Shown: positions 1-49,132 of the stretch, piece by piece | Position numbering within the stretch: the stretch's first letter is position 1 | Layout of the letters: each line of letters begins with the position of its first letter | Assembly (NCBI GenBank): GCA_947631585.1 | Contig: CANRLY010000001.1 | Span: forward strand, 1 to 49,132 | DNA: 49,132 bases | Reading direction: 5' to 3' | Source of the DNA: an uncultured Clostridia bacterium | Lineage (GTDB): Bacteria > Bacillota > Clostridia > Oscillospirales > Ruminococcaceae | The notes under the pieces: generated by a model | Told to the model about the DNA's origin: nothing | The model's database searches: none | Seen by the model: only the letters and a program-made list of their open reading frames with translations | Position numbers and translations under genes: made by a program

Positions 1-2
1 GC

Positions 3-161
3 TGTATTGGTTGCAGAATGTGCGAGAGGAAGTGTCCCACCGGAGCGGTCAAAGTAGAGAACAACTTTGCAAAGATCGACTATTCCAAGTGTATCGGCTG
101 CGGTCAGTGCGTAGAAGCGTGCAAAATGGGCGCAATAGCCTATGTGACAGAGGCAAGATAA
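3..161 (+). CDS. 4Fe-4S dicluster ferredoxin-domain protein, C-terminal fragment (5' end outside window)
   Basis: Frame 3 reads CIGCRMCERKCPTGAVKVENNFAKIDYSKCIGCGQCVEACKMGAIAYVTEAR then TAA at 159-161. It carries two CxxCxxCxxxC cluster motifs. It is absent from the ORF track because no start codon lies in the window. Confidence 0.75.
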   Translation, partial: CIGCRMCERKCPTGAVKVENNFAKIDYSKCIGCGQCVEACKMGAIAYVTEAR

Positions 162-905
162 TTAGAGGCAAGAGGCAAGAGAGCCCCTGCTAGAAGCAAG
201 AAAATTAGAGGCAAGAGGCAAGAGAGCCCCACCCCCTCGCAACTTCGTTGCGTTTCCCCCTCCCCATTAGGAGGGGGATTCTTATGCGGCGGCTCCGCCG
301 CCGCAACGGTGACCTCGCTGCACCGCAGGTAGTTGGAATTACGCATTAGGGCAGCAAAGCCGCCCTAATCTTGCATCTTGCCTCTCGTTATCTTGCTTCT
401 AGCGGCTGCGGCAAGAAAGCCCCACCCTGCTAGAGGCAAGAAATTTAGAAGCAAGAGGCAAGAGAGCCACACCCCTGCTAGAAGCAAGAAATTTAGAAGC
501 AAGAGGCAAGAAAGCCCCACCCCCTAACGGCTAACGCCGTTTTCCCCCTCCCCATTGGGAGGGGGATTTTTATGCGGCGGCAAAGCCGCCGTACCGGTGA
601 CCCAACTGCACCGCAGGTTGTTGGGGCTGCATAGTCGGGCGGCTGGATAGCCAGCGATTAATTTGTTATAGCTGCGCCCACTTATAAAAAGTATTCCCCT
701 CTCCGTCAGCTGACGCTGACACCTCTCCCCAATCTGGGGAGAGGATATCGGGCGGCAAAGCCGCCGCAATCTTGCCTCTTGCTTCTAGCAGCTGAGGCAA
801 GAAGCAAGAAAGCCACCCCATTGGGGTGGCTGTGCGGCGGCTTTGCCGCAACGGTGAACACACTGCACCGCAGTTTTTCAATTCACGCAGTCGCCCTCTA
901 ACCTC
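139..905. repeat. Composite non-coding repeat tract: 48-nt direct units, inverted partial copies and reiterated three-hairpin modules
   Basis: 48-nt units (CTGCTAGAAGCAAGAAATTTAGAAGCAAGAGGCAAGARAGCCMCACCC) lie at ~139-186 (partial), 187-236, 427-474 and 475-523. Inverted partial copies lie at 367-403 and 768-790. Two ~100-nt direct copies of a hairpin module lie at 236-336 and 524-624 (CCCCCTCC/GGAGGGGG, GCGGCGG/CCGCCGC, GGTGACC..CTGCACCGCAGG), with a degenerate third at ~811-880. Confidence 0.8.
811..831 (-). terminator. Probable intrinsic terminator of the M23 peptidase gene
   Basis: Hairpin AGCCACCCC-ATT-GGGGTGGCT. On the minus strand it is followed by the T-rich TTCTTGCTTCTTGCC. It lies ~95 nt downstream of the stop at 925. 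Confidence 0.5.
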
Positions 906-924
906 TAACAGCCTTGCGCTGCCT

Positions 925-2064
925 CTATCGGCTGCCGAAGATCGCCTGGGGGTCGGTGTACTCGCCGGAGTATTTTACCAGCAGATGGAGATGGTTGCCG
1001 GTGGAGTACCCGGTGCTGCCTACGCTTCCCACCTGGTCGCCCTGGCGGACGGTGTCGCCGGGTCTTACCGCTATGGACGAAAGGTGCGCATAGCCCGTTA
1101 CAAAGCCGTTTCCGTGGTCTATTTGAACATAATTTCCAAAGCCGGTGTCGTCCTCTCCGGCAAAGGTCACAACGCCGTCGGCGGCGGAATACACCGGTGT
1201 TCCGAAGTCGGCGGCGTAATCCGTGCCGTTGTGGAAGCTGTCGTCAAATTCCCGATAGCCGAAAGTTGAGCTTACATAGCAGGGGGCGTCGGCAAGGGGA
1301 AAGATAAAGCCGCCGTAAACTTCCGCCTTGTCGGCAGGAAGGCTGACAGGCACCCTTTCCCCCACAAGCACCAGTTTATCCTGCTTTTTCTCAACTTCCG
1401 TCCGGCTGATAAGTTCTTCTGAGACGGTCTTGCCGTTTATCTCAGTGACACGGTAAACTGACAGCAGCAGTCCGTCTTTGCCCTCGGCGACGGTGACGGT
1501 ATCCCCCAGAAAGACTTTATCTGAGGGCGTTTGGATAACTTCCGCTTTTTCGGCGGAATACCGGCTCTCACAGCGGACGGTCTTAACTGACAGCTCCAGA
1601 CGGGAAAGTATCTCCCCGGCAAAGCTGCTTTGGGAAACGAGTATGAATTTCCCCTCGAAGGTCAGTGTATCGGCAAGTTCTGCGCCTTCGCCGAAGCTTT
1701 CCACCTTTTCTCTCACGGCGGAATTTACCGCATTTTTATCCTTCTCTGAGACCAGCCCCACCGAACTTCCGTTGAACTTCACCTCATATCCGTAAATATA
1801 TTTCTCTTCCACATCTTCCTCGAACACCGCTTTCGGCTGGGACGCAAAGCTGGGCGGCAAAGTTACCAGTATCTCCGTAACTTCGCCCTCCTCTGCCTCC
1901 CAAGGTGCGGCTGCCGGAGCAGGAGCGGCGGGCAGGTCTGCCGGCTCGGAGAGCTCCGCTCCTGCTCCGGCGGTCATTGCTATCGCAGCAGCTAAAATCA
2001 GCCGCTTTTTAAACCGTTTGATGCTAAAGACCCCTTTCTGTTTCAAAACGGTAACAATTACCAA
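925..2064 (-). CDS. Secreted M23 family metallopeptidase with G5-like domain
   Basis: The C-terminus has M23 motifs (HNGTDYAA, GNYVQIDHGNGFVTGYAHL, STGYSTGNHLHL). An upstream G5-like segment reads GKDGLLLSVYRVTEINGKTVSEELISRTEVEKKQDKLVLVG. The N-terminus is a hydrophobic signal-like region. The exact start is uncertain: TTG at 2064 has no SD, and an AAAGGGG SD lies further in. Confidence 0.9.
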   Translation of the reverse strand: MVIVTVLKQKGVFSIKRFKKRLILAAAIAMTAGAGAELSEPADLPAAPAPAAAPWEAEEGEVTEILVTLPPSFASQPKAVFEEDVEEKYIYGYEVKFNGSSVGLVSEKDKNAVNSAVREKVESFGEGAELADTLTFEGKFILVSQSSFAGEILSRLELSVKTVRCESRYSAEKAEVIQTPSDKVFLGDTVTVAEGKDGLLLSVYRVTEINGKTVSEELISRTEVEKKQDKLVLVGERVPVSLPADKAEVYGGFIFPLADAPCYVSSTFGYREFDDSFHNGTDYAADFGTPVYSAADGVVTFAGEDDTGFGNYVQIDHGNGFVTGYAHLSSIAVRPGDTVRQGDQVGSVGSTGYSTGNHLHLLVKYSGEYTDPQAIFGSR

Positions 2065-2096
2065 TGCAATCGTTACAGAATGGTTACAATGGTTAC

Positions 2097-2124
2097 ATTA
2101 TAGCATCAGCTTTTTTATTGTCAA
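2097..2124 (-). promoter_or_regulatory. Sigma-A type promoter for the peptidase gene
   Basis: The minus strand reads TTGACA (2124-2119), a 16-nt spacer ending in TGc, then TATAAT (2102-2097). Three GTAAC(C/G)ATT direct repeats follow immediately. Confidence 0.6.
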
Positions 2125-2347
2125 GGTCGAAAAAGGGGATAGGAAAATATTTTCAGAAAAATTGTGCAAAATACTTGCTCCGGAAGCGGAAAATTTGTTA
2201 AACTTTCACAAAGGTCAGGTTGGAAAACTTCGCCAGCACCCGAACTATACTATTATAAATGTATTTCCCCCGGCAGCAGCCTTTTGTGAAATTTGCACAG
2301 CTTTATCACACGTTTGTAAAAAAATTTTCGTAAACGTTTGCGAAATC

Positions 2348-2376
2348 TTGACACGGGCAGGTCTATTTGTTATAAT
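2348..2376 (+). promoter_or_regulatory. Consensus sigma-A promoter of the ABC super-operon
   Basis: TTGACA (2348-2353), a 17-nt spacer ending in TGT, then TATAAT (2371-2376). This predicts a ~180-nt leader before the ATG at 2566. Confidence 0.65.
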
Positions 2377-2565
2377 TAAGATTAGCTAAGTATCTCTAAT
2401 TTGAACAAAACACATAATTTTTTACGAAAATATTGCCTTGTAATTAGTGTTTTTCAACAAATAATCAATATCTTGTACCGCTCCTTGAGCTTTGTAACAA
2501 GATATGTCGTCCGTTATCAATTTGCACAAAAAAATTTAAAATTTGTGCTGTGGGAGCTTTTGCGT

Positions 2566-3246
2566 ATGGCTGAAATTATTTTATCCGCTGACTGGGTGTG
2601 CAGGGATTTCAAGATCGGCGACGGCAGCGTCGTGAACGCACTGAAAAACGTCAACGTGCAGGTGGAAAAGGGAACTCTGACTATCCTGCGGGGACGCTCC
2701 GGAAGCGGCAAGACAACTCTCATCAATATCCTTGGCGCTCTCGACAGGCCAACCAGCGGTTCGGTGGTCTTTCAGGGGGAGGATATCACCGCTATGTCCG
2801 AAAAAAAGCGTGATGAGCTGAGAAGATTCAAAATGGCTTTCGTGTTCCAGTCGGTGGCGCTCATCTCCTCTATGACCGCTTACGAAAACGTGGAGTTCGG
2901 GCTGAGGCTGGCTAAGTACCCCTACGACCAGCGGGCGCAAAGAGCCGGGGAAGTCCTGAAAAACGTGGGACTTGAAAAAAGAATGTTCCACCGGCCGGGG
3001 GAAATGTCCGGCGGCGAACAGCAGAGAGTGGCTATCGCAAGGGCTGTTGCTCACGAGCCGGATCTGGTGTTCGCAGACGAACCTACCGCTGAACTGGATA
3101 CGGCTACGGGTCTGCACGTGGTGAAGCTTTTCAAAGAATTGGTGGCTAAACATAATATGACCATCATAATGACTACCCACGATCCCAGCATGATAGATAT
3201 TGCCGACAAGGTATATACTCTGGAGGACGGTGAGATAGTTGAGTGA
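2566..3246 (+). CDS. ABC transporter ATP-binding protein, MacB/LolD-like (NBD1)
   Basis: Walker A GRSGSGKTT, the LGALDRPTSG motif typical of the MacB/LolD/FtsE clade, signature MSGGEQQRVAIARA, Walker B LVFADEPT. The start is moved to the ATG at 2566 (GGGAG SD upstream). The track ORF from 2401 adds an AT-rich non-protein-like leader. Confidence 0.9.
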   Translation: MAEIILSADWVCRDFKIGDGSVVNALKNVNVQVEKGTLTILRGRSGSGKTTLINILGALDRPTSGSVVFQGEDITAMSEKKRDELRRFKMAFVFQSVALISSMTAYENVEFGLRLAKYPYDQRAQRAGEVLKNVGLEKRMFHRPGEMSGGEQQRVAIARAVAHEPDLVFADEPTAELDTATGLHVVKLFKELVAKHNMTIIMTTHDPSMIDIADKVYTLEDGEIVE

Positions 3247-4195
3247 AGCTGTTGTTCAGGAAACTCTGGAACAGACCGGCGGCGACCTGATGATAAGCTG
3301 CGAAAATCTTGTGAAGATCTACAAGACAGACGAGATAGAAGTCGTGGCGCTGCAAGGGCTGGATCTGGAAATCAAAAAAGGCGAACTTATGGCGATAGTC
3401 GGGAACTCGGGAAGCGGCAAGTCTACGCTGCTCAATATGCTGGGCGGTCTCGACAAGCCGTCCGCAGGAAGCTTGTTCGTGGACGGGAAAAACCTGCTGA
3501 AGTTCTCAGACAAGGACTACATGGACTATAAACGGAATACCGTGGGGTTCGTGTGGCAGAACAATGCAAGGAATCTGATACCTTACCTGACGGCGGTGCA
3601 GAACGTGGAAATGCCCATGCTGCTCAAAGGCACTAAGGCAAGACGGAAAAAAGCCGAGAGCCTGCTGGAAAAGGTGGGGCTGGGAGAAAGGAAAAATTCA
3701 CGGCTGGATCAGATGTCGGGCGGTGAGCAGCAAAGAGTCGCTATTGCGATAGCTCTTGCCAACGACCCAAAACTGCTCCTTGCCGATGAGCCTACCGGTT
3801 CGGTGGACACTAAGACTTCCAGGGTGATACTGGATATATTCAAGGAGCTTAACCGGACGGAAGGTATAACCATAGTGATAGTTACCCACGACGTCAAGCT
3901 GGCAAGAAACATTGACAGAGTGGTGGCGATAAGAGACGGGCGGACTTCCTCGGAGATAATCAGGAAAAAATCCTACGTTGAGGAACTTAACGAGATGGGC
4001 GACATCGTAATGGTGGAAAAGCCCGACGACGAGGAGGACGACGAACAAAGAGAAGAATTGGTGGTGCTCGACAGGACGGGTCGGGTGCAGCTGCCAAGAG
4101 AGTACCTGGACGCTCTTGGGATCAAGGGCGGAGGAAAGGTCAGGGCGGAACTGGACAGCGACAACAGCCGCATAGTTATTTTCAGGTCCGATTGA
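3239..4195 (+). CDS. ABC transporter ATP-binding protein, MacB/LolD-like, with acidic linker and AbrB/SpoVT-like C-terminal domain (NBD2)
   Basis: Walker A GNSGSGKST, LGGLDKPSAG, signature MSGGEQQRVAIAIA, Walker B LLLADEPT. The tail reads DDEEDDEQREELVVLDRTGRVQLPREYLDALGIKGGGKVRAELDSDNSRIVIF. The TTG at 3239 overlaps the NBD1 stop; the ATG at 3290 is an alternative start. Confidence 0.85.
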   Translation: MSEAVVQETLEQTGGDLMISCENLVKIYKTDEIEVVALQGLDLEIKKGELMAIVGNSGSGKSTLLNMLGGLDKPSAGSLFVDGKNLLKFSDKDYMDYKRNTVGFVWQNNARNLIPYLTAVQNVEMPMLLKGTKARRKKAESLLEKVGLGERKNSRLDQMSGGEQQRVAIAIALANDPKLLLADEPTGSVDTKTSRVILDIFKELNRTEGITIVIVTHDVKLARNIDRVVAIRDGRTSSEIIRKKSYVEELNEMGDIVMVEKPDDEEDDEQREELVVLDRTGRVQLPREYLDALGIKGGGKVRAELDSDNSRIVIFRSD

Positions 4196-4285
4196 CCGCA
4201 ATTAATAACTTTTTTACACCGATGCCGGTAAAAATATATCGGGAGATTTCCCGAAAAGGCAAATTTCTATGAAAGGTGGATCACA

Positions 4286-7222
4286 GTGAAAAACAAAAAG
4301 CTAAAGCGTCTGACGGCTGCTTTGCTCGCAGTTGCCATGTGCGTGGGCACAGTCCCTGCTGCGTTTGCGGCGGAAGATACCGATTCCGGGCAGGATACCG
4401 CTGCTACGGATAACAGCATTATCTCCGCCGATGATATCGACGCTTCCAACAGGGAAAATTCTTACAGCGCATACCTGGACAGAAACAGCGGCGCTGCAAG
4501 ACCGGATCAGGAGATCATGATTTACGGAAAGGATTACAAGGACCCCACCGAAGAAACGGTAGTCAGCGTCGATGATGTGGACGGCGTTTCCCAGGTAATG
4601 AAGTGGGAGAGCCAGTCCGGTCAGGTGTCCTTTACGGTGGACGTCCCGCAGGCGGGTCTTTACAACATAGAGGCCAGCTATGAGGCTCTTGCAGGAAACA
4701 CCAATACCGTTGAGCTGACATTGGCGATAAACGGAGAGATACCTTACACCACGGCTACCCGTATCACCCTGCCTAAAGTGTGGGTGGATAAAAACGAGAT
4801 AGCTAAGGATATCCATGACAACGATATCCGTCCCGGTCAGGTGGAATCGGTAAGATGGCAGAAAACTCCTCTGAAAGATATCGACGGTCTGTTCAACGAA
4901 CCGCTGGCTTTCTACTTCGAGGCAGGAGAAAATACCATCACCATAAACTCCGACAGAGCGGCTTTCGCACTGGAATATCTCAAGCTCTACAACGAAAAGG
5001 AACTGCCGCTGTATTCCGCTCCCAGTGAGTCGGAGATAGCTTCGGCAAACGGTCAGAGAATACTTATCGAGGGCGAAAAGGCTGCCTATAAAAACGACAG
5101 GTCCCTTTACCCCACCTCGGACAGGACTTCCTACATGACTTCCCCTGCCGACCCGACCAAGACCAGATACAATACCATCGGCAAGGATAACTGGAACCAG
5201 GCTACTCAGTCGATAACCTGGGAGTTCGATGTGGAAACTGCCGGATACTATAAAATAGGTATCAGAGCAAGACAGGATTCCATGAGAGGTCTTTATTCCA
5301 ACAGACGACTCTACATAGACGATGTAGTTCCCAACAGGGAATCCAACCAGATAAAATTCTACTACAATACCGAGTGGGACGTTGTTTACCCGGAGGACGG
5401 CAACGGAGAGCCTATGTACTATTACCTGGACGCAGGCAAACATAAGCTCACGCTGGAAGCTATCCCCGGCGAGATAGGCGAGATCATGGACGAACTGGAA
5501 GGAATAGTTTACCAGATCACTTCCTACTACAGAAGAATAAGAGAGATCACAGGACCTTCCCCCGACGAGTACAACGATTATAAGATAGATAAGTCTATAC
5601 CCACTATCGTGGACGACTTTAAGTCTTACAGCAAGAGACTCAGGGAATTGCAGGCGGAGATTGAAAAGCTCTCCGGAGCTGACGGCGGTTCTGAAGCGGT
5701 AACGCTGGATAAAATGGCAATAGTGCTGGATAAGTGTACCGAAAGGGTCTACAGGATACCAAGCCTGCTCCAGCAGATAAAAGATAATATCTCGGCTGTG
5801 TCCTCCTGGATGCAGACTTACAGAGGTCAGGCTCTGGAACTTGATTTCATAGAACTGACTACCTCCGACCAGGAGTTCACTACCACTAAGAAGAGCTTCT
5901 TCAAATCGCTGGGATTCGGATTCAAGGCGTTCATCGGTTCTTTCTTCGAGGACTATAACTCGCTTTCCGAGGACGGAGAAAATTCCATCACAGTCTGGGT
6001 TTCGCTGGGACGTGACCAGGCACAGGTTGTAAAACAGCTGGTCGACAACGAATTTAACCCGACTTCTGATACCAAGGCGGCTATAAACCTGGTACAGGGC
6101 GGTATCGTTGAGGCTACCCTGGCAGGAAAGGGTCCGGACGTGGCGCTGTTTATCGGAGGAGACTTCCCGATACAGCTTGCCGCACGAGGGGTGCTCACAG
6201 ACCTTACTCAGTTCCCTGACTATGAGGACGCTATCAAGAACTTCACGGAGACCGCTCCGGTGCTGTATACTTACAACGACGGCGTTTACGGTCTGCCGGT
6301 GAGCCAGACGTTCCCGATGCTGTTCTACAGAAAGGATATACTCCAGAGCTACGGCATAGACCCGGAGACCGACCTGGAGACCTGGGAGGACTTCATAGAC
6401 GTGCTTCCCGTTATCCAGAGAAACTACATGGCGGCTGGTCTGGTGCTTCAAGCTAATATAGTGGTAAACGGCGTTACTACAGTTCCTACTACCACTGAAG
6501 CAGGAAATACTTTCGCAACACTGCTTCTGCAAAGAGGTCTTAACTTCTACAACGATGACAAGACCGCTACTACTTTCGATTCTCAGGACGCTATCGAGGC
6601 GTTCGAGATGTGGACCAAGTTCTACACCACCTACAGCTTCGACCAGACCTACGACCCGTTCACAAGATTCAGAACAGGCGATATGCCTATACTTATCAAC
6701 GGATATACTTTCTTTAACCAGCTGTCGGTGGCAGCTCCTGAAATAAAGGGCTGCTGGGACTTCATGCAGATACCCGGAACCCGCAGACCTGACGGAACTG
6801 TCAGCCATGCGTCCTGCTCGTCAGGTTCGGGAGCTATCATTTTCGACGCCTGCGAGGACCAGCAGGCAGCATGGGAATTTATCAAGTGGTTCACTTCCAC
6901 CGAAACACAGGTGGCTTACGGAAACGACATCGAGGCTCTGATGGGAACGATGGGACGTTTCGATACCGCCAACAAGGAAGCGCTGAAACGTCTGTCATGG
7001 TCGCAGACCGAACTTGACAAGCTGGAAGCGCAGATGGACGAACAGGTGGAAATACCTATAATCCCTGCAACATACGCTGTTACGAGAAACCTGACAAACG
7101 CATTCAGGACGGTCGTAAACGACGCCGAAAACCCGAGAGATACGCTTATCTGGTACAACAAGGATATCAACGCTGAGATCACCAGAAAGCTCGAGGACCT
7201 CGGACTGTATTCATCAAATTAA
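4286..7222 (+). CDS. Giant extracellular solute-binding protein (family-1 SBP domain) fused to two N-terminal CBM6/35-like modules
   Basis: GTG start with an AAAGGTGGA SD. The signal peptide ends in AFA. Two jelly-roll-like segments are present (SQSGQVSFTVDVPQAGLYNIEASY.., TQSITWEFDVETAGYYKIGIRAR..LDAGKHKLTLEA). The C-terminal ~430 aa look like a sugar-type SBP (WVSLGRDQAQV.., FYRKDIL.., INGYTFFNQL..). Confidence 0.85.
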   Translation: MKNKKLKRLTAALLAVAMCVGTVPAAFAAEDTDSGQDTAATDNSIISADDIDASNRENSYSAYLDRNSGAARPDQEIMIYGKDYKDPTEETVVSVDDVDGVSQVMKWESQSGQVSFTVDVPQAGLYNIEASYEALAGNTNTVELTLAINGEIPYTTATRITLPKVWVDKNEIAKDIHDNDIRPGQVESVRWQKTPLKDIDGLFNEPLAFYFEAGENTITINSDRAAFALEYLKLYNEKELPLYSAPSESEIASANGQRILIEGEKAAYKNDRSLYPTSDRTSYMTSPADPTKTRYNTIGKDNWNQATQSITWEFDVETAGYYKIGIRARQDSMRGLYSNRRLYIDDVVPNRESNQIKFYYNTEWDVVYPEDGNGEPMYYYLDAGKHKLTLEAIPGEIGEIMDELEGIVYQITSYYRRIREITGPSPDEYNDYKIDKSIPTIVDDFKSYSKRLRELQAEIEKLSGADGGSEAVTLDKMAIVLDKCTERVYRIPSLLQQIKDNISAVSSWMQTYRGQALELDFIELTTSDQEFTTTKKSFFKSLGFGFKAFIGSFFEDYNSLSEDGENSITVWVSLGRDQAQVVKQLVDNEFNPTSDTKAAINLVQGGIVEATLAGKGPDVALFIGGDFPIQLAARGVLTDLTQFPDYEDAIKNFTETAPVLYTYNDGVYGLPVSQTFPMLFYRKDILQSYGIDPETDLETWEDFIDVLPVIQRNYMAAGLVLQANIVVNGVTTVPTTTEAGNTFATLLLQRGLNFYNDDKTATTFDSQDAIEAFEMWTKFYTTYSFDQTYDPFTRFRTGDMPILINGYTFFNQLSVAAPEIKGCWDFMQIPGTRRPDGTVSHASCSSGSGAIIFDACEDQQAAWEFIKWFTSTETQVAYGNDIEALMGTMGRFDTANKEALKRLSWSQTELDKLEAQMDEQVEIPIIPATYAVTRNLTNAFRTVVNDAENPRDTLIWYNKDINAEITRKLEDLGLYSSN

Positions 7223-7241
7223 GAAAGGGGAGTAAATTCTG

Positions 7242-8198
7242 ATGGAAGATAATAATTCTGCTGTTGCTATCGGACAGGAAAAGCCGCTGAACAAGCAAAG
7301 CAAGTTTAAGTACACCCTGCATCAGATGAAGCTGAATGCCGGCTGCTACGGTCTGTTAGCGCCCTTTATGATACTGTTCACAGTGTTCATAATCATACCG
7401 GTAGTCATCTCGCTTCCTCTTGGTTTTACAAACTTCAATATGGTGGAAATGCCTAAGTTTGTGGGATTGTCTAACTTCTATACGCTGTTCCTGAACGACG
7501 ACGTTTTCATGATCGCAGTTAAAAACACTCTGGTGTTTGCGATATTCACAGGACCTTTCAGTTATGCGCTGAGCTTCTTTATTGCATGGCTCATAAACGA
7601 AATGCACCCCAAGCTCAAAACTTTCTTTACCTTCGTGTTCTATGCGCCGTCTATGACACCGTCGGTATACATCATCTGGCAGCTGTTCATGTCCGGCGAC
7701 TCCTACGGCTTCATCAACTCAATAATGATGGACCTGGGATTCATAAACGCTCCGGTGCAGTGGCTCACTGATACCAGATACATACTGGGCGTGGTAATAG
7801 TCGTTCAGCTGTGGATCTCCATGGGCGCAGGATTCCTTGCTATCCGTGCAGGTTTCCAGAACATAGACAAGTCAATGTACGAGGCCGGAGCTATAGAGGG
7901 TATAAGAAACAGATGGCAGGAACTTTTCCTGATAACTGTTCCCTCGATGGGACCGCAGCTGCTGTTTGCGGCAGTAATGCAGATCTCGGCAGCCTTTACG
8001 GTGGGAGCTGTAGGACAGTCTCTGGTGGGACTTCCCTCAACAGACTATGCGGCTCATACCATTATGAATCACGCTACCGACTACGGTACGATCCGTTACG
8101 AAATGGGCTACGCCTGCGCAATATGCTTTATTCTGTTTGCGGCGATGCTGCTGGTGAATAAGCTTATCACATGGCTGCTCGGCAAGTATCTTGACTAA
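7242..8198 (+). CDS. Carbohydrate ABC transporter permease (MalF/CUT1-like), pair 1
   Basis: Six hydrophobic segments. The EAA-loop-like region is YEAGAIEGIRNRWQELFLITVPSMGP. Confidence 0.9.
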   Translation: MEDNNSAVAIGQEKPLNKQSKFKYTLHQMKLNAGCYGLLAPFMILFTVFIIIPVVISLPLGFTNFNMVEMPKFVGLSNFYTLFLNDDVFMIAVKNTLVFAIFTGPFSYALSFFIAWLINEMHPKLKTFFTFVFYAPSMTPSVYIIWQLFMSGDSYGFINSIMMDLGFINAPVQWLTDTRYILGVVIVVQLWISMGAGFLAIRAGFQNIDKSMYEAGAIEGIRNRWQELFLITVPSMGPQLLFAAVMQISAAFTVGAVGQSLVGLPSTDYAAHTIMNHATDYGTIRYEMGYACAICFILFAAMLLVNKLITWLLGKYLD

Positions 8199-8213
8199 GG
8201 AGGTGGAGACGAA

Positions 8214-9110
8214 ATGGCAAATCATAAAAAGAAAAAGGATATCAATGAACTGAAAGTCAAGGATAAACGCAAAAGAATAAACGGAAGCCTGGGCGGAGAT
8301 ATCGTTATCTTCATATTCCTGGCGCTGTTGGGAATATTCATGGTGTTCCCCCTTTACTACGCAATAATCCAGTCTTTCAAACCTATCGAGGAGCTTTTCG
8401 TTTTCCCGCCTAAGCTCTATGTGCTTCGTCCCACAATGAGGAACTACTCGGATATGTTCAAGGTGGCAAGCAGCTTGTGGGTGCCGCTTTCAAGATACAT
8501 ATTCAACAGTGCGTTCGTAACTGTCGTGGTATCAGTGGCAAACATCTTCGTCTGCTGCTGTGCGGCGTTCCCTCTTGCAAAGTGCAAATTCCCCGGAGCG
8601 CAGCTTATCAATAAAATAGTAGTTACTGCGCTGTTGTTCACATCTTCTGCAATGTGGATCATTCAGTTCCTGGTAATGGCAGTGCTGGGCATGATAGATA
8701 CCTACTGGGCTCTTATCCTCCCAAGCGTTGCAACGGCAATGGGACTGTTCCTTATGAGACAGAGCATGACGACTATCCACGACTCGATGATAGAAGCGGC
8801 TAAGGTGGACGGCGCAGGTCTGTTCAGGATCTGCTGGACCATCGTAATGCCAAACTCAAAACCGGCACTTATGACACTTCTGATCTTCGCTTTCCAGGGA
8901 GCCTGGAATATCCAGGGCGGCGCTCTTATCTATTCGGAAGAGCTCAAGACCCTCCCTACTATAATGAACCAGATCTCTGCCGCAGGTATCGCAAGACAGG
9001 GCGTTACCTTCGCAACGGCGGTTATCCTGATGATACCTCCTCTGCTGGTGTTCCTTATCGCTCAGAACAACGTTATGGAAACAATGGCAAACTCCGGTAT
9101 CAAGGATTGA
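8214..9110 (+). CDS. Carbohydrate ABC transporter permease (MalG/CUT1-like), pair 1
   Basis: Polytopic membrane protein. EAA loop IEAAKVDGAGLFRICWTIVMPNSKPAL. Confidence 0.9.
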   Translation: MANHKKKKDINELKVKDKRKRINGSLGGDIVIFIFLALLGIFMVFPLYYAIIQSFKPIEELFVFPPKLYVLRPTMRNYSDMFKVASSLWVPLSRYIFNSAFVTVVVSVANIFVCCCAAFPLAKCKFPGAQLINKIVVTALLFTSSAMWIIQFLVMAVLGMIDTYWALILPSVATAMGLFLMRQSMTTIHDSMIEAAKVDGAGLFRICWTIVMPNSKPALMTLLIFAFQGAWNIQGGALIYSEELKTLPTIMNQISAAGIARQGVTFATAVILMIPPLLVFLIAQNNVMETMANSGIKD

Positions 9111-9157
9111 TATAGGAATGAAAGTCAGATCAAATCATAAAAGGAAACAGGTGATAA

Positions 9158-10762
9158 TTGGTGTCGAAATTAAAAAAATGCTTTATCGGCATTGTGGCAG
9201 CGGTCACAGCGGCAGGCTCATTTGCTGCAACCGCATTCGCCGACGAGCCGTATGAGACCTACAGCTATGATATGTGGCAGGACACCATCCCGTCGCAGGC
9301 TGGCTACAGGGTCGAAAGGACCGTTACCGGACTTGATATGGGACTTTCCTCTTTATCAGATCCGGAAAGCCCGTTCTTTATAAGCGAAAAGGAAAGTCCG
9401 TACCTTAACACGGCAAGAGATATGTTCTTTGACGACGTGAGCGAGACGTTCTGGGTGGTGGATTCTGGAAACAACAGACTTCTCCAGCTGGACAAAGACC
9501 TGAAGCTCATCGGCTGTATAAAGACTATCGAGGGAAGTTCGGTAAGTACATTCAACAACCCTCAGGGTATCTTTACTTCAACGGACGACAAGGGAGTTAC
9601 AACTATTTACCTTGCGGACGCTGACAACAACAGGGGTCTTAAACTGGAAAAGACCAGCCCCACCAGCGCAAAGGTAATTCTGGAACTGACAAAGCCGGAA
9701 ACAGAGGCTTACAAGGCGGAGGCTTTTACACCGTCTAAGGTAATAGCCGATAAGGAGGGCAACATCTACCTTATCTCTACTTCGGTAAACTCCGGTGCGC
9801 TGAGGTATGACTCCGCAGGAACTTTCAGAGGATTCTTCGGTGCGAACCGTGTTGAACAGACCGCTGCGGTAGTTGCAAGAAAGGTCTGGAGAATGTTCGC
9901 TTCGGAAGCGCAGCTGGAAGCTATGGTAAGCTCGGTCCCTACTGAGTTCCACAACTTCGATATTGACGAGGACGGTTTCGTCTTTACAGTAACTGAATCG
10001 GCTAACGCTTCCACCGACGCAGTTAAAAAACTGAACCCGGCAGGATATAATATCTGGGACAACGCAGTGGGAAATTCCTACGAGTTCGGCGACTTCGCAT
10101 GGAGCGCAAAGGAATATTCCGCTAAGTCCACCAAGCTGACAGACGTAGTCATCGGCGAGGGCGGAATAATAAACCTGCTGGACTATGAGACCGGAAGAGT
10201 TTTCCAGTACGACAAGGACGCAAACCTGCTGTTCATCTTCGGAGCAAAATCAACTCCGTCAGAGCAGGAGGGAAGCTTTACCGCACCTAATGCGGTGGAG
10301 ACCTACGGCACGAACATATACGTTCTGGACGGAACGAAAAACGATATTACGGTGTTTACCGAAACGGTTTTCGGAAAGTACGTTCATCAGGCTTCCGAAC
10401 TGTATGTTCAGGGTAAATATGTAGAAGCCAAGCCTATCTGGGAAGAGGTCATGAGAAGAGACGGCGGCTACACGCTGGCTCACATAGCTCTGGGAAAAGC
10501 TGCCCTTAACGAGGACAGATACGCCGACGCTATGGAATACTTCGAGACCGCTTACGACCAGGAGAATTACGACAAGGCTTTTGAGTATTACAGGGACGAC
10601 TTCCTCAGAGACCACTTCCAGGCGATAGTAATTACGCTGGTCGTGCTGATAGTGCTGATAATAGTTCTTGTAAAGCTCAGGCAAAAAGGCAAGATAAAGT
10701 CCATCGGCGAATACATAAAGGCTTCCAAAGAGAAAAAAGCTGCAAAGGAGGAAAATGAGTAA
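9158..10762 (+). CDS. Secreted NHL-repeat beta-propeller / TPR protein with C-terminal membrane anchor
   Basis: Signal peptide; NHL-type repeats (FWVVDSGNNRLLQLD, IYLADADNNRGLKLE, IYVLDGTKNDITVF); a TPR-like helix pair (YVQGKYVEAKPIWEEV.., YADAMEYFETAY); and a TM segment IVITLVVLIVLIIVLV followed by a lysine-rich tail. Confidence 0.75.
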   Translation: MVSKLKKCFIGIVAAVTAAGSFAATAFADEPYETYSYDMWQDTIPSQAGYRVERTVTGLDMGLSSLSDPESPFFISEKESPYLNTARDMFFDDVSETFWVVDSGNNRLLQLDKDLKLIGCIKTIEGSSVSTFNNPQGIFTSTDDKGVTTIYLADADNNRGLKLEKTSPTSAKVILELTKPETEAYKAEAFTPSKVIADKEGNIYLISTSVNSGALRYDSAGTFRGFFGANRVEQTAAVVARKVWRMFASEAQLEAMVSSVPTEFHNFDIDEDGFVFTVTESANASTDAVKKLNPAGYNIWDNAVGNSYEFGDFAWSAKEYSAKSTKLTDVVIGEGGIINLLDYETGRVFQYDKDANLLFIFGAKSTPSEQEGSFTAPNAVETYGTNIYVLDGTKNDITVFTETVFGKYVHQASELYVQGKYVEAKPIWEEVMRRDGGYTLAHIALGKAALNEDRYADAMEYFETAYDQENYDKAFEYYRDDFLRDHFQAIVITLVVLIVLIIVLVKLRQKGKIKSIGEYIKASKEKKAAKEENE

Positions 10763-11391
10763 TGTATGAATTTTCAACTTTAGGTTGGCTCAAACACGTT
10801 ATTTTCCATCCGGTGGAAGGCTTTGAAGATCTGAGATGGAAGAAAAAAGGTTCGCTGAAGCTGTCGTTCTTAATAGTTTTCCTGCTCTTTGTGGCAATGG
10901 TAGTGAACCGTCAGCTGAAAGGCTTTGCGTTCAACACCGCTTATGTAAAGGTGTTCAACGTAGTGCCGCTGATAGTGCAGTCGATAGTTTACTTCTTTGT
11001 GTGGGTAATAGGAAACTGGGCGGTATGTACCTTGTTCGACGGCGAGGGAACGCTGAAAAATATCTGCATTTACTCGGCATACGCTCTCGTACCTTATATA
11101 ATAGGCGTGTATGTGTCGGTGTTCATATCGAACTTCCTGATACTGGACGAGGCTATCTGGGTGAACTTCATTTATTTGCTGGGACTGGGCTGGTCGGTGG
11201 TGCTTATGATACAGGCAATGAAAGCCGTCCACCAGTATTCCTTCACAAAAACGATCGTGTCGATCATCGGAACTCTTATAGCAATGCTGCTGATACTTTT
11301 CCTGGCAGTGCTGCTGCTCTCATTGTTCCAGCAGGTGTACGTTTTCGTTTACTCGATCTACACCGAGATCGCATACAGGGTCAGAGGCTGA
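10762..11391 (+). CDS. Yip1-domain-like polytopic membrane protein
   Basis: TAATG overlap with the upstream gene. Five hydrophobic helices. The N-terminal HPVEGFEDLRWKKKGS segment is typical of bacterial Yip1-family proteins (recalled, not searched). Confidence 0.7.
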   Translation: MYEFSTLGWLKHVIFHPVEGFEDLRWKKKGSLKLSFLIVFLLFVAMVVNRQLKGFAFNTAYVKVFNVVPLIVQSIVYFFVWVIGNWAVCTLFDGEGTLKNICIYSAYALVPYIIGVYVSVFISNFLILDEAIWVNFIYLLGLGWSVVLMIQAMKAVHQYSFTKTIVSIIGTLIAMLLILFLAVLLLSLFQQVYVFVYSIYTEIAYRVRG

Positions 11392-11413
11392 GGAAAGGAT
11401 GGTGTTTTGAATC

Positions 11414-14400
11414 ATGCACGGAAAAAAGAAAAAGATCCTTATCTTTGCGTTGGTCCTTTCTATGCTGATGCCGCTGGGCTCCGCTTTTGCAGCTGAGGAG
11501 AACGAAAACGCAGACTCTTCCGCTGAAACGGACGAGAACGGCGCTGAAAACTCCGAGGGCGAAGATGGCGAAGAGGAAGAAGAAGAGGACGAAACTGTCG
11601 ATCTTGCTACCGAAACTACCGCAGAGTACGTTAAGAGCGCAATGGAAGTTCTGGGAAGCGAGAGCGATTATACAGTTTACAAGGGAGTTATCACTAACAG
11701 GCAGAATCTGGATCTGATGCTGGCTAACGCTCAGATGTATCTGGACGCAAAGGATAGCTATACTCCCGAAAGTCTGGGAGCTTACAGCGACGCAGTGGAA
11801 AAGGCAAGACCTCTTGCGGAGGATATGGCGGCTACTCAGTATGAGATAGACGAGGCTGCTATTGAAATTGAAAGAGCGCAGCTGGCTCTGGTGTATGCCG
11901 GACAAGAACCGGTGGAAACTCCTGAACCGGATACGGTGGATAAGAGCGTGTTGCAGAATACGCTGGATTCCGCAGACCCGAATCTGGTGGAAAGCGATTA
12001 CACCGAGTACACCTGGAAGATCTATTCCGATTCGCTGGAAAACGCAAAGAAACTTATCGACGATGCAGCTGCTACTCAGGCTGACGTAAATGCGGCTGTG
12101 AACGAGATAACTTACACCAAGGGCAAACTGCTGGCAGCTCCGAAAGAACAGCTGGCAATAATCTACAACGACCCCGAAAAGGGCGAAACGCTGGTGGCAG
12201 TTATAGACGAGGCTGAGGGGGAAGGCGCAAGCCGCATAAATATGTCTCCCGAAGGCATCTGGGTGGTAGAAACCGACAGCAGCTACAGCAAGCTGGAAAA
12301 TTTCTACATCAAACTGTTGAGCAAGAACGAGTCCAGCGCATTTGTTACAACAGATAAGGACGCTGTTTATATCATGGACGCTTCCGCCGGAACTATCTCG
12401 GATACCTACGCTTATCAGGGCGAGGACAACGAGAACGGCAGAAAGTTCGTTTCGGAAAGCAGCGGAAGAATAATGTTCACCACGCTGGAGACCGACAGGC
12501 TCCTGGCTGACGTGCAGCTGGCTATGGAAAATGAGAACCTGGCAGTTTACGCCGACGAGGTGAACGGAAAACTTGCTCTTTATGACAAGAAAGGGGATAA
12601 ATACTGGTGGTCAACGCCGGTAAATCCCTACGGCGATCAAACTATCATCGACCAGGCTAAGATGACTTCCATGAAACTGCCTCAGAGGAATCAGTCGGCT
12701 TCGGGACTGATACTCCAGTACGGCGACCTGAGACAGGAGAAGAGGAACGTAACTGACCTTTACTCCAAAGCAGTGCAGGAGACCAAAGCCGGAAGCGAGA
12801 CCTGGAAGATCTCCGGAAACGGTCTGACCGTTACCTATAAGTTCAGGGACGGCGGATTTGAAGTTCCGGTAGAGTATAAGCTCTATGACGACAGGCTGGA
12901 AGCTTCGGTGGATATGGAAAAAGTCGTTGAAAAGACGGCTGACGACTCGGTGAGCGGAAAGATAGTCACCGCCCTTACCCTTAACCCATCGTTCGGTGCG
13001 GCTCCTCTGCTGGACCTTGCCGGAAATGAAGTCGAGGGATATATGGTCATTCCTGACGGAAGCGGAGCTATTATACGTTACAACAACGGAAAACAAGGCT
13101 ACACTTCCTACACCCAGCAGCTTTACGGCAGAGACAAGACCACAGTTCCCCTTAATGCGCCGAGAGTTACAGAACAGGCTTACCTGCCGCTGATAGCTAC
13201 GGTGGAAGGCAAGAACGGTCTTGTGGCTATTGCTACCGACGGCGACGGAAACGCTTCAGTAAACGCTCAGGTGAGCAGGCAGAACAAGCAGGCTTTCAAT
13301 ACCGTGAACTTTACTTTCAACCTGAGAAGCTCCGACACCTACTACATGGGCGGAACGGACGGAACCAGGATAACGGTGTTTGAAAAGGGCAAGATCAAGA
13401 CCGATAAAATAGCGGTAAGCTATTATCCTATAAGCGATGAGAAGGAAGTAAACTACGCAGATGTGGCTGCGGTCTACAGAAACTACCTTATCACAGAAAA
13501 GGGTCTTGAGAAAAAGACTGAAGCCGGAAAGACAAACCTTTATCTTGACCTGTTCGGAGGCGTGCTGAAAGAAACTTCTATCGCCGGAGTGCCGGTGGAT
13601 ATGAAAACCAGAGTTACTACGTTCGACCAGGCGGAAGAAATAATCAAGAAGCTGTCCGACGGCGGAGTTACCAGCATGGTGGCAAATTACAACCAGTGGA
13701 CCAACAAGTCTATGGTAGGAAAAATTTCCACCAAGTTCAAACCCTCCGGAAAATTAGGCGGAAAGAGCGGATTTGAGGATTTTCAGACGGCAGCGCAGTC
13801 GATGAACACGGTCATCTATCCCTCTATCTCCAATATGGAAATGAAGAGCAGCACCTGGGGATTCCTCACTTTGAACAGTACGGCGATAAGAGTTTCAAAC
13901 GCTCAGTCAAGACAAAGCAAGTACAGTATTGCGTTTGGAGTACAGCAGTCGGGTAAAGCTCCCGCCCTGCTCTCGCCTAACGCTTACACCAAGGCGATGA
14001 CTCAGATGGTGGAAAGCTTCACCGATAAGGGTCAGAAGAATATCGGCTTCGGCGAATACTCAAATACGCTGGTGTCTGACTTTTCAAGAAAACACGCTCT
14101 CAGCAGAGAGTCTAACGAAGATAACCTTGTGGAGAACTACAAAAAGGCATCTGAGCAGATGGAAAGCATTATCGCAGACGAGGCAAACGCTTATATTATC
14201 CCGTATGTGGATCATATAACCAATGTGCCTGTTTACTCCAGCCAGTATAATATGGCGGATCTGGATATACCGCTTTACCAGATGGTCATTCACGGATATG
14301 TTCCGTATGCGTCAACTCCTGTAAACGCTAATTCCAACGCTGAAGAAGTGTTTATGCTGTCGCTGGCATCAGGTTCGGCAATACACTACGATATGTTCTA

Positions 14401-14701
14401 CGAGGAAGCTTATGAACTGATAGATACGGACTTCAACGACCTGTACTACGCAAATTACGCAGGCTGGATAGACCCCGCTATCAAACAGTATCAGCTCAGC
14501 GACAAGATACTCAGTCAGGTGAGCGACAAGATCATCACCGATTACCAGGTCAATGAGGAGACCGGAGTTATTACCACGACTTACAGCTCTGAAGGTTCGG
14601 CGGACGTTGTGATAACTATTGACACGGTCAACGCCACGGCAGATGTAAACGGCGTTAAGTACGATCTTAAAACAGCTATAGAAGGAGGTTTGCAGGGCTA
14701 A
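11414..14701 (+). CDS. Large secreted protein (1095 aa) with acidic N-terminus, two FIVAR-like helical repeats and a large uncharacterised domain (possibly DUF5696-like)
   Basis: Signal peptide ending in AFA. An E/D-rich stretch. FIVAR-like repeats (YTPESLGAYSDAVEKARPLAEDMAATQYEIDEAAIEIERA; YTWKIYSDSLENAKKLIDDAAATQADVNAAVNEITYTK). The remaining ~800 aa show no motif I can name. The DUF5696 assignment is from memory of similar neighbourhoods only. Confidence 0.7.
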   Translation: MHGKKKKILIFALVLSMLMPLGSAFAAEENENADSSAETDENGAENSEGEDGEEEEEEDETVDLATETTAEYVKSAMEVLGSESDYTVYKGVITNRQNLDLMLANAQMYLDAKDSYTPESLGAYSDAVEKARPLAEDMAATQYEIDEAAIEIERAQLALVYAGQEPVETPEPDTVDKSVLQNTLDSADPNLVESDYTEYTWKIYSDSLENAKKLIDDAAATQADVNAAVNEITYTKGKLLAAPKEQLAIIYNDPEKGETLVAVIDEAEGEGASRINMSPEGIWVVETDSSYSKLENFYIKLLSKNESSAFVTTDKDAVYIMDASAGTISDTYAYQGEDNENGRKFVSESSGRIMFTTLETDRLLADVQLAMENENLAVYADEVNGKLALYDKKGDKYWWSTPVNPYGDQTIIDQAKMTSMKLPQRNQSASGLILQYGDLRQEKRNVTDLYSKAVQETKAGSETWKISGNGLTVTYKFRDGGFEVPVEYKLYDDRLEASVDMEKVVEKTADDSVSGKIVTALTLNPSFGAAPLLDLAGNEVEGYMVIPDGSGAIIRYNNGKQGYTSYTQQLYGRDKTTVPLNAPRVTEQAYLPLIATVEGKNGLVAIATDGDGNASVNAQVSRQNKQAFNTVNFTFNLRSSDTYYMGGTDGTRITVFEKGKIKTDKIAVSYYPISDEKEVNYADVAAVYRNYLITEKGLEKKTEAGKTNLYLDLFGGVLKETSIAGVPVDMKTRVTTFDQAEEIIKKLSDGGVTSMVANYNQWTNKSMVGKISTKFKPSGKLGGKSGFEDFQTAAQSMNTVIYPSISNMEMKSSTWGFLTLNSTAIRVSNAQSRQSKYSIAFGVQQSGKAPALLSPNAYTKAMTQMVESFTDKGQKNIGFGEYSNTLVSDFSRKHALSRESNEDNLVENYKKASEQMESIIADEANAYIIPYVDHITNVPVYSSQYNMADLDIPLYQMVIHGYVPYASTPVNANSNAEEVFMLSLASGSAIHYDMFYEEAYELIDTDFNDLYYANYAGWIDPAIKQYQLSDKILSQVSDKIITDYQVNEETGVITTTYSSEGSADVVITIDTVNATADVNGVKYDLKTAIEGGLQG

Positions 14702-15816
14702 TGGAAGAAAATAAAAAAATGGAGGCTTCCGAGGAAATGGTAAATGCCTCAGAAGCTGCTCCAGAAGAAATTTCTCAGACTGAAGAAGCTGTTGCAGACG
14801 TAACTTCAGGTAAGATCAAAGACGGAGAGATGGAGTTCTCGTTCGATACTCCGGAGAAAAAGGACGAGAACACTCCGCTTGAAAGCAAGGCTTCCAAAAA
14901 GAAGCCCAAGCAAAAGGGTATGAAGATACCCTACGAAAGAAGAAAGATGCTCTACGGCTACGGATTTATCGCTCTGTGGTTCATCGGAACTATCTACTTC
15001 TTCATCATGCCTACGATAACTTCGCTTATCTATTCGTTCAACGACACTCAGCCTGTTTCAGGAAAGATGCAGCTGGATTTCGTGGGCATACAGAATTACT
15101 ACAACGCATTCAGGAAAGATACGGCTTACACCAAGAACCTGCTGGACGTTCTGGGCTCTACAATTCTGAAAACACCGCTGATAATCATTTTCTCAATCTT
15201 CGTAGCGGTAATACTCAACCAGAAGTTCAGGGGCAGGACTTTCGCAAGAGCGGTATTCTTCCTGCCGGTAATAATCGCAACAGGACCGGTTTACGACATA
15301 ATCACCGGTAACATGAACACCGGTGGATATTCAGGCGGTTCTGAGCAGTTCAGCACCATGTTTGAGACGGACCTTGTGGATCAGCTGCTGACGTTTTTGG
15401 GAATTTACAATATAAGCGACAAGCTGACGTCAGCCATTACGACCATCACGTCGGATATCTTCAACATGGTATGGAACGCAGGTATCCAGATACTGCTGTT
15501 CTTGTCGGCGCTGCAAAACATTCCCTATTCCGCCAAGGAAGCCGCCCAGATGGAAGGCGCTACGGCGTGGGAATACTTCTGGAAGATCACAGTGCCTTAT
15601 ATCAGCCCGATGATCATGGCAAGCCTTGTTTACACGGTAGTTGACTCGTTCGTTGACCCGACCAACTCAGTAATGCAGCAGGTAGTTTCCAAGTCCTCGC
15701 AGTGGGAGCACGGTTACAGTGCGGCGATGGCGTGGGCGTACTTCGCAATAGTGGGAGTCGTTCTGGCGATAGCAGTTGTCATCGTAAACAAGTTTGTATA
15801 CTATGAAGTGGATTAA
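14701..15816 (+). CDS. Carbohydrate ABC transporter permease (MalF-like), pair 2, with ~85-aa acidic N-terminal extension
   Basis: TAATG overlap with the upstream gene and a GAAGGAGG SD. EAA loop KEAAQMEGATAWEYFWKITVPYISP. Six TM segments. Confidence 0.88.
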   Translation: MEENKKMEASEEMVNASEAAPEEISQTEEAVADVTSGKIKDGEMEFSFDTPEKKDENTPLESKASKKKPKQKGMKIPYERRKMLYGYGFIALWFIGTIYFFIMPTITSLIYSFNDTQPVSGKMQLDFVGIQNYYNAFRKDTAYTKNLLDVLGSTILKTPLIIIFSIFVAVILNQKFRGRTFARAVFFLPVIIATGPVYDIITGNMNTGGYSGGSEQFSTMFETDLVDQLLTFLGIYNISDKLTSAITTITSDIFNMVWNAGIQILLFLSALQNIPYSAKEAAQMEGATAWEYFWKITVPYISPMIMASLVYTVVDSFVDPTNSVMQQVVSKSSQWEHGYSAAMAWAYFAIVGVVLAIAVVIVNKFVYYEVD

Positions 15817-15828
15817 GGGGGGATAAGA

Positions 15829-16878
15829 GTGGCAACCAGAAAAGAAGAAAAACAATTTGCAAAAGAAATGAAAGCGGCTAAAAAAGCCAAGCTCAAAGCA
15901 ATGAAAGCGGCTGGTATCAAGCCCGACCTTACTCCCGAGCAGATACGTTACAACCGCAACAAAGCTCTGGTAGGAGCAGTGTGGCCGATATTCAGGTTCC
16001 TGATACTTTTCGGACTCTGCTTCATAATCCTCTACCCTCTTATCTTCATGTTCTCAACGGCGTTCAGACCCAACGACCAGATGTCTGACCCGTCCATCGT
16101 GTGGATACCGAGAAGTCTTACCTTGCAGAACATCAAGGAGACCTGGACCACTATTTCTTACGGTTCTACGGCTCTCCAGACGGTAAGGCTCAACCTTATT
16201 TCCTCGCTGCTGTCCGTTGCTTCCTGTGCTATCACAGGCTACGGATTTGCAAGATTCAAGTTCAAGGGAAAAAATCTGCTGTTTGCGATAGTTGTTCTGA
16301 TGATAATTGTACCGCCTCAGATCACCACGATTCCGCTGTTCGTACAGTTTGCATACTTCAAGGGATTCGGACTGGTAAAGCTGTTCACCGGCAAGCCGTA
16401 TATCTCCCTTATCGACCACGGCATAACGATGTACGCACCGGCGTTGTTCGCCAACGGTATCAAGGCAGGACTGTTCATCTACATATTCAGGCAGTTCTTC
16501 AGAGGGCTTCCCAAGGAGCTTGAGGACGCCGCCTATCTGGACGGCTGCGGTCCGTTCAAGACCTTTGTAAAGGTCATGATACCCAATGCAGCCTCCTCAT
16601 TCCTGACGGTATTCCTTTTCTCCATTGTTTGGTACTGGAACGACTACTATGTTTCGTCCTCGTTCTTCACGGACAACAGTACTATTGCTCTGGAGCTGAA
16701 AAACCTGGACAACACTCTGAGGGCGCAGTTGTTTGACAACCAGCCCGTAACGCCCAGGCAGATCATTGTTTGGCTGGAATCAGGTTGTATTCTTGCCACC
16801 GCCCCGATACTCATTATGTACATCTTTTTACAAAGGTATTTTGTTGAAGGTGTAGAGCGTTCGGGTCTGGTAGGCTGA
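15829..16878 (+). CDS. Carbohydrate ABC transporter permease (MalG-like), pair 2, with ~50-aa basic N-terminal extension
   Basis: GTG start. EAA loop LEDAAYLDGCGPFKTFVKVMIPNAASS. The lysine-rich N-terminal helix is KEEKQFAKEMKAAKKAKLKAMKAAG. Confidence 0.88.
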   Translation: MATRKEEKQFAKEMKAAKKAKLKAMKAAGIKPDLTPEQIRYNRNKALVGAVWPIFRFLILFGLCFIILYPLIFMFSTAFRPNDQMSDPSIVWIPRSLTLQNIKETWTTISYGSTALQTVRLNLISSLLSVASCAITGYGFARFKFKGKNLLFAIVVLMIIVPPQITTIPLFVQFAYFKGFGLVKLFTGKPYISLIDHGITMYAPALFANGIKAGLFIYIFRQFFRGLPKELEDAAYLDGCGPFKTFVKVMIPNAASSFLTVFLFSIVWYWNDYYVSSSFFTDNSTIALELKNLDNTLRAQLFDNQPVTPRQIIVWLESGCILATAPILIMYIFLQRYFVEGVERSGLVG

Positions 16879-16896
16879 TATCGAAAACTACAGCAA

Positions 16897-16931
16897 GAGC
16901 CGCACCCCTGTCGGGGTGCGGCTCGATTTTT
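16897..16931 (+). terminator. Intrinsic terminator of the ABC super-operon
   Basis: GAGCCGCACCCC-TGTC-GGGGTGCGGCTC (12-bp stem) followed by GATTTTT. Confidence 0.85.
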
Positions 16932-16940
16932 GCTTTGGCA

Positions 16941-16979
16941 AAAATAAAAGGGACGCCCTCTTATATCCGGGCGTCCCTT
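16941..16979 (-). terminator. Intrinsic terminator of glf (minus strand)
   Basis: AAGGGACGCCC / GGGCGTCCCTT 11-bp stem (16948-16979). On the minus strand it is followed by TTTATTTTTG. Confidence 0.8.
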
Positions 16980-16986
16980 GCGCTTA

Positions 16987-18102
16987 TTATTCGCTGACCG
17001 AACCAAATTCGGCTTTTACCGCTTCCAGTGCGGCGATTATGACCTTGTCCATGTCGTAATATTTGTACTCGCCCAGGCGTCCGCCGAAGATGACTTTTTC
17101 CTCTTTGTCCGCCAAAGCCTTGTACTTGCTGTAAAGCGCACCGTTCTTCTCGTCGTTCACCGGGTAGTAAGGCTCGTCTCCCGGCTTCCACTCCGCCGAA
17201 TATTCCCTTGAAATGATCGTGGTCGGCTGAGTTCCAAACTCAAAGAACTTATGCTCGATTATCCTCGTGAACGGCGTTTCACGGTCGGTGTAATTCACCA
17301 CCGCATTGCCCTGGTAATTGTCAGTGTCAAGCTCCTCCGTCTCGAATCTCACGCTGCGGTATTCCAGATTCCCATAGCAGAAATCAAAGTAAGCGTCTAT
17401 TGCACCGGTGTAAACTACCTTTTCCGCACAGCCGGACAACTCTTCCTTGTTCGCAAAATAATCAGTATCCAGCAGCAGGTCTGCGCCCTCCAGCATCTTC
17501 TCGATTATCTGGGTGTAACCGCCTATGGGTATGCCCTGATAGCTGTCGTTGAAGTAGTTGTTGTCGTAGGTGAAACGCACCGGCAGCCGCTTGATGATGA
17601 ACGACGGCAGGTCCTTGCAGTCTCTTCCCCACTGCTTCTCGGTGTAACCCTTCACCAGCTTCTCGTAAATGTCCCGTCCCACCAGAGAAATGGCTTGCTC
17701 CTCAAGATTCTGCGGCTCTCCGGTTATCTCCTTGCGTTGCTCGTCTATTATCGCCTTTGCCTGGTCGGGAGTTGCTATATTCCACATTTTGGAAAAAGTA
17801 TTCATATTGAACGGCATATTGTAAAGCTCGTCTTTGTACCTTGCCACAGGGGAATTGGTGTAGCGGTTGAACTCCGCAAAGCGCTGGATATAGTTCCACA
17901 CGAACTTGTCGCTGGTGTGGAAAATATGCGCCCCGTAAACGTGAACGTTTATCCCGCTGCGGTTTTCGGTGTAGATGTTGCCGGCAACGTGGCTTCTCTT
18001 GTCTATCACCAGACAGCTCTTGCCCTTTTTCATTGCCTCATACGCAAAGACCGCACCATACAGCCCTGCCCCTACTATAAGGTAGTCGTATTTTTTCATC
18101 AC
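16987..18102 (-). CDS. glf: UDP-galactopyranose mutase
   Basis: N-terminal FAD fold YDYLIVGAGLYGAVFA. Conserved blocks GNIYTE, HVYGAHIFHT, YTEKQWG, FTYDNNYFND and GRLGEYKYYDMD are characteristic of Glf. Confidence 0.93.
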   Translation of the reverse strand: MMKKYDYLIVGAGLYGAVFAYEAMKKGKSCLVIDKRSHVAGNIYTENRSGINVHVYGAHIFHTSDKFVWNYIQRFAEFNRYTNSPVARYKDELYNMPFNMNTFSKMWNIATPDQAKAIIDEQRKEITGEPQNLEEQAISLVGRDIYEKLVKGYTEKQWGRDCKDLPSFIIKRLPVRFTYDNNYFNDSYQGIPIGGYTQIIEKMLEGADLLLDTDYFANKEELSGCAEKVVYTGAIDAYFDFCYGNLEYRSVRFETEELDTDNYQGNAVVNYTDRETPFTRIIEHKFFEFGTQPTTIISREYSAEWKPGDEPYYPVNDEKNGALYSKYKALADKEEKVIFGGRLGEYKYYDMDKVIIAALEAVKAEFGSVSE

Positions 18103-18121
18103 TTAACACTCCTTGATATTA

Positions 18122-19132
18122 TTAGAAATGTTCCCAATCAAACAGCACGCCCAACGGAAATTCCCTGTCGTTAAGCAGTCTGCTATAAGTTTCAGCAGCT
18201 TGTGCAGGCGAACAGATCTCTCCGATCATATCTTCAGCATTTATACGTCCGTCAGACATAAATCCCAGCAAGGTGATATAATCCCGTCTTGAAGTCCAGT
18301 TGCCCGGTGCGGAATTATATGGCAATCTTGTCATATCATGTGCGCCGATAAGTTCGACACCTTTGAGGTGAACGTATCGGTAAAAATCCACAGGCTTTGT
18401 CATAACACGTTGACAGCCGTTTATCATGACCCTTGCATATTTGGAGGTATATTTCAGGCAATCTATCAGCCCTGCCTCTGAACCTGATGTCTCAACAATG
18501 ACATTTGCGCCTTTTACACCATTTCTTTCCTGGGTGAACTCACAGATCTTTTTTGCCAGGTCAGGATCGTTAGGCGACAATACTAATTCAGCGCCGTATG
18601 CTTTTGCTTTTTGTTGTCTTATCTCACGATTCCCTACGCCGATTATAGGCATTGCTCCTGCAAGTTTGGCGATCTGAACGCCGAAAAGTCCCAACATACC
18701 CAGACCGACTATTACTACCGATTCGCCGATCTCAAGGCGGGCACGTCTTATTGCAAGCAATGGAAAGCTTGCAAGACGGGTAAATGCAGCTTGCTGGAAA
18801 GAAACATTGTCCGGTATTTTAACGACCATGTTTTTCTTTTTGACATTATAGGCTGCGTGTCCCCCATAGGCAACGAATACTCTGTCACCTTCTTTAAGAT
18901 CAGTGACGTTTTTTCCGACCTTTGTGACTATGCCGGCAGAAGAATACCCCGGAACGCACGGAAACTTTTGTGATGTGTTGTTAGAAGCGCTAAGGTATGC
19001 CTTTTCCGTGCCGGCTGATATAAGAGTATAGCAAACCTTTACCTGGACTTCATCGTTCCCAGGGTCTTTGACATCAAATTCTTCCAATCCGGCAACTCCT
19101 GGCTTTTCAAAAACGATCCTGGTACTTTTCAT
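18122..19132 (-). CDS. Medium-chain (zinc-type) alcohol/polyol dehydrogenase family protein
   Basis: GroES-like N-terminal part (CYTLISAGTEKA, PGYSSAGIV, GDRVF) and a Rossmann motif VVIVGLGMLGLFGVQIAKLAGA. It is preceded by the GT gene with a 4-nt overlap. Confidence 0.8.
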   Translation of the reverse strand: MKSTRIVFEKPGVAGLEEFDVKDPGNDEVQVKVCYTLISAGTEKAYLSASNNTSQKFPCVPGYSSAGIVTKVGKNVTDLKEGDRVFVAYGGHAAYNVKKKNMVVKIPDNVSFQQAAFTRLASFPLLAIRRARLEIGESVVIVGLGMLGLFGVQIAKLAGAMPIIGVGNREIRQQKAKAYGAELVLSPNDPDLAKKICEFTQERNGVKGANVIVETSGSEAGLIDCLKYTSKYARVMINGCQRVMTKPVDFYRYVHLKGVELIGAHDMTRLPYNSAPGNWTSRRDYITLLGFMSDGRINAEDMIGEICSPAQAAETYSRLLNDREFPLGVLFDWEHF

Positions 19133-20955
19133 ATTCCCAGATACTCCTTCCAGAATTTCTCAGACGTCATCTGTTTCAGCGCTTTGCGGTAGGCTTTTTC
19201 TACTTTGGTATGGTTTTTGCGGTAATTTCCCATTGTAGTCATATACCGATCTATCAGTTCAAAACAGCGTTTGCGGTCTATTTCCCTCAGGCAGGCGGTC
19301 TGGTCGTTGGGGTTGACTGCTATCAGCCGTCTGCGTCTGTAGTTCTTTCCGGGAACGAAGAACCAGTCGAACGCTATTACTTCCGGCCATCTTCTGAGGA
19401 AGATATTCGGGAGCAGGTGACCGTTCAGAGTGACTATATACAAAAGCTTTTGCAGTTTGTTCAGTCTCTTATAGGAATACGGGTCGCCGTGGCTGATATT
19501 ATATTCTGCCGGAAATTCGCTTATGGGGATAAGCTTGTCGTTCTTGGCGCTGTGGGTCTTTATCGCCTCTTCGCCGTTTAATTTCACCAGGTAGCCCGGA
19601 CCTTTCATAAAGTCGTCCACCGCATCGAGTATCTGTTCGGCGTTGTTATAGGCGAACCTGGTCAGTTCTTTCCAGAAGAGTATTTTCAGCCTTCTGATAA
19701 AGTTTATATCCTTGCAGATGCCGCTTGCCGCCTGTATAACGAAGCTGTTGCGGTGCACCTGATAGAGTTCCATAGCGGTGTTGAATTTTCCTGCGAAGCC
19801 GACGTGCCAGATACAGATACCGTTCATGGTCATGAAGCTTGCCTTGTTTCTCAGGCTGAACTCCACGTCGTCACCCCTGACGAACACAGGCAGCGGCAGA
19901 CCGTTCTTTTCGATAAGCTCGGTAGGGATACAGCAGTACCACCAGCCGGCGTAGGAATTTTTCTGTTTTCTTTCGGACATCTTGTCGTTTCTGAGCAGCG
20001 AATCAACGTTGTTCATATCGAGCATATCCTTGAGCGGACCGTAGGAGGCGTCCCCCTTGTGGACATAGCCCACGTCCTCGTACTGTCTTTCTCTCATATC
20101 GTAGTCGAACATTGCGCCGCTGACGAAATCCTTTGCGTGTTCAGGTCTGACGATACGGAGCAGGTAGTAAGTCCTGAAAAGGCTTTCGCACATGATAAGC
20201 ACGTCGTCGTCCATCAGCAGTATATGAGTAGGTTTGGGGTCGAGGGCAAGGGATTCGATCATGCCTCTGGTAAAGCCGCCTGCGCCGCCCACGTTATTAT
20301 TGGGGATTATCCGCAGGTCCTTGCACTCAAGCGCTTCCTTATCAAGAGTACGGCCGTTATCTATGATATTGACTATGATATGGTCTTTCAGTTCGCTTCC
20401 TTTGCAAAGCACGTTTTCTTTCAGGAGGCGGATATTGTTTTTGATATAAGCTTCTTTCTTGAAAGTAGTGGATACCAGCGACAGATGGACGTCCCTGATA
20501 TTCTTGTCGTCCACCTCTGCCAGGTAGCAGCCGGAGTAGACTCTCAGGTCGTCCAGCGCAGTGAGCGAGAAAGCGACCATAGGCTTGTCAGTCGCCGGTA
20601 TATCTATTACTATATCGGTCTTTTCTTTGGAATTGATAGTCATGCGCAGGATAGTATTGCGGTTGACGTTTTTGGAATTTCTGTAGTATTCGGTAAATTC
20701 CACCACGCCCTTGCCTTTAAAGGTAAGTTTCAGTTTAAAGTTATCGGCATAGGTAAAGTTTTTCCATTTATCCACAGCAAGGTAGTTTATATACATAGCG
20801 AAGTCAACCACGTCATACTGTCTGATGATGTGGCATTTTTCCTTAGGGTCGTAGATCATAGCTCTGTCGTGGAGCAATCTGATATACTGACTGATATTAG
20901 CGTCCGTGTCCGCCTGCATTACGATGTTCTGCAATTTTACCAAAGAAGTTCCCAT
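19129..20955 (-). CDS. Large (608 aa) GT-A glycosyltransferase, candidate galactofuranosyltransferase
   Basis: DxD region THILLMDDDVLI. Its size and its position next to glf resemble GlfT2-type polymerising Galf transferases. The substrate assignment is inference. Confidence 0.7.
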   Translation of the reverse strand: MGTSLVKLQNIVMQADTDANISQYIRLLHDRAMIYDPKEKCHIIRQYDVVDFAMYINYLAVDKWKNFTYADNFKLKLTFKGKGVVEFTEYYRNSKNVNRNTILRMTINSKEKTDIVIDIPATDKPMVAFSLTALDDLRVYSGCYLAEVDDKNIRDVHLSLVSTTFKKEAYIKNNIRLLKENVLCKGSELKDHIIVNIIDNGRTLDKEALECKDLRIIPNNNVGGAGGFTRGMIESLALDPKPTHILLMDDDVLIMCESLFRTYYLLRIVRPEHAKDFVSGAMFDYDMRERQYEDVGYVHKGDASYGPLKDMLDMNNVDSLLRNDKMSERKQKNSYAGWWYCCIPTELIEKNGLPLPVFVRGDDVEFSLRNKASFMTMNGICIWHVGFAGKFNTAMELYQVHRNSFVIQAASGICKDINFIRRLKILFWKELTRFAYNNAEQILDAVDDFMKGPGYLVKLNGEEAIKTHSAKNDKLIPISEFPAEYNISHGDPYSYKRLNKLQKLLYIVTLNGHLLPNIFLRRWPEVIAFDWFFVPGKNYRRRRLIAVNPNDQTACLREIDRKRCFELIDRYMTTMGNYRKNHTKVEKAYRKALKQMTSEKFWKEYLGI

Positions 20956-21014
20956 TTTTCAATATCGACCTTTCTTTATAAGTTTTATTTAAGGCTTAGC
21001 GCAAAGCAACAGCA

Positions 21015-21848
21015 TCAATGTTTTCCTGCGGGCTTTTTTGCCGCCTGAAGTTTTTTCTTTTTCTCCTCAGCCTTCATAGCCTCGATAGTTTCGGTATACC
21101 GGCTGCAAACGTCCTCTATATCCCCCTGGCAGACCACGTTTCCGTTATTGAGCCACAGGGCTTTTTTGCACATAGTCCTTACGGTGGACATATTATGCGA
21201 AACGAACAGCAGCGTAGTTCCCTTGCTGAGCATATCGTTCATTTTGTTCATACATTTTTTCCGAAACAGCACGTCTCCCACCGAAAGAACCTCGTCCACT
21301 ATCAGGATATCAGGTTCGATCATAGTTGCCACGGAAAATCCCAGACGGGACTTCATACCTGAGGAAAAGTTCCTTACCGGAGAGTCTAAAAATTCTTCCA
21401 GCTCAGAAAACTCCACTATCTCGTCAAATTTTTCATCTATGAACTTTTTAGAATACCCCAGGATACAGCCGTTGAGGTAGATATTTTCCCTGGCGGTGAG
21501 TTTGGGGTCTATGCCTGCGCCCAGTTCTATAAGCGAAGCGATACTGCCCTTTACGGTGACGCTGCCCTTATAGGGTTTCAAAATTTTGCTTATGACCTTG
21601 AGCAGAGTGGATTTGCCGCTTCCGTTAGTGCCGATTATCGCCCAGGCTTCGCCTTTTTTCACATGGAGCGACACATCTTTCAGCGCCAGGAACTCCTGAA
21701 ACATAAGCTCGTGTTTTACCAGCTTGACAAAATACTCTTTCAGGTCGTTTATTTTTTCAGTCGCCTTATTAAAGCGGACGGTGACGTTATCCACCGAAAT
21801 GACATAATCTTCGTTTGTTTCAAGTATTTCGCTCATATGAGTTATCAC
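21015..21848 (-). CDS. Polysaccharide/teichoic-acid export ABC transporter ATP-binding protein (Wzt/TagH-like)
   Basis: Walker A GTNGSGKSTLLK, signature FSSGMKSRLGFSVA, Walker B ILIVDEVLSVGD. The C-terminal tail is lysine-rich. The start is uncertain (GTG 21848 or ATG 21836). Confidence 0.88.
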   Translation of the reverse strand: MITHMSEILETNEDYVISVDNVTVRFNKATEKINDLKEYFVKLVKHELMFQEFLALKDVSLHVKKGEAWAIIGTNGSGKSTLLKVISKILKPYKGSVTVKGSIASLIELGAGIDPKLTARENIYLNGCILGYSKKFIDEKFDEIVEFSELEEFLDSPVRNFSSGMKSRLGFSVATMIEPDILIVDEVLSVGDVLFRKKCMNKMNDMLSKGTTLLFVSHNMSTVRTMCKKALWLNNGNVVCQGDIEDVCSRYTETIEAMKAEEKKKKLQAAKKPAGKH

Positions 21849-21863
21849 ACTTCCTATTTCGGA

Positions 21864-22757
21864 TCAAATATAGAGGATAAACTTATCCTGTGACCGTTTG
21901 AAGAAAAACACTCCTATCGCAAACATTGCCAGCGCATAGAGGCTTCCCAGCAAAAAGTCCTGAGAGGTCACCTGTGCATAGGCGGATACCTTATCCAGCG
22001 ACGGCACCCATATAAAGTATCTGAACTGCTTCATATAGATATAGATAGGGTTGAATTTTTCTATGATGAAAGCCAGGTGTGCCGCATAGGGAGCAGTTCC
22101 CTGAGCTATCTGTTTTTCTGCCTTGCTGTAGAACATACCTATATCGTAGAAGATAGCCGAGCAGTACATCCACATAGTCATCACTGCGTTATAGATATAT
22201 CTTATATCTCTGAAGAACACATGGAGCTGTGCCAGGAAGAATCCCAGTCCCATTGCGAAAACATACGCCTGTATTATAGGGATAACTATTGCCAGGTTCC
22301 AAAGTGAGAACATACACTTTCCCTCTGTGATGGAAAAGACCAGCATCACTATAAACAGCGCCCCAAGGCTGAAAACAAAGTCCACCATAGAGGAGGTTAT
22401 TTTTGAAAGGGGGAACATGAACTTTGACACATAGGTCTTTTTCAGCAGCGTAGTGTTGTCGGTGATGCCGCTGAGAGCCTTTCCGCTTGACTGGTGGACA
22501 AATTCAAACATAGTTCGTCCGGCAAGCAGGTAGATGGGGAAGTATGCAAGGTTCCTCTGAAACAGGAAGGAGAACACCACTGACATTATCACCATGATAA
22601 GAAGCGGGTTCAGCACGCTCCACACATACCCAAGGAAGCTTCTTCTGTATTTAAGTTTGATATCCCTGGTCACCAGCTGGATAAGCAGGTCTTTATATTT
22701 GAATACCTCTCTGAAAGAGCCCTCAGGAGGATTCTTGATCTTTTCGATAACTGACAT
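21864..22757 (-). CDS. ABC-2 type polysaccharide export permease (Wzm/TagG-like)
   Basis: N-terminal RDIKLKYRRSFLGYVWSVLNPLL is typical of the ABC-2 family. Six TM segments. It lies directly upstream of the Wzt-like ATPase. Confidence 0.88.
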   Translation of the reverse strand: MSVIEKIKNPPEGSFREVFKYKDLLIQLVTRDIKLKYRRSFLGYVWSVLNPLLIMVIMSVVFSFLFQRNLAYFPIYLLAGRTMFEFVHQSSGKALSGITDNTTLLKKTYVSKFMFPLSKITSSMVDFVFSLGALFIVMLVFSITEGKCMFSLWNLAIVIPIIQAYVFAMGLGFFLAQLHVFFRDIRYIYNAVMTMWMYCSAIFYDIGMFYSKAEKQIAQGTAPYAAHLAFIIEKFNPIYIYMKQFRYFIWVPSLDKVSAYAQVTSQDFLLGSLYALAMFAIGVFFFKRSQDKFILYI

Positions 22758-22772
22758 CTGATCCCTCCGAAA

Positions 22773-23810
22773 TCAATTGAAGTCGTGGTTGTTCCTGAGC
22801 TTATTGTAAAGCTCGGAATCCTTTACCGCCGTCCAGGCGTTTTTGCTGAGCCCCAGCAGGTTCATTGACCTGAAAACGCTGTACTGCCTGACAGCCAGCC
22901 GATAGGTCTCAGGCATACTGCGGCGGAATTTTTCCATCATCAGGTCGCCCATACGTCTGCCCTTTGTCCGGTCTTTCTCCACAAGCAAAGCGGTGGTGAC
23001 AAAGCTGAGAAGCAGTCCCTGGGCTTTCATGCAGTAAAACCTCATGCCGGCGCTGTCCTCATCGAGACTGAGCTTGTCCATTTGGCGGATAAAGCAGTCA
23101 AGCACCTTTGCGGTATGGGAGATACGCCGCAGCTGATTTATATCGGAAACGCTCTGGGAGGAGTCCCCTATGCGGTAGTTATACAGGAAAATATCTATGG
23201 GGAAAACGCTTTGCGCATAGCAGCATGGGACAGTCGCATACAGGTGGTCCTCATAGAAAACGTGTTCCGGCAGCTGCATACAGTGGGCTTTGTAGAAGTC
23301 GGTGCGGTAGATGATACCGTGGAAAGTCAGGCTTCTGTCAAAGCTTTTCCAGCTGCTCATCACCTGTTCCATAGTATAGGAGACGCCAAACTCCTCCGGG
23401 AAAGACCTCCACTTTTTCACTTCGCCGGTGAGCTGGTCTCTTGTATAATGGTGAGCCAAAGCCACGTCTGCCCGGCAGTTTTCCAGCTGTTCTATCAGTC
23501 CGGGAAGATTCTCGGTCTCAACCCAGTCGTCGGCGTCCACGGCTTTAAGGAATTTCCCCTGAGCAGCGGAACACCCGGTATTCAGCGCACCGCCGTGACC
23601 TTTGTTCTCCTGGGATATCACCCTGAAAGAATCGGGGTACATCTGACAGTATTTTTCAGCCACCGACAGCGTAGAGTCCTCAGACCCGTCATTGACCGTT
23701 ATCACTTCTATTTTGTCCATCACCTCCTGGTTTATAAAAGAGGTAAGGCATTTGTCAAGAAATTTTTCGCAGTTGTAAGACGGCACGATAAAAGAAATTA
23801 TCTTTTCCAT
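22773..23810 (-). CDS. Family 2 glycosyltransferase
   Basis: FIVPSYNCEKFLDKCLTS..VNDGSEDST..DADDW: classic GT2 N-terminal fold with a DxD motif. Confidence 0.88.
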   Translation of the reverse strand: MEKIISFIVPSYNCEKFLDKCLTSFINQEVMDKIEVITVNDGSEDSTLSVAEKYCQMYPDSFRVISQENKGHGGALNTGCSAAQGKFLKAVDADDWVETENLPGLIEQLENCRADVALAHHYTRDQLTGEVKKWRSFPEEFGVSYTMEQVMSSWKSFDRSLTFHGIIYRTDFYKAHCMQLPEHVFYEDHLYATVPCCYAQSVFPIDIFLYNYRIGDSSQSVSDINQLRRISHTAKVLDCFIRQMDKLSLDEDSAGMRFYCMKAQGLLLSFVTTALLVEKDRTKGRRMGDLMMEKFRRSMPETYRLAVRQYSVFRSMNLLGLSKNAWTAVKDSELYNKLRNNHDFN

Positions 23811-24628
23811 CAGCTATCCTTTCGTTTGCTGCGGCTCAGTTTTCCGAGCCGGTTTTCAAAAATTCCCGCAAACATCGCCCTCAGCGCATTTGCAGCGGAG
23901 ATATCCTTTGAATAGAGCTTGTGTTTTGCAGCGGCGTAATATACGGCGTAGACCGCCGCAAGGGGAAGCCCCAGCACATATCTTGTAGTATTTCCCCGAT
24001 CTTTGAAGAATTTTTCGTTGTATCCGCCAAACCAGGTGGAGCTTGTCTGCTTCACCGAAGCTATCACCGACGGCACATAATATATCCTCAGTCCGGCTTT
24101 TTCACAGTCGCAGAGAAATTTAAGCTCCTCCTCTGCGCCGTTTCCCGTGCCTGCGCCCATAAGTTCGTCAAACCTCACCCCAGTGCGCATAAGAGAAGCT
24201 CTTTTGAAAGAGATCTGCCAGGAACTGACTTTCATGGTCAGGGGAAACCTGAGCCGCATTACCTTGTCTTTGAAAGAGGGCGGACGGTCAGCCATTTTGA
24301 AAATTATAACGTCCGCATCAGGGAGCTTGCGGTAAGCGGTGAGTATCTTCTGCCTGTAGTCCGATAGGAACACTTCGTCGTCGTCGCAAAGTATGCAAAT
24401 ATCCGCAGCGGACTTCTCCAGAGCCATGTTGCGGCTTTTGGTAAGCCCCCTCTGGGTGGTGTGGAAAATTTTTGCCAAGCCGTTTTCGGTGGGAAAGATC
24501 TCCATACCGCTCAGATCGCACTGGTTTATAACTATGGCGTTCCCGGTTATGCGGGTCTTTAGAACTATGTCACTGTTCTTCTGGTGCATACACGAAAGCA
24601 GCACGTCCAGTTTAAGAGTATTTTTCAT
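23810..24628 (-). CDS. GT-A fold glycosyltransferase
   Basis: Has a DxD motif (ILCDDDEVF) and a 1-nt overlap with the downstream GT2. It is the first gene after the consensus promoter at 24673-24701. Confidence 0.7.
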   Translation of the reverse strand: MKNTLKLDVLLSCMHQKNSDIVLKTRITGNAIVINQCDLSGMEIFPTENGLAKIFHTTQRGLTKSRNMALEKSAADICILCDDDEVFLSDYRQKILTAYRKLPDADVIIFKMADRPPSFKDKVMRLRFPLTMKVSSWQISFKRASLMRTGVRFDELMGAGTGNGAEEELKFLCDCEKAGLRIYYVPSVIASVKQTSSTWFGGYNEKFFKDRGNTTRYVLGLPLAAVYAVYYAAAKHKLYSKDISAANALRAMFAGIFENRLGKLSRSKRKDS

Positions 24629-24672
24629 ATAAATCCGCCGCCCATACGATCAGAACACAAATTTATTCTGTT

Positions 24673-24701
24673 ATTATAACACATTTAATTGCCCGTGTCA
24701 A
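24673..24701 (-). promoter_or_regulatory. Consensus sigma-A promoter of the glycan cluster
   Basis: The minus strand reads CTTGACACGGGCA..TGTTATAAT: TTGACA (24701-24696), 17-nt spacer, TATAAT (24678-24673). It lies ~45 nt upstream of the ATG at 24628. Confidence 0.65.
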
Positions 24702-24861
24702 GTAATTGGGAAATTAAGGGCGAAAACAGCCGATTGGGAGAATAGCGCAAAAAAAGTCCGCACAAGACCTTGTACGAACTGTAAAACATCAAATCAAACC
24801 TCAAAAACCGCCAAACTAAAGCAATAAAATCTGAACTTATAGAAGAATTTCCGGTTTTCAA

Positions 24862-24890
24862 AGAAAATCGCCGTCACCATCATGACGGCG
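24862..24890 (-). terminator. Second (distal) intrinsic terminator after the tRNA genes
   Basis: CGCCGTCA-CCATCA-TGACGGCG. On the minus strand it is followed by ATTTTCTTT. Confidence 0.65.
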
Positions 24891-25000
24891 AAGGAAATTT
24901 CTTAAATCCCAAACGCAAAGCGGTAATACCCAGATAGAAAATCCCCAACTAAGTAATAAAATCTGAACTAACAGAAGAATCGCTCGTTTTTCGTTTTTAA

Positions 25001-25032
25001 ACGAAAATCGTCGCCACAATATATGGCGACGA
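25001..25032 (-). terminator. Intrinsic terminator immediately downstream of tRNA-Glu
   Basis: TCGTCGCCA-(7 nt)-TGGCGACGA 9-bp stem. On the minus strand it is followed by TTTTCGTTT. Confidence 0.7.
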
Positions 25033-25062
25033 AGCGATTCTTCATGCTTACGAAGTAAGCAT

Positions 25063-25137
25063 TGGTGACCCCTACGGGAATTGAACCCATGATTACGCCG
25101 TGAAAGGGCGTCGTCTTAACCTCTTGACCAAGGGGCC
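25063..25137 (-). tRNA. tRNA-Glu (anticodon UUC), encoded CCA end
   Basis: The reverse complement is GGCCCCTTGGTCAAGAGGTTAAGACGACGCCCTTTCACGGCGTAATCATGGGTTCAATTCCCGTAGGGGTCACCA. It has a 7-bp acceptor stem, anticodon loop CTTTCAC and a GGTTCAATTCC T-arm. Confidence 0.93.
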
Positions 25138-25140
25138 GAA

Positions 25141-25469
25141 TATTTGCGGCAGACATACCGCCAAACGCTGACGCTTGCAAACTTCCCACTATAGGGAAAT
25201 GCCGACTTCCCACAAAGGGAAAACTGCCGGACTGCTAAACTATAGCTCTTGCTATGCCTTGTGTGGCACGTCTCCGGCTGCTAGCTACCGGCGTTTGCCC
25301 GACTTCCCACCATGGGAAAGTTACCGGACTGCTGAACCCTAGCTGCTGCAACGCCTTGTGCGATACGTCTCCGGCTGCTAGCTACTAGCATTTGTCCGAC
25401 TTCCCACCATGGGAAAGTTACCAGACTGCTGAATCCTAGCTGCTACAACACATTTACGGCACCAGCCGG
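25141..25469. repeat. 97-nt tandem repeat array (about 3.4 copies) filling the tRNA-Met/tRNA-Glu spacer
   Basis: Units start with CCGACTTCCCAC at 25202, 25299 and 25396 (period exactly 97). A partial unit lies at 25141-25201 and the last unit is truncated at the tRNA-Met 3' end. Every unit carries a TTCCC-loop-GGGAA hairpin. Confidence 0.85.
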
Positions 25470-25546
25470 TGGTAGCGGCAGTGGGACTTGAACCTACGAC
25501 CTACCGGGTATGAACCGGTTGCTCTAGCCAGCTGAGCTATGCCGCC
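25470..25546 (-). tRNA. tRNA-Met (anticodon CAU), elongator type, encoded CCA end
   Basis: The reverse complement is GGCGGCATAGCTCAGCTGGCTAGAGCAACCGGTTCATACCCGGTAGGTCGTAGGTTCAAGTCCCACTGCCGCTACCA. The anticodon loop is TTCATAC. It lacks the three consecutive G-C pairs of initiator anticodon stems. A lysidine tRNA-Ile2 cannot be fully excluded. Confidence 0.88.
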
Positions 25547-25578
25547 ATTTTAGTCGCTGCTTTTATAGCGACTTATTT

Positions 25579-25607
25579 ATTATACACTAAGTCTTTGAAC
25601 GAATCAA
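25579..25607 (-). promoter_or_regulatory. Sigma-A type promoter of the tRNA operon
   Basis: The minus strand reads TTGATT (25607-25602), a 17-nt spacer, then TATAAT (25584-25579). A short AGTCGCT/AGCGACT hairpin lies between it and the tRNA-Met 5' end. Confidence 0.6.
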
Positions 25608-25651
25608 TAACTTTTTGTAAACAAATCAACACTATCAGCGCCCAGCCGGAC

Positions 25652-26599
25652 TTATTCTTCCAGGTCTTTGTCGATAATGAACTTGGGTCTGGCTTTGGTC
25701 TCAAGATATATTTTGCCGATGTATTCGCCGATTATGCCTATGGCAAGCAGCTGCAAACCGCCTATTCCCCAGATGGAAATAACAATGGTCGCCCAGCCCT
25801 GAACGGTCTTTCCCAGAAAATAAGTTACCAGAAAGTATATCAGCATTGCGATGGATACCCCGAACAGAAGCACTCCCAGAAAGGTTATGAAGCGGATAGG
25901 TTTTACAGAAAGGCTGGTTATTCCCTCAAAGGCAAAAGAAAGCATTTTTTTCAGCGGATACTTGGATTCTCCGGCGGCACGCTTGCTGCGCTCGTATTCC
26001 ACAACGCCGGTCTTGAATCCCACCAGGTGAACTAACCCGCGCAGAAATAAATTTACTTCCTTGAACTCAGAAAGCGCCTCCAGCGCACGCTTGCTCATAA
26101 GACGGTAGTCGGCGTGGTTGTAAGTTATCTCAACACCCATTTTTTCAAGGACTTTGTAGTAACCCTGAGCGGTGAACTTTTTGAACTTGGTGTCAGAAGC
26201 ACGGCTGGAACGCACCCCGTAAACTATCTCGCAGCCCTCGTTTCGCTTTTCCAGAAAACCGTCTATGGCGTTAACGTCGTCCTGTAGGTCGGCGTCCATG
26301 GAAATGACGATATCCGCCCTGCCCTTGGCGGTCATAAGCCCGGCAAGCAGCGCATTCTGGTGACCTCTGTTGCGTGAAAGCTTTATTCCCACAAACAGAT
26401 CGTCTGAACTGTGAAGCGATTCGATAAGCTCCCACGTCTTGTCTTTAGAACCGTCGTCCACAAACATTACCCTGCTGGCGGACGAGATCTTTCCGCCGGC
26501 TATGAGCTGTTCTATCTTCTCTTTCAAAGCCTTTGAAGTTATGGGCAGTACAGCCTCCTCGTTGTAACAAGGTATCACTATATAAAGTATCTCAGCCAT
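25652..26599 (-). CDS. Polyprenyl-phosphate glycosyltransferase (GtrB/CsbB-like GT2)
   Basis: IVIPCYNEE, FVDDGSKDKT, SRNRGHQNALLAG, MDADLQDD, and two C-terminal TM helices ending in IGEYIGKIYLETKARPKFII: the hallmark GtrB architecture. The SD is AAAGGAG. Confidence 0.9.
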   Translation of the reverse strand: MAEILYIVIPCYNEEAVLPITSKALKEKIEQLIAGGKISSASRVMFVDDGSKDKTWELIESLHSSDDLFVGIKLSRNRGHQNALLAGLMTAKGRADIVISMDADLQDDVNAIDGFLEKRNEGCEIVYGVRSSRASDTKFKKFTAQGYYKVLEKMGVEITYNHADYRLMSKRALEALSEFKEVNLFLRGLVHLVGFKTGVVEYERSKRAAGESKYPLKKMLSFAFEGITSLSVKPIRFITFLGVLLFGVSIAMLIYFLVTYFLGKTVQGWATIVISIWGIGGLQLLAIGIIGEYIGKIYLETKARPKFIIDKDLEE

Positions 26600-26612
26600 A
26601 GTAATTCTCCTT

Positions 26613-27119
26613 TTCTTTTTTTGGGGGGACCTTTCTGAAGAAAGGTTTTCCCCTCTCTTCCGTAGGAAGAGTTGACCCCATCACTAAAACTTTTATGTTT
26701 TTTAACGAGGGGCAATTACCTTTTTATAATATGTAAAAAACACAAACTTTCGCTGCTTCTTGATAAGAAATTACCCCTCGTCAAAAACAATATTAAAGTC
26801 TTTGTAAAGGGCATGAGGAATAACCATTTTTCATAAAAGTTTTCCTCAAAAAAACAGGTACATTAAATAATTTAAACTTTATTTCCTGTTTCTGCTCTGC
26901 TGTTTGCGGAGACCCGTTTTGAAAAAAGTTCTTCTCCAAACTTCTCACTGAAACTTTCATATTATTTTTTGGCGATGGGTAATTTACCTTTTAAAAAAAG
27001 CTAAAAGTACAACTTGTCGCTAATTCTAAAAACAAATTACCCTTTGCCAAAAACAGCATAAAAGTCTTTGGTAGGGGGTATGGGGGAGACCTTTCTTCAG
27101 AAAGGTTTCCCCCAAAAAA
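26613..27119. repeat. AT-rich structured intergenic element: inverted G/C-clamped hairpins bracketing two ~107-nt direct repeats
   Basis: T-run plus hairpin GGGGGGACCTTTC-TGAA-GAAAGGTTTTCCCC lies at 26616-26653. Its inverted counterpart plus an A-run lies at 27082-27119. Direct repeats lie at 26705-26811 and 26971-27078, each with a long-range stem (ACGAGGGGCAATT/AAATTACCCCTCGT; GGCGATGGGTAATTT/AAATTACCCTTTGCC). Confidence 0.75.
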
Positions 27120-27139
27120 GCAAAGCAAAAAGGGGAAAG

Positions 27140-27904
27140 TTACAAATTGAACAGCTGCCGAGTATTTTCGGCGCAAAGTTCGATCATCTGGTCTGCTGAA
27201 AAGCCTTTTATTTCGCCCATTTTTTCGGCGGTGTGGACTATCATTCTGCTGTCGCAGCGAGAACCTCTCAGCGGTTCGGGAGACATATACGGGCAGTCGG
27301 TCTCCAGCAAAAGGCGTTCGGCAGGCACGGCGGCGCAGGCTTTGACGGCTTTTTTGGCGTTTTTAAAAGTCAGCGCACCGGTAAAGGAGATATAAAGCCC
27401 CAGTTTCACCGCCTGCAAAGCGGTCTCAGCCGAGCCGGAGAAGCAATGGAGCACACCTTTCGGCTTGTGTTTTTCCAGCAGAGCCATACCGTCCTCGGTG
27501 GCGTTTCTCAGGTGGACTATCACCGGCAGCCTGTGTTTGTTTGCCGCAGCAAGCTGCATTTCAAACATTTCCAGCTGTTTTTCACGGTCGAAGCCCTCGT
27601 AATGGTAGTCAAGCCCTATCTCCCCCACGGCAACTATTTTTCCCTGTCGGGAAAGGAGCTGTTCCAGAGTCTTTTCCGGGTCGGGGGGAAGTCTATCCAG
27701 CTCTTCCGGGTGAAATCCCACTGCGGTGTAGAAATTATCCCACCTCAGCGAGTTTTCTATGCCAAACAGCGAGGACTTCTCATCTGTCGCCGCATGAATG
27801 ACCGCCCTCACCGAACTGAGGACTTCCGTCAGCACCTGTTCTCTGTCCCCGTCGAAAGCCTTGTCGTCATAGTGGCAGTGGGAATCTATTATCCGGGAAA
27901 GCAT
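27140..27904 (-). CDS. TatD family metal-dependent hydrolase/DNase
   Basis: IDSHCHYD at the N-terminus, then GEIGLDYHY, PVIVHLR, GVLHCFSG, ETDCPYM: canonical TatD motif set. Confidence 0.92.
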   Translation of the reverse strand: MLSRIIDSHCHYDDKAFDGDREQVLTEVLSSVRAVIHAATDEKSSLFGIENSLRWDNFYTAVGFHPEELDRLPPDPEKTLEQLLSRQGKIVAVGEIGLDYHYEGFDREKQLEMFEMQLAAANKHRLPVIVHLRNATEDGMALLEKHKPKGVLHCFSGSAETALQAVKLGLYISFTGALTFKNAKKAVKACAAVPAERLLLETDCPYMSPEPLRGSRCDSRMIVHTAEKMGEIKGFSADQMIELCAENTRQLFNL

Positions 27905-29185
27905 TTACTTTATGACGTCCTTTCCGCCCATATACATTCTGAGCGCCTGGGGTATCCTTACGCTTCCGTCGGCGTTAAGGTTGTTTTCAAGAAAAGCTAT
28001 CAACATTCTGGGAGGGGCGACAACGGTGTTGTTAAGGGTATGGGCAAGGTATTTTTTGCCGTCTGCGCCTTTGACCCTGATACCCAGCCGCCTTGCCTGA
28101 GCGTCTCCCAGGTTGGAGCATGAGCCTACCTCGAAGTATTTTTTCTGTCTTGGCGACCATGCCTCCACGTCCACGCTCTTGACTTTCAGGTCGGCCAGGT
28201 CGCCGGAGCAGCACTCCAGCGTTCTCACCGGGATATCCAGCGTGCGGAAGAAGTCCACGGTGTTGTTCCACAGCTTATTGAACCAGTCCATGCTGTCCTC
28301 CGGCTTGCAGACGACTATCATTTCCTGCTTTTCAAACTGGTGTATGCGGTAAACTCCTCTTTCCTCGATGCCGTGTGCGCCCACTTCCTTTCTGAAGCAG
28401 GGGCTGTAGCTGGTGAGAGCCTTTGGCAGTTCGGCTTCAGGGATAATGGTGTCGATGAATTTTCCTATCATGGAGTGTTCGGAAGTTCCGATAAGATAAA
28501 GGTCCTCCCCTTCTATCTTGTACATCATGCCTTCCATTTCGGCAAAGCTCATAACGCCGGTGACTACTTCCGACCGTATCATATACGGAGGGATATAGTA
28601 AGTGAAGCCCCTGTCTATCATAAAGTCACGGGCGTAAGAGAGGATAGCGCTGTGAAGTCTGGCGATATCGCCGCAAAGGTAGTAGAATCCGTTTCCGGAG
28701 GTCTTTCTTGCGCTGTCGATATCTATGCCGTGGAGGTTTTCCATTATATCAACGTGGTAAGGCACTTCAAACTCAGGAACAAACGGCTCTCCGAATCTTT
28801 CCCTTTCCACGTTCTCGCTGTCGTCCTTTCCTATGGGGACGGACTCGTCTATGATATTGGGAATGACCATCATGATCTTTTTTATCTCGGCTTCCAGTTC
28901 GGTCTCGGAGACTTCCAGCCTGTCAAGTTCGGCGTTTATCTCAGCCACCTGTTCTTTGACCTGCATAGCCTCATCTTTCTTTCCCTGCCCCATCAGAGCG
29001 CCTATCTGCTTGGAGATAACGTTCCTCTGGTTCCTCAGCTCGTCGCAGTGAGTCTTGGTCTCACGGTATTTAGTGTCAAGCTCGATGACCTGGTCTACCA
29101 GCGGCAGTTTTTCCTCCTGAAATTTCTTCCTGATATTTTCCTTTACGGTCTCAGGTTCAGTTCTTAAAAATTTGATATCCAGCAT
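27905..29185 (-). CDS. serS: Serine--tRNA ligase
   Basis: MLDIKFLR N-terminus with a coiled-coil arm. Class II motifs FRKEVGAHG..RGVYRIHQFEKQE and GSCSNLGDAQARR, with TLNNTVVAPPR near the C-terminus. Confidence 0.95.
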   Translation of the reverse strand: MLDIKFLRTEPETVKENIRKKFQEEKLPLVDQVIELDTKYRETKTHCDELRNQRNVISKQIGALMGQGKKDEAMQVKEQVAEINAELDRLEVSETELEAEIKKIMMVIPNIIDESVPIGKDDSENVERERFGEPFVPEFEVPYHVDIMENLHGIDIDSARKTSGNGFYYLCGDIARLHSAILSYARDFMIDRGFTYYIPPYMIRSEVVTGVMSFAEMEGMMYKIEGEDLYLIGTSEHSMIGKFIDTIIPEAELPKALTSYSPCFRKEVGAHGIEERGVYRIHQFEKQEMIVVCKPEDSMDWFNKLWNNTVDFFRTLDIPVRTLECCSGDLADLKVKSVDVEAWSPRQKKYFEVGSCSNLGDAQARRLGIRVKGADGKKYLAHTLNNTVVAPPRMLIAFLENNLNADGSVRIPQALRMYMGGKDVIK

Positions 29186-29223
29186 AAATATCTTCCTTTC
29201 AGATAAACAGTTACTTGATCTAC

Positions 29224-30000
29224 TTAGTTCTTTTTTTTGCGGACACGCTTGTCCAGTTCTTCCGCCAGTTCCTGGTAAGCCTTTGCGCCCTTGGCTTTCT
29301 TGTCGTAGTAAAGCGCCGGTTCGCCGAAGCTTGGGGCTTCCGCCAGAGAGATATTCCTGGGTATCACCGTGCGGAAGGTCTTTCCCGGAAAGTATTTTTT
29401 AACTTCCTCCACCACCATTTCGGTCAGGTTGTACCGGGAGTTATACATGGTGAAGAGTATCCCCTCTATTTCCAGACGAGGGTTGTAGTTGGCTTTTATC
29501 TTTTTAATAGTATCGTCTATCTCCACCAGCCCCTCCAGCGAAAGAAATTCGCACAAGATGGGGATTATCACCGAATCCGCCGCCGCAAGGGCGTTGATGT
29601 TCAGCAGGTTCAGTGTAGGGGGACAGTCCACCAGTATGTAGTCGTAATCTTCCTTTACTGTCAGCAGCTGCATTCTCAGCCTTGAGGAACGGTTTTCCAT
29701 GTCGGCTATCTCATGCTCTGCGCCTGAGAGCTTCTGAGAGGTCGGCACCAGCGACACTCCCCTGAAATCGGTGGCGACGATGGCTTCCACCAGTCTGCAC
29801 TGACCTATGACCGCCTCATAGCTGGTGTTTCTGATGCTTTTCTTTCTTATTCCGAAACTGGTGGTCGTGTTGCCCTGCGGGTCGAAGTCCACCACCAGCA
29901 CTTTTCTTCCCCGATCGCCCAGGGAAGCGGCTAAGTTCACGGCGGTGGTGGTCTTGCCCACGCCGCCTTTCTGGTTGGATACCGCTATTATTTTTCCCAT
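29224..30000 (-). CDS. ParA/Soj family ATPase (no adjacent parB)
   Basis: Deviant Walker A KGGVGKTTTAVNLA. The start is set at the ATG at 30000 (MGKIIAVSNQKGG) with a GGAGA SD. The track ORF from 30066 adds 22 unsupported residues. Confidence 0.9.
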   Translation of the reverse strand: MGKIIAVSNQKGGVGKTTTAVNLAASLGDRGRKVLVVDFDPQGNTTTSFGIRKKSIRNTSYEAVIGQCRLVEAIVATDFRGVSLVPTSQKLSGAEHEIADMENRSSRLRMQLLTVKEDYDYILVDCPPTLNLLNINALAAADSVIIPILCEFLSLEGLVEIDDTIKKIKANYNPRLEIEGILFTMYNSRYNLTEMVVEEVKKYFPGKTFRTVIPRNISLAEAPSFGEPALYYDKKAKGAKAYQELAEELDKRVRKKKN

Positions 30001-30193
30001 ATTATTTCTCCGTGATATATGATGGTCTGCGCAGTTAAGGCAGCGAATTTGCAATTTTAAAAGCATGCCAAATCATGCCGTCAGGGCGCATGAGACTATT
30101 ATAACATAGTATTTTCCAAACTTCAAGTACAATATTTGTTTCAGGAAGGAGGAAAATTAACAAAAAATTCGCAAATTAATTTTGGAAAACCCC

Positions 30194-30222
30194 TTGACAG
30201 GTCGGTTAGCATAGGGTAATAT
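30194..30222 (+). promoter_or_regulatory. Sigma-A type promoter of the feo operon
   Basis: TTGACA (30194-30199), a 17-nt spacer, then TAATAT (30217-30222). It is followed by the palindromes TAATATAATATTA and AGTTAG-TAAACG-CTAACT. Confidence 0.6.
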
Positions 30223-30281
30223 AATATTAGTTAGTAAACGCTAACTCCAAGACGAATGACTCAGGAAGCCAGGAGGAGAAT

Positions 30282-30494
30282 ATGATGCCGTTGATCTTTG
30301 CAAATGTGGGAGAAGAAAACATGATAAAAAAGGTCGGGGGGAATCCCGACACCAGGAAGTTTCTTGAAAGTCTCGGATTTGTGGCAGGGGCGTCGGTGAA
30401 AGTTATCTCTGAGACCGGCGGGAACGTTATAGTCAACGTCAAGGAGTCCAGGGTGGCTGTTTCCAAGGAAATGGCAAGCAAAATCATGATCTGA
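30282..30494 (+). CDS. feoA: FeoA family protein
   Basis: 70 aa with a small SH3-like FeoA pattern (VKKVGG..RKFLESLGFVAGASVKVIS..GGNVIV). The SD is AGGAGG. Confidence 0.85.
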   Translation: MMPLIFANVGEENMIKKVGGNPDTRKFLESLGFVAGASVKVISETGGNVIVNVKESRVAVSKEMASKIMI

Positions 30495-30539
30495 AGCCGG
30501 CAGGAGCAGCCGGACAGGTCGGAAAGGGAGGCTTTTAAA

Positions 30540-30761
30540 ATGGCAACGCTGAAAGACGTCAAGGTAGGCGAGACCGTCAAGGTGAAAAAGCTGGGCGGCG
30601 AAGGCGCAGTAAAGCGCAGGATAATGGACATGGGCATTACCAAGGGCGTGGAAGTTTACGTCAGGAAAGTAGCTCCGCTGGGGGATCCTATGGAGATAAC
30701 CATCAGGGGTTACGAGCTTTCTTTGAGAAAAGCGGACGCTGAAATGATCGAGGTCTGCTGA
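30540..30761 (+). CDS. feoA: FeoA family protein (second copy)
   Basis: 73 aa: LKDVKVGETVKVKKLGGEGAVKRRIMDMGITKGVEVYVRKVAPLGDPMEI. This is the classic FeoA consensus. Confidence 0.9.
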   Translation: MATLKDVKVGETVKVKKLGGEGAVKRRIMDMGITKGVEVYVRKVAPLGDPMEITIRGYELSLRKADAEMIEVC

Positions 30762-30857
30762 GGTTAATTTTTCAAAGCAGACCCGACTCAGCTCCGGTTT
30801 TATTTTGGCGGAAAGTTAGCCGCCGCTAACGAATTTTAGATGAAAGGAACGTTTTTT

Positions 30858-31604
30858 ATGGGCATAAAGATAGCTCTTGCCGGAAACCCCAATGCCGGCA
30901 AGACCACGCTGTTCAATGCGCTGACCGGTTCAAACCAGTTTGTGGGAAACTGGCCCGGGGTAACGGTGGAGAAGAAAGAGGGAAAATTAAAGGGAGACAA
31001 GGACGTGGTCATCACCGACCTGCCGGGAATTTATTCCCTTTCGCCTTACACGCTGGAAGAAGTGGTGGCAAGAAATTACCTTATCACCGAAAGACCGGAC
31101 GCCATACTGAACATTATCGACGGCACAAATCTGGAGAGGAATCTTTATCTGACTACTCAGCTGGTGGAACTGGGCATACCGGTGGTGGCTGCAATAAACA
31201 TGATGGACGTGGTCAGGAAGAACGGCGACAAGATAGACACTCAGCAGTTGGCAAAAGAGCTTGGTTGTCAGGTGGCGGAGATATCCGCTTTGAAAGGTAC
31301 GGGAGTTGAGGAAGCCGCAATGATGGCGGTCAAAGCGGCAAAGTCCAGCGAACCTGCCGTTCCAAACCACAGCTTCTGCGGCTGCGTAGAGCACGCTCTT
31401 GCGCACATAGAAGAGGCATTCCTGCACGACATACCCGAAGAGCAGCAGAGATGGTACGCCATCAAGATATTTGAAAGAGACGAAAAGGTGCTGGAGACCC
31501 TGAAGCTGCCGGAAGAGGTAAAGTCTCACATAGAAAAGGACATCTGCGCCGCTGAAAAGGAAATGGACGACGACGCAGAGAGCATTATCACCAACGAAAG
31601 GTAA
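30858..31604 (+). CDS. feoB: Ferrous iron transporter FeoB, N-terminal G-domain/helical fragment (gene interrupted)
   Basis: G1 GNPNAGKTTLFN, G2-G3 DLPGIYSL, G4 NMMD. The start is set at the ATG at 30858. The frame ends at TAA 31602-31604 right after ..ESIITNER. Confidence 0.85.
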   Translation: MGIKIALAGNPNAGKTTLFNALTGSNQFVGNWPGVTVEKKEGKLKGDKDVVITDLPGIYSLSPYTLEEVVARNYLITERPDAILNIIDGTNLERNLYLTTQLVELGIPVVAAINMMDVVRKNGDKIDTQQLAKELGCQVAEISALKGTGVEEAAMMAVKAAKSSEPAVPNHSFCGCVEHALAHIEEAFLHDIPEEQQRWYAIKIFERDEKVLETLKLPEEVKSHIEKDICAAEKEMDDDAESIITNER

Positions 31605-31704
31605 GGACTGTTACCGCAAGAAGAACAGAGGCGCTCTGACCGTTTCGGACAAGATAGACAAGATAGTCACCAACAGGATACTGGCTCTGCCTATATTTGC
31701 GGCG

Positions 31705-32979
31705 GTGATGTTCATAGTTTACTTTATTTCGGTGACTACCGTGGGAACTCTTGTCACCGACTGGACAAACGATGTGTTCGCCGGACAGTGGCTCCAGGGC
31801 GGAGCGGAAAAGCTACTTGACAAGATAGGCTGCGCTCCCTGGCTGGAAGGTCTTATCGTTGACGGAATAATCGGCGGCGTGGGAGCTGTGCTGGGATTCG
31901 TTCCGCAGATACTCATACTGTTCATATTCTTAGCGTTCCTGGAGGGCTGCGGCTACATGGCGAGGGTCGCCTTTGTAATGGACAGGATATTCAGAAAATT
32001 CGGGCTTTCAGGAAAGTCTTTCATACCTATGCTCATAGGCACGGGCTGCGGCGTTCCGGGAATAATGGCTTCCCGTACCATCGAAAACGAAAGAGACCGC
32101 CGCATGACCATCATGACCACCACATTTATCCCCTGCGGAGCTAAACTCCCGATAATAGCCATGATAGCCGGAGCGTTTTTCGGCAAGGCGTGGTGGGTAG
32201 CTCCCAGCGCATACTTTGTGGGAGTGGCTGCAATAATAGTTTCAGGCATAATCCTGAAAAAGACTAAGATCTTCGCAGGCGATCCGGCGCCTTTCGTTAT
32301 GGAGCTGCCGGCTTATCATATGCCCACAGTGGGAAGTATCCTCCGTTCCATGTGGGAAAGAGGCTGGTCCTTCATCAAAAAAGCCGGAACAATAATCCTC
32401 CTGTCGTCTGTAGTGCTGTGGTTCTTGCAGGGATACGGCTTCACAGACGGAAAGTTCGGGGCGGCAGACCTTAACGATTCGCTGCTGGCGTCATTCGGAA
32501 GGCTGTTCGCATGGCTGTTTGCGCCTCTCGGCTGGGGCGACTGGAAGTTTGCCGTGGGCGCAGTCACCGGACTTATCGCAAAGGAAAACGTGGTGGCTAC
32601 ATTCGGAATACTCATCAGCGGAATAGAAGAAGCTGCGGAGGACGACCCCACTCTTCTGGCAGACCTGGGAACTTTGATAGCTCCTCTTGCGGCTTACTCG
32701 TTTTTGATATTTAACCTGCTGTGCGCTCCCTGCTTTGCGGCAATGGGCGCTATCAAGAGAGAAATGAACAACGGCAAGTGGACAGCTTTTGCCATCGGAT
32801 ACCAGTGCCTGTTCGCTTATGCGGTATCGCTCATAGTTTATCAGATAGGTTCGGCTTTCACCGGAAACCTGAACGTTATCGGGCTGGTCGTTGCGCTGAT
32901 ACTGCTGGCGTTCATGATCTATATGCTGGTAAGACCCTATAAGGAAAGCGACAGGCTGGGCAAAAACGTCAAAGTGTGA
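31705..32979 (+). CDS. feoB: Ferrous iron transporter FeoB, membrane-domain fragment (different frame; frame open from 31534)
   Basis: Upstream of the track start, the +1 frame already reads ..DCYRKKNRGALTVSDKIDKIVTNRILALPIFAAV, a FeoB gate/TM1 motif. This is followed by the polytopic FeoB core (GCGVPGIMASRTIE, IPCGAKLP). Confidence 0.85.
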   Translation: MMFIVYFISVTTVGTLVTDWTNDVFAGQWLQGGAEKLLDKIGCAPWLEGLIVDGIIGGVGAVLGFVPQILILFIFLAFLEGCGYMARVAFVMDRIFRKFGLSGKSFIPMLIGTGCGVPGIMASRTIENERDRRMTIMTTTFIPCGAKLPIIAMIAGAFFGKAWWVAPSAYFVGVAAIIVSGIILKKTKIFAGDPAPFVMELPAYHMPTVGSILRSMWERGWSFIKKAGTIILLSSVVLWFLQGYGFTDGKFGAADLNDSLLASFGRLFAWLFAPLGWGDWKFAVGAVTGLIAKENVVATFGILISGIEEAAEDDPTLLADLGTLIAPLAAYSFLIFNLLCAPCFAAMGAIKREMNNGKWTAFAIGYQCLFAYAVSLIVYQIGSAFTGNLNVIGLVVALILLAFMIYMLVRPYKESDRLGKNVKV

Positions 32980-32993
32980 GAAAGGAGCGCAGT

Positions 32994-33194
32994 ATGGCTG
33001 CTTTTATTGCTGAAAATGCGGGAACTATAATAGTCGGGGCGCTGCTGGCGGTTATATTGGTAATTGCGGCGGCAAAGCTGGTAAAAGACAAGAAAAGCGG
33101 AAAGAGCAGCTGCGGCTGCGACTGCGGCTGCTGTCCCAACGCCGGACTTTGCGGTCACGGCGGTGCAGCAAGGCAAGACCCCTCAGACAAGTAA
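32994..33194 (+). CDS. FeoB-associated Cys-rich membrane protein
   Basis: 66 aa. ATG at 32994 with an AAAGGAG SD. One TM segment (IIVGALLAVILVIAAA) followed by CGCDCGCCPNAGLCGHG. Confidence 0.75.
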   Translation: MAAFIAENAGTIIVGALLAVILVIAAAKLVKDKKSGKSSCGCDCGCCPNAGLCGHGGAARQDPSDK

Positions 33195-33203
33195 AATTCC
33201 CCC

Positions 33204-33241
33204 AAAAGCCGTTCAGGTAAATAGCCTGGGCGGCTTTTTTT
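33204..33241 (+). terminator. Intrinsic terminator of the feo operon
   Basis: AAAAGCCGTTCAGG-(7 nt)-CCTGGGCGGCTTTT stem (with G-U pairs) followed by a T-run through 33241. Confidence 0.8.
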
Positions 33242-33263
33242 GTTTAAAAATGAAAGTTTGGCG

Positions 33264-33292
33264 TTGATTAAATCGGGGATATGTGGTATGAT
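33264..33292 (+). promoter_or_regulatory. Sigma-A type promoter of the two-component/VTC operon
   Basis: TTGATT (33264-33269), a 17-nt spacer ending in TGG, then TATGAT (33287-33292). Confidence 0.55.
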
Positions 33293-33397
33293 TTATGTAA
33301 TAGGAACTTTTCGCAAATTTGTTCATAAAAAATTAACTTTCATCTTTAGGCTCATTTAAGGAAACGGCTGTATCATAACAGCAAAGGAGGGATAGCC

Positions 33398-34075
33398 GTG
33401 AGACTGCTGCTTGCAGAGGACGAAAAGGAACTTTCACGGGCGTTGACGGCTATTTTCCGGCACAACAGCTACTCGGTGGACGCAGTTTTCAACGGCAGGG
33501 AGGCTTACGAGTACCTGCAAAGCGGCGTTTACGACGGCGTGGTGCTGGATATCATGATGCCTGAGATGGACGGTCTTACTGTTCTTAAAAAAATAAGGGA
33601 ACAGGGAAACAAAGTGCCGGTGCTGCTGCTCACCGCAAAAGCGGAGGTGGACGACAGGGTCACCGGGCTTGACTGCGGAGCGGACGACTACCTGACCAAG
33701 CCTTTTGCCGCAAAGGAGCTTCTGGCGAGGATAAGAGCGATGACCAGGCGTTCGGGAGAAAAGCTCTCAGACCCGGTACTGAAAGCGGCTGACTTGTCTC
33801 TGGACAGGAGCAGCTGCGAGGTCTTTACTGAAAAAGGCAGGCTTCGGCTGGCAAACAAGGAGTTCCAGATGCTGGAAATGCTCATGGCTGAAGCAGGCAG
33901 GGTGATACCTGCGGAGCGGTTTCTTGAAAAGGTGTGGGAATTTGACAGCGAGCCGGAGCAGAACGTGGTCTGGGTGTACATTTCCAACCTGAGAAAGAAG
34001 CTGGCGGCTGTGGGTTCAGAGGCGCAGATAAAGGCTTACAGGAATCTGGGGTATTCGCTGGAGGAAAAAGCATGA
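33398..34075 (+). CDS. OmpR/PhoB-family response regulator
   Basis: GTG start with an AAAGGAGG SD. The receiver domain has LLAEDE, VVLDIMMPEMDG and LLLTAK. The C-terminus is winged-helix (VWVYISNLRKKL, YRNLGYSL). Confidence 0.93.
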   Translation: MRLLLAEDEKELSRALTAIFRHNSYSVDAVFNGREAYEYLQSGVYDGVVLDIMMPEMDGLTVLKKIREQGNKVPVLLLTAKAEVDDRVTGLDCGADDYLTKPFAAKELLARIRAMTRRSGEKLSDPVLKAADLSLDRSSCEVFTEKGRLRLANKEFQMLEMLMAEAGRVIPAERFLEKVWEFDSEPEQNVVWVYISNLRKKLAAVGSEAQIKAYRNLGYSLEEKA

Positions 34076-35337
34076 TCGCAAAGCTGAGACGCAAGTTCAT
34101 AGCGGCGGCGATAAGTTCGGTGGCGCTGGTGCTTACGGTGATAATGGCGGTGATAAATACGGCGAATTACCGCAGCGTGGTAAAAAATTCCGATCGCCTG
34201 ATAGAGCTGATACAGGAAAACGGCGGCGACTTTCCGGCAGTTCCGGCAGAGGAAGAAAAGCTGCCGGAGAGAGATGGATTGTTTGGCAGAGGAGGCCGTG
34301 ACAAGCGGTTCTCAGGGGGTGAGTTATCCCCGGAAATGCCTTTCCAGACAAGGTATTTCACCGTTTCTTTCAAAGATGGGGAGACCCCTGCCGCAAACGT
34401 GGGCAGGATAGCCGCCGTCACAGAGGAGCAGGCGGTAGATTATGCAGAGCAGCTGTTTTCTGAGGGAAAGACCTCCGGGTTTTACGGGGATTACCGTTAC
34501 GGTCTCAGCAGCGGCGGAGAAACTTCCATGTATGTGTTCGTGGACTGCCGCAAGGAGCTGGAGACTTTCCGGGCGTTTTTAAAAGCCAGCGTGCTGGTGA
34601 GCGCAGGGGGTCTTGCTCTGGTGGCTGGGCTGGTGACGCTTATTTCAGGTCTGGTGCTGAGACCGGCGGCGGAGAGCGCAGCCAAGCAGAAGCGTTTTAT
34701 CACCGACGCCAGCCACGAGCTGAAAACTCCCCTTACCATTATAGAAGCCAACACGGAAGTGCTGGAGATGGAAAGCGGAGAGAACGAGTGGACGGAAAGC
34801 ATACGCAATCAGGTGAAAAGGCTGACTTCCATGACGGAAAAGCTGGTGTTTCTTTCAAGAATGGACGAGGAAAAGAAGCCTCAGAAAGAAAGGCTGGACT
34901 TTTCCTCACTGGCGCAGGAGACCGCCGACAGCTTCCGGGCGGTGGCTGAGTCAAAGGGGAAAAAGCTGGAGACCCATATAGAAAACGGGCTTTACGTCCG
35001 GGGGGACAGTCAGATGCTGATACAGCTCATTTCCCTGCTGCTTGACAACAGCGTTAAGTATTCGGACGAGGGGGGAAGCATTTCTCTCAGCCTGAAAAGC
35101 TCCGGCAGGAATCGGATACTCACGGTGGAAAACACCGTGGAGAGCATACGGCAGGGGAAGCTTGACGAGTTCTTTGAACGGTTCTACCGGGAGGACAGCT
35201 CCAGAAACTCCGCTGCCGGCGGCTGCGGCATAGGGCTTTCGGCGGCAAGGGAGATAGTTTCCGCCCACAAGGGGAAAATAACAGCTTTCAGCGATGACGG
35301 CAGGTCTGTGCGCATTACGGCTGTTCTGCCTGCGTGA
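34072..35337 (+). CDS. Sensor histidine kinase
   Basis: ATGA overlap with the regulator gene. Two TM segments flank a ~130-aa extracytoplasmic region. H-box FITDASHELKTPLT, N-box LLDNSVKYS, and G-boxes in the C-terminus. Confidence 0.92.
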   Translation: MIAKLRRKFIAAAISSVALVLTVIMAVINTANYRSVVKNSDRLIELIQENGGDFPAVPAEEEKLPERDGLFGRGGRDKRFSGGELSPEMPFQTRYFTVSFKDGETPAANVGRIAAVTEEQAVDYAEQLFSEGKTSGFYGDYRYGLSSGGETSMYVFVDCRKELETFRAFLKASVLVSAGGLALVAGLVTLISGLVLRPAAESAAKQKRFITDASHELKTPLTIIEANTEVLEMESGENEWTESIRNQVKRLTSMTEKLVFLSRMDEEKKPQKERLDFSSLAQETADSFRAVAESKGKKLETHIENGLYVRGDSQMLIQLISLLLDNSVKYSDEGGSISLSLKSSGRNRILTVENTVESIRQGKLDEFFERFYREDSSRNSAAGGCGIGLSAAREIVSAHKGKITAFSDDGRSVRITAVLPA

Positions 35338-35362
35338 AAGTTTTCAGGAAAAGAGGATAGAA

Positions 35363-36082
35363 ATGGTCAGTCAGAATGTTTTCAAAAGATATGAGCTGAA
35401 ATATCTCATATCCGAAGAGCAAAAGCGGCGGCTGCTGAAAAACGTCGGCGGCGGACTGGAGCTTGACAGCTACGGCAGGTCGCTGATATGCAGCGTTTAC
35501 TACGACACTCCCGACGACCGCCTGGTGAGGACTTCCATAGAAAGACCGGTATACAAGGAAAAGCTCCGGCTGAGGAGCTACGGTGTGGCAAAGCCTGACA
35601 GCATGGTGTTTGCAGAGCTTAAAAAGAAGTATCTGTCGGTGGTGTACAAGCGGCGGATAAGCGCAAAGCTCAGCCAGGCGGAACAGTATCTGGCAGGAGG
35701 TCAGAAGCCGGAAGATTCCCAGATAGCAAGGGAGATAGACAGGTTCATGGAGTTTTACCGGGAACTTGCGCCGGCTATGTACATTTCTTATGAGCGTGAA
35801 GCGTTCTTTTCGGAGGTTACACCCGATCTGAGGGTCACTTTTGACGACAACATTCTCTGGCGGACGGAAGAACTTTCCCTGAGCGTAAAGCCTTACGGCA
35901 CGCCGGTGCTTCCGCCGGGAAAGGTACTTATGGAGATCAAGACGGGAACGGCTATCCCTCTGTGGCTGGTAAAGCAGCTTTCGCAGATGGGAATATATAA
36001 AACGTCCTTTTCAAAATACGGCAGCGCTTACACGGCAAAGGCGGCAGCCCATCATTCAGGAGGTAAATGTTATGCTGGATAA
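35363..36082 (+). CDS. VTC-domain (triphosphate tunnel / polyphosphate-polymerase-like) protein
   Basis: The start is set at the ATG at 35363 with an AAGAGGA SD. The motifs FKRYELKYLI, YYDTPD, ERPVYKEKLRLRSYG, AELKKKY and LMEIKT are the alternating basic/acidic beta-strands typical of bacterial VTC/CYTH-like proteins. Confidence 0.8.
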   Translation: MVSQNVFKRYELKYLISEEQKRRLLKNVGGGLELDSYGRSLICSVYYDTPDDRLVRTSIERPVYKEKLRLRSYGVAKPDSMVFAELKKKYLSVVYKRRISAKLSQAEQYLAGGQKPEDSQIAREIDRFMEFYRELAPAMYISYEREAFFSEVTPDLRVTFDDNILWRTEELSLSVKPYGTPVLPPGKVLMEIKTGTAIPLWLVKQLSQMGIYKTSFSKYGSAYTAKAAAHHSGGKCYAG

Positions 36083-36689
36083 ATTGTTCAGGGGGATATT
36101 TGACAGCGACCTGATAACGGTCATATCGGTAAAGGATTTTCTGCTCTGCATGGGGGTAGCCCTTGCAATAGGAGTATTCTTTGCGGCGGTGTACACTTAC
36201 AAAAACCACTACACCAAGAGTTTTCTGCTGACGCTGGCGGTACTGCCGGCGGTGGTGAGCGTTGTTATCATGATGGTAAACGGCAACGTAGGCGCAGGAG
36301 TTGCGGTGGCAGGTGCGTTCAGTCTGGTAAGGTTCCGTTCGGTGCCGGGCACTGCCAAGGAGATAGCGGCTATCTTCCTTGCCATGGGAACAGGACTTAT
36401 CATCGGTATGGGTTACCTGGGGTATGCGTCGCTGTTTGCGCTGATAATGGGAGCGGCTGTGCTTATTTATCAGAAACTTGGGGAAACTATGAAAAGAAAG
36501 CCGGACAGCGGCAAGGTGCTGAGGGTGACTATCCCGGAAGATCTGAACTACACGGACGTATTTGACGATCTGTTTGAAAAATACACTTTGCAGCACGAGC
36601 TTTCGGTGGTAAAGACCACAAACATGGGAAGTATGTTCAAGCTGACCTATAACATTATTCTGAGGAAAAGGAATTTATTGACGAGATAA
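36072..36689 (+). CDS. DUF4956-like membrane protein, 3' end apparently frameshifted
   Basis: It overlaps the VTC gene by 11 nt. It has TM helices and the block VNGNVGAGVAVAGAFSLVRFRSVPGTAKE. The frame stops at 36687-36689, but the neighbouring frame continues as EEKEFIDEIRCRNGNLEVSISGQEVNIYEL to 36754. Confidence 0.75.
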   Translation: MLDKLFRGIFDSDLITVISVKDFLLCMGVALAIGVFFAAVYTYKNHYTKSFLLTLAVLPAVVSVVIMMVNGNVGAGVAVAGAFSLVRFRSVPGTAKEIAAIFLAMGTGLIIGMGYLGYASLFALIMGAAVLIYQKLGETMKRKPDSGKVLRVTIPEDLNYTDVFDDLFEKYTLQHELSVVKTTNMGSMFKLTYNIILRKRNLLTR

Positions 36690-36743
36690 GGTGCAGAAAC
36701 GGCAATCTGGAGGTCAGCATATCCGGTCAGGAGGTAAATATTT

Positions 36744-38651
36744 ATGAGCTATAAAAGCTCCAGAGCGGCTGCGTTTTTAGCAGCGGCGGCGATGGTCCTG
36801 GGGCTTTGCGGCTGCGAAGATGAGGGCGGTCGGGAGGACCTGTCCGGCAGCGCAGCGGCAGAGCAGAGCGTTTTGGGAAGCGGAGCAGCGGAGGAAGCCA
36901 AGCCGTCAGGCAGGCTGGAAGAGCTGCTCCGCACTGATGAGATGTTCACTGAGCGGGACTCAGACGGCAGTTATTCAGAAGCAGGAGCGGTAAGCATAAG
37001 TTTAAGCGGAAGTTCGGCTTCTGCGGACAGCGACAGTGTGGAGATCTCAGGCGGAAAGGTAAAGATATCCCAAGAGGGGGTATATCTCATAAGCGGAACG
37101 CTGTCTGACGGGCAGATAATAGTTGATGCAGACGACAGCGCAAAAGTTCAGCTGGCGCTTTGCGGCTGCGAAATAACTTGCAGCGGCAGTGCGGCGATAT
37201 ATGTTAAGCAGGCTGACAAGGTGTTTGTTACGCTTAGCGATGGGACGGAGAATGTTCTCACCGAAACAGGCAGCTTCACAGCGGACGGCGACACCAACGT
37301 AGACGGAGTTATCTTTTCAAAAGACGACCTTACCATAAACGGCGGAGGTTCTCTTGAGATAAACACGGAAAACGGTCACGGCGCAGTTTCAAAGAACGAC
37401 CTTAAAGTCACCGGCGGAGAACTGACGGTGAACTGTTCGGGACACGGGCTTTCAGGCAAGGACAGCGTTCGCATAGGCGGCGGAAGCATTTCGGTAAATT
37501 CCGGCAAAGACGGTATCCACTCTGAAAACGCCGAGGACACCCAGCAGGGATTTATTTACATCGGCGGCGGCGACCTGGCGATAGACTGCGGCGGCGACGG
37601 TCTGGACGCATCTTCGCAGGTGCTGACTGAGGGCGGAAAAGCCGTTATCACCAGCGGTTCAGGCAGCGCAAACGGAGAAGCTCACACAGAAAACATGATG
37701 GGCGGAAGATATCCCATGGGCGCAGAAGAGCAGGTCTCAGGCGAAGAAGATGAGAGCTGCAAGGGAATAAAAGGCGATCTGGGCGTTTTTGCGGCAGGCG
37801 GAGAGCTTGTAATTGACAGCAAGGACGACGGGATACATTCAAACGCCGGAGTTTCCGTATCTGAGGGCAAGCTGGAGATAAGTTCAGGAGACGACGGCAT
37901 ACACGGCGACGGTCAGGTACAGATAAGCGGCGGAAGCGTTACCATAAAGGAGAGTTACGAGGGCATAGAGGGACAGAGCATAGACATCTCCGGCGGAGAA
38001 ATATCGGTCAAGGCAAGCGATGACGGATTAAATTCCTCCGGCGGCAATGACGGCAGCGGTTACGGCGGCAGAGGAGGAGATATGTTTGCGGAAAACCCGG
38101 ACTGCATCATAAGCATTTCCGGCGGAAAGACAGTGGTCGATTCCTCGGGAGACGGGGTAGATTCAAACGGTTCTATAAGCGTTACCGGCGGCGAAGTATA
38201 TGTAGCAGGTCCTGAAAATGACGGCAACGGTGCGCTTGACTACGCAGGGGAAGCGTTTATCAGCGGCGGAAGATTCATAGCGGCAGGGTCGTCCGGAATG
38301 GCGCAGAATTTCGGAAGTTCCTCCACTCAGGGGGCGGCTCTGGTGAACATTTCCGGTTCAGGAAACATTATTTTGAAAGACGCTAAGGGGGAAGTTCTGA
38401 TAGAATTTGATCCCGGAAAGTCATACGGCTGCGCAGTAGTAAGCTGTCCGGAGATGGTGCAGGGCGGAAGTTACGTTTTAGAAGCAGGAGGTCAGTCGAC
38501 TGAATTTGTTCTTGACCAGCTCATATACGGTCAAGGCGGAGGAATGGGCGGAATGGGAGGCCGTCCCGGCGGCGGAGGAAAGCTCCCCGGCGGCGGACAG
38601 TTCCAAGGCGGCGGACAATTCCCGGACAGAGAAAACAGGAAGCTTATGTGA
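36744..38651 (+). CDS. Probable lipoprotein with parallel beta-helix repeats (Cthe_2159-like carbohydrate-binding family) and Gly-rich tail
   Basis: Signal peptide with an LGLCGC lipobox region. About ten degenerate repeats are present (GKDGIHSEN, GGDGLDASS, KDDGIHSNA, GDDGIHGDG, SDDGLNSSG, SGDGVDSNG ...). The C-terminus reads GGGMGGMGGRPGGGGKLPGGGQFQGGGQF. Confidence 0.75.
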   Translation: MSYKSSRAAAFLAAAAMVLGLCGCEDEGGREDLSGSAAAEQSVLGSGAAEEAKPSGRLEELLRTDEMFTERDSDGSYSEAGAVSISLSGSSASADSDSVEISGGKVKISQEGVYLISGTLSDGQIIVDADDSAKVQLALCGCEITCSGSAAIYVKQADKVFVTLSDGTENVLTETGSFTADGDTNVDGVIFSKDDLTINGGGSLEINTENGHGAVSKNDLKVTGGELTVNCSGHGLSGKDSVRIGGGSISVNSGKDGIHSENAEDTQQGFIYIGGGDLAIDCGGDGLDASSQVLTEGGKAVITSGSGSANGEAHTENMMGGRYPMGAEEQVSGEEDESCKGIKGDLGVFAAGGELVIDSKDDGIHSNAGVSVSEGKLEISSGDDGIHGDGQVQISGGSVTIKESYEGIEGQSIDISGGEISVKASDDGLNSSGGNDGSGYGGRGGDMFAENPDCIISISGGKTVVDSSGDGVDSNGSISVTGGEVYVAGPENDGNGALDYAGEAFISGGRFIAAGSSGMAQNFGSSSTQGAALVNISGSGNIILKDAKGEVLIEFDPGKSYGCAVVSCPEMVQGGSYVLEAGGQSTEFVLDQLIYGQGGGMGGMGGRPGGGGKLPGGGQFQGGGQFPDRENRKLM

Positions 38652-38656
38652 ATTTC

Positions 38657-38692
38657 AAAGCAGGCGTTCTTTACAGGGCGTCTGCTTTTTTC
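38657..38692 (+). terminator. Intrinsic terminator after the beta-helix lipoprotein gene
   Basis: CAAAGCAGGCG-(12 nt)-CGTCTGCTTT followed by TTTTCC. Confidence 0.7.
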
Positions 38693-38749
38693 CGCCCGCA
38701 GGAGCGGGCGTGCGAAATCGTTTTCTTGCGGAAAAGCGGCAAAAAGAAG

Positions 38750-38778
38750 TTGACAGACGGTCGTTTGTGTGGTAATAT
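38750..38778 (+). promoter_or_regulatory. Sigma-A type promoter of the esterase gene
   Basis: TTGACA (38750-38755), a 17-nt spacer ending in TGG, then TAATAT (38773-38778). Confidence 0.6.
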
Positions 38779-38820
38779 GTACAATGTAAGTTTGAGAAAA
38801 TCAATGGCAGGAGGCATATT

Positions 38821-40002
38821 ATGAAACTGAAGAAACTGACTGCGGTAATAAGCGCAGCGGTCATGATGTGCGCAGCTTTCAGCGGCTGCGGAAATGGAAA
38901 AGACGGTTCCGGAAAAGGCGAGGACGGAAAAACGGACAAAGGGGGAAATGTAGTAATGAATGCAGAAAATGTAAAGCTGCTGGGCAGGACCCACCTTATA
39001 GACGATACTCTGTGGCTGGCGTTTTCGGGAACGGGGGCTGATTTTGACTATACCGGCAAGAAGCTGGAAGTAACGCTGGTGGGAGACGCCGCTGCTTCCG
39101 GCGGCGCTGAGAACCAGGTCAGGGCGGCTGTTTACGTTGACGGCGAAAGGGTCATAGACCAGATGCTTGACGAGCCGGAAAAGACTCTTACGGTTTTTGA
39201 AAGTGAAGAGAGCAAGACGGTCAACGTCAAGATCATAAAGCTTTCAGAAACGGCAATGTCCACCATGGGAATAAAGCCCATAAAGATAGCGGAGGGAGAA
39301 AAGATAGCTCCTGCCGCCGCAAAGGCTCACAGGATCGAGTTTGTGGGGGATTCCATCACCTGCGGCTACGGCGTAGATGACGAGGTAAAAGAACATCACT
39401 TCGTTACCGGCACTGAGGACGTTACCAAGGCTTACGCTTACAAGACGGCTCAGGCTCTGGACGCCGATTACAGCATGGTATCCATAAGCGGTTACGGAAT
39501 TATTTCCGGTTACACCAACGGCGACAAGAAGATCTCCGCTCAGACAATTCCGCAATATTACGAAAAAATGGGATTTTCCTACAATTCTTTTGCAGAAACA
39601 GAGAAGCCGGAATCTATAGACTGGGATTTCTCGGAATTTGTGCCTGAAGTTGTAGTGATAAATCTGGGAACGAACGACGAGAGCTACTGCAAGAGTTATG
39701 CAGACCGCAAGGAAGAATACAGGGACGCATACATAGAGTTCATCAAGAAAGTCAGGGAGAAGAATCCTGACGCCACCATAATCTGCGCTCTGGGAATAAT
39801 GGGAGCAGGGCTTTATCCCACGGTAGAAGAGGCGGTAAATAATTATCAGGAAGAGACCGGCGACCAGAACGTTTACTCGTTCAGGCTCACGCCGCAGGAC
39901 GGAAGTCTGGGTTATGCCGCCGACTGGCACCCCACTGCCGCCACCCACGACAAGGCTGCTGAGGAGCTTTCCGCCAAGATAAAAGAGATCATGGGCTGGT
40001 GA
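38821..40002 (+). CDS. SGNH/GDSL hydrolase lipoprotein, CE2-like acetyl esterase architecture
   Basis: Lipobox AAFSGC. The N-terminal ~150 aa form a beta-sandwich-like region. SGNH blocks follow: FVGDSITCGYG, NLGTNDE, DWHP. Confidence 0.85.
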   Translation: MKLKKLTAVISAAVMMCAAFSGCGNGKDGSGKGEDGKTDKGGNVVMNAENVKLLGRTHLIDDTLWLAFSGTGADFDYTGKKLEVTLVGDAAASGGAENQVRAAVYVDGERVIDQMLDEPEKTLTVFESEESKTVNVKIIKLSETAMSTMGIKPIKIAEGEKIAPAAAKAHRIEFVGDSITCGYGVDDEVKEHHFVTGTEDVTKAYAYKTAQALDADYSMVSISGYGIISGYTNGDKKISAQTIPQYYEKMGFSYNSFAETEKPESIDWDFSEFVPEVVVINLGTNDESYCKSYADRKEEYRDAYIEFIKKVREKNPDATIICALGIMGAGLYPTVEEAVNNYQEETGDQNVYSFRLTPQDGSLGYAADWHPTAATHDKAAEELSAKIKEIMGW

Positions 40003-40018
40003 TCCGCCGGCATTACGC

Positions 40019-40056
40019 CAAACCGCTGCGCTTGCAAGCGCAGCGGTTTGTTTTTG
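40019..40056 (+). terminator. Intrinsic terminator of the esterase gene
   Basis: CAAACCGCTGCGCT-TGCA-AGCGCAGCGGTTTG perfect palindrome followed by TTTTTG. Confidence 0.88.
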
Positions 40057-40103
40057 CGGCAGGCGTGAGTTGATTTTCTTCGCTTTCCTGCATCGGTAAG
40101 GTA

Positions 40104-40223
40104 GCTGCCTGCGGCTCGCCCTCGCTGCGAAGCAGCGAGGGTATGCGGCGGCAGCGCCGCCGCATACCGCCACGCCAACGGCGTGGCGGCGAGCCGCAGG
40201 CTCTGCCAAGACCCGCAGGCAGC
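40104..40223. repeat. GC-rich four-way-junction (cloverleaf-like) element
   Basis: The outer stem CCTGCGGCTCGCC (40108-40120) / GGCGAGCCGCAGG (40188-40200) encloses three hairpins: CTCGCTGC-GAA-GCAGCGAG, GGTATGCGGCGGC-AGC-GCCGCCGCATACC, and CCGCCACGCC-AAC-GGCGTGGCGG. A further alternative outer pairing is GCTGCCTGCGG / CCGCAGGCAGC (40104-40114 / 40213-40223). Confidence 0.8.
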
Positions 40224-40233
40224 CGGCAAGCGG

Positions 40234-40262
40234 TTGACTTGTGCAAAATTTTGTGGTATGTT
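40234..40262 (+). promoter_or_regulatory. Candidate promoter of the MATE gene
   Basis: TTGACT (40234-40239), a 17-nt spacer, then TATGTT (40257-40262). Confidence 0.45.
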
Positions 40263-40332
40263 TTATTAGGCGCCTGACATAGTATCAAAGCGCAAATTAT
40301 ATAGACCAAGGAACTGAAAAAGAGGTAAGTAC

Positions 40333-41733
40333 ATGGAAACTAAAACCAATCCGCTGGGCGAGGAAAAAATATCGTCGCTGCTGCTCAGGTTTGCGATACC
40401 AAGCGTGATAGCAATGCTCGTGAGCGCAATATACAATCTGGTTGACCAGATCTTTATAGGAAACATGGAGGGCTATCTGGGAAATGCCGCCACCAGCGTG
40501 GCGTTTCCGCTTTCAACGGTGTCGCTGGCGCTTTCGCTGCTCGTGGGAACAGGCGGAGCGGCAAAAATGAATCTGCTGCTCGGGGCTAAGCGGCAGGAGC
40601 GTGCAAATGTTGCGGTGTGCAATTCCCTGCTGATACTGGCGGTCAGCGGAGTGCTGCTGGGTGCGGTGACGCTGATATTTTTAAAGCCGCTGCTGGTGTT
40701 TTTCGGTGCAACCAAGGACATCATGCCTTATGCGGTGGATTACGCCGGAATAATCGCACTGGGTCTGCCGTTTGCAACGCTTGTTACCGGGCTGAACCAC
40801 ATTATCCGTGCTGACGGAAGTCCGGCTTATTCGATGGTGAGCATGGTCACAGGCGCAGTTCTCAACATGATACTTGACCCCATTTTTATAAGCTTCTGGG
40901 GAGTAAAAGGCGCAGCTATAGCTACGGTGCTGGGGCAGCTGGTGACGTTTGTCATGAACGTTTTATACATACGCCGGTTCAAGCACATTTCGGTGAAGAA
41001 GGAATATTTCCGTCCGGATCTGAAAATGTGCGCTTCCATCTGCACATTGGGGATAGCCAGTTTTTTCAATCAGCTGGCGATGACGCTTGTGCAGATAGTT
41101 CTTAACAACAGCATGAAGAAATACGGTGCAGGTTCGGTATACGGAAGCGACATTCCCATAGCCTGTTCGGGCATAACGATAAAGGTCTCGATGATCGTGA
41201 TGGCGGTAGTTATAGGCATTGCCCAGGGACACCAGCCGATAGTCAGCTTCAATTACGGCGCAGGAAAGTACGACAGGGTCCGCAGGACATACAGGCTGGC
41301 TCTGGTCTCTGCGACTGTAGTAGCGACGATCGGGTTCATAGCATTTCAGCTATTCCCTGTTCAGATACTGAAATTATTTGGTTCTGGGGAAAGCGAGGAA
41401 TACTTCCGCTTTGGTGCAAGAATGCTCAGGATATATCTTTTCTGCACAGCTTTTGACGCCATACAGCCGGTCACGACCACATTTTTCACCGCCATCGGCA
41501 AAGCCTTCAAAGGCAGTTTTATCGCTCTTACCAGGCAGGTGATCTTTCTTGTGCCTCTGATACTCATACTGCCCATATTCTTCGGCATAAACGGCATAAT
41601 GTTTGCCGGTCCCGTTGCCGACATGGCTGCGTTCATTCTTGCGGTAGTGCTTATGCTACTTGAGACGGCTTCCCTGAAAAAAGCTGAAGTTTCCGCCAAG
41701 GCACAGCCTGCGGCGCCGCAAGCGGCGCCTTAG
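40333..41733 (+). CDS. MATE family efflux transporter
   Basis: 466 aa with 12 predicted TM segments. The N-terminus LLRFAIPSVIAMLVSAIYNLVDQIFIG is typical of MATE/NorM-like proteins. Confidence 0.9.
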   Translation: METKTNPLGEEKISSLLLRFAIPSVIAMLVSAIYNLVDQIFIGNMEGYLGNAATSVAFPLSTVSLALSLLVGTGGAAKMNLLLGAKRQERANVAVCNSLLILAVSGVLLGAVTLIFLKPLLVFFGATKDIMPYAVDYAGIIALGLPFATLVTGLNHIIRADGSPAYSMVSMVTGAVLNMILDPIFISFWGVKGAAIATVLGQLVTFVMNVLYIRRFKHISVKKEYFRPDLKMCASICTLGIASFFNQLAMTLVQIVLNNSMKKYGAGSVYGSDIPIACSGITIKVSMIVMAVVIGIAQGHQPIVSFNYGAGKYDRVRRTYRLALVSATVVATIGFIAFQLFPVQILKLFGSGESEEYFRFGARMLRIYLFCTAFDAIQPVTTTFFTAIGKAFKGSFIALTRQVIFLVPLILILPIFFGINGIMFAGPVADMAAFILAVVLMLLETASLKKAEVSAKAQPAAPQAAP

Positions 41734-41803
41734 TCGGGGGGCGGCTTTGCCGCCCCGACTGCCCCGAAGCTTCGCTTCGGGGCGCAGGCTGCGCCCACAA
41801 ACT

Positions 41804-41844
41804 GCGACCGCCAGCCCCCGGAGGGGGGCTGGCGGTCGCTTTTT
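41804..41844. terminator. Bidirectional intrinsic terminator (MATE gene on +, small peptide gene on -)
   Basis: 16-bp stem GCGACCGCCAGCCCCC / GGGGGCTGGCGGTCGC followed by TTTTT on the plus strand. It is the last of four consecutive hairpins spanning 41733-41844. Confidence 0.8.
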
Positions 41845-41860
41845 AGAGGGAAGCAAGGGA

Positions 41861-42007
41861 TCAGCAGCCGCAGTTGTTGTTGTCGCAGCCACAGTTGTTG
41901 GAGCAGCCGCAGTTGTTGCCGCAGCCACAGCCGAAACCGTTGTTTCCGGCAGCGATTATGAGAATAAGAATGATGATCCACCAGTAATTGCCGAATCCGT
42001 AGTTCAT
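41861..42007 (-). CDS. Unannotated 48-aa single-pass membrane peptide with Cys/Gly/Asn-rich tail
   Basis: My own translation is MNYGFGNYWWIIILILIIAAGNNGFGCGCGNNCGCSNNCGCDNNNCGC. ATG at 42007 is preceded by AAAGGAG at 8 nt, and the TGA is at 41861-41863. The terminator hairpin lies just downstream. The peptide is too short for the supplied ORF track. Confidence 0.7.
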   Translation of the reverse strand: MNYGFGNYWWIIILILIIAAGNNGFGCGCGNNCGCSNNCGCDNNNCGC

Positions 42008-42211
42008 GACAAGCACTCCTTTAATTAAATTATAAGACGAGAAGTTGGGTTTGCAGCGCCTTATAGTAACAGTTTATGGGAAAGATAAAAAAGTGTTACA
42101 GGCAATCTTTTCAAAGCGCCTGCATAAAATATTTCTGAAACGATGTTGCTGTATAAGTTGAAGCGGCAGCGCCAATATTTAAATCAGAAGCTTTGAAAAA
42201 GGAGGAACTGT

Positions 42212-44620
42212 ATGGACAGCTTTTCAATAAGCTCTGAGAACTTTACCGAAAGAGCCAGAGAGATACTGAAAAACGCACTTGCCGACGCAGGCAAACTGGG
42301 ACATACCTATGTGGGAAGCGAACACCTGCTGCTGTCAATGCTCAGAACGCCTGACTGCGCCGCAAATACTATACTTGTCAAAAATGGCATTACCCGCCGT
42401 GATGCGGAAAATAAAATTTTTTCGCTGATCGGAAAAGGTACTCCTTGCCGGCTGGACGCAGACGACTTTACTCCTACCGCAATGAAAATAATCAACGGCG
42501 CAGTTACCCTGGCTAACGGGTTCGGCTGCCGTAAAGCCGGAAGCGAACATCTGCTTACGCTCCTGCTCAGACAGTCGGAATGTTGCGCAGTCACTATGCT
42601 GAGAGAATTGGGCGCAGACCTTTCTAAATTGTATAACGACTGCTCCTCTGCCCACCGCAATGAACTTGCTTTCTCAGGCAGACCTAAAGAAAAACTCCCT
42701 AAATTGGAGCGCTACGGCAAGGAACTTACCAGAATATCCGATAATAAAAAGCCTGACCCCCTTATCTGCCGCAATAAGGAGATAAACCGCATGATAAGGA
42801 TACTTTCCCGGAGAACTAAAAACAACCCCTGCCTTATCGGAGAGGCTGGAGTTGGCAAAACTGCGGTGGCAGAGGGTCTTGCAAGAATGATAGTTGCCGG
42901 CAACGTCCCCGGGGAACTTGCCAGTAAGCGTGTCTTTTCGCTGGACCTGTCACTGCTGCTGGCAGGGGCAAAGTATAGAGGCGACTTCGAGGAACGCCTT
43001 AAAGCCTGCATAGACGAAACGGTCTCCGCCGGAAACGTTATACTTTTTATCGACGAGATACATTCTATAATCGGAGCAGGCGCAGCGGAAGGCGCAATAG
43101 ACGCCGCAAATATCCTTAAACCCCAGCTTTCCCGTGGTGAACTTCAGGTCATAGGCGCAACCACTTTCGAGGAGTACCGCCGCTATATCGAAAAAGACCC
43201 TGCCCTTGAAAGAAGATTCCAGCCGGTGATAATAGAAGAACCTGACGAAAAAACTACCCTTGAGATACTAAAGGGCATCGCCGCCGGCTACGAAGAACAC
43301 CACAAGGTCAAGATCAGAGAGGACGCTCTTGCGGAAACGGTCAGGCTTGCCGGAAGATATATAAACGACAGGTTTTTTCCGGATAAGGCGATAGATATAA
43401 TGGACGAAGCCTGTTCGGGAGTAAGGATACGATACGAAAATTCGGTGAAAAACGCCAAAAATATCTCCGATGTTTTCAACGACTATATTTCAGGCAGGAT
43501 AACCAAACAGGACTACCTGAGCGCACTTTCAAAAAAGGTCACCGGGGAAACGGTCTACGTCACGGCGAAAGACATGGCGGAGGTGGTCTCCCAGTGGACA
43601 GGGATACCGGCTGATTCCCTCTCAGAGACCGAGAGCCTGAAACTTCTCAGGCTGGAAGAGGAGCTTTCAAAACAGGTGATAGGTCAGCAGGAAGCGGTAA
43701 AAATTGTTTCCGAAGCGGTGAGAAGGGGCAGGACAGGCATAAGCGAAGCCGACCGCCCCATTGGGTCGTTTGTGTTCTTAGGGCCAAGCGGCGTAGGAAA
43801 GACCCATCTTTCAAAAGCTCTGGCAAAGTGTCTTTTTGCCAAAGAGGACGCCATAATAAGGCTGGATATGTCGGAGTATATGGAAAAGCACAATGTTTCA
43901 CGGCTGATAGGGTCTCCGCCGGGGTATGTAGGTTACGGGGAGGGCGGACAGCTCACCGAACAGGTCAGGAGGAAGCCTTACTCTATAATACTATTTGACG
44001 AGATAGAAAAAGCCCACCCGGACGTATACAATCTTCTTCTGCAAATACTGGAAGAGGGAGCTTTGACCGATGCCCAGGGGCGAAAGGTTCGTTTTGGGAA
44101 CACAGTGGTGATAATGACTTCAAACCTTGGGGCAAGGCAGGCGGCAGAGAAGAAGCCCATGGGTTTTGCGGAAAGCGTCAGGGGAAGCGGCGAATTGCGC
44201 CGTGAGATGACAGCGGAGCTGAAGAAGTTTTTTTCGCCTGAGCTTATCAACCGCATAGACGAGGTAGTGGTGTTCCGAAGCCTTGACAAAGGCGACCTGG
44301 CAGAAATAGCGAAATTGCAGTTAGCGGAGCTGAAAAAGCGAGCGAAGCAGGCGGGAATGTTGTTGGAATTTGACCGTTCGGTGGCAGCCGGAGTAGCGGA
44401 GCTTGCCCAGGCAGACAGCGACGGCAAGAGCAGCGGCGCAAGAGGGATAAGGCGGGTCATCTCACGGCAGATAGAGAACCGCATCAGCGGCTGCATACTG
44501 AAAGGTGAGCTGACCGCCGGCGGTCGTCAAGCGGTAGTAAAGTACGAAAGCGGCGGTTTTACGGTAGTTCCGGGCAAACACCCGGTCAAAGAAGCAAACG
44601 CCGAAAGCGTTACAGGGTGA
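42212..44620 (+). CDS. clpC: ClpC/ClpA-like AAA+ ATPase (two NBDs, Clp_N repeats, short middle domain)
   Basis: Clp_N repeats are present (VGSEHLLLSML, AGSEHLLTLLL). Walker A is GEAGVGKTA in NBD1 and GPSGVGKTH in NBD2. A ClpP-docking-type loop reads KKPMGFAE. The linker between the NBDs is only ~45 aa, with no evident UVR motif. Confidence 0.85.
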   Translation: MDSFSISSENFTERAREILKNALADAGKLGHTYVGSEHLLLSMLRTPDCAANTILVKNGITRRDAENKIFSLIGKGTPCRLDADDFTPTAMKIINGAVTLANGFGCRKAGSEHLLTLLLRQSECCAVTMLRELGADLSKLYNDCSSAHRNELAFSGRPKEKLPKLERYGKELTRISDNKKPDPLICRNKEINRMIRILSRRTKNNPCLIGEAGVGKTAVAEGLARMIVAGNVPGELASKRVFSLDLSLLLAGAKYRGDFEERLKACIDETVSAGNVILFIDEIHSIIGAGAAEGAIDAANILKPQLSRGELQVIGATTFEEYRRYIEKDPALERRFQPVIIEEPDEKTTLEILKGIAAGYEEHHKVKIREDALAETVRLAGRYINDRFFPDKAIDIMDEACSGVRIRYENSVKNAKNISDVFNDYISGRITKQDYLSALSKKVTGETVYVTAKDMAEVVSQWTGIPADSLSETESLKLLRLEEELSKQVIGQQEAVKIVSEAVRRGRTGISEADRPIGSFVFLGPSGVGKTHLSKALAKCLFAKEDAIIRLDMSEYMEKHNVSRLIGSPPGYVGYGEGGQLTEQVRRKPYSIILFDEIEKAHPDVYNLLLQILEEGALTDAQGRKVRFGNTVVIMTSNLGARQAAEKKPMGFAESVRGSGELRREMTAELKKFFSPELINRIDEVVVFRSLDKGDLAEIAKLQLAELKKRAKQAGMLLEFDRSVAAGVAELAQADSDGKSSGARGIRRVISRQIENRISGCILKGELTAGGRQAVVKYESGGFTVVPGKHPVKEANAESVTG

Positions 44621-44693
44621 GGGGAGTGCGGTTTGCACTGCCTGCCATGGACGAAAAGCACCCCTGCCCCAGCTGGTCATAAGCCCTAGTCCA

Positions 44694-45106
44694 AGCAAGC
44701 CCCACCGCCCGATGGCGGTGGGGGATTTGTCCGGGGCGGCGTTGCCGCCCCGAATACTCGTGCGTTCCAGCGGAACGCACGAAAACCAACTGCCAGCAAA
44801 TCCCAATCCCGGGGCAGGCGTTCGCCTGCCCCGACGGAAAGCACCATAGCCCGGTGTGGCGCAAATCCCATTTTGTGGAATATTTCGCAGTTTCGGCTTG
44901 CTTGGAACGGCAATCCCAGCCCGGCAGGAGTGCCTTTTGCTCCGATGCTGCCCCAGAGCAGAGGATAAAACGATTTTCGGCGAAACCGCCCTTTCTGCTG
45001 AAAGCAAGCCCCCACCGCCCGTTGGGCGGTGGGGGCTTTTTCCGGGGCGGCAACGCCGCCCCGGAAAACAACCCCCGTGCGTTCCAGCGGAACGCACGGG
45101 GGTTTA
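44694..45106. repeat. Multi-hairpin repeat cluster, copy 1 (contains the 268-nt direct repeat 44808-45075)
   Basis: Hairpins: CCCCACCGCC-CGAT-GGCGGTGGGG (44700-44723), CGGGGCGGC-GTTG-CCGCCCCG, GTGCGTTCC-AGCG-GAACGCAC, GGGGCAGGC-GTTC-GCCTGCCCC (44811-44832), GCCCCCACCGCCC-GTT-GGGCGGTGGGGGC plus T5 (45008-45041), and CCCCCGTGCGTTCC-AGCG-GAACGCACGGGGG (45072-45102). Confidence 0.85.
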
Positions 45107-45127
45107 AGTATCAGCAGGGTCTTGGTT

Positions 45128-46063
45128 TTATTTTCTGACGATAAGTATAACGATTATTACAACAAGAACTACCGCTGCCACGCCGATAAGAATGAACGGC
45201 AGCATGGAATTGCTTTCTTCCTCTGCTTCGGAAGAACTGCCGCTGTCTGTTGCGGAGGCGGTGTCCTCTATCGAAGAACTCTCCTCAACAGATGAGCTGT
45301 CCGCTGCTGAAGAGCTGTCCTCTACGGAAGAACTGTCCTCTTCAGAAGAACTGTCCTCTTCAGAAGAACTGTCCTCAACTGAGGAGTCGTCGGCTGCGGC
45401 TGCACCGTTTCCAGAAGTGAAATTGATAATTTCGTCAGCGTAGCCTTCCACCTTGTCGGTAGGAAGTCCGGATACTGTGAATTTTATGGAAACAGGCTGG
45501 TCGGACTTTTTCACCATACATTCACGGTTGGTGTAATCGATCAAAGGAATGTTCCAGCCGTTTATTATTTTGATAAGACCTTTGCCTTCACCCTGACCAT
45601 TATCCTCTACGCCGGTTTCAACTTCGCTGAGATCATAATCCACGCCGCCCTCTGAGTAGGAGTCGAGCTTAATTACCATGTCGGGGTAATCAACATACTT
45701 GAACACATCGCCGTCCTTGGCAACGGTGAATGTGGTGTCAAGTCCTACCCAACCTACAAAGTTATCGTCGTACTCGCCCCACCAGCCGGTAAGAGTTACC
45801 TCGTAAGAACCGTTTCCGGTTATATTTACGTCGGTAAAATCGGCGTCACAGGGTATATCACCGGTGTCCACAAAAATTTCCTGTCCCAAGGCGTTGCGGT
45901 GTTCCTATGTATCCCTGTACTGGAACGAGATACCGGCAGAGCCGTAGACAGTAACTTCGTCGGCAGTGGCAGCATCTTCTGCAAAAGCCGGCAAAGCGTT
46001 GGCTGCAACAACGACCGAAGCTGCCGCAGCGGAAAGTATTCTTTTCAGTTTCAAACAGATCAT
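45128..46063 (-). pseudogene. Cell-surface protein gene interrupted by an in-frame TAG (signal peptide + globular domain + Ser/Glu/Asp repeat stalk + C-terminal TM anchor)
   Basis: Track ORFs 45905-46144 and 45128-45889 are in the same frame. The minus strand reads ..GISFQYRDT-TAG(45907-45905)-EHRNALGQEIFVDTGD... The N-terminus is M(ICL)KLKRILSAAAASVVVAANALPAFA (ATG 46063, or TTG 46054 with a GAAAGGA SD). The C-terminus is MLPFILIGVAAVVLVVIIVILIVRK. Confidence 0.7.
45231..45398. repeat. In-frame 18-nt tandem repeat (about 9 units) encoding the SSxEDS stalk
   Basis: GAAGAACTGTCCTCTTCA and variants are iterated head to tail. Two units are identical. The minus-strand translation is SSVEDSSSEEDSSSEEDSSSVEDSSSAADSSSVEESSSIED. 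Confidence 0.85.
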
Positions 46064-46294
46064 CCTTTCGATTGAAAATTCAGTCGGGCAACCTGCCGTT
46101 TCGACTGTTAAAATAATTGTACAAAATTTTTCAGCTTTCTTCAACCGTTATTTTGTACAAATTAAAGTCTCGTCTCAGTGCAACTTTCACAAATACCGGC
46201 GGTTTGCCGACCTGTTCCGGCAGAACCGCTCTTTCGCTGCCCACCCTGAGCAGCGAACAAAACCAATTTCCGGCGAAACTGTCCTTTTGCGCTG

Positions 46295-46650
46295 TAAGCA
46301 AACCCCACCGCCCATCGGGCGGTGGGGCTATCTCGGGGGGCGGCAGCCCCAACCCAGGGCAGGCGTTCGCCTGCCCTGGAGGAAAGCACCATAGCCCCGG
46401 CGTGGCGCAAATCCAATTTTGTGGAAAATTCCGCAACTCCGGCTTGCTTGGAACGTCAATCCCAGCCCGGTAGGAGTGCCCATTCACGCCGACCACCCGG
46501 AACGCTGGGCAAAGCTAAACGCCCAGCAAATCGCCCTTTCTGCTGAAAGCAAGCCCCCACCGCCCGTTGGGCGGTGGGGGCTTTGTCCGGGGCGGCGCTG
46601 CCGCCCCGAAAACAACCCCAGCCCGCCCCCAACGGGGATGGGCTGGGGGT
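46295..46650. repeat. Multi-hairpin repeat cluster, copy 2 (contains the 268-nt direct repeat 46353-46619)
   Basis: It has the same order of blocks as copy 1 at a constant offset of 1545 nt: 46353-46480 matches 44808-44934, and 46532-46619 matches 44987-45075. The central ~52 nt are diverged but of the same length. Confidence 0.85.
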
Positions 46651-46777
46651 ATATTATCCTCAGTCTCAGCAGTTTGCCAACACCGTTAGTTGCCGGAATC
46701 TACTTCCTCCCCTGCCGGTGCTGAGACTCAGCAGAATAGAAGCTTTTCAGCACACCAATGAACCTGCAAACCTTTCC

Positions 46778-47644
46778 TCACTGCGCATTTTCCTCTGTGC
46801 CGCTAGACTCCGCCTGCTCGGTGGTTTTTATGCCCGTCAGGGCGCTGACGTCAAACATCGCCGCTGTGTCCGACATGACCGTCGGGAGCTTTCCGTCCCA
46901 CTTGTCAATAAATTCCATCAGAATAACGTTGTCGGTCAGCTGCTCGTTTTTCAGCCTGTACGCCTCCGCTTCCGCAGTGGCTTTCTCGATGGTCTGCTGT
47001 GCCTCTACCTTTATCCTCGCCAGATCCTGCTCGGCTTTGAGAGCCTCCTGCTGGGCGGTCTGCTTGGCTTCTATCGCACGGTTGAATTCTTCCGAAAAAT
47101 CAAAGTTCACAATGTTGAAAACTTCTATCGTCAGACCGTAAGGATTTATCTTCTCGCTTATCGCCTGCTCCATCTGGGAAGATATCGAAGCCCTTTCAGT
47201 GATGAGTTCCTCCGCAGTGTATTTTGCGGAAACGGACTTCACACACTCCTGAATGGCTGGATTTATTATGATGTTCTCAAAATCCACCCCTACGTTTTTG
47301 TAAATTTCCGCCGAAGCCGACTGGTTCACCCTGTAGTTTATGGCAACTTTTGAAGAAATGGTCTGAAGATCCGATGAAGCCGCAGTGGACTCCACCTCCG
47401 TCTTGAGGACACGGTTGTCTATCTGGACTATCTGCGAAACAAACGGCAGCTTCAGATGGAAACCCTCCTCCAGCACCGTGGGAGATACCTCTCCCAGCGT
47501 TACCACAACTCCGCTGTGTCCGGGTCTTACCACGGAAAAACAGTTGAACAGCACTATCAGCGCCGCCAGTATCACAGCCCCGATGGCAATTAGTTTTCCG
47601 GCGCTTTTGCTTGACTTTGGTTTAAGATTGATAACGTCCGACAT
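46778..47644 (-). CDS. SPFH/band-7 (prohibitin-like) membrane protein
   Basis: An N-terminal TM segment (LIAIGAVILAALIVLF), then the PHB-domain blocks VVRPGHSGVVVTLG, QTISSKVAINYRV and YGLTIEVFNIVNFDFSEEF, then a coiled coil (EAKQTAQQEALKAEQDLARIKVEAQ). Confidence 0.9.
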   Translation of the reverse strand: MSDVINLKPKSSKSAGKLIAIGAVILAALIVLFNCFSVVRPGHSGVVVTLGEVSPTVLEEGFHLKLPFVSQIVQIDNRVLKTEVESTAASSDLQTISSKVAINYRVNQSASAEIYKNVGVDFENIIINPAIQECVKSVSAKYTAEELITERASISSQMEQAISEKINPYGLTIEVFNIVNFDFSEEFNRAIEAKQTAQQEALKAEQDLARIKVEAQQTIEKATAEAEAYRLKNEQLTDNVILMEFIDKWDGKLPTVMSDTAAMFDVSALTGIKTTEQAESSGTEENAQ

Positions 47645-47659
47645 TCAGTTCATATCCTT

Positions 47660-48523
47660 TCATTTATCTTCCAGCTCTTTAAGAGCTTTTATCTCATCTT
47701 TGTCAACTCTTATGACCGCATCTTTTATGACAGATACCTCCGACTTGTCGTAGGTGTTCACCGAATCAGTTCCGTCATGCCGCACACGCAGCTTGCCGGT
47801 GAGCAGGTTCACGTCCTCTACGACGCCTTTTCCGTCCGGCGTTTTGACTATCGCCCCCATCTTGGGAGTGGTACGCAGCAGCTCCTCGTAGCTCTCCTGC
47901 TCGTACTTCAGGCAGCACATGAGCCTTCCGCAAGTGCCGGAGATCTTTGTGGGGTTCAGCGAAAGCCCCTGTTCCTTTGCCATCTTTATCGAGACCGGCT
48001 GGAAGTCCCCTAAGAACCGGGCGCAGCAGAACGTCTGACCGCAGACTCCCAGTCCGCCAAGCATTTTTGCCTCGTCCCTGACCCCTATCTGCCTCAGTTC
48101 TATCCTTGTTCTGAATACCGACGCCAGGTCTTTCACCAGTTCACGGAAATCCACTCTGTTCTCGGAAGTGAAATAAAACAGCAGCTTGTTGTTGTCAAAG
48201 GTACATTCCACGTCTATCAGGTTCATTTTCAGACCGTGTTTTGCGATCTTTTCTTCGCAGATCTTGAACGCCTCCTGCTCCTTGACGTGGTTCTGCTCGA
48301 TGGTGCGGCGGTCCCTGTCGGTGGCAATGCGTATCACCGGCTTCAGCGGAGCTGAAAGGTTCTCCTCAGAAACAAATTTTTTAGCAAGCACCACCTGACC
48401 GCACTCCACACCTCTTGCGGTCTCGATGATAACGTCGTCTCCCTGCTTGATGTCAAGACCCGACGGGTCGAAATAGTAGACCTTTCCGGCGGTCTTGAAC
48501 CTTACTCCGATTATCTCAGGCAT
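47660..48523 (-). CDS. yaaT: PSP1-domain stage 0 sporulation/regulatory protein YaaT (RicT)
   Basis: The start is set at the ATG at 48523 (MPEIIGVRFKTAGKVYYFD). The Cys cluster CGQTFCCARFL..GTCGRLMCCLKYE is typical of the PSP1/YaaT family. The gene lies directly downstream of holB, as in Bacillus. Confidence 0.9.
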   Translation of the reverse strand: MPEIIGVRFKTAGKVYYFDPSGLDIKQGDDVIIETARGVECGQVVLAKKFVSEENLSAPLKPVIRIATDRDRRTIEQNHVKEQEAFKICEEKIAKHGLKMNLIDVECTFDNNKLLFYFTSENRVDFRELVKDLASVFRTRIELRQIGVRDEAKMLGGLGVCGQTFCCARFLGDFQPVSIKMAKEQGLSLNPTKISGTCGRLMCCLKYEQESYEELLRTTPKMGAIVKTPDGKGVVEDVNLLTGKLRVRHDGTDSVNTYDKSEVSVIKDAVIRVDKDEIKALKELEDK

Positions 48524-48565
48524 AATATTATCCTTTCTGCAAAACAACTTGACAGCGGTCTGCGG

Positions 48566-49132
48566 TCATATAAGGCAGTCTGCCGCACGGGCGGCGAAAG
48601 CGTGTATAGACAAAGGCACAGACCCGTTGCCGTTTATTCTTGAAATAAATTCTTCGCAAAGACCCAGCAGTTCGGCGGATCTTCTTGCGCCAAGGGTCTC
48701 GGCAAGTTTTTCAGTTCTGCCGCTGCAGCAGGAGACCGGCGACGCCGTCTTTCCGGCGGCTGCGAAAACTGCGCTGTCTCTAAGGCAGCCGGAGAGAAGT
48801 TTCAGCACTTCCCGCAGCATATTCCTGTCCGAGTCGGTTTTCCAGAGCGCAGCCAGAAGTCCGTACTCGTCTCTGGCGCAAAGCGCAGCGCAGAGCCTGT
48901 CGGTTATCTCCACCGCCTTGGAGAGGTTCCCGCCGCAGATGAACTGCACGCACCTGCCGGCGTTTCCGCCCATAGCGGAGAAAGCCGCTGCGAATTTTTC
49001 CTCAGAAAATTCCTGACCGCAGGCTGCCGCAGCCGCCTTTTTGCAGTCCTCCCTGGTGAGAAGTTCCGTTCTCAGCAAAGTTACTCTTGAGAGGATAGTG
49101 GGCAGGAAATACTCTTTTGAGCAGGCTGTCAT
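48566..49132 (-). CDS. holB: DNA polymerase III subunit delta' , C-terminal part (5' end outside window)
   Basis: The LPTILSR sensor motif lies near the window edge and is followed by a helical C-terminal domain. holB-yaaT synteny supports the call. Confidence 0.8.
   Translation of the reverse strand: MTACSKEYFLPTILSRVTLLRTELLTREDCKKAAAAACGQEFSEEKFAAAFSAMGGNAGRCVQFICGGNLSKAVEITDRLCAALCARDEYGLLAALWKTDSDRNMLREVLKLLSGCLRDSAVFAAAGKTASPVSCCSGRTEKLAETLGARRSAELLGLCEEFISRINGNGSVPLSIHAFAARAADCLI

What the first reader, a model, noticed from the sequence alone, without database searches (positions are those of the whole stretch)
2348..16931. Twelve-gene single-promoter ABC locus built from mismatched parts
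A consensus promoter (2348) and a strong terminator (16897) bracket 12 same-strand genes. Most gaps are short and two junctions are TAATG overlaps. The genes are two MacB/LolD-clade ATPases, one 978-aa CBM-fused binding protein, two complete pairs of CUT1-type sugar permeases, and three non-transporter proteins placed between the permease pairs. By established knowledge, CUT1 permeases work with MalK/MsiK-type ATPases, while MacB/LolD-type ATPases partner FtsX-like permeases. No FtsX-like gene is present here. There are four permeases, one SBP and two different NBDs, and the second permease pair carries unusual charged N-terminal extensions. This does not fit a standard importer. It could be an undescribed polysaccharide capture, uptake or secretion machine.
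Basis: partly seen in the sequence, partly recalled or inferred. Interest (0 to 1): 0.8.

Follow-up and report, generated by a model that had tools for sequence, protein, structure and literature searches.

The report
Conserved Ruminococcus sugar-uptake module with borrowed ATPases
This is a real ten-gene operon from a gut or rumen Ruminococcus relative: an unstudied eight-gene sugar-capture and uptake module found in hundreds of species, plus two ATPase genes that most likely serve a MacB-type pump whose membrane parts are encoded elsewhere.

Summary
The operon is real, but it has ten genes, not twelve. The consensus promoter (2348-2376), the terminator (16897-16924) and both TAATG overlaps are confirmed.

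The core is eight genes: giant CBM35-SBP, two permeases, NHL/TPR protein, Yip1 protein, DUF5696, two permeases. Their order is the same in every one of about 90 related loci with enough flank, down to about 25% identity. DUF5696 has no sequence match to any solved structure. Its model folds like GH129/GH101/GH36 glycosidases.

The two ATPases are type VII (LolD/MacB-like) and are not part of the core:
- They sit beside the module in 46 of 71 loci.
- In metagenomes the same ATPase pair usually follows one to three membrane-fusion-protein genes and a roughly 950-aa double-FtsX permease.
- That unit lies next to the module in four different arrangements.
- R. albus and relatives carry a membrane-fusion-protein/FtsX pair with no ATPase gene beside it.

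So the "mismatch" is best read as a split YknWXYZ-like pump, with the Yip1 protein matching YknW, linked genetically to a double CUT1 importer and a glycosidase-like enzyme. The permeases probably use a shared MsmK-type ATPase. No FtsX gene lies in this window, so direct pairing of the ATPases with the permeases is not excluded. I found no paper describing the system.

The parts
2328..2343 (+). Near-perfect 16-bp palindrome TCGTAAACGTTTGCGA just upstream of the -35 box; candidate operator of LacI/CcpA-like shape
   Evidence: Read from the sequence. The core AA(A/T)CGTTT is conserved at the same place in L003, L088 and L089. The full pattern occurs once in the window. Its function is inferred.
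2348..2376 (+). Promoter: TTGACA, 17 nt, TG-TATAAT
   Evidence: 12/12 consensus match. Both hexamers are invariant in three related loci.
2384..2565 (+). AT-rich 5' leader of about 180-190 nt with a conserved TTTGCACAAA element
   Evidence: No Rfam match. TTTGCACAAA is invariant in four loci. Four of the 18 window matches to this motif cluster in 2162-2529.
2566..3246 (+). NBD1: 226-aa type VII (LolD/MacB-like) ABC ATPase
   Evidence: PF00005. Best NCBIfam hits are LolD, DevA and FtsE, all below cut-off. PDB top hits are Spr0694 (5xu1), MJ0796, YtrE and LolD. Walker A and B, the LSGGEQQR-type signature and the H-loop are intact. The start at 2566 follows homologue lengths of 225-226 aa.
3239..4195 (+). 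NBD2: 318-aa type VII ABC ATPase with a linker and a small C-terminal AbrB/SpoVT-like domain
   Evidence: PF00005, plus PF04014 at 22.5 bits, just under its cut-off; many homologues carry a precomputed PF04014 hit. The top 23 Foldseek hits of its AF2 model are all type VII ATPases at 28-44% identity. It is 39% identical to NBD1. Natural NBD1-NBD2 fusions exist.
4286..7222 (+). 978-aa secreted binding protein: two CBM35/CBM6-like modules, a helical bundle (about residues 400-550), then a CUT1-type SBP domain (about 560-978)
   Evidence: SBP_bac_8, SBP_bac_1 and CBM_35. The SBP domain matches the solved binding protein CbpB and other sugar SBPs. A profile of the N-terminal half gives weak CBM35/CBM6 hits and helical-bundle hits. 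It has a signal peptide and no canonical lipobox.
7242..8198 (+). PermA1: MalF/UgpA-like type I importer permease
   Evidence: NCBIfam hits to UgpA, GlcT and MalF. EAA loop EAGAIEGIRNRWQELFLITVP; about 6 TM helices.
8214..9110 (+). PermB1: MalG/UgpE-like permease
   Evidence: BPD_transp_1 and UgpE/MalG hits. EAA loop EAAKVDGAGLFRICWTIVMP.
9158..10762 (+). 534-aa extracytoplasmic NHL beta-propeller plus TPR region, with a C-terminal TM anchor
   Evidence: A profile of 22 orthologues hits Pizza/PknD-sensor NHL propellers (1e-57 and 3e-23) and TPR proteins. Signal peptide, and a TM helix at 489-507. It is fused to the Yip1 domain in L007.
10762..11391 (+). 209-aa Yip1-family polytopic membrane protein
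   Evidence: PF04893 at 62.8 bits. About 5 TM helices. Invariant partner of the NHL protein in all loci.
11414..14701 (+). 1095-aa secreted DUF5696 protein: FIVAR helices, beta domains, a (beta/alpha)8 barrel and a C-terminal beta sandwich; candidate new glycoside hydrolase family
   Evidence: PF18952 at 514 bits, plus FIVAR. No sequence hit in the PDB, with a single sequence or with a profile. AF2 model pLDDT 70.8. Foldseek hits: GH129 at 3e-20, NagBb at 1e-17, then GH101, GH36, GH97 and GH31. Acidic residues conserved in 85 sequences include D889 and D949 on barrel loops. The family has 3,524 clusters at 50% identity with E<=1e-30.
14701..15816 (+). PermA2: second MalF/UgpA-like permease, with an N-terminal low-complexity charged extension of about 85 aa
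   Evidence: BPD_transp_1 and UgpA hits. 26% identical to PermA1, so an old paralogue. EAA loop EAAQMEGATAWEYFWKITVP.
15829..16878 (+). PermB2: second MalG/UgpE-like permease, with a basic N-terminal extension of about 50 aa
   Evidence: BPD_transp_1 at 70 bits and MalG/UgpE hits. 21% identical to PermB1. EAA loop EDAAYLDGCGPFKTFVKVMIP.
16897..16934 (+). Intrinsic terminator, probably shared with the convergent glf gene
   Evidence: 12-bp stem with 10 G-C pairs, a 4-nt loop and a T-run.

Best explanation
The operon joins two things.

(1) An ancient, fixed eight-gene module: CBM35-SBP, PermA1, PermB1, NHL/TPR anchor protein, Yip1 membrane protein, DUF5696 glycosidase-like enzyme, PermA2, PermB2. 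I read it as a cell-surface glycan capture, cleavage and uptake unit. The giant binding protein holds a polysaccharide through its CBMs. DUF5696, a GH129/GH101/GH36-like barrel, cuts it. Two different CUT1-type importers take up the products. The NHL-Yip1 pair, fused in one lineage, acts as a membrane scaffold.

(2) A heterodimeric type VII ATPase, NBD1 plus NBD2. It belongs to a MacB/YknXYZ-like system made of one to three membrane-fusion proteins and a 950-1000-aa double-FtsX permease. In this lineage the ATPase genes stay at the 5' end of the module operon, and the membrane-fusion and FtsX genes lie elsewhere in the genome.

By analogy with B. subtilis YknWXYZ, where the Yip1-family protein YknW helps assemble YknXYZ, the module's Yip1 protein is the likely physical link between the pump and the importer module. 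The four CUT1 permeases most likely use a shared MsmK/MsmX-type ATPase encoded elsewhere.

Shown: gene content, the invariant order, the recurrent linkage of the two units, the folds, and the split arrangement in relatives.

Inferred: who binds whom, import as the direction of transport, hydrolase activity, and the substrate.
For: - The eight-gene order is identical in all related loci with enough flank, from 76% down to about 25% DUF5696 identity. At least 539 matching stretches in the species-representative genome collection encode a DUF5696 relative.
- NBD1-NBD2 lies directly upstream in 46 loci and is absent in 25 loci that have at least 2.2 kb of upstream sequence. In seven of those 25 that I inspected, the upstream genes are unrelated: ThrRS, spoIIA, and an unrelated generic ABC-2-type transporter.
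- Eighty metagenome loci were found with an NBD2-specific motif. In 38 of 48 with enough upstream sequence, an FtsX ORF ends within 600 nt of NBD1, and most of the rest also show upstream FtsX hits. These operons begin with one to three HlyD-like membrane-fusion genes.
- The pump unit and the module are adjacent in four arrangements:
  - the FtsX-NBD1-NBD2 unit, with a weak membrane-fusion-like hit upstream in L163, then the SBP after a 104-126 nt gap (L163, L168);
  - the same order with a GH43 gene in between (L131, L144, L151);
  - the module followed by the pump unit (L164, L170);
  - NBD1-NBD2, the module, then the membrane-fusion and FtsX genes (L019, L021, L026, L027).
- R. albus, Ruminococcus sp. 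Marseille-P6503 and a third lineage have membrane-fusion/FtsX pairs with no adjacent ATPase gene. The R. albus AR67 module locus has the ATPases but no FtsX gene.
- Natural NBD1-NBD2 fusions support a heterodimer. One of them lies directly after an FtsX gene.
- NBD2's closest structures are all type VII ATPases.
- YknW is a Yip1-family protein needed for assembly of YknXYZ (PMC4887032).
- Shared ATPases for CUT1 importers in Firmicutes are documented (PMC7658222).
- DUF5696 fold and conserved acidic residues; NHL propeller; CBM35 and SBP domains.
Against: - No membrane-fusion or FtsX gene lies in this 49-kb contig. The slot that holds them in a syntenic relative is occupied here by a CE2 esterase and a MatE gene. 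This organism might therefore lack them, and the ATPases would then need another partner.
- The ATPases appear to be co-transcribed with importer genes. The gap is 90 nt and holds no convincing terminator, as in ordinary cognate ABC operons.
- By plain sequence score, the Opp/Dpp ATPases of M. tuberculosis, which serve type I permeases, match NBD2 as well as LolD does.
- I could not show in one and the same genome that the module-linked ATPases and an FtsX pair without its own ATPase co-occur. The only hint is a shared longest-contig length.
- The DUF5696 model is of moderate quality (pLDDT 70.8) and the catalytic residues are only guessed.
- There are no expression, binding or transport data.
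Confidence: 0.55

Rival explanations
1. One reading: NBD1/NBD2 directly energise one or both CUT1-type permease pairs, giving a cross-class pairing of type VII ATPases with type I importer membrane domains. The ten genes would then be a self-contained machine.
For: - The genes are co-operonic with a 90-nt gap and no terminator, and this holds in 46 species-level loci.
- No FtsX gene lies in the window.
- All four permeases have intact EAA loops that need an ATPase.
- Opp/Dpp ATPases, which serve type I importers, score as high as LolD against NBD2.
- There are two different ATPases and two permease pairs.
Against: - The same ATPase pair is normally encoded right after a double-FtsX permease.
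- Membrane-fusion/FtsX pairs with no ATPase gene beside them exist in Ruminococcus.
- 25 module loci have no adjacent ATPase gene.
- From my recollection of the E. coli sequences, not tested here, the EAA loops look like ordinary MalF/MalG-type loops.
- NBD2's structural neighbours are exclusively type VII.
- The ATPases have no TOBE-like MalK domain.
Confidence: 0.2
2. The module is not a nutrient importer. It would maintain or remodel the cell's own surface glycan (capsule, teichoic-acid-like or galactofuranose polymer): the MacB-like pump and DUF5696 would process or release the polymer, and the importers would recycle the fragments.
For: - The core Ruminococcus loci sit among housekeeping genes rather than CAZyme clusters.
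- In this window the module is convergent with a Glf/GlfT/Wzm-Wzt/GT2 glycan synthesis cluster.
- The R. albus membrane-fusion/FtsX pair sits next to LicD, TagF-like and IspD genes.
- The L174 pair is near GT2/GtrA, NAGPA and sulfatase genes.
- Type VII ABC systems typically do extracytoplasmic work on envelope components (established knowledge: LolCDE, FtsEX).
Against: - The neighbours are not conserved between loci.
- Distant loci have GH43, GH20 and amylase/dockerin genes next to the module, which points to dietary glycans.
- CBM35 plus an SBP is typical of nutrient capture.
Confidence: 0.15
3. There is no functional link: the ATPase genes are a rearrangement remnant that happens to lie upstream of an independent sugar-uptake operon.
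For: The ATPases are dispensable for the module's gene order: 25 loci lack them. Most pump operons in the metagenome set stand alone within 10 kb (27 of 32).
Against: - Four different adjacency arrangements occur in lineages whose DUF5696 proteins are only about 25-60% identical.
- A conserved single promoter lies in front of NBD1.
- NBD2 is 75-88% identical across species while remaining in this position.
- The module contains a Yip1 protein, the accessory component of the one characterised MFP/FtsX/Yip1 system.
Confidence: 0.1

Closest known systems
CUT1-family type I ABC sugar importers (MalFGK2-E, UgpAEC-B, the cellodextrin system that includes CbpB); TC 3.A.1.1
   Same: - An SBP_bac_1/8 binding domain.
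- MalF/UgpA-like plus MalG/UgpE-like permease pairs with canonical EAA loops.
- As is common in Firmicutes, no MalK-type ATPase gene in the operon.
   Different: - Two old paralogous permease pairs (21-26% identical) but only one binding protein.
- The binding protein is 978 aa, with two CBM-like modules and a helical bundle in front of the SBP domain, and has no lipobox.
- Three non-transporter genes are fixed between the two permease pairs.
- The only ATPases in the operon are type VII, not MalK/MsmK-like.
Bacillus subtilis YknWXYZ, the S. pneumoniae MacAB-like pump (Spr0693-0695) and E. coli MacAB: type VII ABC systems with a membrane-fusion protein
   Same: - LolD/MacB-clade ATPases.
- A Yip1-family membrane protein (the YknW counterpart) is present.
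- In relatives, a YknX-like membrane-fusion protein and an FtsX-type permease with MacB-like extracytoplasmic domains are encoded beside the same ATPases or beside the module.
   Different: - The ATPase is a heterodimer of two paralogues (39% identical), and one carries a C-terminal AbrB-like domain.
- The permease is a single roughly 950-1000-aa chain with two FtsX halves and two extracytoplasmic domains.
- The genes are split between loci.
- The Yip1 gene is embedded in a sugar-importer module next to an NHL propeller.
- In this window the FtsX and membrane-fusion genes are missing.
GH129 (NagBb alpha-N-acetylgalactosaminidase, ZgGH129), GH101 and the GH36/GH31/GH97 glycosidases
   Same: The predicted domain order is the same (N-terminal beta domain, (beta/alpha)8 barrel, C-terminal beta sandwich), and the best Foldseek matches are to these families. 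FIVAR modules also occur in GH101 enzymes and in the lacto-N-biosidase LnbX. Conserved Asp residues lie on barrel loops.
   Different: There is no detectable sequence similarity to any of these families (9-14% identity in the structural alignments; no HMM hit). The catalytic residues are not established. The protein is always encoded inside an ABC module.
Gram-positive polysaccharide utilisation loci (gpPULs)
   Same: An ABC sugar transporter is co-located with a putative extracellular CAZyme and a carbohydrate-binding module.
   Different: - No regulator gene in the operon.
- The gene order is fixed across hundreds of species, whereas typical gpPULs are variable.
- It includes NHL, Yip1 and type VII ABC components, which are not known gpPUL parts.

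Membership tests
CUT1 type I ABC importer (TC 3.A.1.1) | Extracytoplasmic solute-binding protein of the SBP_bac_1/8 (MalE/UgpB) type | tested here: met
   SBP_bac_8 at 89 bits and SBP_bac_1 at 75 bits over residues 604-881. PDB hits to the solved binding protein CbpB and other sugar SBPs.
CUT1 type I ABC importer (TC 3.A.1.1) | Two BPD_transp_1 membrane subunits (MalF-like and MalG-like), each with an EAA coupling loop | tested here: met
   Met twice over. Three of the four permeases pass the Pfam threshold. PermA1 is detected only by the NCBIfam UgpA, GlcT and MalF models, below their cut-offs. All four have EAA loops.
CUT1 type I ABC importer (TC 3.A.1.1) | MalK/MsmK-type ATPase with a C-terminal regulatory (TOBE-like) domain | tested here: not met
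   Neither ATPase in the operon is of this type. Best matches are LolD, MacB, DevA and FtsE and type VII structures. MalK-type chains score about 40 bits lower against NBD1. No such gene was found among the ORFs of the window that I scanned. It may be encoded elsewhere, as is usual in Firmicutes (PMC7658222).
CUT1 type I ABC importer (TC 3.A.1.1) | Demonstrated sugar uptake | not testable with these tools
   Needs transport assays or mutant growth tests.
Type VII (MacB/LolCDE/FtsEX/YknYZ) ABC system | ATPase of the LolD/MacB clade (LSGGEQQR-type signature) | tested here: met
   Signature MSGGEQQRVAIA in both ATPases. LolD, MacB, DevA and FtsE are the top NCBIfam models, although below their equivalog cut-offs. 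The top 23 Foldseek hits are all type VII. Caveat: Opp/Dpp ATPases score equally by phmmer.
Type VII (MacB/LolCDE/FtsEX/YknYZ) ABC system | FtsX-family permease with an extracytoplasmic domain | tested here: not met
   None in the window (phmmer and tblastn). Present next to the orthologous ATPases or next to the module in relatives, and as pairs without an ATPase gene in R. albus and others.
YknWXYZ-type four-component transporter | Membrane-fusion protein (YknX-like) | tested here: not met
   Not in the window. HlyD/YknX_C-like genes precede the FtsX gene in relatives.
YknWXYZ-type four-component transporter | Yip1-family accessory membrane protein (YknW-like) | tested here: met
   PF04893 Yip1 at 62.8 bits against a cut-off of 28.6. 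YknW is described as a Yip1-family protein in PMC4887032. I did not compare the sequence directly with YknW.
Glycoside hydrolase, GH129/GH101/GH36-like | Fold: N-terminal beta domain, (beta/alpha)8 catalytic barrel, C-terminal beta sandwich | tested here: met
   AF2 model. Foldseek: GH129 at 3.4e-20 (TM-score on target 0.61), NagBb at 1e-17, then GH101, GH36, GH97 and GH31. The model quality is moderate (pLDDT 70.8).
Glycoside hydrolase, GH129/GH101/GH36-like | Sequence membership in a CAZy GH family | tested here: not met
   Only Pfam DUF5696 matches. No PDB sequence hit with a single sequence or with a profile. If it is active, it would be a new family.
Glycoside hydrolase, GH129/GH101/GH36-like | Catalytic nucleophile and acid/base carboxylates on barrel strands 4 and 6 | tested here: inconclusive
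   D889 (after strand 4) and D949 (after strand 6) are conserved in at least 95% of 85 sequences. No residue-level superposition on a known enzyme could be made.

The most novel reading that the evidence does not exclude
The module and the split pump would form one envelope supercomplex of a kind not yet described. A type VII mechanotransducing ABC transporter (membrane-fusion tunnel, double-FtsX permease, NBD1/NBD2 heterodimer) would be coupled, through a Yip1-NHL adaptor, to a founding member of a new glycosidase family and to two type I importers. ATP hydrolysis in the cytoplasm would then drive or gate polysaccharide capture or cleavage outside the membrane, in step with uptake. This would be a Gram-positive counterpart, built from ABC parts, of the energised glycan capture that Bacteroidota achieve with SusCD/TonB. 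It would be present in most rumen and gut Ruminococcus fibre degraders.
Probability: 0.25. Interest if true: 0.85.

Novelty: new variant of a known kind. Interest (0 to 1): 0.62.

Why it matters
- Ruminococcus species (R. albus, R. flavefaciens, R. callidus and relatives) are key fibre degraders in the rumen and the human gut.
- Many of them carry this fixed eight-gene module. I found no paper that mentions its signature protein (DUF5696) or this gene combination.
- The DUF5696 family has thousands of sequence clusters and a glycosidase-like fold, so characterising one member could found a new CAZy family.
- The repeated genetic coupling of a MacB/YknXYZ-type pump to a double sugar importer, with a Yip1 protein as the shared element, gives a concrete and testable hypothesis. 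It bears on what Yip1 proteins and Gram-positive membrane-fusion pumps do, and on how Gram-positive bacteria hold secreted binding proteins and enzymes at the cell surface.
- It is also a caution for annotation. ABC ATPase genes inside an importer operon need not be that importer's motor.

Tried and rejected
- Riboswitch or known RNA in the 190-nt leader or elsewhere in the locus: no Rfam match even at E<=0.1.
- Attenuator or terminator between NBD2 and the SBP gene: the hairpin is not better than shuffled sequence (z = -1.3), and the terminator-like hit there is on the minus strand.
- Functional tie to the downstream Glf/GlfT/Wzm-Wzt cluster: it is convergent and is not found next to the module in other loci.
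- Recent duplication as the origin of the second permease pair: rejected, because the pairs are only 21-26% identical.
- Literature: searches for DUF5696; for Yip1 with ABC transporter and Ruminococcus; for NHL repeat with Ruminococcus; and for Yip1, FtsX, membrane-fusion protein and carbohydrate ABC transporter together found nothing relevant.
I used a profile search of the PDB instead.
The only hint is that an NBD2 cluster and an FtsX cluster list the same longest-contig length, 370,050 bp.
- An MsmK-like ATPase near the module: no ABC ATPase recurs next to the module in the loci annotated, apart from NBD1/NBD2 themselves; only weak, scattered generic ABC ATPase hits were seen.

Full report
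**What is in the window**

Between a perfect sigma-70 promoter and the strongest terminator-like hairpin of the scanned region lie ten + strand ORFs, not twelve.
- The promoter is TTGACA, 17 nt, TG-TATAAT at 2348-2376. The terminator is at 16897-16924.
- Gaps between the ORFs run from -8 to 90 nt, with two TAATG overlaps at 10762 and 14701.
- The first ORF most likely starts at ATG 2566, since homologues are 225-226 aa. This leaves a leader of about 190 nt with no Rfam match.
- The promoter, a 16-bp palindrome (TCGTAAACGTTTGCGA, 2328-2343) abutting the -35 box, and a TTTGCACAAA element in the leader are conserved in three related loci. The promoter is therefore real, and it serves the ATPase genes and, with no terminator in between, the rest of the operon.

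**Gene products**
- NBD1 (2566-3246) and NBD2 (3239-4195) are ABC ATPases. Their best family models are LolD, DevA, FtsE and MacB. NBD2 also has a linker and a small AbrB/SpoVT-like C-terminal domain.
- A 978-aa secreted protein (4286-7222) has CBM35-like modules, a helical bundle and a CUT1-type SBP domain.
- PermA1/PermB1 (7242-9110) and PermA2/PermB2 (14701-16878) are MalF/UgpA-like and MalG/UgpE-like permeases. All four have canonical EAA loops. The two pairs are only 21-26% identical, so they are old paralogues.
- A 534-aa protein (9158-10762) has a signal peptide, an NHL six-blade propeller and TPR region, and a C-terminal TM anchor. Its profile hits PknD-sensor/Pizza propellers at 1e-57 and 3e-23.
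- A 209-aa Yip1-family membrane protein is at 10762-11391.
- A 1095-aa secreted DUF5696 protein with FIVAR modules is at 11414-14701.

**DUF5696**
- It has no sequence similarity to any solved structure, with a single sequence or with a profile.
- An AF2 model (pLDDT 70.8) shows beta domains, a (beta/alpha)8 barrel and a C-terminal beta sandwich.
- Foldseek places it next to GH129 (3e-20), NagBb (1e-17), GH101, GH36, GH97 and GH31.
- In 85 family members the conserved acidic residues include D889 and D949, on loops after barrel strands 4 and 6. That is where retaining glycosidases of this fold carry their nucleophile and acid/base. This assignment is suggestive and not proven.
- The family has 3,524 clusters at 50% identity with E<=1e-30. 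No paper in the library mentions it.

**Conservation of the module**
- A scan of the species-representative genome collection found at least 539 stretches that encode a DUF5696 relative. The best 80 are Ruminococcus and other Oscillospiraceae, including R. albus, R. callidus ATCC 27760, R. flavefaciens and Hominimerdicola aceti.
- I annotated these loci, plus seven found by exact-protein look-up, with the ten window proteins.
- The order SBP, PermA1, PermB1, NHL, Yip1, DUF5696, PermA2, PermB2 is identical in every locus with enough flank, down to about 25% DUF5696 identity.
- In one distant locus the NHL and Yip1 proteins are fused.
- The embedded triad and the double permease pair are therefore a fixed, ancient unit.

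**The ATPases are not part of that unit**
- NBD1-NBD2 lies directly upstream in 46 loci. It is absent in 25 loci that have at least 2.2 kb of upstream sequence.
- In seven of those 25 that I inspected, the upstream genes are unrelated.
- NBD2 is much better conserved (75-88% identity) than the module proteins.
- Natural NBD1-NBD2 fusion proteins exist. One is encoded right after an FtsX permease.

**Where the ATPases normally sit**
- I searched metagenome contigs with an NBD2-specific motif (GFVWQNNARNL).
- In 38 of 48 loci with enough upstream sequence, a 940-1000-aa FtsX permease ends within 600 nt of NBD1. This permease has two FtsX domains, a MacB-like extracytoplasmic domain, about 10 TM helices and two large external domains. 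Most of the remaining loci also show FtsX hits upstream.
- One to three HlyD-like membrane-fusion genes precede the FtsX gene.

**The pump unit is repeatedly linked to the module**
- It lies immediately before the SBP gene in L163 and L168.
- It lies before the SBP gene with a GH43 gene in between in L131, L144 and L151.
- It lies after PermB2 in L164 and L170.
- In the Hominimerdicola group (L019, L021, L026, L027) the ATPases are at the 5' end of the module and the membrane-fusion and FtsX genes at the 3' end.
- R. albus strains, Ruminococcus sp. Marseille-P6503 and a third lineage carry a membrane-fusion/FtsX pair with no ATPase gene next to it. The R. albus AR67 module locus has the ATPases and no FtsX gene.

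**Interpretation of the "mismatch"**
- The two ATPases are the heterodimeric motor of a MacB/YknXYZ-like type VII system. Its genes have been split, and only the ATPase genes stayed with the module in this lineage.
- NBD2's structural neighbours are exclusively type VII ATPases (LolD, YbbA, MacB, MJ0796, BceA, Spr0694, YtrE).
- The one characterised Gram-positive system of this kind, B. subtilis YknWXYZ, needs a Yip1-family protein, YknW, for assembly (PMC4887032). The module contains a Yip1 protein, which makes it the natural candidate link between pump and module.
- A CUT1 operon without its own ATPase is ordinary in Firmicutes, where one MsmX/MsmK-type ATPase serves many importers (PMC7658222).
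- From my memory of the E. coli sequences, not tested here, the EAA loops look like ordinary MalF/MalG loops.

**What remains open**
- The window has no FtsX or membrane-fusion gene. The place where they lie in a syntenic relative (VTC, DUF4956, Cthe_2159..., MFP, FtsX, Clp) holds a CE2 esterase and a MatE gene here.
- I could not inspect the rest of this genome, and I could not show co-occurrence within a single genome.
- By plain phmmer score, the Opp/Dpp ATPases of M. tuberculosis match NBD2 as well as LolD does.
- Direct pairing of NBD1/NBD2 with the CUT1-like permeases therefore keeps about a 20% chance.
- Import as the direction of transport, hydrolase activity of DUF5696, and the substrate are all inferences. 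Neighbouring genes in distant loci (GH43, GH20, NAGPA, amylase/dockerin) point to glycan use. Neighbours in Ruminococcus are housekeeping or cell-wall-glycan genes, which keeps a surface-glycan turnover role alive.

**Verdict**

The more interesting result is a conserved eight-gene module with a candidate new glycosidase family, genetically coupled to a split YknWXYZ-like pump, in major gut and rumen fibre degraders.

Noticed in passing
window 16987-26599 (- strand): A gene cluster convergent with the operon. It encodes UDP-galactopyranose mutase (Glf), a zinc alcohol dehydrogenase, a protein with a weak GlfT2-domain hit (below the Pfam cut-off), an ABC-2 Wzm/Wzt-type exporter pair and several GT2 glycosyltransferases. 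It looks like an ABC-transporter-dependent pathway for a galactofuranose-containing cell-wall glycan. It is not conserved next to the module in other loci.
   Followed up: partly
window 2162-2529: The motif TTTGCACAA (one mismatch allowed) occurs four times within 370 bp of the divergent promoter region and leader, out of 18 matches in the whole 49-kb window. The copy in the leader is invariant in four loci. It may be a regulator binding site.
   Followed up: partly
window 2097-2124 (- strand) and 925-2064 (- strand): A second perfect 12/12 consensus promoter points the other way. It drives a secreted G5-domain M23 peptidase gene. The two consensus promoters are back to back, about 220 bp apart.
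   Followed up: no
window 140-880: A repeat-rich non-coding stretch. It holds units of about 288 nt (81% identical), several copies of GAGGCAAGAGGCAAGAG-type motifs, and G+C-rich hairpins (TCCCCCTCCCC...GGAGGGGGA) at 255-278 and 543-566. Its nature is unknown.
   Followed up: no
window 3239-4195, residues about 277-318 of NBD2: An ABC ATPase with a C-terminal SpoVT/AbrB-like (MazE_antitoxin, PF04014) mini-domain after a disordered linker of about 40 residues. It is conserved in the orthologues, including the distant FtsX-linked fusion P0129. I do not know of any described regulatory or dimerisation role for this domain in ABC ATPases.
   Followed up: partly
window 35294-44620 compared with L173:2947-16186: The order VTC, DUF4956, Cthe_2159..., Clp ATPase is shared with Ruminococcus sp. 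Marseille-P6503. Where that genome has the membrane-fusion and FtsX genes (plus an LRR protein), the window has a CE2 esterase and a MatE transporter.
   Followed up: partly
L094:2832-6170 and many other metagenome loci: The stand-alone pump operons carry two or three tandem paralogous HlyD-like membrane-fusion genes ahead of the double-FtsX permease, and in the human-gut group a polysaccharide deacetylase gene follows. Several membrane-fusion paralogues for a single pump is unusual.
   Followed up: no
window 25066-25137 and 25473-25546 (- strand): Two tRNA genes lie inside the glycosyltransferase cluster.
   Followed up: no

What the first reader, a model, noticed from the sequence alone, without database searches (positions are those of the whole stretch)
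33398..38651. Two-component system coupled to a bacterial VTC-like module (VTC domain + DUF4956-like membrane protein + beta-helix lipoprotein)
Five genes run from one promoter to one terminator. The RR/HK pair has a 4-nt overlap. It is followed by a soluble VTC/triphosphate-tunnel protein, a multi-TM protein overlapping it by 11 nt, and a lipoprotein with about ten G-D-D-G-I-H-S-type beta-helix repeats and a Gly-rich tail. In eukaryotes the VTC complex makes polyphosphate in a tunnel domain and threads it through its own TM subunits. Bacteria are known to use PPK1/PPK2 instead. The arrangement fits a signal-regulated synthase/translocase that hands an anionic polymer to a surface beta-helix binder. 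To my knowledge this function has not been demonstrated experimentally in bacteria.
Basis: partly seen in the sequence, partly recalled or inferred. Interest (0 to 1): 0.7.

Follow-up and report, generated by a model that had tools for sequence, protein, structure and literature searches.

The report
Bacterial VTC-like polyphosphate module, TCS-controlled
A two-component system controls a widely conserved three-gene cassette of gut Clostridia: an enzyme closely resembling the yeast polyphosphate polymerase, an MgtC-like membrane protein and a surface beta-helix lipoprotein; its function has never been tested, and this copy carries a frameshift in the membrane gene.

Summary
The five genes are present as described, and every domain call holds: OmpR-type regulator, histidine kinase, VTC tunnel enzyme, DUF4956 membrane protein and Cthe_2159 beta-helix lipoprotein, ending at a strong terminator.

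- **Linkage.** In 80 other species, VTC is followed by DUF4956 in 80/80 loci and by Cthe_2159 in 63/68 evaluable loci. The two-component system is adjacent in about 60%.
- **Regulation (new).** A PhoB-style direct repeat (TTTAAG-N5-TTTAAGG) lies upstream of the regulator gene and of VTC. It changes together with the regulator clade.
- **Enzyme.** The VTC protein is nearest to yeast Vtc4 in fold. It keeps every Vtc4 catalytic residue that could be mapped.

Three corrections:
1. DUF4956 is unrelated to the eukaryotic VTC membrane subunits. It is an MgtC-like five-helix protein with an ACT-like cytoplasmic domain.
2. In this window DUF4956 is truncated by a 13-nt deletion that two near-identical contigs lack.
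3. A sister version, with a secreted CotH kinase, is already noted in the literature but is uncharacterised biochemically.

Regulated synthesis and export of polyphosphate is the best reading, but it is unproven (about 0.4).

The parts
33204..33238 (+). Intrinsic terminator of the upstream feoB unit; marks the 5' boundary of the operon
   Evidence: 15-bp stem followed by a T-run
33264..33292 (+). Sigma-70-like promoter match (TTGATT-17-TATGAT with an extended TG)
   Evidence: Consensus scan, 9/12 matches. The number of such sites in the region is no greater than in shuffles, so this is weak evidence.
33345..33361 (+). Direct repeat TTTAGG-N5-TTTAAGG; putative binding site of the operon's own OmpR/PhoB-type regulator
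   Evidence: Only match in the window. The same box lies upstream of RR genes and, independently, 55-130 nt upstream of VTC in 23/78 other loci against 0.23 expected. A looser form is present in 49/78.
33371..33376 (+). Candidate -10 hexamer TATCAT, 9 nt downstream of the repeat (pho-box-like geometry)
   Evidence: Read from the sequence. The same box-to-(-10) arrangement is seen across the loci. This is an inference.
33398..34075 (+). Response regulator, OmpR/PhoB family (225 aa)
   Evidence: PF00072 (E = 8e-31) and PF00486 (E = 9e-21). It reaches no NCBIfam equivalog cut-off.
34072..35337 (+). Sensor histidine kinase (421 aa): two TM helices flanking a ~135-aa extracytoplasmic loop; no HAMP domain was detected by Pfam
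   Evidence: HisKA and HATPase_c. 98% identical to the intact copy in L082. The sensor domain has no Pfam match.
35363..36082 (+). Soluble VTC-type triphosphate-tunnel enzyme (239 aa)
   Evidence: PF09359, 129 bits. AF2 model pLDDT 90; best PDB matches are Vtc4 entries such as 3g3r (E = 3e-12). Residues equivalent to Vtc4 K200, R264, R266, K281, K294, Y359, R361 and R373 are invariant.
36072..36689 (+). DUF4956 / MgtC-like membrane protein, truncated allele (205 aa instead of 231)
   Evidence: PF16316. A 13-nt deletion lies between 36662 and 36663 relative to L081 and L082. The intact homologue models as 5 TM helices plus a beta-alpha-beta-beta-alpha-beta domain. MgtC matches are sub-threshold in 7/9 members.
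36662..36754 (+). Out-of-frame remnant of the DUF4956 C-terminus (EEKEFIDEIRCRNGNLEVSISGQEVNIYEL*)
   Evidence: Translation of the shifted frame. It contains the clade-invariant RCRNGNLE motif. In intact relatives this reading frame overlaps the lipoprotein start by 11 nt.
36744..38651 (+). Cthe_2159-family right-handed beta-helix lipoprotein (635 aa), with a low-complexity linker and a Gly-rich C-terminal tail
   Evidence: PF14262, 295 bits, in two stretches. PDB 4peu at E = 7e-41. A lipobox is present in 57/65 orthologues.
38657..38694 (+). Intrinsic terminator closing the operon
   Evidence: 14-bp hairpin, -21.9 kcal/mol, z = -3.5, followed by U6

Best explanation
This is a self-contained, signal-regulated envelope module.

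- **Control (inferred from cis-elements).** A dedicated OmpR/PhoB-type two-component system senses an unknown extracytoplasmic signal. It activates its own promoter, and with it the whole operon, through a direct-repeat box placed where the -35 element would be.
- **Enzyme (homology shown, chemistry inferred).** The cytoplasmic VTC-type tunnel enzyme uses a nucleoside triphosphate to build or extend an inorganic polyphosphate chain, as yeast Vtc4 does.
- **Membrane partner (inferred).** It works in a fixed-ratio complex with the translationally coupled DUF4956 protein. This is an N-out/C-in five-helix MgtC-like protein. Its invariant GAxSxxRFR motif and ACT-like domain face the cytoplasm. It anchors and gates the enzyme and passes the product to the outer face of the membrane.
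- **Surface partner (inferred).** There the co-translated Ca2+-dependent beta-helix lipoprotein binds or organises the anionic polymer on the cell surface.
- **Sister systems.** These replace the lipoprotein with a secreted CotH kinase inside exopolysaccharide loci. That suggests the common job of VTC + DUF4956 is to supply a phosphoanhydride polymer to extracytoplasmic partners.
- **This window.** The 13-nt deletion in DUF4956 removes a clade-invariant part of the ACT-like domain. If the deletion is real, this copy is probably inactive.
For: - **Domain identities** are confirmed.
- **VTC fold.** The AF2 model (pLDDT 90) matches Vtc4 structures at E = 3e-12 to 1e-10 and TM about 0.7. Other tunnel enzymes score about 1e-7.
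- **Catalytic residues.** Vtc4 K200, R264, R266, K281, K294, Y359, R361 and R373 map to K13, R69, R71, K87, K96, Y143, R145 and R157. These residues are invariant across clades down to 26% identity, together with E191/K193 and S217/K218.
- **Obligate pairing.** DUF4956 lies immediately downstream of VTC in 80/80 species loci and in 6/6 distant plasmid or chromid loci, usually with overlapping reading frames.
- **Third gene.** It is extracytoplasmic in both variants. Cthe_2159 is present in 63/68 loci, with a median gap of 11 nt and a lipobox in 57/65. CotH takes its place in the other variant.
- **No other conserved neighbour** exists.
- **Regulatory link.** The two-component system is adjacent in 47-49/80 loci. 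The box lies upstream of VTC in 23/78 loci against 0.23 expected, including loci with no adjacent two-component system. A second regulator clade carries TTCAAT-N5-TTCAAT at both promoters.
- **DUF4956 topology.** The model, together with the positive-inside rule applied by eye, places the RFR motif and the ACT-like domain in the cytoplasm.
- **Lipoprotein family.** It is reported to bind cellulose and the polyanion polygalacturonate, with Ca2+ required for ligand recognition (as cited in 10.1101/401869 and PMC8746771).
- **Genetics in a sister system.** In S. intermedius, deleting the DUF4956 and CotH homologues changes the Pel-dependent surface phenotype (PMC12345266).
Against: - No biochemical data exist for any bacterial VTC protein. 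Tunnel enzymes also include triphosphatases, cyclases and RNA triphosphatases, and sequence alone cannot separate a polymerase from a hydrolase.
- Bacterial VTC carries a Glu (E11) where Vtc4 has Thr198. That residue is typical of the classical ExExK tunnel enzymes.
- DUF4956 is not homologous to the Vtc1/Vtc4 channel helices. It has no significant structural match to any transporter. Its nearest family, MgtC, is known as a regulator, not a channel (PMC12345266).
- Only two basic residues are invariant in the membrane part.
- The deletion of the S. intermedius VTC homologue had no phenotype (PMC12345266).
- The C-terminal catalytic residues of Vtc4 could not be aligned by sequence.
- There is no evidence that a Cthe_2159 protein binds polyphosphate.
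Confidence: 0.4

Rival explanations
1. Membrane-tethered cytoplasmic phosphate or energy device, with nothing exported. The VTC enzyme makes or hydrolyses polyphosphate or triphosphate at the inner face of the membrane. The MgtC-like protein only anchors and regulates it through a ligand bound by the ACT-like domain, as MgtC regulates ATP synthase and PhoR. The lipoprotein is a separate plant-fibre-binding adhesin that shares the regulon.
For: - DUF4956 gives recurrent sub-threshold MgtC matches (7/9 members, best 2e-5) and has an ACT-like domain.
- The MgtC family is described as regulatory (PMC12345266).
- DUF4956 has no channel-like structural match.
- The Cthe_2159 type protein binds cellulose and pectin (10.1101/401869).
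- A CE2 acetyl-xylan-esterase-like gene follows the operon.
Against: - The third gene is an extracytoplasmic protein in both module variants and is often translationally coupled to DUF4956. That is hard to explain if nothing crosses the membrane.
- The CE2 neighbour is not conserved.
Confidence: 0.25
2. Glycan-modification module. VTC + DUF4956 deliver a phosphoryl donor to the outside, and the extracytoplasmic partner acts on a cell-surface or dietary polysaccharide: CotH as a kinase in sister systems, the lyase-like beta-helix here. The end product is then a phosphorylated or remodelled glycan rather than free surface polyphosphate.
For: - Distant VTC-DUF4956 pairs sit with CotH inside glycosyltransferase and exopolysaccharide clusters and next to Gram-positive pel operons (10.1101/768473).
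- Mutants alter Pel level and aggregation (PMC12345266).
- One locus replaces Cthe_2159 with a GT2-GtrA protein plus a NAGPA phosphodiester glycosidase.
- Cthe_2159 resembles PL9 pectate lyases (10.1101/401869).
Against: - The Cthe_2159-type loci have no conserved glycosyltransferase neighbours.
- No catalytic activity is reported for the Cthe_2159 family.
- No kinase is present in this variant.
Confidence: 0.2
3. In this genome the cassette is a decaying or inactive copy. The 13-nt deletion in DUF4956 is real and abolishes function, so the operon here does nothing, whatever the family does elsewhere.
For: - The deletion is absent from two near-identical contigs from independent samples.
- It removes a motif that is invariant in the clade, including Paenibacillus and Enterococcus.
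- feoB, just upstream, is also frameshifted.
Against: - The remaining C-terminal codons are still intact in the shifted frame.
- The four other genes are intact; HK is 98% identical to its relative over full length.
- Two frameshifts within 5 kb could equally be assembly errors.
- The TM core with the RFR motif is retained.
Confidence: 0.45

Closest known systems
Eukaryotic VTC complex (Vtc4 catalytic subunit with Vtc1/2/3; PDB 3g3q, 3g3r, 7ytj, 8i6v)
   Same: - The tunnel domain is the same Pfam family (PF09359) and the best structural match.
- All mappable catalytic Lys/Arg/Tyr residues are conserved.
- The enzyme is genetically coupled to a membrane protein and to a compartment that is topologically outside the cytoplasm.
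   Different: - There is no SPX domain, so inositol-pyrophosphate control is not expected; control is transcriptional, through a two-component system.
- The enzyme is a free 239-aa soluble protein, not fused to three TM helices.
- The membrane partner is an unrelated five-helix MgtC-like protein with an ACT-like domain.
- A Glu sits at the position of Vtc4 T198.
- A dedicated extracytoplasmic partner protein is present.
- Activity is untested.
CotH-linked VTC-DUF4956 clusters (S. intermedius SIR_1592-1594 next to pel; C. perfringens NELoc-2; Pseudobutyrivibrio pNP95; Planococcus plasmid)
   Same: - The same VTC + DUF4956 core pair is present, with the same invariant tunnel residues and the same GAxSxxRFR motif.
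- The third gene encodes a secreted protein.
   Different: - Identity to the window proteins is only 26-29% for VTC and 19-23% for DUF4956 against the intact relative.
- The partner is a CotH kinase instead of a beta-helix lipoprotein.
- These clusters are embedded in exopolysaccharide loci, with no dedicated two-component system seen in the two loci inspected here.
- The ACT-like domain lacks the RCRNGNLE motif.
MgtC/SapB family (PF02308)
   Same: Five TM helices followed by a cytoplasmic ACT-like beta-alpha-beta-beta-alpha-beta domain. Seven of nine diverse DUF4956 proteins give MgtC matches (best E = 2e-5).
   Different: The scores lie well below those of the same proteins against DUF4956 (best E = 5e-22), and whether any reaches the MgtC cut-off was not shown. 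The signature motif is different (GAxSxxRFR). The pairing with a VTC enzyme is obligate. MgtC itself is known as a regulator of ATP synthase and PhoR.
Cthe_2159 of Clostridium thermocellum (PDB 4peu/4phb)
   Same: Same family: a right-handed beta-helix with repeated Asp-Gly ladders. Members are reported to bind cellulose and polygalacturonate, with Ca2+ needed for ligand recognition.
   Different: Here the domain is duplicated, lipid-anchored through a long acidic linker, and carries a Gly-rich tail. It is translationally coupled to DUF4956. The ligand is unknown.
PhoB/PhoR-type class II activation (pho box)
   Same: An OmpR-family regulator; two direct repeats 11 bp apart lying about 10 nt upstream of the -10 and replacing the -35 (pho-box geometry recalled from general knowledge); and an autoregulated operon.
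   Different: The half-site is different (TTTAAG). No NCBIfam equivalog cut-off is reached. This is a dedicated local regulon. The signal is unknown.
PPK1 / PPK2 polyphosphate kinases
   Same: They would make the same product, if the inference is right.
   Different: No sequence or fold relationship. The PPKs are not coupled to a membrane protein or to a surface partner.

Membership tests
VTC domain / Vtc4-type tunnel enzymes (PF09359) | Match to the Pfam VTC model above the gathering score | tested here: met
   129.3 bits against a cut-off of 23; residues 31-246 of the ORF cover profile positions 1-231 of 235
VTC domain / Vtc4-type tunnel enzymes (PF09359) | Closed beta-barrel tunnel fold closer to Vtc4 than to other triphosphate tunnel enzymes | tested here: met
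   AF2 pLDDT 90. Foldseek gives 3g3r at E = 3e-12 (TMq 0.75), and the top 13 hits are all Vtc2/3/4. CYTH and ygiF-type enzymes start at E = 2e-7.
VTC domain / Vtc4-type tunnel enzymes (PF09359) | Catalytic residues of Vtc4: K200, R264, R266, K281, K294, Y359, R361, R373 | tested here: met
   The profile-to-PDB alignment maps them to K13, R69, R71, K87, K96, Y143, R145 and R157. All are invariant in 26 close and 10 distant homologues. Which Vtc4 residues are catalytic was taken from memory of Hothorn et al. 2009.
VTC domain / Vtc4-type tunnel enzymes (PF09359) | C-terminal metal and phosphate ligands (Vtc4 E426, S457, K458) | tested here: inconclusive
   The HMMER alignment stops at Vtc4 residue 386, and a profile of the C-terminal part found nothing in the PDB. 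Invariant E191/K193 and S217/K218 exist and are plausible equivalents.
VTC domain / Vtc4-type tunnel enzymes (PF09359) | Polyphosphate polymerase activity | not testable with these tools
   Needs an enzyme assay
Eukaryotic VTC complex (as a system) | N-terminal SPX regulatory domain | tested here: not met
   The protein is a single-domain 239-aa protein; Pfam reports only VTC
Eukaryotic VTC complex (as a system) | Three-helix Vtc1-type transmembrane domains forming the channel | tested here: not met
   - The VTC protein shows no hydrophobic TM stretch by eye, and its model is all barrel and helices.
- The partner models as five TM helices plus an ACT-like domain.
- The 50 best Foldseek hits listed for the partner (all with E above 0.04) include no VTC-complex chain.
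DUF4956 (PF16316) | Match above the gathering score | tested here: met
   54.2 bits against a cut-off of 30.6
DUF4956 (PF16316) | Full-length protein with the C-terminal domain | tested here: not met
   The window copy is 205 aa against 231 aa in homologues. A 13-nt deletion shifts the frame before the invariant EK..ID.[LI]RCRNGNLE segment.
MgtC/SapB family (PF02308) | Match to the Pfam MgtC model | tested here: inconclusive
   7 of 9 diverse DUF4956 proteins match at E <= 10, best 2.2e-5. The two Clostridia proteins scanned singly (P0121, P0145) gave no MgtC hit.
MgtC/SapB family (PF02308) | Five TM helices followed by a cytoplasmic ACT-like domain | tested here: met
   The AF2 model of the intact relative P0121 (pLDDT 70) shows helices 20-42, 49-68, 73-90, 95-113 and 116-139, then beta-alpha-beta-beta-alpha-beta. 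The weak best Foldseek hits are ACT, NIL and PII-like domains.
Cthe_2159 beta-helix family (PF14262) | Pfam match and homology to the solved type structure | tested here: met
   295.5 bits in two stretches; 4peu at E = 7e-41
Cthe_2159 beta-helix family (PF14262) | Ca2+-dependent binding of a polyanionic or cellulosic ligand | not testable with these tools
   Known only for the type protein, as cited in 10.1101/401869 and PMC8746771
OmpR/PhoB-type two-component system | Receiver plus winged-helix regulator, paired with a HisKA/HATPase_c kinase | tested here: met
   No NCBIfam equivalog cut-off is reached, so this is not PhoBR, WalRK, VanRS or another named system.
OmpR/PhoB-type two-component system | Cognate direct-repeat operator at the target promoters | tested here: met
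   The box is at 33345-33361. It is enriched more than 100-fold upstream of VTC in other species and co-varies with the regulator clade. Binding itself was not tested.
PPK1 / PPK2 | PPK catalytic domains | tested here: not met
   No PPK family appears among the Pfam or NCBIfam hits of any of the five proteins

The most novel reading that the evidence does not exclude
Gut and rumen Clostridia, and more widely Bacillota and some Actinomycetota, possess a third bacterial route to polyphosphate, unrelated to PPK1 and PPK2. A Vtc4-like tunnel polymerase is docked on an MgtC-like membrane protein that exports the chain to the cell surface. There, dedicated partners (a Ca2+ beta-helix lipoprotein, or secreted CotH kinases) hold it or use it as an extracytoplasmic phosphoryl and energy source. 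The whole system is switched on by its own two-component system.
Probability: 0.3. Interest if true: 0.85.

Novelty: new variant of a known kind. Interest (0 to 1): 0.6.

Why it matters
- **A gap in the field.** Polyphosphate synthesis in bacteria is textbook PPK1/PPK2, and a 2023 review of VTC distribution considers eukaryotes only (PMC10657179).
- **What is shown here.** A VTC-type enzyme with an intact catalytic tunnel is widespread. The scan matched at least 600 stretches in the species-representative genome collection, and thousands of protein clusters exist.
- **What that would mean.** If the enzyme makes and exports polyphosphate, this would be a new biosynthetic route. It would also be a source of cell-surface or luminal polyphosphate, a molecule with reported effects on host cells.
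- **Other open questions it could touch.** It could explain how secreted CotH kinases are supplied with a phosphoryl donor. It could also give the enigmatic MgtC superfamily a concrete molecular role.
- **Experimental entry point.** The predicted operator and dedicated two-component system allow inducible expression and reporter fusions.

Tried and rejected
1. **Exact-sequence look-up of the window's VTC protein.** It is not on record. The source organism is therefore only inferred to be an uncultured Clostridia, probably Lachnospiraceae, from its nearest relatives.
2. **Sequence search of DUF4956 against the PDB.** Nothing was found.
3. **Foldseek of the DUF4956 model.** No hit had E below 0.04, and only the ACT-like domain is recognisable. 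The idea that DUF4956 equals Vtc1-type helices was rejected.
4. **Mapping Vtc4 E426/S457/K458 by a C-terminal sub-profile.** There was no hit, so the question is left open.
5. **Looking for natural VTC-DUF4956 or DUF4956-Cthe_2159 fusions as evidence of interaction.** A few long proteins exist. They join partial domains and look like deletion or assembly chimeras, so they were not used.
6. **Searching for further conserved neighbours** (phosphatases, Pst, PPX, glycosyltransferases) in 80 loci. None was found.
7. **Phosphate-metabolism genes in the window.** None was seen among the roughly 30 larger ORFs scanned. The context is ordinary chromosomal: parA, serS, tatD, a wall-polysaccharide ABC pathway, feoB, a MATE transporter, a Clp ATPase.
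8. **Equating the two-component system with PhoBR, WalRK or VanRS.** This was rejected because no NCBIfam cut-off is reached.
9. **One literature query** timed out.

Full report
**1. The observation**

The region holds five co-directional ORFs:
- RR 33398-34075
- HK 34072-35337, with a 4-nt overlap with the RR gene
- a VTC ORF 35294-36082
- a membrane-protein ORF 36072-36689, overlapping VTC by 11 nt
- a 635-aa ORF 36744-38651

The last protein is homologous to the solved Cthe_2159 structure (4peu, E = 7e-41). It has a signal peptide with a lipobox, six strict x-D-D-G-[ILV]-x-S motifs and a Gly-rich tail.

The unit is bracketed by terminators. One lies at 33204-33238. The other is a 14-bp hairpin with a U6 tract at 38657-38694 (-21.9 kcal/mol, z = -3.5). 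The next gene, a CE2/GDSL esterase, has its own promoter-like site.

Homologues and the RBS indicate that VTC starts at ATG 35363, giving a 239-aa protein.

**2.

All 120 listed DUF4956 homologues are about 231 aa long, whereas the window ORF is 205 aa. Two near-identical contigs from independent samples were aligned with the window (L081 and L082; their proteins are 98-99% identical). The alignment shows a 13-nt deletion in the window between 36662 and 36663.

- The deletion shifts the frame just before the segment EK..ID.[LI]RCRNGNLE. This segment is invariant in the clade and is conserved as far as Paenibacillus and Enterococcus.
- The lost C-terminus still reads intact in the other frame (36662-36754).
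- In intact relatives that frame overlaps the lipoprotein start by 11 nt.
- feoB, just upstream, is also split by a frameshift near 31600.

So the lesions may be real, or they may be assembly errors. This cannot be decided here.

**3. Conservation of the module**

The best 80 were analysed; almost all come from Clostridia (Lachnospiraceae, Oscillospiraceae, Ruminococcaceae and relatives).

| Feature | Count |
|---|---|
| DUF4956 directly after VTC | 80/80 |
| Cthe_2159 homologue next | 63/68 evaluable |
| TCS upstream, same strand | 29 |
| TCS upstream, divergent | 14 |
| TCS downstream, same strand | 4 |
| TCS partly seen at a contig end | 2 |

- VTC and DUF4956 typically overlap by 4-11 nt.
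- The median gap between DUF4956 and Cthe_2159 is 11 nt, and 57/65 Cthe_2159 orthologues have a lipobox.
- Clustering all flanking ORFs found no other recurrent neighbour.
- More distant examples show the same logic. Paenibacillus has TCS + VTC + DUF4956 + Cthe_2159. Acetoanaerobium and an E. faecalis plasmid have TCS + VTC + DUF4956. Nonomuraea has VTC + DUF4956.
- A Pseudobutyrivibrio plasmid and a Planococcus plasmid carry VTC + DUF4956 with a CotH kinase inside glycosyltransferase clusters.

The invariant core is therefore VTC + DUF4956. The third component, always extracytoplasmic, is exchangeable.

**4. Regulation (new)**

Upstream regions of the RR genes share a direct repeat, TTTAAG-N5-TTTAAGG, about 9-10 nt upstream of a -10-like hexamer.

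- In the window it is TTTAGGCTCATTTAAGG at 33345-33361, followed by TATCAT at 33371-33376.
- This is the geometry of PhoB-type class II promoters, as recalled from general knowledge.
- As an independent test, the strict motif was counted 40-140 nt upstream of VTC. It is present in 23/78 loci against 0.23 expected (binomial P about 1e-39), including loci with no adjacent two-component system.
- A looser form is present in 49/78 loci.
- Loci whose regulator belongs to a second clade (44-49% identity) carry TTCAAT-N5-TTCAAT instead, both upstream of RR and upstream of VTC.

This co-variation argues that the regulator controls both its own gene and the VTC genes. In the window only 25 nt separate HK from VTC and no internal box is present. 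All five genes therefore depend on the single promoter region upstream of RR.

The kinase has an extracytoplasmic loop of about 135 aa with no recognisable domain, so the signal is unknown. No NCBIfam equivalog cut-off is reached, so this is not PhoBR, WalRK or VanRS.

**5. The enzyme**

- The AF2 model is confident (pLDDT 90).
- Its 13 best PDB matches are all yeast Vtc4, Vtc2 or Vtc3 tunnel domains (E = 3e-12 to 8e-10, TM about 0.7). Other triphosphate tunnel enzymes follow at 2e-7 or weaker.
- A profile-to-PDB alignment maps Vtc4 residues onto the bacterial protein as follows:

| Vtc4 | R196 | K200 | R264 | R266 | K281 | K294 | Y359 | R361 | R373 |
|---|---|---|---|---|---|---|---|---|---|
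| Window VTC | R9 | K13 | R69 | R71 | K87 | K96 | Y143 | R145 | R157 |

- These residues are invariant among close homologues.
- They are also invariant among ten proteins down to 26% identity, including CotH-linked and actinomycete versions. Further invariants are E11, E85, T159, D161, E191, K193, S217 and K218, in the alternate-residue pattern of a tunnel interior.
- The C-terminal Vtc4 ligands could not be mapped by sequence.
- Bacterial proteins carry Glu where Vtc4 has T198, a feature of classical ExExK tunnel enzymes.

The active site is therefore intact and under strong constraint. Whether it polymerises or hydrolyses cannot be read from the sequence.

**6. The membrane partner**

The intact relative P0121 models with moderate confidence (pLDDT 70) as five TM helices followed by a beta-alpha-beta-beta-alpha-beta domain.

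- Foldseek finds no significant match. The weak best hits are ACT, NIL and PII-like regulatory domains, and no VTC-complex chain is among the 50 hits listed.
- Seven of nine diverse DUF4956 proteins give sub-threshold matches to Pfam MgtC (best 2e-5). The authors of PMC12345266 reached the same MgtC-plus-ACT reading independently.
- Across all clades the invariant residues are Y47, the motif G81-A82-x-S84-x-x-R87-F88-R89, G108 and G112.
- The positive-inside rule, applied by eye to the loops, gives an N-out/C-in topology. This places the RFR motif and the ACT-like domain in the cytoplasm, where the VTC enzyme is.
- The family has about 4,600 representatives at 50% clustering among 1.84 billion proteins.

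DUF4956 is thus not a homologue of the eukaryotic VTC channel helices. A channel role is possible, for example through oligomers with a ring of Arg residues, but it rests on inference only.

**7. What is known**

- NCBI names these enzymes 'polyphosphate polymerase domain-containing protein'.
- The cotH-PPP-DUF4956 trio next to Gram-positive pel operons was noted in 2019 (10.1101/768473).
- VTC-domain, CotH and 222-226-aa cytoplasmic-membrane genes annotated as tubulin/FtsZ GTPases (plausibly DUF4956) are listed in C. perfringens NELoc-2 (PMC2879425).
- In S. intermedius, deleting the DUF4956 and CotH homologues reduced Pel-dependent aggregation and altered Pel levels. Deleting the VTC homologue had no phenotype. 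Polyphosphate was not measured (PMC12345266).
- A 2023 review maps VTC across eukaryotes only and treats bacteria as PPK users (PMC10657179).
- No paper in the searched library describes the two-component/Cthe_2159 version, its operator, or any enzymology.

**8. Verdict**

The finding is real, non-random and conserved.

The best-supported mechanism is a two-component-regulated vectorial module:
- a cytoplasmic Vtc4-like enzyme,
- coupled to an MgtC-like membrane protein,
- serving a surface beta-helix lipoprotein.

Polyphosphate synthesis and export is the most economical reading (confidence about 0.4).

The rivals are:
- a non-exporting, membrane-tethered phosphate device (0.25);
- a glycan-modification role (0.2);
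- for this copy only, inactivation by the deletion (0.45; this question is independent of the other three).

The system is a bacterial variant of the VTC principle, not a member of the eukaryotic VTC complex. It lacks the SPX domain and Vtc1-type helices, and it differs in regulation and partners.

Noticed in passing
window 30840-32979: feoB is split into two ORFs in different frames: the G domain plus FeoB_Cyto at 30840-31604, and Gate plus FeoB_C from 31705. The frameshift lies near 31600, between ...SIITNER* and KDCYRKKNRG... in the next frame. With the DUF4956 deletion, this makes two frameshifts within 5 kb. The cause is either pseudogenisation or assembly error.
   Followed up: partly
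L014, L015, L035, L053 (intergenic region between the divergent RR gene and VTC): A third group of loci, with a divergent two-component system whose HK is only 31-32% identical, shows TGTGA-N6-TGTGA repeats on the RR side. The TTTAGG-type box is still kept on the VTC side. This suggests that the RR gene and the VTC operon are controlled differently in that clade.
   Followed up: no
L044:11460-13639: In one species the Cthe_2159 gene is replaced, directly after DUF4956, by a GT2-GtrA glycosyltransferase and a NAGPA phosphodiester glycosidase. This hints at a link between the module and phospho-glycan chemistry.
   Followed up: no
literature (10.1101/401869): Anaerobic gut fungi are reported to have gained both Cthe_2159 and CotH domains. 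For Cthe_2159, transfer from rumen Clostridiales is shown. These are the two alternative extracytoplasmic partners of the bacterial VTC-DUF4956 pair.
   Followed up: no
window 16987-26599, minus strand: A cell-wall or exopolysaccharide cluster of the ABC-transporter type: UDP-galactopyranose mutase, three GT2 glycosyltransferases, an ABC-2 permease and an ATPase. It lies 7-16 kb upstream of the operon. It is not conserved next to the module in other species.
   Followed up: partly
window 11414-14701 and 4286-7222: Two large proteins with carbohydrate-related domains: a 1095-aa DUF5696 protein with a FIVAR domain, and a 978-aa solute-binding protein with a weak CBM35 match. A long antisense ORF (4301-6808, 835 aa) overlaps the latter and is probably spurious.
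   Followed up: no
P0259, P0295, P0339, P0354 (database proteins): Rare proteins join partial VTC + DUF4956 domains, or partial DUF4956 + Cthe_2159 domains. They look like deletion or assembly chimeras, similar in kind to the lesion in this window. The junctions of this tightly packed operon may therefore be prone to deletions.
   Followed up: partly

What the first reader, a model, noticed from the sequence alone, without database searches (positions are those of the whole stretch)
44808..46619. About 268-nt direct repeats flank the surface-protein gene, with compensatory changes in the stems
Segments 44808-45075 and 46353-46619 align at a constant 1545-nt offset. There are two conserved blocks (~128 and ~88 nt, roughly nine-tenths identical by eye) around a diverged centre of equal length. 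Between copies, the outer pair of one hairpin changes G:C to A:T on both arms (GGGGCAGGC..GCCTGCCCC against AGGGCAGGC..GCCTGCCCT). Loops differ freely (GTTG/AACG/GCTG; CGAT/GTT/ATC) while stems stay intact. This indicates selection on structure. Direct repeats also make the enclosed gene excisable by recombination, which would be an on/off or cassette-exchange mechanism. The ~95 nt between the hairpins (GCACCATAGCCCGGTGTGGCGCAAATCCCATTTTGTGGAA..CTTGGAACGGCAATCCCAGCCCGG) is conserved but has no function I can assign.
Basis: seen in the sequence. Interest (0 to 1): 0.65.

Follow-up and report, generated by a model that had tools for sequence, protein, structure and literature searches.

The report
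Strain-variable hairpin repeats flanking a gene
The two ~270-nt repeats are real copies of a species-specific, non-coding repeat built from very stable DNA hairpins. Between strains it comes and goes, swaps parts, flips its hairpin loops and has turned the enclosed surface-protein gene around, so it is an instructive but essentially ordinary recombination hot spot rather than a new RNA or a gene switch.

Summary
In detail: 44802-45075 and 46348-46619 are 83% identical (E 2e-72), with conserved blocks (87-100%) around a 39%-identical centre.

Each full unit runs H4 hairpin, ~100-nt core, centre, tail, then H1 and H2 hairpins, and each is preceded by a partial older copy.

No Rfam family matches. 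No copy was found elsewhere in the window, in related species, or in genome, metagenome, viral, plasmid or phage collections.

Twelve contigs of the same species (Oscillospiraceae near Porcipelethomonas) show at least five structural haplotypes:
- no unit;
- unit B only, as an A/B chimera;
- both units (the window);
- gene plus one unit inverted between the same flanking genes, in two samples with identical breakpoints, one carrying an A-type unit and one a B-type unit.

No haplotype lacks the gene.

Loops at seven hairpin positions are reverse complements between strains, and rearrangement breakpoints lie in hairpins. The G:C to A:T "compensatory" change is real, but replication template switching also explains it. 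The core shows no covariation.

The gene is broken (TAG and/or a frameshift) in every haplotype with unit B upstream, and intact in those without.

Best reading: a lineage-specific mosaic palindromic repeat (BIME/MITE-like) evolving through DNA-level recombination.

The parts
44693..44782 (.). Partial unit A0 downstream of the ClpC-like gene. It holds hairpins H1a (44699-44724), H2a (44730-44754) and a short H3a (44758-44782).
   Evidence: 82% identical to the tail of unit A, 45002-45098. Hairpins listed. H1a is present in all haplotypes. H2 and H3 follow it in all except the inverted ones.
44802..45075 (+). Full unit A (A-type). Parts: H4 hairpin 44810-44833, core 44834-44935, centre 44936-44984, tail 44985-45009, H1 45006-45038 (followed by CTTTTT), H2 45042-45064.
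   Evidence: Absent from conspecific contigs L015, L016, L017 and L018. The window's extra DNA is 311 nt bounded by H2-type hairpins.
45070..45104 (-). H3, a 16-bp hairpin followed on the minus strand by GTTGTTTTCC. It is the likely intrinsic terminator of the enclosed gene.
   Evidence: (I19). It stays attached to the gene's 3' end in every haplotype, and its loop never flips.
45128..46054 (-). Enclosed gene: signal peptide, ~170-aa domain of unknown family, Ser/Glu/Asp-rich 18-nt repeats, C-terminal membrane anchor. It is interrupted by an in-frame TAG at 45905-45907.
   Evidence: TGG (Trp) replaces TAG in L001, L018, L023 and L015-17. Only 22 homologues were found in 5.8 billion proteins.
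46116..46144 (-). Promoter-like site (TTGAAG-17-TACAAT) of the enclosed gene.
   Evidence: a consensus match only. It moves with the gene in the inverted haplotypes.
46217..46355 (+). Partial unit B0: end of core, A-like centre, tail, H1 (46301-46329, loop ATC) and a degenerate H2 (46337-46355).
   Evidence: nhmmer match to model positions 87-174. 79% identical to 44952-45052. Absent from L018, L025, L001 and L023.
46348..46619 (+). Full unit B (B-type). Parts: H4 46354-46379 (outer pair A:T), core 46380-46480, B-type centre 46481-46529, tail 46530-46554, H1 46551-46583, H2 46586-46610.
   Evidence: Confirmed by independent contig L027 at 99.9%. Absent from L018 and L025. Chimeric B/A in L015. 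Found in the opposite orientation and attached to the gene's 3' end in L023.
46609..46655 (-). H5 hairpin, followed on the minus strand by TTGTTTTCG. It is the likely terminator of the SPFH/Band-7 gene (46778-47644, minus strand).
   Evidence: I16. Present in all haplotypes, with loop AAC, ATC or GAT.

Best explanation
The two repeats are copies of a lineage-specific, non-coding mosaic repeat.

Structure: a unit of ~250-310 nt is made of very stable, perfect GC-rich palindromes (H4/H2 at one end, H1-H2 at the other) around a ~100-nt core and one of two alternative ~50-nt centres. It sits in the terminator region between convergent genes.

How it evolves: by DNA-level processes driven by the palindromes and by the 90-130-nt conserved blocks. 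(i) Replication template switching or cruciform-type recombination across hairpin arms flips loops and makes paired stem changes in one step. (ii) Recombination or template switching between similar hairpins adds, deletes or inverts whatever lies between them, whether a 3-nt loop, a 250-nt unit or the 1.4-kb gene cassette. (iii) Homologous exchange between units makes chimeras.

Function: some hairpins (H3, H5 and H1 with its T-run) probably act as intrinsic terminators for the neighbouring genes. The core itself is most likely passenger DNA with no function of its own.

Shown: the repeat, its modules, the strain polymorphism, the loop flips, breakpoints in hairpins, chimeric units, and absence from every other sequence searched.

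Inferred: the template-switch or recombination mechanism, the terminator role, and the lack of function of the core.
For: - Repeat and module structure.
- At least five structural haplotypes among 12 conspecific contigs at 95-99% identity: no unit (L018; L025 at site B); unit B only (L015; site A is also empty in L016 and L017); both units (window, L008, L027); inverted cassette with an A-type unit (L001) or a B-type unit (L023)..
- Reverse-complement loop states at seven orthologous hairpin positions: H1a GAT/ATC; H2a GTT/AAC; H1 of unit A GTT/AAC; H4 of unit B GTTC/GAAC; H1 and H2 of the unit-B tail GTT/AAC; H5 GAT/ATC..
- Breakpoints lie in hairpins. Site A's extra 311 nt is bounded by H2 hairpins. 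The left junction of the inverted haplotype is at the right arm of H1a, and its right junction is an H2-type hairpin replacing the related H4.
- L015's unit carries B-type SNPs in the 5' core and an A-type 3' core plus centre. L023 carries a B-type unit where L001 carries an A-type unit, with identical junctions.
- No covariation in the core. A 1-nt indel inside the conserved core argues against coding.
- No Rfam match.
- No recombinase or transposase among ~40 window ORFs.
- Other intergenic regions of the window hold unrelated hairpin/repeat clusters, so this appears to be a habit of the genome.
- Template switching is documented to give one-step compensatory changes and loop inversion (PMC8794818).
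Against: - The rest of the genome is not available, so a dispersed multi-copy (mobile) family cannot be excluded.
- Units occur at two or three distinct positions, each with an 'empty' allele, and are bounded by similar palindromes. That also fits transposition.
- The window and inverted arrangements cannot be related by one simple event. At least an inversion plus ~450 nt of gain or loss is needed, so the history is inferred, not reconstructed.
- The 87-96% conservation of core and tail between A- and B-type units, against 39% in the centre, could reflect function rather than recombination.
- No transcript data exist.
Confidence: 0.55

Rival explanations
1. The unit is a non-autonomous mobile element (MITE/REPIN-like) bounded by similar palindromes. 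A transposase encoded elsewhere in the genome moves it in trans, and it inserts next to H2-type terminator hairpins.
For: - Presence/absence alleles at two sites within one species.
- Similar palindromes at both ends: H4 GGGGCAGGC-GTTC-GCCTGCCCC versus H2 GGGGCGGC-GTT-GCCGCCCC.
- Two sequence subtypes, found in either orientation relative to the SPFH gene.
- Every filled site has an H2/H4 hairpin on both sides of the unit.
Against: - All copies found lie within 2 kb of one another. There are none elsewhere in the 49-kb window, in ~100 kb from related species, in 185,579 species genomes, JGI metagenomes or viral contigs at 20-23-mer level, or in plasmids and phages.
- ORFs spuriously called across the unit occur only at this locus among 15 billion proteins.
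- There is no short target-site duplication and no transposase in the window.
- The 'empty' site B keeps a tail-like remnant, which suggests deletion rather than a site that was never occupied.
Confidence: 0.2
2. The unit is a functional RNA element maintained by selection on RNA structure. It could be a small RNA, or a 3'-UTR stabiliser or terminator-insulator module. This is essentially the first reader's view.
For: - Very strong predicted folding on both strands, z about -8.7.
- A paired G:C to A:T change in H4.
- H1 followed by a T-run, and H3 and H5 followed by T-runs on the minus strand, look like intrinsic terminators.
- The core is 87% conserved between subtypes.
Against: - No Rfam family matches.
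- No promoter-like site lies inside or just upstream of the unit on its own strand.
- No covarying pair occurs in the core, only one-sided or breaking changes.
- The unit is dispensable: strains exist with 0, 1 or 2 copies.
- Its orientation relative to flanking genes differs between strains.
- Loop flips change the RNA loop sequence but not the DNA palindrome.
- It is not conserved beyond one species.
Confidence: 0.12
3. It is a programmed, recombinase-driven invertible or shufflon-like locus that switches expression of the surface-protein gene.
For: The gene cassette is found in both orientations in independent samples. The gene encodes a surface protein, a typical target of phase variation.
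Against: - The inverted segment carries the gene together with its own promoter-like site, so orientation alone should not switch it.
- Both inverted contigs have identical junctions. They also differ from the other arrangement by ~450 nt of gain or loss, which indicates one historical event rather than reversible switching.
- No recombinase is present in the window.
- No sample yielded both orientations.
Confidence: 0.05
4. The variants are assembly artefacts caused by palindromes and repeats in short-read metagenome assemblies.
For: Several contigs break exactly at H1 (L008, L020, L021, L024), so the assemblers do struggle here.
Against: - Each arrangement is supported by two or more independent samples: window/L027/L008; L015/L016/L017; L018/L025; L001/L023.
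- The inverted contigs carry junction sequence that does not occur in the window, so it cannot come from mis-traversal of the window's graph.
- Hairpin arms are 8-16 nt, shorter than usual assembly k-mers. This last point is my own reasoning, not a tool result.
Confidence: 0.03

Closest known systems
REP / BIME (repetitive extragenic palindromes and bacterial interspersed mosaic elements) of Proteobacteria
   Same: Both are intergenic and lie mostly after 3' ends of genes. Both are clusters of short GC-rich palindromes combined with other conserved motifs into mosaic units. Both are strain-variable, with proposed terminator or mRNA-end roles and genome instability at palindromes (PMC2817692, PMC3733652).
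   Different: Here the palindromes are perfect, with 3-4-nt loops. They have no GTAG or CGTC-type tag that fits the published definition. No high copy number and no RAYT gene were found. The unit includes a ~100-nt non-palindromic core. The host is a Firmicute (Oscillospiraceae), where these families were not reported in PMC3733652.
MITEs and related small repeats of Firmicutes and Neisseria (BOX/RUP/SPRITE, bcr1, Correia elements). Named from my own knowledge, not tested here.
   Same: Units of a few hundred nucleotides with similar inverted or palindromic ends, presence/absence polymorphism between strains, intergenic location, and possible effects on neighbouring gene expression.
   Different: No target-site duplication was found, no dispersed copies and no sequence similarity to anything in the collections searched. 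All copies sit at one locus.
Template-switch mutations and small hairpin-loop inversions (PMC8794818, PMC5453318, PMC8604942)
   Same: Reverse-complemented loops between identical arms, clustered multi-base changes that keep the stem perfect, and arm homogenisation. This is the same footprint seen here at seven hairpins.
   Different: Those studies concern rRNA, human and yeast sequences, and mostly single events. Here many hairpins at one bacterial locus are polymorphic at once, and the same modules also mark breakpoints of kb-scale rearrangements.
Invertons / phase-variable invertible promoters of gut bacteria (from my own knowledge)
   Same: A surface-protein locus is found in two orientations in natural populations of a gut or rumen-type bacterium.
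   Different: The whole gene with its promoter is inverted, not a promoter alone. There is no nearby invertase. The breakpoints are fixed and accompanied by sequence gain or loss.

Membership tests
Any Rfam RNA family | Covariance-model score at or above the family's gathering threshold | tested here: not met
   Only two tRNAs reach threshold in the window. In 44550-46800 the best hits score 26 bits or less against thresholds of 40-50 or more, and they are driven by generic GC hairpins.
REP / BIME | High copy number (over 100 per genome) dispersed in intergenic regions (PMC2817692) | tested here: inconclusive
   H1, H4 and the core occur only at this locus in 49 kb. One extra H2-like hairpin lies at 41738. 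The rest of the genome is not available.
REP / BIME | GTAG or CGTC tetranucleotide tag. For CGTC REPs: an 8-9-bp stem starting with A·T pairs, a 4-5-nt loop and a CCA tail (PMC3733652) | tested here: not met
   CGTC abuts H4/H2b in some copies only; window unit B has CTCC. Stems are 9-16 bp and all-GC at the base, and loops are 3-4 nt.
REP / BIME | Associated RAYT (IS200/IS605-type tyrosine transposase) | tested here: not met
   No Y1 transposase or any other transposase among ~40 window ORFs. Not testable genome-wide.
MITE | Terminal inverted repeats | tested here: inconclusive
   Both ends carry similar palindromes (H4/H2 and H2). Because they are palindromes, they are direct and inverted repeats at the same time.
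MITE | Short target-site duplication and an empty site that lacks the element precisely | tested here: not met
   Filled and empty alleles differ by units bounded by whole hairpins of 19-25 nt. Empty site B keeps a tail-like remnant.
MITE | Multiple dispersed copies related to an autonomous element | tested here: not met
   No copies outside the locus in any sequence searched. The full genome was not available.
Intrinsic (rho-independent) terminator | GC-rich stem-loop followed by a T-run on the transcribed strand, at a gene's 3' end | tested here: met
   H3 and H5 on the minus strand are followed by TTGTTTTC directly after the surface gene and the SPFH gene. H1 on the plus strand is followed by CTTTTT. 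This is met by sequence only; termination itself was not assayed.
Inverton / site-specific invertible element | Inverted repeats flanking a regulatory segment, a dedicated recombinase, and both orientations within one population | tested here: not met
   No recombinase in the window. The inverted segment includes the gene and its promoter. The two inverted contigs have identical junctions and differ from the window by about 450 nt of gain or loss. Within-sample mixtures could not be tested.
Integron gene cassette (attC) | attC site with R''/L''-L'/R' arms, extrahelical bases and a GTTRRRY core, plus an integrase and attI nearby | tested here: not met
   The hairpins are perfect, with 3-4-nt loops and no conserved GTTRRRY boundary. 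The gene has its own promoter-like site. No integrase is present in the window. The attC features are listed from my own knowledge.

The most novel reading that the evidence does not exclude
The unit may be a new kind of hairpin-homing module. It would copy itself, in either orientation, between any two H2-type terminator palindromes by replication template switching, without a transposase. Alternatively, the many flip-flopping palindromes may form a fast, reversible switch that affects termination and expression of the adjacent surface-protein gene. The co-occurrence of unit B upstream with inactivation of the gene would then be cause and effect.
Probability: 0.1. Interest if true: 0.7.

Novelty: new member of a known kind. 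Interest (0 to 1): 0.4.

Why it matters
- **A caution for covariation arguments.** In perfect DNA palindromes, paired stem changes and "free" loops can be produced by template switching or palindrome recombination. They are then not evidence for a selected RNA. Here seven hairpins show flipped loops within one species.
- **A documented hot spot in an uncultured bacterium.** In this Oscillospiraceae species a terminator-region repeat generates presence/absence variants, chimeras and a gene-cassette inversion within about 2-4% sequence divergence.
- **A caution for MAG work.** Such loci break short-read assemblies and can mislead synteny or pan-genome analyses of MAGs.
- **If mobile.** If the unit proved to be mobile or regulatory, it would be a tractable small model for hairpin-targeted DNA dynamics in Firmicutes.

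Tried and rejected
- **Rfam:** gathering and permissive scans found no family.
- **Exact-pattern scans of two conserved core blocks:** 0 hits in viral contigs, 0 then 2 in metagenomes, 0 then 2 in species genomes. All four hits are chance 20-mers whose flanks do not align.
- **Six-frame translation of the core as one concatenated protein query:** no hits, but it also failed to recover the known L001 ORF. I therefore discard this negative.
- **Replacement for that search:** an exhaustive phmmer search recovered the control (P0143, 1.9e-39) and nothing else real. P0144 and P0145 are unrelated repeat proteins.
- **Plasmid and phage BLAST:** nothing.
- **CGTC-tagged REP idea:** rejected after reading the definition.
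- **attC/integron and inverton models:** rejected (see the membership tests).
- **Coding potential of the core:** rejected. There is a 1-nt indel between copies inside the conserved block and no consistent start codon.
- **Orthologous-locus comparison in other species:** the SPFH gene is followed there by a MatE gene, and homologues of the surface gene sit in unrelated contexts without the repeat.
- **Single-event path between the window and inverted arrangements:** I could not derive one, and the history remains unresolved.
- **Relic unit in the ClpC 3' flank:** a weak resemblance of 44639-44662 to the H4 arm plus core start. Three of 500 shuffles score as well, so it is only suggestive.
Full report
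**1. The observation**

The sequence at 44500-46900 contains the repeat described. Self-BLAST aligns 44802-45075 with 46348-46619 at 82.8% over 279 columns, E 1.9e-72. The repeat finder gives three collinear blocks at offsets 1545, 1546 and 1545.

Identity by block:

| Block | Identity |
|---|---|
| Left flank | 35% |
| H4 hairpin | 92% |
| Core (~100 nt, one 1-nt indel) | 87% |
| Centre | 39% |
| Tail | 96% |
| H1 hairpin | 100% |
| H2 region | 88% |
| Following hairpin (H3 vs H5) | 52% |

The G:C to A:T change in the outer pair of GGGCAGGC-GTTC-GCCTGCCC is there.

Three things were missed.
- Each full unit is preceded by a partial, older unit. A0 is 44693-44781 and holds H1a, H2a and a short H3a. 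B0 is 46217-46345 and holds the end of the core, an A-like centre, the tail, H1 and a degenerate H2.
- The loops are related by reverse complementation (section 4).
- The enclosed gene has an in-frame TAG.

**2. Anatomy and surroundings**

A unit reads: H4 (a 10-11-bp perfect stem), GAC/GGA, core, centre, tail (CCCTTTCTGCTGAAAGCAAG), H1 (15-bp perfect stem, followed by CTTTTT in unit A), H2 (11-bp stem). It is then followed by H3 at site A or H5 at site B.

H4 (GGGGCAGGC-GTTC-GCCTGCCCC) is H2 (GGGGCGGC-GTT-GCCGCCCC) plus one base pair, so the unit is bounded by similar palindromes.

Both strands fold far better than shuffles, with z of -8.8 and -8.6, because the fold is a chain of perfect hairpins.

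The flanking genes are:
- a ClpC-like AAA+ ATPase on the plus strand, ending at 44620;
- an SPFH/Band-7 gene on the minus strand, ending at 46778;
- a PSP1 gene.

The enclosed minus-strand gene (46054 to 45128) encodes a signal peptide, a ~170-aa domain with no Pfam family, Ser/Glu/Asp-rich 18-nt repeats and a C-terminal membrane anchor. Only 22 homologues exist among 5.8 billion proteins.

On the minus strand, H3 and H5 are each followed by TTGTTTTC directly after the surface gene and the SPFH gene. By sequence they look like the intrinsic terminators of those genes.

Other intergenic regions of the window hold unrelated hairpin and repeat clusters. These are at 140-880 (period ~288), 40019-40168 and 41738-41839. 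Mosaic hairpin clusters therefore seem to be a habit of this genome.

**3. Is it known, and is it elsewhere?**

- No Rfam family matches.
- No further core copy exists in the window.
- Exact scans with two conserved core blocks gave 0 hits in viral contigs. They gave 0 then 2 hits in JGI metagenomes and 0 then 2 in 185,579 species-representative genomes. All four hits are chance 20-mers.
- Plasmid and phage BLAST found nothing.
- A concatenated six-frame protein query found nothing, but it also missed a known positive, so I discard it.
- An exhaustive phmmer search of one open frame across the unit, against 1.84 billion representative proteins, recovered the positive control (P0143, 1.9e-39) and nothing else real.
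- Cluster look-ups of ORFs spuriously called across the unit led only back to this locus.
- A profile HMM of the unit against all 196 kb held, including about 100 kb from related species, found only the known copies plus B0.

Every copy I could find lies at this one locus of one species. The complete genome was not available.

**4. Comparison across strains (the decisive evidence)**

SPFH homologues place the organism in Oscillospiraceae near Porcipelethomonas.

In more distant relatives (SPFH 78-84% identical) the SPFH gene is followed by a MatE gene. Neither the surface gene nor the repeat is present there.

Twelve contigs from other samples belong to the same species at 95-99% identity. Their maps, in window orientation with loops in brackets:

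| Contig | Architecture |
|---|---|
| window | ClpC \| H1[GAT] H2[GTT] H3 H4[GTTC] unitA> H1[GTT] H2[AAC] H3 <gene B0 H1[ATC] H2deg H4[GTTC] unitB> H1[GTT] H2[GCT] H5[AAC] \| SPFH |
| L015 | ClpC \| H1[GAT] H2[GTT] H3 <gene B0 H1[ATC] H2deg H4[GAAC] unit(B/A chimera)> H1[GTT] H2[GTT] H5[ATC] \| SPFH |
| L018 | ClpC \| H1[ATC] H2[AAC] H3 <gene H5[ATC] \| SPFH |
| L001 | ClpC \| H1[GTC] gene> H3 H2 H1 <unit(A-type) H2[GTT] H5[GAT] \| SPFH |
| L023 | ClpC \| H1[ATC] gene> H3 H2 H1 <unit(B-type) H2[GTT] H5[ATC] \| SPFH |

Support for each arrangement:
- L008 and L027 confirm the window's arrangement.
- L016 and L017 confirm the empty site A.
- L025 confirms the empty site B.
- L020, L021 and L024 begin at the H1 of the unit-B tail, with loops AAC/AAC or GTT/GTT.

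Five conclusions follow.

(a) Both units are dispensable and polymorphic.
- At site A the window has 311 extra nucleotides bounded by H2-type hairpins.
- At site B it has ~370 extra nucleotides (46237-46606).
- The empty allele at site B keeps a tail-like remnant.

(b) The gene with its promoter and one unit lies in the opposite orientation in two independent samples.
- Both junctions are identical in the two samples.
- The left junction is at the right arm of H1a.
- The right junction is an H2-type hairpin that replaces H4.

(c) The two centre types are alternative alleles, not a relaxed spacer.
- L023 carries the B-type centre where L001 carries the A-type.
- L015's unit is a chimera: B-type 5' core, then A-type 3' core and centre.

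(d) Loops at seven orthologous hairpin positions occur as reverse-complement pairs between strains, while the arms stay identical. H3 never flips.

(e) None of the six contigs that extend from SPFH past H5 (L001, L015, L018, L023, L025 and the window itself) lacks the gene. The predicted excision was not seen.

**5. State of the enclosed gene**

- L001, L018 and L023 encode an intact 302-aa protein.
- The window and L027 have TAG in place of TGG.
- L015, L016 and L017 have a 1-nt deletion in the signal-peptide region.
- L008 has both lesions.

Every haplotype in which B0 or unit B was seen upstream of the promoter has a broken gene. L016, whose site B was not covered, is also broken. Every haplotype without them has an intact gene. 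This may be cause and effect, for example an insertion ~90 nt upstream of the -35 silencing the gene, which then decays. It may equally be shared ancestry. I cannot tell which.

**6. How it most likely works**

The footprints are:
- flipped loops between unchanged arms;
- clustered changes that keep or extend a perfect stem (window versus L008 at H4 of unit B: four changes within 12 nt against a 97%-identical background);
- breakpoints in palindromes;
- chimeric units.

These are the footprints expected from replication template switching and recombination across inverted repeats. That process is documented to create one-step "compensatory" changes and loop inversions (PMC8794818; see also PMC5453318 and PMC8604942).

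Because each palindrome is both a direct and an inverted repeat of its relatives, exchange between two of them can delete, duplicate or invert whatever lies between. The 90-130-nt conserved blocks allow ordinary homologous exchange between units.

I therefore read the element as a lineage-specific mosaic palindromic repeat whose evolution is dominated by DNA-level dynamics. Some hairpins double as terminators, and the core is passenger DNA. Confidence 0.55.

- Shown: the structure, polymorphism, flips, breakpoints and chimeras.
- Inferred: the mechanism, the terminator role and the lack of core function.

Rival explanations:
- a trans-mobilised MITE/REPIN-like element (0.2);
- a selected RNA element (0.12);
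- programmed inversion (0.05);
- assembly artefact (0.03).

Evidence for and against each is given in the Rival explanations section.

Against an RNA function:
- the core has no covarying pair;
- there is no promoter-like site on the unit's strand;
- the copy number is variable;
- the orientation relative to neighbouring genes is not conserved.

**7. Comparison with known systems**

It works most like REP/BIME clusters and small MITE-like repeats: intergenic, palindrome-rich, mosaic, strain-variable and close to terminators.

It is not a member of the described families.
- It has no GTAG or CGTC tag as defined. CGTC REPs have 8-9-bp stems starting with A·T pairs, 4-5-nt loops and a CCA tail, and were not reported in Firmicutes (PMC3733652).
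- No high copy number was shown.
- No RAYT or other transposase is present in the window.
- No target-site duplication was found.

It is not an inverton or an integron cassette (see the membership table).

**8. Verdict**

However, the proposed reading (an RNA structure under selection, and a gene made excisable by the repeats) is only partly borne out.

I class it as a new, species-restricted member of the known class of palindromic mosaic intergenic repeats. It has an unusually clear population-level record of hairpin flip-flop and hairpin-bounded rearrangement. Interest is moderate (0.4).

Noticed in passing
window 45905-45907 (TAG); window ~45993 (the CC that is reduced to C in L008, L015-L017): The enclosed surface-protein gene is inactivated in two different ways in different strains: a TGG to TAG nonsense change and a 1-nt deletion in the signal peptide. 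L008 has both. It is intact in the three haplotypes that lack unit B upstream.
   Followed up: yes
window 140-880: A second, unrelated intergenic repeat cluster. It has ~288-nt-period direct repeats (253-355 vs 541-643, 81%), 43-48-nt GAGGCAAGAGGCAAGAGAGCCCC-type repeats and several GC-rich hairpins (the same hairpin at 255 and 543). It lies between a truncated ferredoxin-like ORF and an M23 peptidase gene.
   Followed up: partly
window 41861-42016 (minus strand) and 41738-41839: A small ORF encodes a hydrophobic N-terminus followed by a Gly/Cys/Asn-rich tail (MNYGFGNYWW...GCGCGNNCGCSNNCGCDNNNCGC) with no Pfam hit. Next to it is a cluster of three strong hairpins, one of H2 type.
   Followed up: no
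window 45242-45385: 18-nt tandem repeats encoding (D/E)SSS(V/E)E vary in copy number between strains: 308 codons in the window's reading frame against 302 in L001, L018 and L023.
   Followed up: partly
window 46653-46680 (minus strand) and 46652-46671 / 46719-46738: The best promoter-like match of the region (TTGGCA-16-GATAAT, 10 of 12) lies between the SPFH stop codon and H5, inside a 20-nt inverted repeat. It is conserved in all haplotypes. It would read into unit B antisense in the window, but into the unit's sense strand in the inverted haplotypes.
   Followed up: no
one search hit list (P0087, P0103, P0104, P0106, P0114): Proteins of anaerobic rumen fungi (Neocallimastix, Anaeromyces) are 68-69% identical to this bacterial SPFH/prohibitin protein. 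That suggests bacterium-to-fungus gene transfer and a rumen or gut habitat for the organism.
   Followed up: no
window 44639-44662: The ClpC 3' flank (GCCTGCCATGGACGAAAAGCACC) resembles the H4 right arm plus the core start (GCCTGCCCCGACGGAAAGCACC). It may be a relic of a still older unit that is present in all haplotypes. Three of 500 shuffles score as well.
   Followed up: partly
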